Positions 1 through 31,236 of a stretch of 31,236 nucleotides of DNA are shown in pieces. The position numbers and the translations under genes are program-made. The DNA is taken from the NCBI GenBank assembly GCA_015231685.1, contig JADGBA010000002.1, positions 1 to 31,236 on the forward strand, read 5' to 3'. Below the pieces are notes generated by a model. The model was not told where the DNA came from and ran no database searches. It saw nothing but the letters and a program-made list of their open reading frames with translations. The DNA comes from Candidatus Omnitrophota bacterium. Lineage in GTDB: Bacteria; Omnitrophota; Gorgyraeia; 2-02-FULL-51-18; JAGOUK01. Each line of letters opens with the position of its first letter. The first letter of the stretch is position 1.

Positions 1-295
1 TAGACATCCCCGAAGCGGCGCAGCCGTTCGATCTGAATTTGACGCGTGTTGACGGTTGCCCAGTCCGGAGGATCCGCAGACTCCTTGAAGAGATTTTCGG
101 CCTCGGCGGCTTTCCGTCGAGAAGACGTCCGATCTCTTCCCATCCTATGCGTTCTTGTTTGTCCGGACCCGGAAGCTTGCCAATCGTGGCGACGATGCGC
201 TGTCGGGGACCACGCTCGGTGCGGATACTTTCCACCAAAGCCCAGTAGTCGAAGACCTGGCCGGGTTTTTTACGCTGGATACGTCGCAAGAACAT
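1..295 (-). pseudogene. IS1634-family transposase N-terminal part with a 1-nt frameshift near 102-104
   Basis: From ATG 295: MFLRRIQRKKPGQVFDYWALVESIRTERGPRQRIVATIGKLPGPDKQERIGWEEIGRLLDGKPP. The family-like continuation (AENLFKESADPPDWATVNTRQIQIERLRRFGDV) is in a different frame (codons from 101 down to 3). Not in the ORF track. Confidence 0.8.
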
Positions 296-301
296 ACTCT
301 C

Positions 302-330
302 ATTATCGACGGACCAGAAGGACTATTCAA
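302..330 (-). promoter_or_regulatory. sigma70-type promoter for the transposase, probably giving a leaderless mRNA
   Basis: TTGAAT (330-325), 17 bp, GATAAT (307-302), 6 nt, then ATG at 295; no Shine-Dalgarno. Confidence 0.6.
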
Positions 331-481
331 TGGGGTGGTCTTCACTACAAAAGGATTTTTGCGAACCGTCCTTGTTGGACAAGAGGTTACAACTGCGAGA
401 GGGCGGAAATCGGGGTGATTATTTGGATAACTGCGGAACTTGGGCTAACCGGACGTCCGGGGGGAGACGTTAGAAAGGACA

Positions 482-751
482 TCATCGGACCAGACTGGAC
501 GAAGTATATTTGGTTGTCTTAGTGTCATCGTCACAAAAGCAGGGATTCATCGCCCCCACAAGTATGAAATCCGCCGGGAACACTATCGTCGCCTAGGTCC
601 GCGCGATCACGATCCGCCCGTCTTCCATCGGCTGGCGAAGGACCTCAAGCACGTTTCTTCTGAATTCAGGCATCTCATCGAGGAACAGCACGCCGTGATG
701 CGCGAGATTGATCTCCCCGGGCTTGGGAATGGCCCCTCGACCGACGAGCGC
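482..751 (-). pseudogene. comM: Decayed internal fragment of ComM/YifB (Mg-chelatase-like AAA+ helicase)
   Basis: [72 protein letters not shown]. It matches the ComM core motifs (LAHxGVLFLDE, LRQPxEDG, FPAxFxLVxAMNPC), with an in-frame TAG at 593-595 and a TGA at 482-484; the N-terminal half is absent. Confidence 0.88.
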
Positions 752-768
752 CGTGCCTCGGAATTTAT

Positions 769-841
769 GTGTCCTGCCCGGTGTCCAAATAGTGTCCACT
801 TTGGGTGCAGATGGACACCAAATCATACCAATGGACACCAA
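769..841. repeat. Cluster of five GTGTCC/GGACAC motifs (candidate integrase arm-type sites)
   Basis: GTGTCC at 769, 781 and 792; inverted GGACAC at 813 and 833, the latter two within the direct repeat ATGGACACCAA (811-821, 831-841). The functional label is inference. Confidence 0.65.
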
Positions 842-903
842 CGGAACTTGGGGTTTTTCAGAGTGAAGCGAGAATTTCAGAGAGAGCGGAACCGGGGCGC
901 GTT

Positions 904-945
904 TTCATTGCGAACGAAGCGCTCTCCCAGCTGAGCTACAGCCCC
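904..945 (-). tRNA. Truncated tRNA-Ala (anticodon CGC), 5' 42 nt only
   Basis: GGGGCTG TA GCTC AGCTGGGA GAGC G CTTCG TTCGCAA TGAA: Ala acceptor 5' strand, complete D-arm and anticodon loop TT-CGC-AA. Downstream there is no pairing T-arm, no acceptor 3' strand and no CCA. Confidence 0.85.
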
Positions 946-972
946 GTAAACCGGGAATCCTGCAAAAAGGTC

Positions 973-1296
973 TTATTGTTCCTGCGTATTTTTACGAACC
1001 CAGTCCAGGTAAGGCGCGCTGCCATCCTCGACGGACAGCCGGACCACTTCCGGACATTCGTACGAATGAAGCTCCGAGACTCTACAGCTGAGCTTTTCAA
1101 ATAACGCGCTTCGCGTCTTCGCCAGAAGGAGCGTCTCCGTCGAATCTTCCACGCGCTCCTGCCAGCGATAAATCGAGTGGGCGCTATCCATCACGTTGAC
1201 ACACGCCGCCAGCCGCTCTTCCACAAGAGTTCGGGCAATCCGCCGCCCCTCATCCGGAGTGGCCGCGGTGATCAACACCACGCTCACGCCCGACAT
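973..1296 (-). CDS. cutA: Divalent-cation tolerance protein CutA
   Basis: IARTLVEERLAACVN, SIYRWQ and ELHSYECPEV motifs; 107 aa. Confidence 0.95.
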   Translation of the reverse strand: MSGVSVVLITAATPDEGRRIARTLVEERLAACVNVMDSAHSIYRWQERVEDSTETLLLAKTRSALFEKLSCRVSELHSYECPEVVRLSVEDGSAPYLDWVRKNTQEQ

Positions 1297-1307
1297 ACCG
1301 GCCGGTC

Positions 1308-1508
1308 CTAGAACCGCAGGGTGATGGTGTAATTATCGCCCTGTTTTTCGAGAATCACGTGCCCTTCGCGGGCCAGCCAACCAAGACTCATCAGGGTGAT
1401 CTCACGATCACGCCCGATTGTGGATACGATCTCCTTGAGCGTGCTGGATTTCTTATCGTCAAGATAGTGCCAAATTTCGCCCGCGACAATTCCGATTTCT
1501 GTGATCAT
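1308..1508 (-). CDS. Small winged-helix protein (DUF2582-like)
   Basis: IGIVAGEIWHYL...LMSLGWLAREG pattern; start moved to ATG 1508, which has GGAG upstream. Confidence 0.8.
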   Translation of the reverse strand: MITEIGIVAGEIWHYLDDKKSSTLKEIVSTIGRDREITLMSLGWLAREGHVILEKQGDNYTITLRF

Positions 1509-1557
1509 ATTCGTCTCCGATTGGTTGAACCATTTCTGACAAACTCTCAAGGCGCGC

Positions 1558-1566
1558 ATTTTATCA
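1558..1566 (-). promoter_or_regulatory. Extended -10 promoter for the winged-helix gene and cutA
   Basis: TGA-TAAAAT (TGn plus -10) about 50 nt upstream of ATG 1508. Confidence 0.45.
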
Positions 1567-1583
1567 CACGATCGCCGTACTTC

Positions 1584-1826
1584 CTAGGTGTCTGCCGGTT
1601 CGCTCTTGCGGTTCCAACTGTGGCACTGGGGACACTGGGACAGAGTTTCATGGAGCGAGTCGACGTACGTGTAGGCACAAATTCCGCAAGTCCAGACCTC
1701 TTTGGGCGAAAGCTCATATTTCTCAAACGAACGGCCGCGCTCAAAACGGAGCCAATATCCGAGCAGAGCGGCAAGGGCGATGCCCAAATACAGACAAATC
1801 GCTGTGGAAATATCCAGGCCTATCAA
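1584..1826 (-). CDS. Small membrane-anchored Zn-ribbon protein
   Basis: N-terminal hydrophobic helix, then CGIC...CPQC; start overlaps the upstream stop (ATGA). Confidence 0.75.
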   Translation of the reverse strand: MIGLDISTAICLYLGIALAALLGYWLRFERGRSFEKYELSPKEVWTCGICAYTYVDSLHETLSQCPQCHSWNRKSEPADT

Positions 1827-2557
1827 TCCAGGGGCCCCCGTGGAATCATCGCCGGGTCCACCGTCACAACCCCCTCTTCATAGGTGTCCGCCGCCTGCCG
1901 TCGCGACGGCACAAACAACCACTCCATGAAATATCTCTGCCAGGCCAGATCCAGTGCCGGGTCTCCGCCGGAGATGACATTCTCCGCCCTGGCAACATTT
2001 CCGTCACGATCCACCTTCAACCGAAATTCAGAAATCCCGACGGACGCGATGCGCTCGGCGCTGAGCAGCGTCAAATCCTCCGGGAGATCCGGCGGGTACA
2101 GGAGGCTGCGCTCGGCCAGCCTGCCGGTCAGCGGGAATGGACTTTTGGAATAATTCACCGGGAGCCGTTCGTAAAATTCCGCGGAGGCAAACGGCCGCTT
2201 TTCGCCCATAATTCCGCGAAGCGCGCCCCATACCGTCCGGCTCGATGGCACGCTGACGAGGTCCTCGGTTTCCCGGCGGCCGAGCGTTTCCGCCTCCGGC
2301 TCCAAATCCGCCGAGAGCTCATCCGCAGAACGATACACCGTCTGACTCGCTTCGGGCTTCGAGAGAACAATCATGTTGAACGCGTCATCGGAGAGCACCG
2401 GGCCGAGGAAGTAGATTTTCATATCCCCGAGAGATTTCTGCGGCCGGGGTTTCACATCGATGGTGATCCCAAAGAACCACACCAGGTGCCACAACAGCGC
2501 CAGGAGAATAGCGCGCTTGAGAAACACATTGGTGAAGCATTCCGCCAAAATCCTCAA
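1823..2557 (-). CDS. TonB-like energy transducer (N-terminal TM, C-terminal TonB_C-like domain)
   Basis: TM helix AILLALLWHLVWFF with a TonB/TolA-type His; C-terminal FRLKVDRDGNV...SGGDPALDLA...WLFVP; follows exbD. Start set at TTG 2557 overlapping the exbD stop; the start is uncertain. Confidence 0.65.
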   Translation of the reverse strand: MRILAECFTNVFLKRAILLALLWHLVWFFGITIDVKPRPQKSLGDMKIYFLGPVLSDDAFNMIVLSKPEASQTVYRSADELSADLEPEAETLGRRETEDLVSVPSSRTVWGALRGIMGEKRPFASAEFYERLPVNYSKSPFPLTGRLAERSLLYPPDLPEDLTLLSAERIASVGISEFRLKVDRDGNVARAENVISGGDPALDLAWQRYFMEWLFVPSRRQAADTYEEGVVTVDPAMIPRGPLD

Positions 2558-2970
2558 TATGCGCCCCCCGGCTGGTTGGTCGCGATATTCACCTTGCGGA
2601 TGCCCAGGTGGCGGCACAGATCCCAGATCTCCACAATCCTCCCGAGAGAGGCGCCGGCGTCGGCCTTGATCAAAACGCTGGAATTGTCACGGGCCGCCTT
2701 CTCGAGCAGATCTCCGAGCACCCCGATCTGGATCGGCTTGTAGTTCAGATACAACAAATCCTGCGAGGTGACAGAAACCACCAGGTTCTCGGAATCGATG
2801 ATTTCGCTCGTCACGGCGCGAGGCAGGCGGACCTTGATCCCCGGCTGCAGAATGAAGTTCGATGTGAGCATGAAGAATATGAGAAGCAAAAACATCACAT
2901 CCACAAGCGGCGCAATATCAATCACCCCTTTGTGGAGCGCGGTTCGACGCTTCAGGCGGCTAAATTGCAT
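2554..2970 (-). CDS. exbD: Biopolymer transporter ExbD/TolR
   Basis: DIAPLVDVMFLLLIFFML TM helix with the conserved Asp, LIKAD motif, AGGAGG RBS. Confidence 0.93.
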   Translation of the reverse strand: MQFSRLKRRTALHKGVIDIAPLVDVMFLLLIFFMLTSNFILQPGIKVRLPRAVTSEIIDSENLVVSVTSQDLLYLNYKPIQIGVLGDLLEKAARDNSSVLIKADAGASLGRIVEIWDLCRHLGIRKVNIATNQPGGAY

Positions 2971-3011
2971 CTACGCCTCCTTCAATGACGAATCGGAACG
3001 GCTGCATCGGG

Positions 3012-3644
3012 CTAGACCTCCGGGACATCACGTTTTTCTGAGAGCGTGCTGAGAAGATCGGTCGCGCCTTTTTCCATATCAAGGACCAGTCCATCCACGC
3101 GGCTCGTCAGGTAGTTATACGCCACATAGGTGGGGATTGCGACGCAGAGACCCACCACGGTGGTGAGAAGCGCCTGCCAGATTCCCCCGGCAAGATCTCC
3201 CGGGTTCAGGGGTGAAACCGCGGAGGATTTCTCCTGTATCACCTGAAATGCCTCGACCATGCCCGTGACGGTTCCGAGAAGACCCAATAGCGGCGAAATG
3301 TGCGCGATGGTGGCCAGAACCGGCAAACGCCTCTCGAGCTGCGGCACCTCATGCAACGCCGCGTCCTCAATGGCCTCCCGAATCTCAGCTCTGGGCCGAT
3401 CGTGTTTGAGAATTCCCTCTTTGAGGACGGTAGCCACCGGACCCGGGGTCTTCTCGCAGAGATCCACCGCGTCCATGATGCGGTTCCGCTTCACGGACCG
3501 CGCGATCTGCTCCGAAAATTTGCGCGCGTCCACACTGACCTTCTGGAGATAAAAAATCCTCTCGGCCGTGATCACAAAGGCCGCGAACGAACACGCCAGA
3601 ATCGGCCACATGAGCGGCCCGCCCTTTTGAATAACATCCCACAT
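3012..3644 (-). CDS. exbB: MotA/TolQ/ExbB proton channel
   Basis: LATIAHISPLLGLLGTVTGM and GGIWQALLTTVVGLCVAIP motifs; AAGGAG RBS. Confidence 0.93.
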   Translation of the reverse strand: MWDVIQKGGPLMWPILACSFAAFVITAERIFYLQKVSVDARKFSEQIARSVKRNRIMDAVDLCEKTPGPVATVLKEGILKHDRPRAEIREAIEDAALHEVPQLERRLPVLATIAHISPLLGLLGTVTGMVEAFQVIQEKSSAVSPLNPGDLAGGIWQALLTTVVGLCVAIPTYVAYNYLTSRVDGLVLDMEKGATDLLSTLSEKRDVPEV

Positions 3645-3661
3645 TGTCGCTGTTCTCCTTG

Positions 3662-6049
3662 TTATTTGAGCTTTTTGGCTTCCTCATAGCGGCCCATGGA
3701 TTCCAAAATGGCCGCCGAACGCTGCCGCCCCTCTTCGCCATGGGCGGTCTGATCCGGATAAAGATAACCCACTTTGAGATATTCGCTCACCGCCTCGTCG
3801 TAATTCCCCTCGCGCTCCTGCGCTTCGCCGAGCTTGAGCTGGTACGAGGCGGATTGAGGCGCCGGGGAGGCTTCGACGGCTTTGCGAAAATAAAATACCG
3901 CCTCCTTCGTGTTGCCTTCGAGCATCAAAAGCTCTCCGAGGTTTCCCCACACCGCTGACCGTATCCGCTCACCTGCCATTGTGGTGGACACGGCCAGGAG
4001 CGCCGACTTGGCTTCCCGGATACGGTGGGATGCCACTGCTATTTCGGTCAGAGCCGTGGCGGCCTTCGCCGCGCTGTCGCCTCCCGGATCGCGCTCCAAG
4101 ATCATACGGTATACCTTGAATGCTGCGGCGTCGCGCCCTTCGTGCCTGAGAAGCTCCCCCCAAAGCCACAGACCGTTGTCGGATAAATCGTGCGAAGCAT
4201 ACCGGGTCTCGAACCGGCTCAGATAATTCGCCGCCGAATCATAGCGTCCCCGCTCAAAATTGTATTCCCCGAGGAGATACGCCACATCCCCCGCCAAATC
4301 AGCGTCCGGATACCGCGAGAGGAGCGACTCAAGCTCATCGAGCGCTTCTTCATCCCGCCCGGTCCTCAAAAGAACGAGCGCGTGCTGATAATGGGCCATC
4401 ACGCCAAGATCTGATTCCGGCTCGGTACGGATGATGTCGCTGAAAATCTCCAAAGCCGGCGCCCACGCCTGAAGATTGTAATGACACACCGCGCTCTGAA
4501 AGTACGCCCGTCGCTTCAGCGGACTCTCGGGATACAGGCGCACCAAGTCCTTCAATGGCCCGAGCGCCGAAACGAAATCCCCTTTCTTCATGAGCGCCAT
4601 CCCCAGCCCGTAGAGCGCGTCGTCCCGATAAGCGCTGGTCGGAAACTCCTGCAACAGCGCCTGAAATCCCAGAACCGCGGCCTCGTAATTGCCCAAACGC
4701 ACCAGTGCCGCGGAGAGCTGATACTGCGCCGCATCCGCGTACATCGAATTCGGATACTCTTCAAGGACCTCGTCGTAATAACCGATGGCCTCCTCGATCT
4801 TCCCGTTCTCCATGAGCGTATCGGCAATATTGACCAGAACCGCCGCCCTCAGACGTTCGTCCTCCGATGTCTCCTTGAGAACATACAAATATTTCATCGC
4901 CTGGGCGTCATCCCGAATCTTGAACGATGCCCAAGCCAGTTTGTAACGCGTTTCGGAGGTCAGCTCGCTCATCGGATATGACTCCACAAGCGACTGCCAC
5001 AACTCGATTGCGCGCGGATAATTCCCCCGGTCATAATGGATTTCTCCCTCCCAGAAAAGCGCGTCATCCGCGAAGGCCGAATCCGAATATTCATAACGTA
5101 AGTGATCAAAAGCTTCCATCGCTTCCTCGTATCGCTCAAGCTTCTCCAGACAACGCGCTCTGCCAAAGAGGAACGAATCAGCCAGGCCCGACGCGCTGAA
5201 GTCCTGCGCGAGCGGGGTAAAGGCTTCCAGACTTTCCCGGTACTGCTCCAGCTGAAAGTACGCCCACCCCAACCGATGCAGGGCAAAGGGGTACAGAGGG
5301 CTGTCGCCGTTGCCGCGCAGGACCGTGCGGAGATATTCCACGGCCTTGGGATAATCCCTGAACACAAACGCGGTCTCACCCAAAAGGTAATAGGCCTGAG
5401 GGGCGTAGCGATTCAGAGGATGAAAATCCACAAAGCGGGACAGAACTTCGGATGCCTTCTTGAAGTTCTGGACCTCAAACGCGATTCGTCCGAGCTGAAA
5501 ACGGCTTTCCGCCACATAAGGCCCATTGGGCGAATTCACAATCAGCTGTTCAAACGCCTTCATCGCGCCTTCAGAATCGCCCATTCTCTCCAGAGCCCAC
5601 GCGCGGGAGTACCGGGCCAGATCCGCCAGGCTCGAGGAAGGGTAGCGTTGCGAAACCTGCTCATAACTCTTGGCGGCAAGCGCGAATTCCCCCGTTCGGA
5701 AATAGGCCTCCCCGATCCAGTACATCGCGTGATCCGCAAGCAACGATTCTCCCTTGGCGGCTTTCATGGATTCAAGGACCTCGACGGCTTCCGAGTACTT
5801 CCCCTCTTCCACGAGCGCGCGACCCAGATAAAGCTTCGCACGGGGCCTTTGTCGTGACTCGGGATAGTTCGTCAGAAATTCCGAGGCCTTCTGCGAACAC
5901 AGTTCGTACAAACGGTCCTCAAAAGTACGCGCGACGACGAGCAGATCTTCCCTTTCGGCGGCTTTGGCAGGGAGCTCCGTCAGGATCCCTGCAAGCACCG
6001 AGAGGATGGCCGCCGCAAGAACTGTCTTCAACTGTCGAGAACGTGTCAT
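3662..6049 (-). CDS. Exported multi-TPR protein (CpoB/BamD-like repeats)
   Basis: Signal peptide ending AKA; more than a dozen helical repeats of the form A.Y.LG...Y..A...F..L...YP; 795 aa. Confidence 0.85.
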
Positions 6050-8883
6050 AGAATCTTTTTCAAAAATTGTCCCGTGTAAGAGGCTGCGATTCCGGCAAGT
6101 GCTTCCGGAGTTCCCGCCCCCACCACTTTGCCGCCGCCAGAGCCGCCTTCGGGCCCCAGATCAATCACGTGGTCCGCGGACTTGATCACATCCAGGTTGT
6201 GCTCAATCACAATCACGGTGTTGCCGCGGTCCACCAACGCCTGCAGAACGCCCAGAAGCTTCGCGATGTCCTCAAAGTGAAGCCCGGTGGTCGGCTCATC
6301 GAGGATATACAGCGTCTTGCCCGTCGCGCGTTTCGAGAGCTCAGTCGCAAGCTTCACACGCTGAGCCTCGCCGCCCGAAAGGGTCGTCGAGGACTGCCCC
6401 AGTTCGACATAACCCAAACCGACATCAAAAAGCGTTTTTAACTTCGAATGGACCGCCGGAATATTCTCGAAGATTTCCATTGCTTCCTCCACGGAAAGCT
6501 TCAGCACCTCGGCAATGTTACGGCCGCGATAACGCACCTCCAGCGTCTGTGCATTGAATCGCATGCCCCTGCAGACCTCGCAGGTCACGAAGACGTCGGG
6601 CAAAAAATGCATTTCGATCATTTTAACACCATCGCCCTCACAAGCCTCACAACGTCCGCCCTTGACGTTAAAGCTGAAGCGCCCGGGCTTAAACCCGCGC
6701 ATCCTCGAATCCGGCAAGCGGCTGAATATCTCCCGGATCGGTCCCCAAATCCCAGTGTACGTCGCCGGATTGGAGCGCGGAGTACGGCCAATCGGCGACT
6801 GGTCAATCTCGATCACTTTGTCGATTTGCTCCGCCCCGAGAAGCTTCTTGTGCGCGCCCGCGCGCTCCCGGGATTTGTACAGCTTCTTTCTCAAAGCCTT
6901 CCAAAGAATCTCGTCGATGAGCGTGCTTTTGCCGGAACCGGAAACGCCCGTGACGCAAATGAAGGTCCCCAACGGAAAGTCCACCGTGATGTTCCGCAAA
7001 TTGTTTTCGGATGCGCCTTCAATGCGAATACGCTTGCCCGCACGGCCGCGGCGGCGCGATGCCGGCACGGGAATGGACAACGCTCCCGAAAGGTACTTTC
7101 CGGTCACCGACTCGGCGCACTTCACGATCTCTGCCGGAGGTCCGGAATAAACAACCCGTCCTCCGTGAGCGCCCGCGCCCGGCCCCAAATCCACCAGATG
7201 ATCGGAAACACGCATCGTTTCTTCGTCGTGCTCCACCACAATCAGGGTATTGCCGAGATTTTTGAGCGATTCGAGCGTCGCAAGCAGCTTCTGATTGTCT
7301 CTCTGATGAAGACCGATGGAAGGCTCATCGAGCACATAGAGCACACCCATGAGCCCCGCACCGATCTGGGTCGCCAGGCGGATACGCTGGGCTTCGCCTC
7401 CCGAAAGGGTCCCGCTCGTACGGCTCAGCGTGAGGTATCCCAGGCCGACATCGAGCATGAATTTGAGTCTTTCCCGGATTTCTTTGAGAATCTGCCGCGA
7501 AATATGCATCTCCTCCTCGGAGAGCTTCAGTCCCCCAAAGAACGTCACCGCCTCATCTACCGGCATTTCGCAGACTTCATGAATGTTCTTCCCGGCCACC
7601 CGCACCGCGAGGCTCTCGGGCTTCAGCCGCCGGCCGCTGCAGGCGGTGCAGGGCTGTTCACTCATGCACTTGTTGATTTCGTTTTTCATCCACTCCGAAT
7701 CGGTCTCTTTAAAACGGCGCTCCAGATTCGGCACCACGCCCTCAAATCCGCCGGACCATCCGCCGTCAGCGCCCGGTTCTCCGTACAACACCAGCTTCTT
7801 CTGGGCGGCAGAAAGTGATTCAAACGGCGCGTCCAGACTAAAGCCCTTTCTCTCGGCGAGCCGCCTAAGCTGTCGGCGCAAATAGATCATGTAGGATTTG
7901 CCTCCGCGCTTCCACGGAACGATCGCTCCCTGCCGCAGGGTCTTGGACGGATCGGGGATCACCAGTCGGACATCAATCTCCTGCTTGTTGCCGAGACCGT
8001 CGCACATCGGGCAGGCGCCATAGGGAGAATTGAAGGAAAACATCCGGGGCTGAATTTTTTCAAAACTCACGCCGCAGTGGGCGCAGGCATGGTGTTCCGA
8101 AAAAATCTGTTCGTTCACCGGCGCTTTGTCCCCGCCCGCCCCCGGGAGCTCCGCCGCCACCCGGATCACGCCGCCGCCGGTTCGCAGGCCGGCCTCTACT
8201 GAATCGGTCAGCCTTTTTTTGTTGTCAGCCCTCAGCGTCAGACGGTCCACAACCACTTCAATGGTGTGCTTAAGCTTCTTGTTCAGTTCGATCTTTTCCG
8301 AAAGCTCCCTGATAACGCCGTCCACGCGCGCCCGGACGAACCCCGCCTTGCGCGCATCATCAAACACCGAATGGTACTCCCCTTTACGACCCTCAACCAG
8401 AGGCGCCAGAAGCGTCACCCGGGCGGACTCCCCGAGGATCATGACCTGTTCAACGATTTCCTGCGCGCTCTGACTCGAAATCTGCCGTCCGCAGCGGTGG
8501 CAGTGCGGAATCCCGATCGACGCATAGAGGAGCCTGAGATAATCATAAACCTCGGTGATGGTCCCGACCGTGGAGCGGGGGTTCGCCCCGGCATTTCTCT
8601 GCTCGATGCTGATAGCGGGCGAAAGCCCTTCAATGTATTCGACATCCGGCTTTTGCATCTGGTCCAAAAACTGGCGGGCATAGGCGGAGAGGCTTTCCAC
8701 ATACCGCCGCTGACCTTCCGCATAAATCGTGTCAAACGCCAATGAGGACTTGCCGGAGCCGCTCAAGCCGGTGATCACCGTCAGGGCATTACGGGGAATG
8801 CGCACATCAATCCCCTTAAGGTTATGCACCCGGGCATTTTTGACAAAGATTTCTGACTTGGGCCGAAGCTCAGGAGTTTTCAT
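6046..8883 (-). CDS. uvrA: Excinuclease ABC subunit A
   Basis: Two ABC ATPase modules ([24 protein letters not shown] twice), Zn fingers, NARVHNLK start motif. The start may be 8883 or 8898. Confidence 0.98.
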
Positions 8884-9568
8884 CTTGATTCGCAGCAACC
8901 GGAATGCTCTCCCCTTTAAGAATGGGCGGAATCGGCCGTGTGTCGATCCTCAATCCCCCGTCATGTTCAATCCTTATGGAGTATAACGTTCCCGGAACAA
9001 ATAAAGATCCCGGCGCCTCGATCTGCGCGCTTTTGATGCCCGCGGTAAGACGCTTTTGCGGATCCAAAGCAACTTCCCAGAACTCCTCCCATATCTTCTT
9101 CTGGAAACCCTCGGGAACTCCGGAAACACGGTATCCCGCGGGAATGCTGTCGGCGGCGGTAATCTCGAATTCCTGGGTCTCTGCTCCGTCCAGCACAAAT
9201 GCCTTCAAAAAAAGATAAATGCTCTTTCCCTTCAGAGAGTCCCCCTTCATCACACTCTCGTCTTCAAACCGCACCACCAGGGACTGAAACTGAATCAGAT
9301 TGCCCATGAACTCGAAGTAGCGGGGCTCGAGCGGACGGCCGTGGATGTCATATTCCAAAAACTTGATCCGCGTCAGACGGCGGCGGCTTCGGTCATCATA
9401 CCGCACACCGGTCACCAGGACCTCGGCTGCGCGGGAGTCCGCCGTGAGATTCGCCTGAATCTTCTTTAGATTCTCAATTTCACGGACGTGCCGCGTAACC
9501 AGCAAAATTCCTCCGGCGACAACAGAGATCACCAGAAATATCGTCAGTTTGTTAAGCGTTTTGAACAT
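8870..9568 (-). CDS. Hypothetical single-pass membrane protein
   Basis: N-terminal TM ([17 protein letters not shown]), short coiled coil, globular domain; start moved to ATG 9568; no family recognised. Confidence 0.7.
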
Positions 9569-9672
9569 AGTGGGATATCGTACCATAGACGGGGCTTGCC
9601 GGGTCCGCTCCAACGGCATGCCGGCACTTCGATCGCTGGACCGGACCCGTATCGTTCGGTAAAATACGACCC

Positions 9673-11265
9673 ATGCCTAAACCGTCCGGACAACGCCAGA
9701 GCTGGGGCACCAAGATCGGCATCATCATGGCGGTGGCGGGATCCGCCATCGGTCTCGGGAACTTCCTGAGATTTCCGGTCCAGGCCGCCAATAACGGCGG
9801 CGGGTCCTTCATGATCCCTTACTTCATTTCGCTCATCTTTATGGGGATCCCTCTGATGTGGGTGGAATGGACCATCGGCCGCTACGGAGGCGGTTTCGGG
9901 CACGGGACCGCGCCCGGCGCCTTTCATTCCATGTGGGCCAAAAACCGCTTCATCAAGTACTTCGGAATCATCGGCATCTTTGGACCCATGGTGATTTTCA
10001 TCTATTACACTTACATCGAATCCTGGCTGCTGGGATTCACCGTATTCTCAATCACCGGCCGCGCTCTTCTCCCGGGCAGTCAGGAAGCGATGCAGTCCTT
10101 CCTGGCGGGCTACCAGGGCATCGAAACCAATGAGTACTTCACGGGCCGACTCTGGGCCTATATCTTCTTTCTGATCACCTTCGTTTTGAATATGTATGTC
10201 ATCACACATGGTATCTCCCGCGGCATTGAGCGTTTCACCAAGTGGGCCACCCCCCTCCTGCTGATCTCGGGCATTCTGCTTGCGGTTCGCATTCTCACAC
10301 TCACACCGGTCAATCCGGCCCACCCGGACTGGACAGTCACCGCCGGACTCGGATTCCTATGGAACCCCGACTTCTCCCGCCTCACCGACGCCCGCGTCTG
10401 GCTGGCTGCGGCCGGGCAAATCTTCTTCACACTGTCCGTCGGCATCGGCGCGATTCTGACCTACACGAGCTACCTCAAAAAAAACGACGATATCGTCCTT
10501 TCCGGCCTTTCGTCGGTGAGCACCAATGAATTCGCGGAAGTGGTCCTGGGCTCGAGCATCATCATTCCCGCAACGTTTCTCTTTTTTGGACCCGTCGGCA
10601 CAACCGAAATCGCCAAAAGCGGCGCGTTCAACCTCGGTTTTGTGACCATGCCCATGATTTTTCAACAAATTCCGGCGGGGCAATTCTTTGGAGCGTTGTG
10701 GTTTTCGCTTCTTTTTTTGGCGGGCGTCACATCGTCCATCTCTCTGGCCCAGCCAGCCATCACTTTTCTGGAAGACGAATTCAATATTCCCCAGGCAAAG
10801 GCTACCCGTATCTTTGCCGTCGTGACTTTTGTCCTGTGCCATTTTCCGATCCTCTTCCTGGGTCAGGGAGTTCTCGACGAAATGGATTTTTGGGGAGGAA
10901 CCTTTTGTCTGGTGGTCTTCGCCACAATTGAGTCGATCCTTTTTTCATGGGTTTTTGGAATCGATCGTGCATGGGACGAAATGCACCTGGGCTCAGAAAT
11001 TCGTGTTCCGCGCTTCTACAAGTTCATCCTCAAATATGTCACACCGCTCTTTTTGATTGCGATTCTCGTCTGGTGGTTCATTCAGCAGGGGGCTCCCGTC
11101 ATTCTGATGAAGAACATTCCGGATGAACTCAAGCCCTACGCCCTGGGCACGCGGGCGGCGCTGGTGGTGCTGGCGGTGACACTCTGTCTGCTGGTTAAAT
11201 TGGCTTGGCGGAGAAGAAAAAAAAGTGGCGACCTGCCGGATTATTCCTTGCCGGACTCCCGGTAA
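9673..11265 (+). CDS. Sodium-dependent transporter, NSS/SNF (LeuT-like) family
   Basis: GSAIGLGNFLRFP, NGGGSFMIPY, AAGQIFFTLS and AGVTSSIS motifs; about 12 TM helices. Confidence 0.95.
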   Translation: MPKPSGQRQSWGTKIGIIMAVAGSAIGLGNFLRFPVQAANNGGGSFMIPYFISLIFMGIPLMWVEWTIGRYGGGFGHGTAPGAFHSMWAKNRFIKYFGIIGIFGPMVIFIYYTYIESWLLGFTVFSITGRALLPGSQEAMQSFLAGYQGIETNEYFTGRLWAYIFFLITFVLNMYVITHGISRGIERFTKWATPLLLISGILLAVRILTLTPVNPAHPDWTVTAGLGFLWNPDFSRLTDARVWLAAAGQIFFTLSVGIGAILTYTSYLKKNDDIVLSGLSSVSTNEFAEVVLGSSIIIPATFLFFGPVGTTEIAKSGAFNLGFVTMPMIFQQIPAGQFFGALWFSLLFLAGVTSSISLAQPAITFLEDEFNIPQAKATRIFAVVTFVLCHFPILFLGQGVLDEMDFWGGTFCLVVFATIESILFSWVFGIDRAWDEMHLGSEIRVPRFYKFILKYVTPLFLIAILVWWFIQQGAPVILMKNIPDELKPYALGTRAALVVLAVTLCLLVKLAWRRRKKSGDLPDYSLPDSR

Positions 11266-11768
11266 TAGTAGACCCTCAAAGCTTCCCAGGTCTGCGGCCC
11301 TGCCAAACCATCGGCCTTGAGTCCCTTGGATGTCTGAAACGCCTTGATCGCTTCGCGGGTTTTTGCGCCGACCTTACCGTCAATGGGTCCGTCGTACATA
11401 TTGGCGCGAGCCAGTGCGATCTGGACCTTTTCATTGAAGGAGAATTCATGACCTTCTTCAAATTTGACACTCGGCGTCTTCACAACAACGGGCGCTTCGG
11501 GAGCCGCCTGCTGGGAAACCTGTTGAGCCACGGCGTGAACCTTCATCGTGTCCGCCGCGACTGCCGCAGGGGGCTGAGGGACCGGAATCACTTCGACGGC
11601 GGTCTGAGCGCTGCCCCATCCGTCCTCAATGCTGGCAAGCATTTTCAAATCCTCGTCAGACAAAAGCGCAGCTGTTTTCTTTTCCTGGCTTTTTCCGCAA
11701 CCGGCGGCAACGGACAATGCTGAAATCAAGAATACGAGTAAAAGCGGGTGGCGAAGTTTCATAAGCAT
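11241..11768 (-). CDS. Lipoprotein with a C-terminal peptidoglycan-binding (PG_binding_1-like) domain
   Basis: Lipobox VAAGC; VQIAL...YDGPIDGKVGAKTREAIKAFQ...GLKADGLAGPQTW. The start may be 11762. Confidence 0.85.
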   Translation of the reverse strand: MLMKLRHPLLLVFLISALSVAAGCGKSQEKKTAALLSDEDLKMLASIEDGWGSAQTAVEVIPVPQPPAAVAADTMKVHAVAQQVSQQAAPEAPVVVKTPSVKFEEGHEFSFNEKVQIALARANMYDGPIDGKVGAKTREAIKAFQTSKGLKADGLAGPQTWEALRVYYYRESGKE

Positions 11769-11856
11769 GATGTTATCTCAAGCCTCCCATGAGGTCAAGC
11801 CAATTGAGTTGAATGTTTTTTTAATACCTAGCATAATTTACTCTAATTAATTATTA

Positions 11857-12153
11857 TTACATTTTATTTAACATTTTTAACTGAGCAACTTCCTCTTCCA
11901 AACTCTTGATCTTCGCGTCGCTAGCGTCAATCCTCGCCGAAAGTTCATGCACCTTTTTCTGCAGATACTCTTCCATCGGCATAAACTCAACAACATTACC
12001 CTTGGTCTGAATCGGCATATCCGCCGGAACCTTCATGCGAATACCGTTAATCTTCTTGATAACCATTCCATCATCATCTGCGGCCGGCGCCGTCACGCCC
12101 ATGAGGCCAACCCCGGCAGCCACAATCACTGCCCCCAACAGTCGTCTTGTCAT
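11857..12153 (-). CDS. Small exported protein with a C-terminal coiled coil
   Basis: Signal peptide and heptad-rich C-terminus; ATGA overlap with the upstream gene. Confidence 0.65.
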   Translation of the reverse strand: MTRRLLGAVIVAAGVGLMGVTAPAADDDGMVIKKINGIRMKVPADMPIQTKGNVVEFMPMEEYLQKKVHELSARIDASDAKIKSLEEEVAQLKMLNKM

Positions 12154-13097
12154 TTCTTTTCGAATATATCACCCGGGATCATGCGCTTCTGATCCACTTT
12201 GAGTCTCAGCTCAGCCCTGAGCATCCTGAGTTCGACATCCTTGGCGTCTTTGGCGTTGGGCAGCAACTCAAGATATCTCTGATAGTGCGCCACCGCCTCT
12301 TTGGGTTGGTCAAGCTTCACGTCCTGCAGTACGGCCATGTTGTAATGAGCCAGCGCATCAGCCGGATTAAAACCCAATGCATAGTCGAATTCTTTGACAG
12401 CTTCCTCGTATTGCCCGCTCCGCATCAAGTACACCCCGAGATTGTAATGCGCGGCCGAAGCGTCCCGTTTCATCAGCCTGACCTGCTCGCTCAGGGCATC
12501 AGCCTTTTCGAATAGGGCGGCCGGCGCAACATCGGCAGGTGCGGCCGGCTGATCGGCTTCAGCGTCGGCGTTGGGGGCGTTCGCCGCAGCAGGCGATACC
12601 TTCAGTTGGGATTCCAAATCCGCGATTTTGAGTCTGGCATCAACCAGCTGACCCTGAAGATTCTTCACAAACGCCTCGTTAACCGGCGATGAGGCTTTAC
12701 GCGCAACTTCCTGTGCAGATCGGAGCGCGGCCTCGAGCTCGCCGATTCGCAACTGCAGTTTTTGGCGGACGGCGCCGAGCACCGCCATCTGCTTGAGCTG
12801 GGTCTCGTGCGACGCCCTTAGAGAACTCATTTCTTCAACGAGTTTCCTGGCCTGCTCCGCATCCATAGTATTAGCCGAAGCCTCTACACTTTGACTCTCC
12901 TGCGCGGCCGTGTTTTGGGAAAGCCGCTCCAGCGCTTTCTGGGTCGAAAGCAATTGTGCTTCTGTCTCCAGGAGATTCGACTCGAGGATCACATTGGATT
13001 TTCGGGCTTCGGTCCACTGCCATGTCAAAAGCGCCAATCCCGCTCCTGCCATCAACAGAAGCAGCCACCCAAGAAGCACCTTGTACAATCTCCTCAA
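12150..13097 (-). CDS. Membrane-anchored coiled-coil and TPR protein
   Basis: N-terminal TM, long coiled coil, Ala/Pro linker, TPRs AHYNLGVYL and AHYNMAVL; TTG start overlaps the secretin stop. Confidence 0.8.
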   Translation of the reverse strand: MRRLYKVLLGWLLLLMAGAGLALLTWQWTEARKSNVILESNLLETEAQLLSTQKALERLSQNTAAQESQSVEASANTMDAEQARKLVEEMSSLRASHETQLKQMAVLGAVRQKLQLRIGELEAALRSAQEVARKASSPVNEAFVKNLQGQLVDARLKIADLESQLKVSPAAANAPNADAEADQPAAPADVAPAALFEKADALSEQVRLMKRDASAAHYNLGVYLMRSGQYEEAVKEFDYALGFNPADALAHYNMAVLQDVKLDQPKEAVAHYQRYLELLPNAKDAKDVELRMLRAELRLKVDQKRMIPGDIFEKK

Positions 13098-14950
13098 ACG
13101 CCACCCCCGGCCTTGGGCGCGCTTTCTTGAGGGTAAGCCTGGAGGCCCTTTGCAATTTTATCAATGTCCGGCGTCACGTCTTGAGGCAGCTTGGTTCCCG
13201 CCGGAGGCAGCGGCGCCGCAACCGCAGACTGAACCGGTTGGGTGGTTTCATTTGAAGGCGCTTCAGCTTTGGGAGATTGCGCTGAAGCTGCCGGTTGCGC
13301 CGGCAAAGAAAGCGTGGAATAGTCTTGCAGGCCTTTGACCGGCCCAAGGTCCTCCACTTCTATCACAACATCCTCTTCGGCGGTGATGCGCTCCGACTTG
13401 CTCAGGTATTCCCTGTAATCACCCACCGCACTCGGACGATCGTGAATGTAGTTGGCTTCACCCCCGATGATATGAGGAGTCATAAACAGAATGAGCTCAA
13501 ATTCCTCGGTATCGGTTTCTTCACTTCGGAAGAATTCCTTAAAAAAGGGCAGATCCCCGAAGAACGGCAGCTTCCGGATGGTCGAGGTGTTCTCGGTTTT
13601 CCTCAGACCCCCGATCATCACTGTGGTGCCGTCCTTCACGCTGATCTTCGTTTCAACCTCGGTCGTGTCCACGATAGGAATCTCGTTGTTGGACGGCGTT
13701 GTGAGCGTCCGTGCCACACTGGAGATTTCGGGCTTCACGGCCATGGTTACAAATCCGTTCTTATTGATTTGCGGCGTGACATAAAGGGAAATACCGACAT
13801 CAATAAAGCTGACATCCTCGGCGGTGGTGCTGGTGGAACTTCCCGTCGTGGTGGTTGACGTTACATAGGCTTCACGTGTACCGATCAGGATCTTCGCCTC
13901 CTGGCCTTCAACGACGGTAATGCGCGGATTGGCAAGAATCTTGGATTCTCCCAGCGTTTTAAGAAACTCAAAGACCACTTCAAAATAGTCCGTTGTGAGT
14001 CCGGCGAAGGTCACCAGGCCTCCCGTGCCGAGACTGCGCGAAAACAGCCCTTGCAGGTTGAGTGACTCCAATTTGTCCGTAAAAATTTTCTGCCAGTCGA
14101 TCCCCTGGTCATAGTCATCACTCAGGATTACCTTGACGATCATCGTGTCGATCACCACCTCACGGGTCTTGCGATCGAGAGTGGCGACCAAATGCCGGAT
14201 TTCCTTCATCCGTTCCGGCAGCGCGCTGACGACGATCTGATTGGATCGAATGTCTGCCGTCAGCTCTGCCGCCTCCTGCACCCCGGCGGAAGCAAGAAGC
14301 GCCTGCATATCCTCTGCCTTCGCATAATCGAGATCAAAAATTTCCTTCTCCAGCGGTTGATCGAGTTCCGCAATGATATCCGTCATCACATTGATCTTGG
14401 CGGGAATGTCGACCAAAAAGAGAGTGCCCGTCTTCTGATCAGCCACCACACTGCCAACGTCACTTTTGGCCGCGTCGAGCATCTTGAACACCTGCTCGGT
14501 GGAAGCGTATTGAAGACGGTGAATGCGTACTTCGCGCTCATCATCATAGGACACGCCGTAGCGTGCCGTGTACTCCTGCATCGTCATGATGTACACCACC
14601 GGCCCGCGCTGGACATGCGCCAGACTGTTCGACAAAAGCACAATGTCCAGGATATCCGCGATACGGACATCCGTCAGATGGAGCGTCACACGCCCCGTCA
14701 CATTGGGGCTGAAATAGATGTTGAATTTGCCTTTCTTGGCCAGAAAGGTGAGCACCTCGACAACATCACTGTCCCGAAGGTCGATCGAAACGCGCTCCTC
14801 GATACCTTGGATAAATCCCATCGATTCGTCAGCAGGAGACGCTGTTCCGGGACAAACGATCAGCATCTGCACGCAAAGAAGCGCGACGGTCATCCGCCGG
14901 AACCACCGCTTGGTTCGTTGTCCGATCATGATTAAGCTCATCTGAGTCAC
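13094..14950 (-). CDS. Secretin (GspD/PilQ family)
   Basis: N0-like VSIDLRDSDV...VTGRVTL, N-domain repeats, ILANPRITVVEGQEAKILIG, DVGISLYVTPQI, KLPFFGDLP and ELILFMTPHI motifs. Confidence 0.93.
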   Translation of the reverse strand: MTQMSLIMIGQRTKRWFRRMTVALLCVQMLIVCPGTASPADESMGFIQGIEERVSIDLRDSDVVEVLTFLAKKGKFNIYFSPNVTGRVTLHLTDVRIADILDIVLLSNSLAHVQRGPVVYIMTMQEYTARYGVSYDDEREVRIHRLQYASTEQVFKMLDAAKSDVGSVVADQKTGTLFLVDIPAKINVMTDIIAELDQPLEKEIFDLDYAKAEDMQALLASAGVQEAAELTADIRSNQIVVSALPERMKEIRHLVATLDRKTREVVIDTMIVKVILSDDYDQGIDWQKIFTDKLESLNLQGLFSRSLGTGGLVTFAGLTTDYFEVVFEFLKTLGESKILANPRITVVEGQEAKILIGTREAYVTSTTTTGSSTSTTAEDVSFIDVGISLYVTPQINKNGFVTMAVKPEISSVARTLTTPSNNEIPIVDTTEVETKISVKDGTTVMIGGLRKTENTSTIRKLPFFGDLPFFKEFFRSEETDTEEFELILFMTPHIIGGEANYIHDRPSAVGDYREYLSKSERITAEEDVVIEVEDLGPVKGLQDYSTLSLPAQPAASAQSPKAEAPSNETTQPVQSAVAAPLPPAGTKLPQDVTPDIDKIAKGLQAYPQESAPKAGGGV

Positions 14951-15774
14951 TCCAGCCTCAGCTCCGCATTTCCGTCCGAAATCACCACACCGTTCGCTTC
15001 AATCTTGACAATCTTAATCCCCTTCACAAGCCCTCCGACTCCGACGGTATAGGTCCTTTGTTCCTCAATGTCCTCGATCAGCGCCTCTGGATGATCCGAC
15101 AGGTAAATGCCGGTCAACCGCAATTTCCCGGCAACCTGCGACAATCGCGCGCTTGGCTCACTTTCTGCCGTGTTCTCTCCGGCCACGATGGCTTTCGGCG
15201 TCCATGGCTGAAAAATATTTCTTTCCGCAAAAACGTCGCCATTTTCCTCAATGTCGACAAGATCAAAAAGGTCTCGAGGCACATCCAAAACTGAAGGGGC
15301 CTTGATCTGTGTGCTGATCCTCGAAACGAAACGGTCCTCAGGGGTCGCCTTCATCACAAAAACCTCCGCAACGAAGTAAGTTGTCACCGCCAAAAGAACC
15401 ACCACAAGAAACGCATTGATATTCCGCACCGCCAGGGCCCGGCGCACGGCACTGCGTCTTTGGGGAGAGAATGTACGTACGCCAAATGCCCCCGCCGTGC
15501 CCGACCTGATTTGCGCACGCGCCCTTCTCAATGTCTCGCGAAGGCGTGCCCACAACCCAGAAACACCGCCTACGGCCCGACCCAAAAAACCTGCACCGCC
15601 TTCAGCCGCCTGGCCCGCCCCCTCTCCGTCAGGCGTTTCGCCGGCTTCTCCACTCCCGGGGTCCTGTGCTATCCCCGCTGGCACCGATTCGGGTTCCTGA
15701 GAAGACTTCTCCTCCGGCCCGCTCCGGATGATGTTAAACAGCCGCTCTTCCGGTGTGAGATCGCTCGAAGACAT
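14947..15774 (-). CDS. GspC/PilP-like inner-membrane protein
   Basis: Single TM; C-terminal LRLTGIYLSDHPEALIED...VGGLVKGIKIVKIEANGVVI resembles the GspC HR domain; immediately upstream of the secretin; start moved to ATG 15774. Confidence 0.65.
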   Translation of the reverse strand: MSSSDLTPEERLFNIIRSGPEEKSSQEPESVPAGIAQDPGSGEAGETPDGEGAGQAAEGGAGFLGRAVGGVSGLWARLRETLRRARAQIRSGTAGAFGVRTFSPQRRSAVRRALAVRNINAFLVVVLLAVTTYFVAEVFVMKATPEDRFVSRISTQIKAPSVLDVPRDLFDLVDIEENGDVFAERNIFQPWTPKAIVAGENTAESEPSARLSQVAGKLRLTGIYLSDHPEALIEDIEEQRTYTVGVGGLVKGIKIVKIEANGVVISDGNAELRLE

Positions 15775-16669
15775 GGGTTCCGTTTGTGGCCGTACCCGGC
15801 CGGGACTCATTGCGTGCCAGGGAACCCAGCAGTCTGCCGCCGATGAGCACCTCTCGCTCAAGAATCTCATCCACCGTCTGCCGGTCCACCCGGGATCGAC
15901 CGTTCATCACCAGGGATTCGAGGCAATCATGACACAGCTGCGTGATCCTGCGCGGGTACCCCCTCGTGACCTGATAAATCGATTGAAGCGCCTCATCGGA
16001 AAAAAGCCCGTTCTCGGGCCCCGCTCCGGAAACCTGCATCCGAAACGCGATCATCTGCCGCGCCTCTTCAAAAGAAAGCGTTCTCAAGAGCGCCTTCATG
16101 CTGATTCGGTCCCAAAAATTTTTGACTTTCAGAAGCCGCGGAACCAGATCAAGCTGCGAAAACATCACCGCCTGCAGCAGCTTATGGTCATTGGTTTCGT
16201 AATTAAGAAGACCCCGCAACACTTCGAGCGAGGCTTCATTCATCTTCTGCGCCTCATCCACAACGAGAACGACTGTCTTTTTTTCCTCGACGCCTTTTTG
16301 AAAAAGATAATGGCGAATCGCCGCTGACATTTCAGCAAATCCCGCCGGCTGGCCGTCCATCACGGTGGCCACTCCAAACTGCTCGCAAATGGCCCTCAAA
16401 AAATCGGCCGCACCTTCAAAGCCCGGATTCAGAATCACCCGGACAATCATTCCGGCATCACACGCCATCATCTGGCAGAATTTCCGGCTGAGAGTCGTCT
16501 TCCCGGTCCCCACATCCCCCAGAATGAGGGATTGGCCCCTGCGAAGCTTCACCGCCACACACAACCGGTACAGCGCCGACTTGTGTTCACGCGACAAGAA
16601 AAGCAAATCGGGGTCCGGACTTGTTGAAAACGGCTCTCTGGAAAGATTCAGATGCGAATAATAACTCAC
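15734..16669 (-). CDS. ExeA/GspA/MshM-family AAA ATPase
   Basis: LSREPFSTSPDP, Walker A GDVGTGKT, Walker B VLVVDEAQ, RGYPRRI; GTG start. Confidence 0.9.
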   Translation of the reverse strand: MSYYSHLNLSREPFSTSPDPDLLFLSREHKSALYRLCVAVKLRRGQSLILGDVGTGKTTLSRKFCQMMACDAGMIVRVILNPGFEGAADFLRAICEQFGVATVMDGQPAGFAEMSAAIRHYLFQKGVEEKKTVVLVVDEAQKMNEASLEVLRGLLNYETNDHKLLQAVMFSQLDLVPRLLKVKNFWDRISMKALLRTLSFEEARQMIAFRMQVSGAGPENGLFSDEALQSIYQVTRGYPRRITQLCHDCLESLVMNGRSRVDRQTVDEILEREVLIGGRLLGSLARNESRPGTATNGTHVFERSHTGRAAV

Positions 16670-16749
16670 GAGCTTCCTGTTATTCTCCTTTTGGCAATCC
16701 CGCTCAAAATCGCTAAATTATAATAACAAGGGATAACACAATTAGATAA

Positions 16750-16779
16750 ATAATACAACAGTTAACAACTATTAGTCAA
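16750..16779 (-). promoter_or_regulatory. Internal sigma70-type promoter upstream of the exeA-like gene
   Basis: TTGACT (16779-16774), 18 bp, TATTAT (16755-16750) in an AT-rich spacer. Confidence 0.55.
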
Positions 16780-16822
16780 TGCTAAAAACGGTTAAGAAAT
16801 TAAATGCAGGGACTATAGGGGA

Positions 16823-17380
16823 CTATTCCGCGAACACAACTCGTTTGACAGTCACGTAGGATTTGATCTTATTCACATCCGTGGGGTGAGGCAGCATCCG
16901 GTACTCTTCAATGGTGTAGAGTTTCTTGGTTCTGACAAGATCAGCCATAAACAGCACCCATTGCCTCATCGTGGACTCGACTTGCATCCGCACCCGATAT
17001 TCCCCGGCGCCGCCTTCCCCTATATCCGGGGCCTGCGGCTTGACTTCCTTCAGCTCCAACCCGTGGCTGCGGGCCTTCAATTCAAGATCATGCAGCATGG
17101 ACGAAGGGATGCTTTCCGGGTCGGTGTCCGTGAGATCCAGCCTCTGAAGCATCAGTGACCGTATGGCGTCAAGCAGGGGCTTTTGGGCGAGACTGGACAT
17201 GTTGTGCAGAGCTGCTCGCTCGCGAAGAAGAATGGTTTCCCTGAGTTCCGAAATACTCCGCGCCAGGGGCCGGATCACACCATAGTCCGAGACCACCAAA
17301 AGCACCAAAACAAGCGCAGCGCTCAAAACGGTCCGCTCCCTCCGCGAGAGCGCGTTGAACCTGTCTGTGAGCTTCTTCAA
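16823..17380 (-). CDS. GspM/PilO-like inner-membrane platform protein
   Basis: FNALSRRERTVL followed by a TM, coiled coil and ferredoxin-like C-terminus. Start set at TTG 17380, 1 nt after the upstream stop; the ORF track gives 17422. Confidence 0.75.
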   Translation of the reverse strand: MKKLTDRFNALSRRERTVLSAALVLVLLVVSDYGVIRPLARSISELRETILLRERAALHNMSSLAQKPLLDAIRSLMLQRLDLTDTDPESIPSSMLHDLELKARSHGLELKEVKPQAPDIGEGGAGEYRVRMQVESTMRQWVLFMADLVRTKKLYTIEEYRMLPHPTDVNKIKSYVTVKRVVFAE

Positions 17381-17381
17381 T

Positions 17382-18860
17382 TTAGGAACGATGGACGACG
17401 CTGTCAATTTCAAAATCGACAAACTCCTTGTCTTTGACTATCCGCTTCGTGAGATGCTGTGTTTTGACCTCCCGGAAGAGCTTGCTCTGTTCAAGCTCAT
17501 TGACCAAGCTGAATACCTGTGTCATTTCGCTCGCCCGCCCCCGGATTGTAAAAATACGGTTAGCGGATAAGGCCACTTCAGTCAGATAAATCTCGTGGGG
17601 CAGCACGCGGTGAAGATACAAAAGCTCCCTGAACTCATCCGCAGTCGCGTCGTTGAGGTCCATGATCTGTTTGATGAAGCTGCGCGTGCGGCCGACAGCC
17701 TGTGTTTCGGCTTCCGTTGTTCGTACCCGTTCACGAAGCCACTCCGCGTATTGGCGTTTTCCGAAAAAAGCCGAAATAAAAATTCCCATGAGGATTATGA
17801 AAATCGAAAAACCCAGAGCGCCCAGAATCAGAAGGTCCCGCCCTTTCTGGATGAGAGCCGCTTCAATGACAATCTCCTGCGGCAGCAGATTGATCCGTGG
17901 CGGTTTTTCCATGCGCGCAAAACCCAGCACGGCGGACATCGAAACCTCCTCCGTGAACGATTGCCTGCCTGCGGCCGCCCGGAGTATTTTGCGGGTGGTT
18001 TCTTCCAGACTCAGCTTCTGAGGCTGCAGTTTGACGGCATCTTTGAGTTTGGCGGAAAGTGTTTCCAGCGCGCCCGTCGCGCCTGTCACCACAAAAGCCG
18101 CAAGCTCCCGCGCTGTGTCCTCGGTCTGATAGATCTGCAGACATCGCGCAATATCCGAGGTCAGCTTCGCCCCCCACACCTCAAGCGATTCGTGCAGGCG
18201 GTCCGCCCCGATGGAAATGGTCTGCGAAAACAAAATCCCTGATCCCTGATATACAAAAAAATTGGAGTTTTCTGAATCCACATCCAGCACCCCGACCACC
18301 TGATTCGCAGCTGCAGGGTGCTTCAAAGCTTTGAGTTCCGCCCGAATCCACGCCGCACTGCCCTCAATCGCGAAGGCGATATGATGTGTTTTCATTCCGG
18401 CATCCTGAAGAACGCGAAGTGTGCGGTTCAAAATTCTCCGGTGGGCAATCACCAGCATGACGTGAGAATATCCGGGACGGGCCGTCTTGATGGCCGCGTC
18501 TTCCTCCAGAATCACCGAATAGTCATAAATGATTTCATCTTCCGCGTACGGGGTCTGCTTGGCGGCCTGCAGACGGACGATTTTTTGGATCTCTGCCGGA
18601 TCCGTTGAAGGGACTTCCAGAACACGTGCGGCGAGTTGCTGCCGCGGAATGGAAATCACGAGATCCTTCGGGCGAACCGCATATTTCTTGAAGAGAAGGA
18701 CGAGATCGCTCGAGGCGTCCGCGTCCTGCGAAGACAGGAGAATCGTCCCCGCATCGACAAGCTCAAAACTTCCCAGAGCATGCCGGGTGAACGCCCATTT
18801 TAGCCAGTGACTTCCCAGCTCCAGGACAAAACGCTGGGGAGTCCGCTTCGTGAAGATCAT
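17382..18860 (-). CDS. PilM/PilN (GspL-like) fusion
   Basis: Actin-like N-region (VLELGSHWLK, VLDVDSENSNF, VVTGATG), RINLLP, TM, PilN-like C-terminus (IYLTEV...IRGRA); ATG 18860 overlaps the gspK stop. Confidence 0.8.
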   Translation of the reverse strand: MIFTKRTPQRFVLELGSHWLKWAFTRHALGSFELVDAGTILLSSQDADASSDLVLLFKKYAVRPKDLVISIPRQQLAARVLEVPSTDPAEIQKIVRLQAAKQTPYAEDEIIYDYSVILEEDAAIKTARPGYSHVMLVIAHRRILNRTLRVLQDAGMKTHHIAFAIEGSAAWIRAELKALKHPAAANQVVGVLDVDSENSNFFVYQGSGILFSQTISIGADRLHESLEVWGAKLTSDIARCLQIYQTEDTARELAAFVVTGATGALETLSAKLKDAVKLQPQKLSLEETTRKILRAAAGRQSFTEEVSMSAVLGFARMEKPPRINLLPQEIVIEAALIQKGRDLLILGALGFSIFIILMGIFISAFFGKRQYAEWLRERVRTTEAETQAVGRTRSFIKQIMDLNDATADEFRELLYLHRVLPHEIYLTEVALSANRIFTIRGRASEMTQVFSLVNELEQSKLFREVKTQHLTKRIVKDKEFVDFEIDSVVHRS

Positions 18861-19951
18861 CCTGCCGAGACCGCCCCCGAATCGCCGGTGTTTCCGATGC
18901 TCCCGATCGTGGCTTCCCGCAAAAAGAGCACCCGTCCCGCGCGATCCATCACACATTCAAAGCCGGCGTTCTGCCCCCGGCGTCCGGACGCAATCGAAAA
19001 AAAACGGAATGTTTCCGGCTCAAATCCCCAGAACTGCTTCAACCCTTCAAACACCGCGGCGTCCTCCTCGGTGAGACCGGCCTTCTCGGCGAGGTCCGAA
19101 AGGCTTCCAAAAGGGCCCGCGGCTTCATCTTCGGATCCCTCCGATTCAAAAAAGGATTCGCGGTAGCTTTCAACACCGGAGGCGATCGATACTGAGATGC
19201 CCAGGCGCCCCAGCGTCGCCGCCCTGACCGCATTAAGATTGGTCTTTCCCGAACCGTACACCGTCAAATCCTCTTTGATCACATCATAAATTTCTGTCGT
19301 CATTCCGGGGACTCTGAGGAGCTCCTCCACGGACCCAAACCCCCACCCCCCCGACGGCGCTTCGAGATCCATTCCGTCCGGTGTATCTTCACGCTCACGC
19401 CACGCGATGGTCGCTTCCGCCAACTCCACAGCCTGATCCTCAAGCAGACGGCCGGCATTCAGATAAAGAGCCTTGAGCACCTCCTCATCCACGGCGTTGA
19501 TATTGATCCTCCGCTCTTCGTTTTCCATCCCGTAAATCCATCGCGGGCCGTCTTCGCCTGAACCTTCCGACCAGTATCCGATCGACAAATACGTTTCGGA
19601 ATCATCAGGTGCAAAATTCCTGAAAAGCTCCGGATGATTTTGATCCAGAGAGCTCCAATCCCATGCCGTTTCATCACCGGTTGAATCCGTCACCATTATC
19701 GCGGGCTCATCATTTGAATCAGCTTCTTCTTCCTCCGCTTTCTGGGCGAAGGCAGCCCGGGCAAAAGATATTCCCCCAAAGGCCGCCTGACGCCCGATAC
19801 GGTCCTGAGCCAGTCGCATGAGAAGGTGTGCCTGCGACCGGGCGCGTACCGAAAGCGCAATGCTCATCATGCCAAAAAAGATCGTCGCCCAAAGCGCCAC
19901 AATCAAAACCGAGCCTCTGCAATTCATAATCCTGCGGACACACCATCTCAT
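18857..19951 (-). CDS. gspK: GspK-like minor pseudopilin
   Basis: RG|SVLIVALW helix without E5, ERRININA, FGSVEELLRVPGMT and TVYGSGKTNLN motifs. The start may be 19927. Confidence 0.85.
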   Translation of the reverse strand: MRWCVRRIMNCRGSVLIVALWATIFFGMMSIALSVRARSQAHLLMRLAQDRIGRQAAFGGISFARAAFAQKAEEEEADSNDEPAIMVTDSTGDETAWDWSSLDQNHPELFRNFAPDDSETYLSIGYWSEGSGEDGPRWIYGMENEERRININAVDEEVLKALYLNAGRLLEDQAVELAEATIAWREREDTPDGMDLEAPSGGWGFGSVEELLRVPGMTTEIYDVIKEDLTVYGSGKTNLNAVRAATLGRLGISVSIASGVESYRESFFESEGSEDEAAGPFGSLSDLAEKAGLTEEDAAVFEGLKQFWGFEPETFRFFSIASGRRGQNAGFECVMDRAGRVLFLREATIGSIGNTGDSGAVSAG

Positions 19952-19960
19952 TTAGTGTTT

Positions 19961-19989
19961 ATTATACAAAAACAAATTATATTTATCAA
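19961..19989 (-). promoter_or_regulatory. Internal sigma70-type promoter directly upstream of gspK
   Basis: TTGATA (19989-19984), 17 bp, TATAAT (19966-19961), 9 nt, then ATG at 19951. Confidence 0.65.
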
Positions 19990-20684
19990 TTTGTAACTTC
20001 GGTCGTGGATTCTTGAGCGGCATTTGACAGGGCTGCCGTCAGGCCGGGATGAGACCGGAAAATCAGGAAGGTTTTTTCGATCAATCCAGTGGTCGAACCG
20101 GATAACTCAGGATCCAAATCAAGGCGGATACGGATGGCCTTGGCCGAACCCTCGCCGTCCTGAAGGTCTCCCGTCGACGGCGACCACGACGCGCTTGAGG
20201 CGGCTCGATAAGAAAATTGGACGCCGCGTATCCCGTCGATCAGTGTCCTGATCTGGCCGGGCGGAAATTCCTCCACAAGCGCGGAGGATTCGGGGTCATA
20301 ATAATACCTGGCTTCAACGAAGCTGTGCCCGCCGCCCGTTGTCATCGTCTGAACCTGGCCGAGCTTGAAATCCTTGAGATCCGAAAGCGACCCCGCGACC
20401 TCCGCCAGCATCGGAACCACAAGCTTATCCGCAGTCCCCTTCATGGGAATCTCGATGGACACCGGTGCCGCCTGAATACGGCGGGCCAGGTGCTCAAGCT
20501 CGATCGCCGCCTTCTCAGAAACGGCGCTCCGCCGTGAGTCCAGAAGTCGATACACATGAGCGCCCCCGACCAGCATCGATCCCAACGCCCCCAGAAGAAT
20601 CCCCGCAATGGCCAGAGCCGTCAAAACTTCAATGAGCGTAAACCCCGAAACCGGGCGAAACTTGTTTTTAAGAGGCTGTCTCAT
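19986..20684 (-). CDS. GspJ-like prepilin (class III signal)
   Basis: G|FTLIEVLTALAIAG; ATG 20684 with GGAGG RBS; position between the I-like and K-like genes. Confidence 0.8.
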   Translation of the reverse strand: MRQPLKNKFRPVSGFTLIEVLTALAIAGILLGALGSMLVGGAHVYRLLDSRRSAVSEKAAIELEHLARRIQAAPVSIEIPMKGTADKLVVPMLAEVAGSLSDLKDFKLGQVQTMTTGGGHSFVEARYYYDPESSALVEEFPPGQIRTLIDGIRGVQFSYRAASSASWSPSTGDLQDGEGSAKAIRIRLDLDPELSGSTTGLIEKTFLIFRSHPGLTAALSNAAQESTTEVTN

Positions 20685-21234
20685 CTGACGCCTCCTCATC
20701 TTCCTTTTCTTCAGGCAATAGCAACGTCAGGCTCACCGTCCGTTCCAAATCATCCACCGCCTCAATCTTCGCCACTTGCATATCTACACCCTTGACCGTG
20801 ACTGGCTCCAATTCCGTACGGATCCGAATCTTTTCCTCACCGAGCTCGGGCGCCCCCGCCCCCGGAAGTCCTTCGTCTGAATCCCCCGCATCCAAAAACT
20901 CCAGCTCCAAATCCACCACCGCCTGCTCAATCACCCCCGCCCGCTCCGCCGCCGCTTCAGAACGACGAATCAGCTCAATCGACCGGCTCATCGAAAGATA
21001 AGTCACCATGAACGTCATCGACACCACCACCACCGCCACCAAGACCTCAATCAGGGTGAAGCCGCTTTTTAACCGGGGCGAGCGGGACGAATGCGCCGTC
21101 TGCGCCGTGCGAGCCCTTCGGCGAGCTGCGGCCATCCGAATGGCGGCGCCCCGCCCAATTGCGAGAAGTCGAGCTATCATTGAGCCGCGCAATTGGGTTC
21201 GCCCGTTTGAAATTCTGCTTTTGTGATGAACCAT
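20668..21234 (-). CDS. GspI/PilV-like prepilin (class III signal)
   Basis: G|FTLIEVLVAVVVV; start uncertain (21234, 21180 or 21135). Confidence 0.75.
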   Translation of the reverse strand: MVHHKSRISNGRTQLRGSMIARLLAIGRGAAIRMAAARRRARTAQTAHSSRSPRLKSGFTLIEVLVAVVVVSMTFMVTYLSMSRSIELIRRSEAAAERAGVIEQAVVDLELEFLDAGDSDEGLPGAGAPELGEEKIRIRTELEPVTVKGVDMQVAKIEAVDDLERTVSLTLLLPEEKEDEEASDETAS

Positions 21235-21256
21235 CGCTCCCTGCCTGCGCACTGAG

Positions 21257-22507
21257 CTATTTCATCCAGCTCATATCGAAGATGGGGAGCATGATCGCGG
21301 AGACGATAAGGCCGACGAGAAGACTTAAGGCCAGGATGAGCAGCGGTTCGATGAGGGAGCTGAGCATCTTGATGCTTCTGAGGCTTTCTGCCGAATAAAA
21401 GTGCGCGACTTCACGCAGGGCTCCGGAGAGATCGCCTCCCTCCTCGCCCACCGCGATCATCTGCGCCACGAAGGGCCCGAAGGACTGTGCGCGCTTGATC
21501 ACCTCGGCCAGCGTTTCTCCTTCGGAGATACGTCGCTGCGCGTCCGCCAGGTCCTTCTCGAGCCGGTCGTTGGACAGCACCGGCCGCGTCACTTCGATGG
21601 CCTGGTGCACCGGAACCGACTGATCCAGAAGCATCGCGAGCGTATCACAGAAACGCGCGATATCCGCCTTCGTCTTCACCTCACCCAGAAGCGGCAAACG
21701 GCTCGACGCCCACTGCCGGCGCGCCTTGCCGGCTTTTCCGCCGAAGGCCGCAAGAAGCCCCACAAGCGCCCCTCCAAAAACCCCCCAAAAAACCGACTGC
21801 CATGAGGGGCGCGCCAGAGCCATGAGCATCTTTGTCACCATGGGCAAGGTCTCGTAAGACTGGTTGAATAGCGACGTTAACTTCGGCAAAACAAAGGTGA
21901 ACATAAAAAATACCGTTCCGATGCCCACCACCACAATCAACATGGGGTAAGCCAGGGCGGAACGGATTTGAGAGCGGGTTTCGTCCTCCCTCTCCAGATG
22001 TTCAGCAAGTGTCTGAAGCACCCGGTCGAGAGAGCCGCCGGATTCACCCGAACGGATCATGCTGATGTAGCGATGATCAAAACTCCCGGCGCCGTGTGCG
22101 GACAGCGAATCGGAAAACGGAGTACCGTTCTTTACATCCTTCGATACGTGCTCCAGAATATGCAAGAGCCGCGGGTCCTGCGCCTGGGACCCGATGAATT
22201 CAAGCGCCCGGAGAATCTGTACCTTGGAACGCATCATGCTGGCCAGCTGACGGGTAAACACGCAGATCGTTCGGAAAGGGATCTTTCCGGAGCGGGGCCG
22301 GGCGGGAACGGATTTGCCCTGACGCGCGGGCTTCCCGCCGCGAGCGCCTTTCTTCGGGCCGGCAGACACAACAGCCTCGGCGACCTCAAGCGGAACGAGC
22401 CCCATGCGCTCGATTTCGCCGAGCGCTTCGACTTGCGTCATCGCCCGGACCACACCTTCCACAACCGCCCCGGGACCCTTCTTGGCCTTGTAAGAGAATT
22501 CTTTCAT
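21257..22507 (-). CDS. gspF: GspF/PilC inner-membrane platform protein
   Basis: FTRQLASMM, GESGGSLD, ALAYP, VGEEGGDL and IEPLLIL motifs; start at ATG 22507. Confidence 0.93.
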   Translation of the reverse strand: MKEFSYKAKKGPGAVVEGVVRAMTQVEALGEIERMGLVPLEVAEAVVSAGPKKGARGGKPARQGKSVPARPRSGKIPFRTICVFTRQLASMMRSKVQILRALEFIGSQAQDPRLLHILEHVSKDVKNGTPFSDSLSAHGAGSFDHRYISMIRSGESGGSLDRVLQTLAEHLEREDETRSQIRSALAYPMLIVVVGIGTVFFMFTFVLPKLTSLFNQSYETLPMVTKMLMALARPSWQSVFWGVFGGALVGLLAAFGGKAGKARRQWASSRLPLLGEVKTKADIARFCDTLAMLLDQSVPVHQAIEVTRPVLSNDRLEKDLADAQRRISEGETLAEVIKRAQSFGPFVAQMIAVGEEGGDLSGALREVAHFYSAESLRSIKMLSSLIEPLLILALSLLVGLIVSAIMLPIFDMSWMK

Positions 22508-22526
22508 CCGCGCCCCCCCGCGCAAG

Positions 22527-24218
22527 TTAAGCGGTTTGAACCACCCGGAGAAGCTCCTCCGGAGTTGTATCGCCCTGGCGGATCTTTTCCCAACCCGACT
22601 GAAACAGTGTCCTCATCCCCGCCGCGCACGCGACCTTCTTGACCTCGCCCGCGCTCGCGCGCCGAATGACAAGCTCGTGAATCTCCGGAGTGAACGGAAG
22701 AATTTCGTAAATCGCCAGACGCCCCTGATACCCTGACTGCCGACACCGGTCACAACCCACGGCACGCTTCACACTTTGGAGCTCAGGCCCGGGAATGGAC
22801 TCCCGGAGAACGGCGGGGAGCCCCGAGGGATCCCACGGCTGGTCCTTGGCGCAATGCGGACAGACCTTTCGGACCAACCGCTGCGCCACCACTCCGAGGA
22901 CCGTCGATGAGACCAGATACGGCTCAATCTGCATATCCAACAGACGTGTCACGGCACCCGCGGCGTCGTTGGTGTGCAAGGTGCTCAAGACCAGGTGTCC
23001 GGTGAGTGACGCCTGGACCGCGATCTCGGCGGTTTCGTGGTCACGCACCTCACCCACCATAATGATATCCGGATCATGCCGCAAAACGCTTCTGAGTACC
23101 TGCGAAAAGGTCAGGCCGGCCTTGGTGTGCACCTGTATCTGTTCGACGAACCGCAATTTGTATTCCACAGGATCCTCGACCGTGATGATCTTGACATTGG
23201 GCTGGTTGAGCCGCGAAAGACACGCATAGAGGGTTGTTGTTTTTCCGCTCCCCGTCGGACCGGTCACAAAAACGAGGCCGTGCGGATGGGCAATCAAATC
23301 CTGCGCGAGCTTCAAGTCCTCCGGACTCATCCCCAGGTGCTCCAGGCTCATCAACATCTCCGTCGGAAGAACGCGGATCACCACGCCCTCGCCATAGGCG
23401 TCGGGAATCACCGAAACACGCAAATCAAACTGGCGGTTCTCGAGTCGTACCCGTGTACCGCCCGACTGCGGAAGACGCCGCTCGACCATATCCAGCCCCG
23501 TCATGATCTTGATGCGCGCGACGATCGCCTTATACAGGTAGCGAATATCATCCGAAACCTTCGCCGGCTGAAGCACGCCGTCCACGCGATAACGAACCAC
23601 GAGTTCCTTGTCGTAGGGTTCAAAGTGCACATCCGTGGCGCGGGTGTGAATGGCTTCCACCAGAATTTGATTGACGAGCTGAACCACCGAGGCGTCTCCC
23701 GCGAGCTTTTCGATATCTTCGACAGGCTCCAGCGTCGTGACGGCAGGATCCCGCTTTTCCTCCTCCTTGGAGAGGATTTTCTCGACCGTTTCCGAGCCCA
23801 CACCGTAATAACGGTGCATCGCCTCGCTGATGTCACCGGAGGTGGAGAGGACCGTGTCGATTTCGGTTTTGAGCTGCATCTTGATGCCGTCCAGGGGCCA
23901 GGTATTCAGCGGATCGGAAATGGCGACGGTCAAAATGTTGTTCTCGTAGCGCACAGGCATGATCTTGTAGTGCCAGACAAATTTGACCGGCATCTTTTCA
24001 ATGGCTTCCCGCGGAATTTCGGCGCTTCGCAGGCGCACATAGGGAATGTTCATCTGACGGGACAGGCATTCGAGAAGCGATTCCTCGGTGATTTTGCCCA
24101 TCTCGATAAGAATTTCGCCGAGATACTTGCCGTTCTGCCGCTGGATCTCCACTGCCGCTTCGATATCTCCGGCGGTGACCAGCCCCGCATCCTGAAGAAT
24201 TTTGCCGATTTTAAGCAC
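22527..24218 (-). CDS. gspE: GspE/PilB assembly ATPase with an MshEN-like N-terminus
   Basis: GPTGSGKTT, TVEDPVE, LRHDPDIIMVGEVRD, GHLVLSTLHTN, Zn-binding CxxC pairs. Confidence 0.95.
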   Translation of the reverse strand: MLKIGKILQDAGLVTAGDIEAAVEIQRQNGKYLGEILIEMGKITEESLLECLSRQMNIPYVRLRSAEIPREAIEKMPVKFVWHYKIMPVRYENNILTVAISDPLNTWPLDGIKMQLKTEIDTVLSTSGDISEAMHRYYGVGSETVEKILSKEEEKRDPAVTTLEPVEDIEKLAGDASVVQLVNQILVEAIHTRATDVHFEPYDKELVVRYRVDGVLQPAKVSDDIRYLYKAIVARIKIMTGLDMVERRLPQSGGTRVRLENRQFDLRVSVIPDAYGEGVVIRVLPTEMLMSLEHLGMSPEDLKLAQDLIAHPHGLVFVTGPTGSGKTTTLYACLSRLNQPNVKIITVEDPVEYKLRFVEQIQVHTKAGLTFSQVLRSVLRHDPDIIMVGEVRDHETAEIAVQASLTGHLVLSTLHTNDAAGAVTRLLDMQIEPYLVSSTVLGVVAQRLVRKVCPHCAKDQPWDPSGLPAVLRESIPGPELQSVKRAVGCDRCRQSGYQGRLAIYEILPFTPEIHELVIRRASAGEVKKVACAAGMRTLFQSGWEKIRQGDTTPEELLRVVQTA

Positions 24219-24221
24219 CCG

Positions 24222-25616
24222 TCAACCTTCCCTTCTGCGTTCTTGAAGCTCGCCGATTAGATATAACTTGTCTTCCGGAACCTGGTCAAACCGGCCATCC
24301 AGGATCATCCGGCAGCCGTTGAGCGTCTGCCCGACCGGCACATAAGCTCCGGGCCGCCCGGTGTGAAGTTCCGCCGTAAAGAACGGCTGGGTCAAAAAGT
24401 TTTGAAGCCGCAGGCCGCGTTCATACAGCAAGCGGTCACTTTTGGAAAGCTCCTCGATGCCGATGACCGATACGATGTGATTGAGCTCCTCGAGGCGCCG
24501 GAGAATCCGGAGCGTCTCCTGCGCGATATCAAAATGCCGTTTTCCGACAATGTCCGGATCCAGGTTCACCGTGGAAGACAACAGCGGATCAATTGCCGGA
24601 TAAAGCCCCTTCTGGACCCGGGCGCGGGAGAGAACAACGATCGAATCGAGATAACTGAAGATCGTCACCACCGCCGGATCCGTCAGATCGTCCGCCGGCA
24701 CATACACCGATTCCACCGCCGTGATCGAGCCGGCGGCCTCCGTTTGAATCCGCTCATGGAATTCACTCATCTCCGAAGAAAGCGTCGGCTGATAACCCGT
24801 CTCAGAGGGAATGTGGCCCATCAGTGTCGAAACTTCCATACCGGCCTGCGCAAACCGGTACACGCTGTCGACGAAGAAGAGAACGTCCTGGTTCTTTTCC
24901 CGGAGGTGTTCGGCCAGCGTGATGCCGGTCAGAATCGCTTCAAATCTCGCTCCGGGAGGCTCATCCATCTGCCCATACACCAGGGCCACACGGTCGAGAA
25001 TGCCGGTGCGCTTCAGCTCATGATAGAGCTCATGCCCCTCACGGATACGCTCTCCCACCCCCGTGAACACGCAGGCGCCGTGGTGCTTGTGCACCACGTT
25101 GTGAATGACCTCCAGCGTCAAGAGCGACTTTCCGAGCGCAGCACCACCCAGAATTCCGTTTTTACTTCCTTTGATCAGCGGAAAAAGGAGATCCACCATC
25201 TTGATCCCCGTCTCAAGAATCTCGAATTTCTGGCGTTCACGCATTTCGGGGTTAAGCAGAAACTTCTTGTCGCGGCGCCGGATGGGCTTCATCTTTTCGG
25301 CCTCAATCGGTCCAAGCCCGTCAATGGGCTGCCCCAGTACGTTCAAGACGCGGCTCAAGACCTTTTCTCCCACCGGCACCTCGATCACTTTTCCGGTCGA
25401 ACGGACCTCTGAACCGCGGACCACATTGATGCTGGTCGCCAGGCTGATGCATCGCACCCGGGTCTGCGAAAGATGCTCCATCACTTCGAGTGTCACCTGG
25501 CGTCCAAAGCGGTCAAGCGCCTCCAGAATCTCATACATTCCGGGAAGGGCTTCCGCTCCGGAGAATTCCACATCAACCACCGGCCCGTTAACTGCCGCAA
25601 TCTTTCCGGTCATCAT
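24222..25616 (-). CDS. atpD: F1-ATPase beta subunit, divergent
   Basis: GVGERIREG (catalytic Glu), VYGQMDEPPGAR, VYVPADDLTDPA, QNFLTQPFFTAE; P-loop GGAALGKS; 464 aa. Confidence 0.93.
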   Translation of the reverse strand: MMTGKIAAVNGPVVDVEFSGAEALPGMYEILEALDRFGRQVTLEVMEHLSQTRVRCISLATSINVVRGSEVRSTGKVIEVPVGEKVLSRVLNVLGQPIDGLGPIEAEKMKPIRRRDKKFLLNPEMRERQKFEILETGIKMVDLLFPLIKGSKNGILGGAALGKSLLTLEVIHNVVHKHHGACVFTGVGERIREGHELYHELKRTGILDRVALVYGQMDEPPGARFEAILTGITLAEHLREKNQDVLFFVDSVYRFAQAGMEVSTLMGHIPSETGYQPTLSSEMSEFHERIQTEAAGSITAVESVYVPADDLTDPAVVTIFSYLDSIVVLSRARVQKGLYPAIDPLLSSTVNLDPDIVGKRHFDIAQETLRILRRLEELNHIVSVIGIEELSKSDRLLYERGLRLQNFLTQPFFTAELHTGRPGAYVPVGQTLNGCRMILDGRFDQVPEDKLYLIGELQERRREG

Positions 25617-26512
25617 TCTTCCTCCTCCCGGGTCCTGAGGCCCTGCGCGTGGCTTGCGAAAACCTCCCGGATCCCGGCATCGATCACTTCGTGGGAGGCC
25701 CTGAAATACCGGCTCAAGGTGCGGCCGCGCTGACGGGAAAGCCGCTCATGTCTCTCGGAGAGTTCAATCGACCGGTTGGCCACCTCAGAAAGCTTGGATT
25801 CCCAAAAAAGCTCATACAATCTCCGGCCAAACCAGAGCGCGATCGTGTAATCCACAATTTTGCGGATATCCGGCTCGATGATGGTGAGGCCGCGCGGCGC
25901 GACCGGCATCTCCCCGAGACTGCCGTCATCGGCTCCTGTGATATCCGCTTCATGAAACGGCAGAACCCGTGACTCTTCCAGGGTCTGGCGGGTGAAGGAC
26001 TGACAGCGGGCATAGATGATGGTCGCGCTCCCGATTTTTTGATTCAGGTACTGGTCCAAAAGAAAGGGTTTGAGCGGACTCACGGCGCTGTAGCCCAGAG
26101 GGAGTCCGATCCCTTCGAATTCCACCGCCGGCACACCGAGCTCTGCCAGCCGCAGGGCCCCGCGGCGGCCCAGCACCACCACCTGCGTCGCCGGATTTTC
26201 ATCATGCCGCCGGGCAGCGCGATCGATGATCTGCGCGTTCAAGTTTCCCGTAAATCCCTCATCCGAAGTCAGCACCACCACCGCCGGATCCTGACAGGGG
26301 TTGCGCACGAACAAACTGTCTTCAAGACGAATTTCGTGATAGAACCTGAAAAAGGTTCGGAGCACCCTCAAAAAGGCCGAGGCCTGCCTGCGCTCGGAGT
26401 CCAGATATTGATACTCCGCGATCGCAATCTGCTTGAGCACATTCAGGGTGTTGAGCAGTTTAAGCTCATCTTTCAGCGTGTCCCTGAGACGTGTGACGGC
26501 CGCCTTACCCAC
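25613..26512 (-). CDS. atpG: F1-ATPase gamma subunit, divergent
   Basis: N-terminal helix, VVVLTSDEGFTGNLN motif, C-terminal helix; lies between alpha and beta; GTG 26512 overlaps the alpha stop; 299 aa. Confidence 0.82.
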   Translation of the reverse strand: MGKAAVTRLRDTLKDELKLLNTLNVLKQIAIAEYQYLDSERRQASAFLRVLRTFFRFYHEIRLEDSLFVRNPCQDPAVVVLTSDEGFTGNLNAQIIDRAARRHDENPATQVVVLGRRGALRLAELGVPAVEFEGIGLPLGYSAVSPLKPFLLDQYLNQKIGSATIIYARCQSFTRQTLEESRVLPFHEADITGADDGSLGEMPVAPRGLTIIEPDIRKIVDYTIALWFGRRLYELFWESKLSEVANRSIELSERHERLSRQRGRTLSRYFRASHEVIDAGIREVFASHAQGLRTREEEE

Positions 26513-27986
26513 TTTCGGACCCCGCCACGGAATCACTGTGTCCGAAATACTCTTCACAAACCGCCCGCAGAGAACCCTCCACTTTGTCCAGGGACGCGGA
26601 CTCCGAAGAAAGTTCCGCGCACAGCGCAGCATGTGAACTTTTGAGGCGATCATAAATCACGCGTTTGAATTCCCGGATTTCCAGAGGATCGAGCCGGTCC
26701 AAAAACCCTTTGCGCAAGGCATAGAGACAGATGATCTCCTCGGCCGGAGACGCAGGTTCATTCTTCCCCTGCTTGAGAATCTCTTCCATGGCGTTGCCGC
26801 GACGAATCCTTTTGGCCGCCTGCGGAGAAACGGTGGACCGCAAGCGGGTCACATTGATGAGCTCCTTATACTGAACATAATCCAGCCGGAGGGTCGAGCT
26901 CAGCTCCTTCAGGAGCGGGCTCTGGATCTTGTTACCGATACGGGAAACAGAAAGGGAAAAATCAATGGCGGGCTTGAAGCCCTCCTGAAAAAGCTCCGAG
27001 CTCATGTAAATCTGACCGTCAGTCATGGAAATCAGATTGGAGGGAATATAGCCGGTGACATCCCCCTGCTGGGTTTCCACGATAGGCAAAAACGTCATCG
27101 ATCCGCCGCCCAGCTCGGGCTTGAGCTGCCCGGCCCGCTCCATGAGTTGCGAATGAATATAAAAGATGTCGCCGGGATAAGCCTCGCGTCCCGGGGTGCG
27201 GTTAAGGATAAGCGCGATCTGCCGATAAATCCAGGCGTGCTTCGTCAAATCGTCAAATACCACCAGCACGTCCCGCCCCTTGCGCATAAAATACTCGCCA
27301 ATCGAAGCCGCTGTGTATGGGGCCAGAAACTGTTCTCCGACGGGCGCGTCAGCCGTTGCGCCGACCACCACCGTATGCGCAGCCGCCCCGCGTTCCGAAA
27401 AAAGCTGTGCCAGCCGCCCCAAAAAATTAAAACTCCGGCCGACACAGCAATAGACGCAGAGAGTTCCCCGATCCTTCTGATTGATAACGGCATCGGTGGC
27501 CAGAGTGGTCTTGCCGGTGACGCGATCACCGATAATCAGCTCTCTCTGCCCCAGCCCAATGGGGATGATGGCGTCCACGCTCGTCGTTCCGGTTCTCAAG
27601 GGGCGTCGGATGGCCGCGCGATCCATAATGCCCGGAGCGGCGCCAAAAACCGGCAACTGTCCGTCGGCGCGGATGCCCCCTTTGCCGTCGAGCGGCTGCG
27701 CCAAACCGTTGACCGCCCGGCCCAAAAACTCGTCTCCGACCGGCAAGAGCAGGCTTTCCTCGCGCGTTTTTACGGTATCACCGGAACGTACGTGCGAAAG
27801 TTCATTAAACGCGAGGATCATTACATCCTTCTCATCGTAACCGATCACCATTCCCCGCAGGTCTCCCGGCAAAAGTACCGGCTGACCGAAGGCGGCTCCC
27901 GGCAGACCCCGCACACGCACAATCATCTTGCGGACTTCGTGAATCGTTCCGGTTTCCTGAATATCAAAGGCGATCTTCGCAGGCAT
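26505..27986 (-). CDS. atpA: F1-ATPase alpha subunit, divergent
   Basis: GQRELIIGDRVTGKT, FDDLTKHA, PGREAYPGDIFY, ISMTDGQI, SVSRIG; ATG 27986 with AGGA upstream; 493 aa. Confidence 0.95.
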   Translation of the reverse strand: MPAKIAFDIQETGTIHEVRKMIVRVRGLPGAAFGQPVLLPGDLRGMVIGYDEKDVMILAFNELSHVRSGDTVKTREESLLLPVGDEFLGRAVNGLAQPLDGKGGIRADGQLPVFGAAPGIMDRAAIRRPLRTGTTSVDAIIPIGLGQRELIIGDRVTGKTTLATDAVINQKDRGTLCVYCCVGRSFNFLGRLAQLFSERGAAAHTVVVGATADAPVGEQFLAPYTAASIGEYFMRKGRDVLVVFDDLTKHAWIYRQIALILNRTPGREAYPGDIFYIHSQLMERAGQLKPELGGGSMTFLPIVETQQGDVTGYIPSNLISMTDGQIYMSSELFQEGFKPAIDFSLSVSRIGNKIQSPLLKELSSTLRLDYVQYKELINVTRLRSTVSPQAAKRIRRGNAMEEILKQGKNEPASPAEEIICLYALRKGFLDRLDPLEIREFKRVIYDRLKSSHAALCAELSSESASLDKVEGSLRAVCEEYFGHSDSVAGSESG

Positions 27987-27994
27987 CGGCAATC

Positions 27995-28696
27995 CTAAAG
28001 CTCGCTCATCGCGCTGGATTGCTTCTCAAAGTAGTGCCGCAGGCTCCCGTCAAACACCACTTCGCCTATCGTGATGATAAATCCCGCCAAAAGCGACGCG
28101 TCGGGTTCAACGGCCGGATCTGCCGCGCAGGCAAGCTTGGCCTTAATCTCTTCCTTCTGCCGGGCGGTGAGTTCAAACGCGGTTCTCACTGACGGAACCG
28201 ACCCGGGCGTCGCCTTGCCGGCGGCAGCTTCCAGCGACCCCAAAAGATCGTCCGCCATACAATCATGAATCGAGCGCAGCATACGCTCACTGAAACCCTG
28301 CTCGATGATCTGCGCGGCAAACGACGCTCCCCGGCGCCGCGCTTCAAAATCCATCTTCCGCTCAAGCGATGCTTTGGCTTCCTCGACCTGGGCTTCAAGG
28401 GCTTCTTTTTCCCTGCCGAGCTCCACCCGCATCCGCTCCATCATCGTCTTGATTTCGGTCTCCGCCGCGGCCCGGCGCTTCTGAATTTCGGCATCGAGAC
28501 TTTTTAGCTTTTCCTCGCGGCGCTTCTGCATCTGAATTTCGTACACATTGAGCTTCTCCTCCTTCTGGAGATTCATTTCGTGAAGCTTGTTCACACGTTT
28601 GACCGCATCCAGAAGATGGCCATGAAAAACGCGCCGCATCACGAGAAGGAGAACCACAAAAAAACCGACCTGCAGAAGCACGAGCTGTATCAGCAC
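27995..28696 (-). CDS. atpF: Fo subunit b fused to a delta/OSCP C-terminal-like domain
   Basis: N-terminal TM, long charged coiled coil, C-terminal VRTAFEL...DASLLAGFIITIGEVVFDGSL; GTG 28696 with GGGAGG RBS; 233 aa. Confidence 0.8.
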   Translation of the reverse strand: MLIQLVLLQVGFFVVLLLVMRRVFHGHLLDAVKRVNKLHEMNLQKEEKLNVYEIQMQKRREEKLKSLDAEIQKRRAAAETEIKTMMERMRVELGREKEALEAQVEEAKASLERKMDFEARRRGASFAAQIIEQGFSERMLRSIHDCMADDLLGSLEAAAGKATPGSVPSVRTAFELTARQKEEIKAKLACAADPAVEPDASLLAGFIITIGEVVFDGSLRHYFEKQSSAMSEL

Positions 28697-28697
28697 G

Positions 28698-28910
28698 TTA
28701 TACCCTCCCGACAAAGATGTGGAAGATGACCAGAAGCGCGATGACCGCAATGGCTTCGGCAAAAATAAACCCCAGCATCATCGTCATCTGAATCCGGGGG
28801 GCTGAGGAAGGATTTCTCCCCAGCGCCATGATCCCCGCGTACCCGATAACGGCGATGACAGCCGATGGTCCGGCGGTACTGAGAATCATCAGAAGAAGAA
28901 TTTGCGCCAT
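28698..28910 (-). CDS. atpE: Fo subunit c (proteolipid), divergent
   Basis: 70 aa helical hairpin, loop GRNP, Glu in FAEAIA. Confidence 0.88.
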   Translation of the reverse strand: MAQILLLMILSTAGPSAVIAVIGYAGIMALGRNPSSAPRIQMTMMLGFIFAEAIAVIALLVIFHIFVGRV

Positions 28911-28929
28911 AAGCCGCTAAATCACCTTT

Positions 28930-29172
28930 CTATTCGACAACAGCCACCAGGGTCTCGCCGTCAAAACGCATGAGCCCCTGCCAGACCTTGAGGTGCTTCG
29001 GTTCTTCGTTTGGCGGAAAAACAACCAGCTTTCCGTCACCCAACAAGGAAATAATCGGCGCGTGCTGATCGGCGACCTCAAACTCACCCATCACCCCAGG
29101 CAAAAGCACGCGGTGGACCTTGCCATCATGAATCGTTCGATCGGAAATATGCATTATTTTGGCGCTAAACAT
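28930..29172 (-). CDS. atpC: F1 epsilon subunit, N-terminal beta-sandwich only
   Basis: VLLPGVMGEFEVADQHAPIISLLGDG matches the epsilon LPGxxGEFxVLxxHAPxxxxL pattern; 80 aa with no C-terminal helices. Confidence 0.82.
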   Translation of the reverse strand: MFSAKIMHISDRTIHDGKVHRVLLPGVMGEFEVADQHAPIISLLGDGKLVVFPPNEEPKHLKVWQGLMRFDGETLVAVVE

Positions 29173-29205
29173 ATGAGGCTATATCCATTTAATCACTAGT
29201 ATTTG

Positions 29206-29233
29206 ATTATACACTATGGATAGCAAATATCAA
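29206..29233 (-). promoter_or_regulatory. sigma70-type promoter heading the atp-gsp run
   Basis: TTGATA (29233-29228), 16 bp, TATAAT (29211-29206) in an AT-rich spacer. Confidence 0.65.
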
Positions 29234-29330
29234 GATTGTTAAGTATATTTAAGCTTTGTCAGTTTCGCGGCCTGAATACACCTCTCCCCGGGGCATTTCA
29301 AACGACGATTCGCAGGCGTCTAACGGATAT

Positions 29331-30017
29331 TTATTTGAGGCGTCCGGCGGTCCAAAAACAAACGACGCTGAGAATCCCCAAAAAGGCAATAACTCCGAGG
29401 ATTAAAAGCGGTGTCCACGCAGGATTGGCGGAACGGGGTGTTTGTGTGTAGGAAAGATTGCTTTCGCTGACAAAATCTTCAAGGTTCTTCACCTTGGTCC
29501 GGAGGCTTTCCAGGACAGCGGAGCTGTCCCTGAAATCATCAATCCGCTCCTTGGGGGAACGCCCCGCGGCGCTGGATTTAATACGTATCAACGCGAGGTC
29601 CTGCCGGATATTCCCCTCAAGGGGGGTGGCGGCTTTCCGAAAAGCGGGATCCTCGAGAGCGGCGAGGGCAGCGGCGGTTCTTTTCTCAAGTTTGTTCAGC
29701 TCTTCATCGGGGATGCGCCAGACATCGCGGATCACGACCCTGAGGACCTGGCTCTCCTTGGGTTGCAGCTTGACCTTTTTTTGGACAAAAAAGGCGCCGC
29801 GCGACTCGTCGAATTCGAGCTCAAATTCTTCCGTGTTCAGAACATGCTCCGGGCGGACTTCGGCGGGCAAATACGTCTTGATCGGAACTTCCATCTCGGT
29901 TTCTGCGGAGGGGTTGATCGCCAGCACCTTGATCACAATAGTGGCGTCCTCAGCCGCCTTTCCCGCCATCGGAAAAGCCAGCATCGCCAGAACCGCCAAA
30001 ACCCATACCCGTTTCAA
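29331..30017 (-). CDS. Hypothetical exported protein with a C-terminal membrane anchor
   Basis: TTG start with AAGGAG RBS, signal peptide, beta-rich then helical domain, C-terminal TM plus short basic tail; TGA-TATGAT extended -10 at 30058-30050. Confidence 0.78.
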   Translation of the reverse strand: MKRVWVLAVLAMLAFPMAGKAAEDATIVIKVLAINPSAETEMEVPIKTYLPAEVRPEHVLNTEEFELEFDESRGAFFVQKKVKLQPKESQVLRVVIRDVWRIPDEELNKLEKRTAAALAALEDPAFRKAATPLEGNIRQDLALIRIKSSAAGRSPKERIDDFRDSSAVLESLRTKVKNLEDFVSESNLSYTQTPRSANPAWTPLLILGVIAFLGILSVVCFWTAGRLK

Positions 30018-30083
30018 TCCTTGATCCCCCTCTCCTTTAGCGCCGCACTATCATATCACAAGACTCAGTCTTCGCAGAGCGGG

Positions 30084-31236
30084 TCACACCTGCAGGCGAA
30101 TACTACCCGCGCCCAGCACCGCTTCAACCGCGTCCACCAGGTCCGCATTCGGGCTCACGTAAAGCGAACGGTCGATAATCATTTCGGTCCGCTCTCCCGT
30201 GGGTTTGACAAAGTTCAGGTAAACGGGCGTCTGGCCCCCGTGCCTGGAGAGAAGCTCCTGAACGGCATGCAGATTCGTTTCGCTTGCGGCCTCGGGTCCG
30301 AATTCGATCAGAACACTTCGGGTCATCCGGTTCTGAATGGACTGCACCGTATGGATCTCCTGAACCACCAGTTTGGGCATTTCTTCGGACTTGTCGAGCC
30401 TGCCCTTAAAGAACAGAATCGCGTCCGCGGCCAGAAGATGTCCGTATTCGGCATAAACCCTCGGAAAAACCAGCGCCTCCACGAGTCCTTCGAGATCTTC
30501 CAATCCCAGAATCGCCATCCGCTCCCCGCTCTTCTTCGTGACCGTGAGGCGCAGCTTGGCCACGAGAGCGCCATAGAGCACCTCACTGCCGTCCTGGGCA
30601 TCGAGGACGGTGAGCGCATTCACGCTGGAATACTGATGAAGCTCCTTTTCATAGCGTCGCAAAGGATGCCCGGTGACATAATAACCCAGAAGCTCCTTTT
30701 CGTAGGCCAGCCGTTCCGCCTCCGGCCATTCATCAAGATCGCGCAGGCTGCCCGCGGTTTTCGGAGAAGCCCGGCTGCCGGCCGCGCTGTCAAACAGCGA
30801 AAATTGACCCGCCTGCCGGTCCTTCTGGAGCTGGCTGGCATGCGCCACCGCGGAATCCAGCCCGTCCATAAGCTGGGAGCGGCGGAATCCCAGCGTGTCG
30901 AACGCGCCGCATTTGATGAGACTTTCGATGGTCTTCCGGTTAACAGCGCGCGAATCCACCCGCTCGCAAAAGTCGTGCAGGGACTTGAATGGCCCTGTTT
31001 TGATGCGGTTCTGGATAACGCTGTCGATGGCGGCCTGACCGACATTCTTTACGGCCGCGAGCCCGAAGCGGATCGACCGCTCACCGACAACCGTAAAGCT
31101 CGGAAAGCTTTCGTTCACATCCGGCGGCAGGACCTCGATGCCCATGCGCTTGCACTCATCGATGTACTGGACCACCTTGTCCGTGTTGTCTTTTTCACTT
31201 GATAGAAGCGCGGTCATGAATTCCACCGGGTAATGG
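30084..31236 (-). CDS. dnaE: DNA polymerase III alpha subunit, 3' part (gene starts beyond the right edge)
   Basis: HYPVEFMTALL, EVLPPDVNES, IRFGLAAVKNVG, LIKCGAFD, EKELLGYYVTGHPL, OB-fold LEDLEG...FP. Confidence 0.96.
   Translation of the reverse strand, partial: HYPVEFMTALLSSEKDNTDKVVQYIDECKRMGIEVLPPDVNESFPSFTVVGERSIRFGLAAVKNVGQAAIDSVIQNRIKTGPFKSLHDFCERVDSRAVNRKTIESLIKCGAFDTLGFRRSQLMDGLDSAVAHASQLQKDRQAGQFSLFDSAAGSRASPKTAGSLRDLDEWPEAERLAYEKELLGYYVTGHPLRRYEKELHQYSSVNALTVLDAQDGSEVLYGALVAKLRLTVTKKSGERMAILGLEDLEGLVEALVFPRVYAEYGHLLAADAILFFKGRLDKSEEMPKLVVQEIHTVQSIQNRMTRSVLIEFGPEAASETNLHAVQELLSRHGGQTPVYLNFVKPTGERTEMIIDRSLYVSPNADLVDAVEAVLGAGSIRLQV

Follow-up and report, generated by a model that had tools for sequence, protein, structure and literature searches.

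A half tRNA-Ala(CGC) gene in an Omnitrophota contig as the probable left attachment junction of an integrative element with TGGACAC arm repeats

Introduction

Integration of mobile DNA into the anticodon loop of tRNA genes by lambda-type integrases is textbook knowledge. A contig from a Candidatus Omnitrophota metagenome-assembled genome (MAG) carries a tRNA-Ala(CGC) gene that breaks off shortly after its anticodon loop, and the question that this locus raises is what cut the gene at that point and where the rest of it went. An earlier note, made from the sequence alone, had proposed that a tyrosine integrase crossed over within the anticodon loop and that the incoming element used the less common polarity, leaving the 5' half of the gene stranded. 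Here, we follow up this proposal in the window, which comprises the entire 31,236-nt contig (G000:C184), in the rest of the source MAG (200 contigs, 1.38 Mb, 63% complete), and in related loci from the same phylum and beyond. The assembly holds no sequence past the left edge of the window.

The 5' half of a host tRNA gene at its native locus

On the minus strand of the window, positions 945 to 904 correspond to positions 1 to 42 of tRNA-Ala(CGC): the acceptor strand, the D arm, the anticodon stem, the 7-nt loop, and 4 nt of the 3' stem. The loop with the CGC anticodon lies at 914 to 908, and the gene breaks 4 nt past it; the description of the fragment as a perfect 42-nt 5' half was thus borne out both by the sequence itself and by an alignment with six intact orthologues. 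ARAGORN called zero tRNAs in the window, and the Rfam tRNA model scored the fragment at 25.7 bits, below its gathering score of 29. Since Rfam misses displaced tRNA halves (even at loose thresholds, it missed a known one in locus L021), we sought such halves with a home-made tRNA 5'-half profile run in nhmmer, which matched the window fragment with an E value of 2e-7, a score in line with those of other left ends.

The gene cutA (973 to 1296, minus strand; 107 amino acids [aa]; Pfam CutA1, E value of 9.9e-35) lies on the host side of the junction, with a 27-nt spacer between its stop codon and the tRNA half, and is itself preceded by a DUF2582 gene. The order DUF2582-cutA-tRNA is conserved in the same-family genomes G001, G003, G004, and G005. 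When relatives with cutA were compared, as the earlier note had suggested, an intact tRNA-Ala(CGC) gene followed cutA at every one of the six loci fetched from the same family or order. The window matches these six orthologues up to tRNA position 42 and diverges completely beyond it. Because the relatives hold the whole gene at this place and divergence sets in only after position 42, the alignment confirmed the fragment as the 5' half of the host's own tRNA-Ala(CGC) gene, in its native place and with its native upstream flank.

Neither an intact tRNA-Ala(CGC) gene nor its 3' half was found in the window or in the 63% complete MAG. A 16-nt match to a tRNA 3' end on contig C26 lies inside a coding region and was dismissed as a chance match. 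The genes 3' of tRNA-Ala(CGC) vary among the family relatives and offer no handle for locating the contig with the other junction.

Repeats at a fixed distance past the break

Directly after the break, on the tRNA strand, come 105 nt of unrelated sequence (799 to 903, minus strand), which diverge from all of the orthologous tRNA 3' halves and which we interpret as the core-proximal part of a left (P'-type) arm. This stretch weakly resembles the left arm of an element in genome G284, with ~76% identity over 62 nt. It also contains a TGAAATT box at 879 to 873, which resembles a box (TTGAAAT) found 15 to 25 nt past the break in other left arms.

Next comes a cluster of putative arm-type repeats (769 to 798, minus strand), with TGGACAC at 798 to 792 and at 787 to 781 and a degenerate AGGACAC at 775 to 769. 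The 19-mer at 798 to 780 consists of two direct TGGACAC copies 11 nt apart and constitutes the signature of the family described below; the window arm thus has the canonical repeat pair plus one extra copy. Measured from the end of the anticodon loop (908), the distance is 110 nt to the first copy and 121 nt to the second. The exact TGGACAC heptamer occurs 8 times across the 31-kb window, and four of these occurrences fall within 58 nt (781 to 838). The unrelated sequence, repeats, pseudogene, and insertion sequence (IS) that had been reported after the break are all present, in the form of the TGGACAC copies, a comM/yifB fragment, and the end of an IS1634-family element.

Two of the TGGACAC copies in the 105-nt stretch are inverted; they lie at 812 to 818 and 832 to 838 on the plus strand, 20 nt apart, between the core and the direct copies, and are absent from the other left arms that we compared by reading. 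A match in genome G365 to the inverted-repeat part of the arm lies inside a repetitive coding region and was set aside as chance. In two other left arms (L043:1326-1528 and L048:1326-1528), a strong hairpin followed by a run of T residues ~50 nt past the break resembles an intrinsic terminator and looks as though it would halt transcription that proceeds from the host tRNA promoter across the stranded 5' half. A comparable terminator-like hairpin is not evident in the window arm.

Mapped elements in relatives strand a 5' tRNA half

Seven contigs of relatives carry two repeat pairs in direct orientation, 5.7 to 16.3 kb apart, and all seven have a tyrosine integrase gene whose 3' end lies in the right-hand pair. 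In five of these mapped elements, a 5' tRNA half lies on the left and the cognate tRNA lies on the right, on the same strand, after the integrase gene. The targets are tRNA-Pro(GGG) in G284, tRNA-Met(CAT) in G305 and in G108 (where the contig end cuts the right-hand tRNA after 28 nt), tRNA-Arg(TCG) in G206, and tRNA-Pro(TGG) in G135. That five of seven mapped relatives share this layout supports the less common polarity, with a stranded 5' half, that the earlier note had proposed for the window.

The five left halves extend from position 1 of the tRNA to 0 to 4 nt past the loop and lie 116 to 127 nt before the left pair. When the displaced half is compared with the restored tRNA of the same mapped relative, identity stops 0 to 6 nt past the loop, and over the family, displaced halves span tRNA position 1 to positions 38 to 44. 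The G206 element carries T29 in its displaced half, which pairs with A41 of the gene, and G29 in its restored tRNA; such a difference is the mark expected if the restored gene were a chimera of an element-borne 5' half and a host 3' half.

The geometry recurs outside the mapped elements. The tRNA starts 88 to 95 nt after the right pair in 14 further integrase-bearing loci of the phylum. Among the matches listed in a cross-phylum scan, it starts at +71 to +96 in 14 loci with a scored integrase and at +71 to +95 in about ten more in which the integrase was unscored. For pairs that lack an integrase, the 5'-half profile placed the end of a tRNA half ~121 nt before the pair in seven loci of the phylum, and in 10 loci elsewhere, among the matches listed, the half ends at -121 to -137. 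The gene disrupted in the window is a recurrent target, since tRNA-Ala(CGC) was found at three left ends (L043, L057, and L059) and three right ends (L049, L050, and L165). Over the phylum and cross-phylum loci, at least 23 tRNA isoacceptors are combined with the invariant arm signature.

Two elements depart from the prevailing layout. In G294 (L065, G294:C3), an element at tRNA-Asp(GTC) has the ordinary polarity, with a complete tRNA at the left end and a 3' fragment following the integrase gene, so both polarities occur with one arm signature. In G064 (L068, G064:C74), whole tRNA-Ser(CGA) genes lie at both ends of a 14.4-kb element; the two genes (1717-1805 and 16416-16502 of L068) differ at two acceptor-stem positions, and the attP of this element is predicted to carry a whole tRNA gene.

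The integrase and the restored tRNA

The integrases of the family are 353 to 367 aa long, and their open reading frame (ORF) is whole in the integrated state. Pfam recognizes the Phage_integrase domain and a core-binding domain, and the catalytic residues R, K, HxxR, H, and Y are present. Identity to the integrases of phages such as Medea1 and APSE is ~35%. An AlphaFold model (pLDDT of 81.9) has an N-terminal domain of three strands plus a helix, a linker, a helical core-binding domain, and a catalytic domain, and among known structures it matches full-length lambda Int chains best (1z1b and 5j0n), with 335 to 357 aligned columns. As modeled, the integrase has the architecture of the lambda type, in which separate domains bind arm sites and core sites.

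The repeats at the right end encode an invariant MDT[I/F]WT in the last codons of the integrase gene, whose stop codon lies 10 to 22 nt before the restored tRNA. Repeat conservation at the right ends could arise in part from coding; since copies also occur at the noncoding left ends, the repeats appear to have a role at the DNA level. A simple sigma-70 scan of the interval from the right pair to the restored tRNA detected no consistent promoter, and the TTGAAAT box, considered as a -35 element, was unsupported in that scan. Because the interval yielded no consistent promoter, the restored tRNA is probably made from the integrase transcript, i.e., transcribed together with the integrase gene.

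A probable attL junction at tRNA-Ala(CGC)

We put at roughly 85% the probability that positions 769 to 945 of the window are the attL of an element that entered tRNA-Ala(CGC) by way of a tyrosine integrase acting across the anticodon loop, with the element supplying the 5' half. This reading follows from the half gene in its native flank, the break 4 nt past the loop, the repeats at the canonical distance, and the weak similarity to the G284 arm. With a direct pair of copies 11 bp apart, the second copy 121 nt past the loop, and a TGAAATT box, the window agrees with the left ends of the family. In particular, the family repeat pair 121 nt past the loop supports the proposal that a tyrosine integrase, crossing over at the anticodon loop, produced an att junction.

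In the mechanism that we propose, the attP core of the family would be a tRNA 5' half, from position 1 to the loop plus 0 to 6 nt, flanked at ~120 to 130 bp on each side by a direct pair of TGGACAC copies 11 bp apart. The pairs would most likely serve as arm-type sites bound by the N-terminal domain of the integrase, and cleavage would take place at the borders of the anticodon loop. Integration would then join the element's 5' half to the host's 3' half, creating a whole tRNA gene 10 to 22 nt after the integrase stop codon and presumably cotranscribed with the integrase gene, while the host's 5' half would stay beside its old upstream neighbor (cutA in the window), fused to the left arm of the element.

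The junction might instead be an assembly chimera, in which a cutA-tRNA locus was joined to DNA of another population through a common tRNA 5' sequence. The contig comes from a short-read MAG, the junction is only 900 nt from a contig end that falls within a repeat (an IS1634-family copy), and the half shares its first 27 nt with tRNA-Ala(GGC) of the same MAG. However, the sequence that would have been joined is itself a canonical left end that requires a tRNA-Ala(CGC) 5' half, so the kind of site would be the same either way; the common repeat is only 42 nt long; and the GC content is flat across 903/904, giving no marker of a junction. We therefore regard a chimera as highly unlikely. A metagenome scan with an exact 31-mer of the window left arm returned 0 matches, and in a scan with CutA, the closest relatives were 59% identical, with no near strain that has an empty or a fully occupied site.

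A comM pseudogene and an IS1634-family copy next to the arm

Beyond the repeat cluster lies a fragment of a comM/yifB gene, which encodes an Mg-chelatase-like AAA+ protein (485 to 769, minus strand), as identified by Pfam Mg_chelatase, TIGR00368, and tblastn. The fragment corresponds to residues 376 to 470 of a 611-aa relative, with 56% identity in tblastn, and covers profile positions 83 to 140 of 207 in Pfam Mg_chelatase and 272 to 329 of 499 in TIGR00368. A full-length ComM/YifB frame of ~500 aa, with N-terminal, AAA+, and C-terminal domains, is not open here: an in-frame stop codon interrupts the fragment at 593 to 595, and the IS cuts the gene at 448/449. The comM piece is accordingly assigned, from its reading frame, as a pseudogene. 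It begins right at the third repeat copy, where intact elements have cargo; a comM-like gene is absent from all seven mapped elements.

The MAG has a second comM copy, of which an apparently sound 3' part stands at the end of contig C176 (6918-6964), with 83% identity over 47 nt. This part ends exactly in the region common to both comM copies of the MAG. The corresponding match between window positions 540 to 586 and the end of C176 was considered as an IS end and rejected, as it represents the conserved AMNPC region of the second comM copy.

Positions 1 to 448 (minus strand) are the outer 448 bp of an IS1634-family element, with a 21-bp terminal inverted repeat at 428 to 448 and the transposase gene starting at 295 and running to 2. 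The N-terminal 67 aa of the transposase are 93% identical to 591-aa PF01609 proteins, some of which are named as IS1634 family, and the IS DNA is 75 to 83% identical to full metagenome copies that have a matching inverted repeat at their far end. On these sequence features, a DDE-type transposase and terminal inverted repeats, the segment can be placed in the IS1634 family. The transposase gene has a frameshift near 95 to 113, and the copy runs off the contig; no further copies of this element were detected in the 200 contigs of the MAG.

This arrangement raises the alternative that the tRNA gene was truncated by an IS-mediated or illegitimate deletion that ended in it by chance, given that the IS lies 455 nt from the break, a pseudogene fills the space between them, and no integrase of the family was found in the MAG. 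Such a deletion is very improbable, as the end of the IS (448) does not coincide with the break (903/904), which lies at the canonical 4 nt past the loop and is followed by the family repeat pair at the canonical 121 nt, and the arm is ~76% identical to the left arm of G284.

Is the element that produced the attL junction still complete? Because a comM pseudogene, itself interrupted by the IS1634 copy, occupies the interior beside the arm, the element is at least damaged. A tblastn search of the MAG (63% complete) with the family integrases returned Xer-like matches with 24 to 30% identity and one 49-aa stretch with 47% identity, and no second repeat pair was found in the MAG. These results bear on a further possibility, that the junction is a fossil: integration took place as described above, and later deletions and rearrangements, of which the comM fragment and the IS1634 copy would be traces, removed the integrase gene and the restored tRNA, so that GCG codons are now read by tRNA-Ala(UGC) through wobble. 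This is a subcase of the attL reading, from which it differs in the present state of the element and not in its origin. The comM pseudogene that starts at the third repeat copy has an in-frame stop codon and is in turn interrupted by the IS; the MAG search yielded neither a family integrase, nor a second pair, nor tRNA-Ala(CGC); and truncated integrases beside repeats are known in relatives, e.g., one of 239 aa in G134. On the other hand, the MAG is only 63% complete, tRNAs often go unassembled, and the arm repeats are letter-perfect. We give the fossil slightly less than an even chance, and between a live but damaged element and a fossil, the odds are roughly even. If the element is a decayed remnant, the host may have lost tRNA-Ala(CGC) through its later decay; loss of this tRNA was the alternative that the earlier note had raised.

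A signature shared across phyla

When the 132 nt following the break were compared with 400 genomes of the phylum, one short stretch recurred at 100% identity, and this was the 19-mer at 798 to 780. The pattern TGGACAC-N4-TGGACAC was found at 96 sites, spread over 64 of the 401 genomes of the phylum, versus 11 sites for the reversed control. At least 119 stretches of a species-representative collection contain the exact 19-mer, compared with ~4 expected by chance by our own estimate. Record labels among the matches listed include Omnitrophota, Aerophobetes, Elusimicrobia, Planctomycetia, Clostridia, Latescibacterota, Zixibacteria, Rokubacteriota, and Acidobacteria.

The exact 19-mer falls, among the matches listed, under more than ten bacterial phylum labels and in three archaeal MAGs (Methanosarcinaceae, Promethearchaeota, and Aenigmatarchaeota); this distribution could reflect spread across domains or contamination of bins. 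At one locus (L026:1598-1647), a match to the nhaA-I riboswitch scores 49.4 bits, above its gathering score, and lies ~90 nt after a TGGACAC pair that has neither a tRNA half nor an integrase near it. Some TGGACAC pairs may have another context.

Relation to known integration systems

The use of the tRNA anticodon loop as the overlap region is known from the class that includes P22, HP1, and SSV1 (Williams 2002, as cited in a 2021 review, PMC8371274). The TGGACAC family resembles lambda-type elements with heterobivalent integrases in that its modeled integrase has N-terminal arm-binding-type, core-binding, and catalytic domains and aligns with full-length lambda Int, and in that the core lies at the anticodon stem-loop, repeats stand on both arms, and an excisionase-like gene lies just upstream of int. 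In contrast to these elements, the family has one of its arm-site pairs inside the last codons of its own integrase gene.

With respect to polarity, a parallel is archaeal. In the 2021 review (PMC8371274), use of the tRNA 5' half is described as unique among archaea to pTN3-like integrases and as "seldomly encountered in bacteria," and recombinant tRNA genes of bacteria are said to retain their original promoter with very few exceptions. For the pTN3-like integrases of Thermococcales, the att site is a tRNA 5' half, with a minimal site of tRNA-Leu positions 2 to 44 and 41 bp shared, according to Cossu et al. (2017) (PMC5495485), an extent nearly equal to that in the TGGACAC family (1 to 38-44). 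Upon pTN3 integration, a full tRNA is reconstituted, but it loses its original promoter and comes under that of the integrase (PMC5495485, PMC8371274). The two systems differ in that pTN3 is archaeal and has an integrase gene that contains the attP and is broken in two upon integration ("suicidal"; PMC5495485), whereas the TGGACAC family lacks a split integrase of the pTN3/SSV type, its integrated ORFs of 353 to 367 aa being whole. In addition, the family has lambda-like arms, and the consulted portions of the pTN3 sources do not mention arm sites (PMC5495485, PMC8371274).

Islands of the kind collected by Islander and TIGER likewise have ends marked by a displaced fragment and a regenerated gene (PMC4383910), whereas the window displays only one end. 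In its configuration filter, Islander allows for both arrangements, a 5' fragment upstream of the tRNA gene or a 3' fragment downstream of it (PMC4383910); tools limited to 3' fragments would overlook islands such as those described here.

In the papers searched on Omnitrophota integrases, tRNA sublocation, and the repeat, no description of this integrase family, its signature, or its spread across phyla was found. The mechanism, integration at the anticodon loop with a 5' half, is already known and is rare in bacteria; the more notable result is the family-level arm signature combined with many tRNA cores. We consider it an even bet that these elements form an undescribed lambda-type family that crosses phyla, with an invariant arm signature in the last codons of its integrase, swappable 5'-half cores from at least 23 isoacceptors, and a host tRNA made dependent on the element. 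If so, the family would have a naturally modular, retargetable attP; each integration would leave a host tRNA dependent on an element-borne 5' half located 10 to 22 nt behind the integrase gene, and the element would hold an essential tRNA hostage. Its fixed arms and swappable cores would make it attractive for work on integrase retargeting.

For the source genome, the junction would explain the tRNA pseudogene and mark the start of foreign DNA, and tRNA-Ala(CGC) may have been lost or may now rely on a mobile element. More broadly, the 5'-half polarity that has been described as rare in bacteria is the rule for this family in Omnitrophota, Aerophobetes, Elusimicrobia, Planctomycetia, Clostridia, and other phyla, and the 19-mer together with the fixed spacings provides a simple and precise means to find both element ends in fragmented MAGs.

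Interior genes of the elements

The elements share an excisionase-like gene just upstream of int as well as XRE-type regulators. Several of them carry genes that look like replication genes, as judged from N-terminal sequences read by eye and from BLAST clusters. The 16-kb element of locus L064 (G305:C2) has four large interior genes encoding 465 to 893 aa, and the N terminus of one of them resembles a TIR domain by eye, which suggests defense cargo.

Follow-up and report, generated by a model that had tools for sequence, protein, structure and literature searches.

An F-type ATPase cluster without subunit a that probably belongs to a type II secretion/type IV filament-like machine in Omnitrophota

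A gene cluster for an F-type ATPase that lacks subunit a and runs directly into secretion and pilus genes raises the question of what the ATPase is for. We examined such a cluster in Candidatus Omnitrophota bacterium (GCA_015231685.1, contig JADGBA010000002.1; assembly 63% complete), in a stretch of 31,236 nt referred to here as the window. The cluster probably specifies a second F-type ATPase, one that is non-chemiosmotic and is part of, and made with, a T2SS/type IV filament-like envelope machine, and the ATPase most likely burns ATP for this machine rather than making ATP. The kind of locus is already known: the window is a member of the non-respiratory "symbiotic F-type ATPase/T4aP locus" of Omnitrophota (Seymour et al. 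2023, Nat Microbiol, PMC10066038), and the earlier note on this DNA was correct that such clusters appear in Omnitrophota genome surveys. In that study, the two gene sets lay no more than 10 kb apart on 57 of 66 contigs and were found in every class, and the alpha subunit was grouped with Mycoplasma types 2 and 3. Neither the absence of subunit a nor the c-ring nor the b-delta fusion is mentioned in its main text.

Pfam searches showed a minus-strand run of epsilon, c, b-delta, alpha, gamma, and beta, followed by gspE, gspF, and the rest of the secretion genes down to a secretin and a TPR protein (Table 1). The putative promoter, the gene order, the touching or overlapping reading frames, and the 3-nt gap between the beta stop (TGA) and the gspE start (GTG) were all present as the earlier note had described them. 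From c to gspF, the spacing is tight (1 nt, 2 nt, overlap, overlap, 3 nt, and 1 nt). The b-delta reading frame spans 27995 to 28762, but its true start is a GTG at 28696, 1 nt past the c stop. The GspE protein matched NF053729 (56.5 bits; cut-off, 38), while its scores with the GspE model (566 bits) and the PilB model (562 bits) were both under the cut-offs. The AAA_22 ATPase presumably resembles GspA/ExeA/MshM. No recognizable major pilin was found within the run, and a search of the 63%-complete assembly gave no prepilin peptidase.

Table 1. Features of the ATPase and secretion gene run and its upstream flank, in order of transcription
Feature	Position	Strand	Evidence and remarks
up228	29331..30017	-	Signal peptide, beta-sandwich, three-helix bundle, C-terminal TM anchor
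Sigma-70-like promoter, putative	29206..29233	-	TTGATA, 16-nt spacer, TATAAT; 5' of epsilon; 11/12 consensus positions, consensus match only
Epsilon, 80 aa	28930..29172	-	Beta-sandwich domain only; PF02823, 42 bits
c, 70-aa hairpin	28698..28910	-	PF00137, 36.5 bits; GRNPSS loop; ion-binding Glu kept (FAEAIA)
b-delta fusion	27995..28696	-	N-terminal TM helix, coiled coil, delta/OSCP C-terminal domain only
Alpha, 495 aa	26505..27992	-	PF00006/PF00306; Walker A and Arg finger intact; N-terminal delta-binding helix missing
Gamma, divergent	25613..26512	-	PF00231, 76.7 bits; GTG start at 26512, 8-nt overlap with alpha stop
Beta, 464 aa	24222..25616	-	All catalytic motifs intact; TIGR01039, 551.8 bits (cut-off, 462.85)
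GspE/PilB-family assembly ATPase	22527..24218	-	PF00437, 440 bits; PF05157; N-terminal MshEN c-di-GMP-binding domain
GspF/PilC platform protein	21257..22525	-	PF00482, two repeats, 203 bits
Two pseudopilin/pilin-like proteins	19986..21252 (ORFs 20668-21252, 19986-20699)	-	PF07963; N-terminal methylation motifs
GspK-like minor pseudopilin	18857..19951	-	Weak PF21687 match and HHH_3
PilM-PilN fusion (GspL-like)	17382..18956	-	PF11104 and PF05137; kept in relatives
GspM/PilO-like protein	16823..17422	-	PF04612, 30.9 bits
AAA_22 ATPase	15734..16669	-	PF13401, 63 bits; TIGR03015, 156 bits, under cut-off
Bitopic protein, weakly GspC-like	14947..15870	-	NF041515, 29 bits, under cut-off; one TM helix
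Secretin (GspD/PilQ family)	13094..14950	-	PF00263, 158 bits; PF03958
TPR protein	12150..13097	-	TPR Pfam matches; near end of run
Exported coiled-coil protein, 98 aa	11857..12153	-	TM/signal segments; end of run

The assignment of the ATPase to the envelope machine draws on the link to gspE, and this link was conserved. In the synteny survey, beta was followed by gspE in all loci with downstream sequence (41 of 41; 29/29 plus 12/12), which answers the earlier note's question of whether the adjacency is conserved in relatives. The two could nevertheless be co-regulated only, for example by both being on during host-cell attachment, with no contact and with the ATPase disposing of imported ATP or doing another membrane task. 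Relatives also have GspE paralogues of similar identity without an adjoining ATPase, indicating that this type of secretion machine does not strictly need one. No terminator-like excess was seen within the run, and promoter-like sites also occur inside it, at 19989 to 19961 and 16779 to 16750, so the distal genes could be expressed separately. Against mere co-regulation, the gamma-beta-gspE-gspF core is invariant across class-level divergence, although the other ATPase genes occur in three different orders. In several relatives, epsilon is interleaved among beta, gspE, and gspF, and in one lineage a c-like gene directly adjoins the genes for PilM-PilN and a GspM-like protein, away from any F1 genes. 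The 3-nt and 1-nt gaps around gspE also suggest translational coupling. A complex prediction for b-delta with the GspL-like protein and GspM scored 0.01 against a mark of 0.32, and we weighed it neither for nor against contact. Taken on these grounds, co-regulation without contact is unlikely.

The cluster could also encode a genuine ion-coupled F1Fo, whether a synthase or an ATP-driven proton pump, that obtains its subunit a from elsewhere, as a canonical atpB or as a very divergent, unassembled gene. Alpha passed the canonical atpA equivalog cut-off (TIGR00962, 508.9 bits; cut-off, 484.45), as beta did for atpD, and in the c subunit both the essential Glu and the polar loop are present. A search with PF00119 gave no candidate for subunit a at E values of 1 or below in the window or in the whole 63%-complete assembly, from which alone a genome-wide absence is not claimable. 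In a hydropathy scan, GspF was the only polytopic protein of the cluster, and the same was true of the clusters of six relatives; the earlier note had likewise seen no polytopic subunit a gene in the window. An a-like polytopic gene was found in none of about 40 loci. Searches of the 63%-complete assembly turned up no canonical F-type enzyme and no V/A-type enzyme, and the status of the cluster as a second enzyme is therefore not demonstrable for this organism itself.

The relatives were more informative. Exactly one atpB was present in 37 of 41 genomes (21 of 21 among those at least 90% complete), which by itself would favor a borrowed subunit a. However, this atpB sits elsewhere in a full canonical atpBEFHAGDC operon, which brings its own set of c, b, full-length delta, alpha, gamma, beta, and epsilon. 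Among high-quality Omnitrophota genomes, 28 of 116 lack atpB, and 11 of the 19 atpB-less genomes listed have the pilus-linked beta only. These eleven, which are 95 to 99% complete, keep the cluster, including the Glu, and there is no subunit a to borrow there. The possibility raised by the earlier note, a housekeeping synthase split from an orphan atpB, thus finds no counterpart in the relatives. Five of the eleven were searched with PF00006, and each has a second alpha/beta-family pair; in four, the contig of this pair also holds a weak subunit-I-like match, under its cut-off, which would fit a V/A-type operon. On these gene contents, every relative checked carries a separate chemiosmotic enzyme, either a canonical F1Fo or what would be a V/A-type one.

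The PF00213 match of b-delta is restricted to profile positions 106 to 170 of 172, so that the delta N-domain is missing, and the alignment of b-delta proteins shows a conserved ...AG...DGSL motif. Alpha has 14 residues ahead of the beta-barrel compared to 28 in canonical relatives, and the N-terminal delta-binding helix is missing in all pilus-linked alphas, so that the N-terminal contact between alpha and delta known from true synthases is absent. Two subclades of sister lineages, identical in synteny, have Q, A, S, T, or G in place of the c carboxylate, which is also replaced in at least seven context-verified 50%-identity clusters of the family. In contrast, it is kept in 58 of 58 c subunits bearing the canonical RxPE loop. 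The Glu and RNP loop are retained in the eight c subunits recovered from atpB-less genomes, as in the window, and the ion site may therefore retain some use. We read the Glu of the window's c subunit as a presumably retained ancestral state rather than as proof of ion coupling. The shortness of epsilon is not specific to the pilus-linked cluster, since the relatives' canonical epsilon is about as short (97 aa). In the beta tree, 34 pilus-linked betas (support, 99/99) were separated from 7 canonical Omnitrophota betas, and the window's beta fell within a 100/100 subclade of the former. Overall, an ion-coupled F1Fo is quite improbable.

Two further explanations concern the F1 head itself. The head could be a non-rotary ATPase that exports or unfolds the machine's substrates, with c and b-delta as membrane anchors only, in the way that the F1 relative FliI/FliJ serves the type III export gate. 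FliI/SctN were indeed the next-best HMM families after the F-type ones, and giant envelope proteins are encoded beside the cluster in relatives. However, type II substrates cross the inner membrane via Sec or Tat, not via a cytoplasmic ATPase. An unfoldase would have no need of the stalk or of a complete rotor, yet the stalk is conserved, and so are gamma, epsilon, and c, the last with its RNP loop. Alpha and beta alternate in the manner of F1, alpha being noncatalytic and keeping the Arg finger. This role is therefore very unlikely. Decay of an atp-operon paralogue with no current function is highly improbable: gamma (55.9 bits with TIGR01146), epsilon, c, and b-delta score far under curated cut-offs and subunit a is lost, but none of the six reading frames is broken, the catalytic motifs do not vary over about 45 sequences diverged to 50% identity, and synteny is maintained across a class.

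For the dedicated, ATP-consuming unit that we favor, the following mechanism may be proposed. Beta carries GGAALGKS, GERIREG, the Walker B Asp, and YVPADDLTDPA, and the Walker A and B motifs, the catalytic Glu, and the Arg finger of alpha are kept in every family member compared. The alpha3-beta3 head would hydrolyze ATP and turn a gamma-epsilon-c-ring rotor against the membrane-anchored b-delta stalk. With no subunit a there would be no ion path, and the ring would serve mechanically, as rotor or anchor, instead of working as a turbine. Within the inner membrane or directly beneath it, either the GspE/F/L/M platform or the up228-family protein, with its TM anchor, would receive the work. The MshEN domain on GspE suggests that c-di-GMP probably switches the whole unit on. 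The earlier note's proposal of a rotary pilus/secretion module stands in that the cluster is not the housekeeping synthase and its link to gspE is conserved; the torque, retraction, or export work that it named is something we infer.

The up228 module is specific to Omnitrophota and lies 5' of the ATPase genes in all three architectures, as seen in the synteny and the family alignment. Its AF2 model (pLDDT, 86) had no fold match in the PDB, and its neighbors in the ESM Atlas were Omnitrophota hypothetical proteins only. One relative (G009) has the module as the C-terminal 210 aa of a much larger protein, which measures at least 1,952 aa, and in another (G013) it is fused to a GGDEF domain.

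Compared to the published loci, the window comes from the same phylum, with Omnitrophota MAGs as its nearest loci, and it likewise has a second alpha/beta set unlike the respiratory one directly beside pilus/secretion genes. It represents one of at least three architectures, with the order epsilon-c-b-delta-alpha-gamma-beta, a stand-alone anchor protein, and the secretin downstream. In contrast to the published grouping of alpha, its HMM and PDB scores favor the ordinary F-type. The window resembles a canonical F1Fo (atpIBEFHAGDC) in passing the atpA/atpD equivalog cut-offs, in the top PDB matches of its subunits, which are ordinary F1 (443 and 489 bits), and in having gamma, epsilon, c with the Glu and R-N-P loop, and a b-type stalk. 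It differs in lacking subunit a and atpI, in its gene order within a secretion operon, in b being fused to a delta without its N-domain, in an alpha without the delta-binding helix, and in a beta clade separate from the relatives' own synthase.

The Mycoplasma type 3 "F1-like X0" ATPase (MIB-MIP) and the type 2 G1-ATPase of M. mobile gliding (PMC3369863, PMC12994834, PMC11864180) are likewise F1-type heads co-opted for a cell-surface system in small host-dependent bacteria, in a shared operon. They also have an alpha-like subunit without the N-terminal delta-binding helix, and their clusters also encode a protein that begins with a signal peptide and ends in a TM anchor. The parallel drawn in the earlier note holds as an analogy only, since the Mycoplasma clusters lack c, b, and delta and have their own 12-TM protein and other unique X0 parts, whereas the window keeps c and b-delta. 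With the type 2/3 models, the window's beta and alpha stay under the cut-offs (410.7 versus 850, 381.5 versus 570, 395 versus 600, and 294 versus 520), and in the PDB search with its beta, the G1-ATPase beta reached 338 bits compared to 450 to 489 bits for most ordinary F1 betas.

Like an N-ATPase, the cluster presumably represents an additional F-type operon next to the principal one; its b is long, delta has no gene of its own, and there is a weak match to the alternate-F0 b model. However, N-ATPases retain subunit a and possess AtpQ and AtpR. The window's beta scored 500.8 against the alternate-ATPase cut-off of 752 and its alpha 505 against 750.5, and the gene order differs from that of the N-ATPase operon, reportedly atpDCQRBEFAG in the account of Dibrova and coworkers from 2010. 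The secretion genes match a T2SS, MSHA-type, or type IVa pilus system in having GspE with MshEN, GspF, pseudopilins, GspK-, GspL (PilM-PilN)-, GspM-, and GspC-like proteins, AAA_22, a secretin, and a TPR protein. The window departs from these machines in that its GspE scores about equally with the GspE and PilB models, under both cut-offs, and in that an F-type ATPase stands in the operon.

Pfam searches of the window resolved an uninterrupted gene run on the minus strand, extending from an F-type ATPase epsilon subunit through a type II secretion/pilus-like gene set to a small exported protein. The genes are closely packed: 2 nt separate the b-delta stop from the alpha start, the TGA stop of beta is followed after 3 nt by the GTG start of gspE, and gspE and gspF are 1 nt apart. 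No candidate for subunit a (AtpB; PF00119) was found at an E value of ≤1 in the whole source assembly (1.38 Mb, 200 contigs, 63% complete), and a hydropathy and transmembrane scan detected no polytopic protein other than GspF in the cluster. The remaining matches to the alpha/beta family (PF00006) in the assembly were two Rho-like genes only. The a-less gene run described in the earlier note is therefore real, and the promoter it named is present as a promoter-like site at 29233-29206, with 11 of 12 consensus positions matched. Terminator-like sites were no more frequent than in shuffled sequence.

Genes of the ATPase and secretion run, with the envelope protein gene upstream of it
Gene or product	Position	Strand	Identified by	Remarks
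up228 (228-aa anchored envelope protein)	29331-30017			signal peptide, beta-sandwich, three-helix bundle, C-terminal TM helix
epsilon	28930-29172	minus	Pfam	
c	28698-28910	minus	Pfam	
b-delta fusion	27995-28696	minus	Pfam	GTG start 1 nt past c stop
alpha	26505-27992	minus	Pfam	
gamma	25613-26512	minus	Pfam	GTG start overlaps alpha stop
beta	24222-25616	minus	Pfam	ATG start overlaps gamma stop
GspE/PilB	22527-24218	minus	Pfam	with MshEN domain
GspF	21257-22525	minus	Pfam	
two pseudopilin-like proteins		minus	Pfam	
GspK-like protein		minus	Pfam	
PilM-PilN fusion		minus	Pfam	GspL-like
GspM		minus	Pfam	
AAA_22 ATPase		minus	Pfam	
GspC-like protein		minus	Pfam	weakly GspC-like
secretin	13094-14950	minus	Pfam	
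TPR protein		minus		
small exported coiled-coil protein		minus		closes the run

Two further promoter-like sites lie on the minus strand inside the run, at 19961-19989 before the GspK-like gene (11/12) and at 16750-16779 before the AAA_22 gene (10/12), so that separate transcription of the distal secretion genes is also possible. A PG_binding_1 protein (11241-11768) directly past the secretion run could belong to it. The rest of the window (1823-6049 and 6046-8898 on the minus strand, 9673-11265 on the plus strand) encodes an ExbB/ExbD pair (3012-3644, 2554-2970) adjoining a 795-aa TPR protein, as well as UvrA, CutA1, and a sodium symporter of the SNF family.

Pfam domains for GspE, GspF, the secretin, pseudopilins, and GspC/L/M were all present in the secretion gene set. 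The matches to GspC, GspK, and GspM were weak, and the GspL equivalent is a PilM-PilN fusion. GspE scored 566 with the GspE model (cut-off, 630) and 562 with the PilB model (cut-off, 676). Judged by these matches, the machine is best described as type IV filament-class with T2SS-like content. The MshE-type c-di-GMP-binding motif of GspE was recognized at 56.5 bits (cut-off, 38). The possibility that ATPase-linked loci have an exclusive GspE subfamily was rejected, as paralogues of similar identity occur elsewhere in the relatives. Prediction of a complex of b-delta, the PilM-PilN fusion, and GspM from purpose-built alignments gave no signal (0.01 versus a mark of 0.32), which is evidence neither way.

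The catalytic sites of the ATPase are intact. Beta retains the Walker A motif GGAALGKS, the catalytic GERxREG, the Walker B Asp, GYQPTL, and YVPADDLTDPA, with DELSEED present in an EELSxxD version, and alpha retains GDRVTGKT and the Arg finger; the motifs were likewise intact in all of the approximately 45 members examined. Alpha reached the cut-off of the curated model TIGR00962 (atpA; 508.9 versus 484.45) and beta that of TIGR01039 (atpD; 551.8 versus 462.85), so that by these models both are ordinary F-type subunits. Their best PDB matches were ordinary F1 (443 and 489 bits), compared with 338 bits for the beta subunit of the Mycoplasma mobile G1-ATPase. Gamma, epsilon, c, and b-delta were recognizable but scored far under the curated cut-offs. 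The OSCP (PF00213) match of b-delta was confined to profile positions 106 to 170 of 172 and thus covers the C-terminal domain of delta only. The N-terminal amphipathic helix of alpha, which binds the delta N-domain, is absent from every pilus-linked alpha: 14 residues precede the barrel in the window and 8 to 20 in nearly all pilus-linked alphas (two ORFs are longer), versus 28 in the canonical paralogues. The short epsilon was rejected as an adaptation to hydrolysis, since the canonical epsilon of the relatives, with 97 aa and the beta-sandwich alone, is just as short. In one relative (G109, locus L067:2981-5299), b-delta and alpha are joined in one ORF of 772 aa. The joining may be genuine or may stem from an assembly error or a frameshift; it fits a b-delta that is still seated at the alpha crown. 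A genome of the same genus (G058, locus L065) has a GIY-YIG-like ORF (3570-3860) between b-delta and alpha.

We searched 41 genomes related to that of the window for atpB and beta. Exactly one atpB was found in 37 of them, including all 21 with ≥90% completeness, and it always adjoined a second alpha/beta pair, with betas 44 to 48% identical to the window beta. Every relative carried another beta at a separate place (48 to 69% identity), and the closest loci (58 to 69%) belong to Candidatus Omnitrophota or to MAGs of the same order by GTDB. The window proteins were mapped onto 31 pilus-linked and 7 atpB-linked loci. The atpB-linked loci are ordinary operons, as in same-family genome G001 (order a, c, b, delta, alpha, gamma, beta, epsilon), whose canonical delta is full-length (OSCP positions 3 to 172). 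None of the relatives' pilus-linked loci contained subunit a. In a maximum-likelihood tree, 34 pilus-linked betas formed one clade (99/99) apart from 7 canonical Omnitrophota betas, and the window beta fell in a subclade (100/100) together with those of G009, G013, and G018. The earlier note had considered a split housekeeping synthase with an orphan atpB elsewhere; the atpB of the relatives instead lies within an ordinary operon, and, judged from these relatives, the window's cluster is not such a synthase. A very divergent beta on a long branch (YVPSDDLLDQG, LPAVDML; 9980-11371 of locus L061, uncultured Gammaproteobacteria) may belong to an N-ATPase-type enzyme.

Three gene orders were observed. 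Order A, that of the window, is up228, epsilon, c, b-delta, alpha, gamma, beta; order B has the same succession, often with a small MshEN-like ORF ahead of gspE; and order C is an up228 tandem followed by alpha, epsilon, c, b-delta, gamma, and beta. The gamma-beta-gspE-gspF core was unchanged across all three. Both gspE and gspF followed beta in 29 of 29 fetched relatives' loci having downstream sequence.

The pilus-linked cluster was also found in genomes with no subunit a to borrow. PF00119 had no match in 28 of a phylum-wide sample of 116 high-quality Omnitrophota genomes. Among 19 atpB-less genomes listed by name (95 to 99% complete), 11 have a pilus-linked beta 50 to 60% identical to that of the window and no canonical beta. 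In all 12 loci of these genomes gspE adjoins beta, in some with epsilon interleaved between beta, gspE, and gspF, and the beta-gspE junction marked out in the earlier note is thus conserved in 41 of 41 relatives' loci with downstream sequence. No polytopic protein was encoded in the clusters of the atpB-less genomes, and the larger gaps in relatives' clusters likewise revealed no concealed polytopic gene. A PF00006 search of five atpB-less genomes recovered a second alpha/beta-family pair in each, which in four shared a contig with a match to the V-type subunit I family that was weak and did not reach the cut-off. These matches are consistent with the second pair being a V/A-type ATPase operon. 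The putative operons lie at G099:C11:24099-28167, G058:C4:31630-35711, G107:C104:1293-5334, and G117:C15:5420-10189 (genome, contig, and position), and their subunit I, of about 600 to 640 aa, matched PF01496 at 17 to 23 bits (cut-off, 30.7), as a divergent subunit I. The pilus-linked set therefore accompanies a canonical F1Fo in some genomes and a V/A-type enzyme in others, and it is retained even in genomes that lack an F-type subunit a. Neither enzyme was found in the window's own genome, which carries little weight at 63% completeness.

The c subunit of the window retains the essential Glu (FAEAIA) and an R-N-P loop. The Glu position is occupied by A, S, T, G, or Q in subclade B and by Q among the inner members of subclade C. 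On a second beta tree (FastTree, rooted with canonical betas, 12 rows added), Glu was ancestral and was lost at least twice, in two or three independent events. In an exhaustive profile search with the family alignment over 1.84 billion representatives, 14 of the top 40 full-length matches of the pilus-linked family (RNPS-like loop) had no carboxylate, whereas Glu was kept in 58 of 58 matches with the canonical RxPE loop (Fisher P = 7e-7). Seven of the 14 were verified by locus or context, and only these are claimed as losses: P0004, P0005, and P0006 through near-identity to loci read, P0015, P0026, and P0030 because they adjoin epsilon or sit in a full ATPase cluster, and P0025. Counting every low-scoring c-like representative as a loss was rejected, as the context of P0054 is unrelated and P0036 lacks one. 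The best-scoring representatives of the c family, P0002 and P0003 (138 to 140 aa), each have two matched c-like stretches, both being hairpins of the pilus-linked family. In locus L081 (positions 750-1498, GCA_022560555.1), epsilon and b-delta flank a tandem of two small c-like genes (79 and 78 aa), of which the second has Gln at the Glu position.

The verified losses indicate that the ion site is dispensable in the pilus-linked c family, which is in line with the missing subunit a and speaks against a common function based on ion coupling. In the case of the window's Glu-bearing c, dispensability would follow from its kin. The main rival explanation is that the enzyme of this window is ion coupled through a subunit a encoded in the unassembled part of the genome, as the retained Glu would allow; it is weakened by the atpB-less genomes, whose c subunits likewise retain Glu. 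Glu was kept in 8 of 8 loci of atpB-less genomes versus 8 of 30 loci of atpB-bearing genomes (Fisher P ~ 3e-4), which, with only two or three independent losses, is an observation rather than a result.

In all three gene orders, homologues of up228 are encoded directly ahead of the ATPase genes. In the closest relative (G009, L053:2-5857, contig C12), the module (36% identity) makes up the C-terminal 210 residues of a protein that is at least 1,952 aa long and has no Pfam domain. The window has only the stand-alone 228-aa protein, with DnaE upstream in place of the giant gene. In G013 (L017:764-2086), the gene immediately upstream of a type A ATPase cluster encodes a fusion protein, in which an up228-like periplasmic module with its TM helix is joined to a diguanylate cyclase (GGDEF) domain in the cytoplasm; GspE of this cluster has a c-di-GMP-binding MshEN domain. 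This fusion is of note because GspE carries the MshE-type c-di-GMP-binding motif. The predicted rotor-stator and the machine are probably under c-di-GMP control.

The fold of up228 had no relative in the PDB (best E value, 0.06; TM score, ≤0.24), and its neighbors in the ESM Atlas were Omnitrophota hypothetical proteins only. We rejected up228 as a substitute for subunit a, because it is not a polytopic protein: a signal peptide and a periplasmic domain are followed by only one TM helix, at the C terminus. Its modular use in relatives, where giant proteins or a GGDEF protein carry it as a tail, also counts against that role. Up228 may be the membrane anchor of an envelope protein served by the machine. 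In a metagenomic lineage (L075:6988-10193 and L076:1053-5521), up228-like and c-like genes directly precede PilM-PilN-like and 179-aa GspM-like genes, and the c-like gene encodes Ala instead of the Glu. Genes for alpha, beta, gamma, GspE, and GspF were absent from the surroundings, and a gene of at least 2,756 aa lies just upstream in L075. This arrangement hints at a tie between the c protein and the membrane platform and suggests that a c-like protein can remain there without an adjacent F1.

The reading with the best support is an F-type rotor-stator that would hydrolyse ATP without an ion path and would be produced with, and work for, the type II secretion/type IV filament-like machine. 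An alpha3-beta3 head with gamma, epsilon, and the c-ring, held by the b-delta stalk, would form the rotor-stator that hydrolyses ATP. The earlier note had proposed a dedicated rotary module serving the pilus or secretion apparatus rather than an ATP synthase; the negative half of this interpretation and the conserved link to the machine hold, but the mechanical half is not yet supported. We infer the direction of hydrolysis and the rotation, as well as any transfer of mechanical work to GspF/L/M or an anchored envelope protein. It is possible, though on balance we think it unlikely, that the a-less ATPase is the mechanical part of a new envelope machine in which rotation of an ion-blind c-ring drives a pseudopilus or surface fibre. 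ATP hydrolysis would then turn the c-ring within the inner membrane, and the rotation would be passed either to the GspF/L/M platform or to the TM anchor of the upstream envelope protein, which in relatives is the tail of a giant fibre protein. The outcome would be assembly, extrusion, retraction, or turning of the pseudopilus or fibre for attacking or holding host cells.

Ion-coupled rotary catalysis is classically illustrated by F-type ATPases. If the mechanical proposal is true, a secretion or pilus apparatus would for the first time have been shown to receive torque from an F-type rotor, and a widespread, conserved ATPase with no ion channel would exemplify the reuse of that rotor as a mechanical motor outside Mycoplasma, in ultra-small, probably predatory or parasitic bacteria. 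The lack of an a to borrow, the V/A-type enzyme alongside, the missing alpha-delta contact, the c carboxylate losses, and the invariant gamma-beta-gspE-gspF core make the published co-location a sharply testable hypothesis. The system would surprise most rotary-ATPase specialists, although the discovery itself is not new.

The window's cluster resembles canonical F1Fo in that alpha and beta reach the atpA and atpD cut-offs and c has the membrane carboxylate, but it differs in having no subunit a, no full-length delta, and no alpha helix binding the delta N-domain. N-ATPases have the order atpDCQRBEFAG, with AtpQ, AtpR, and subunit a. In contrast, the window lacks genes for a, Q, and R, its order is epsilon-c-b-delta-alpha-gamma-beta, and its subunits remain below the N-ATPase cut-offs (beta, TIGR03305, 500.8 versus 752; alpha, TIGR03324, 505 versus 750.5).

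The Mycoplasma type 2 ATPase powers gliding (PMC11864180), and the type 3 "F1-like X0" ATPase is needed for the MIB-MIP surface system and has an alpha-like subunit without the N-terminal helix (PMC12994834). These clusters have no c, b, or delta and instead encode a 12-TM protein and other unique X0 proteins (PMC12994834, PMC3369863), whereas the window has c and b-delta and no 12-TM protein. The window's subunits also did not reach the Mycoplasma type 2/3 models (NF045858, 410.7 versus 850; NF045934, 381.5 versus 570; NF045863, 395.1 versus 600; NF045936, 294 versus 520). The Mycoplasma F1-like ATPases are the closest functional analogues, but because of both differences the relation is one of analogy rather than membership. 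The published grouping places Omnitrophota alpha with Mycoplasma type 2/3 alpha-like proteins (PMC10066038); the scores of the window alpha (508.9 for atpA versus 395 for MMOB1660 and 294 for MSC_0619), which are not a phylogeny, give no support for a special Mycoplasma kinship.

Among 176 complete Omnitrophota genomes, alpha/beta were reported in 125 and gamma in only 30 (10.64898/2026.06.07.730766), which fits the divergent gamma of the pilus-linked cluster. Symbiotic F-ATPase/T4aP loci occur in every Omnitrophota class, with both gene sets within 10 kb in 57 of 66 contigs and a proposed role in attachment to, or motility on, host cells (PMC10066038). The main text of Seymour et al. 2023 makes no mention of a missing subunit a, the c-ring, or the stalk (PMC10066038). 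The window shares with these loci an Omnitrophota genome, an alpha/beta set apart from the respiratory F-type set of the phylum, and type IV pilus-class genes within 10 kb, with gspE 3 nt past the beta stop. This kind of locus is already published, and the window is a further member of it rather than a discovery.
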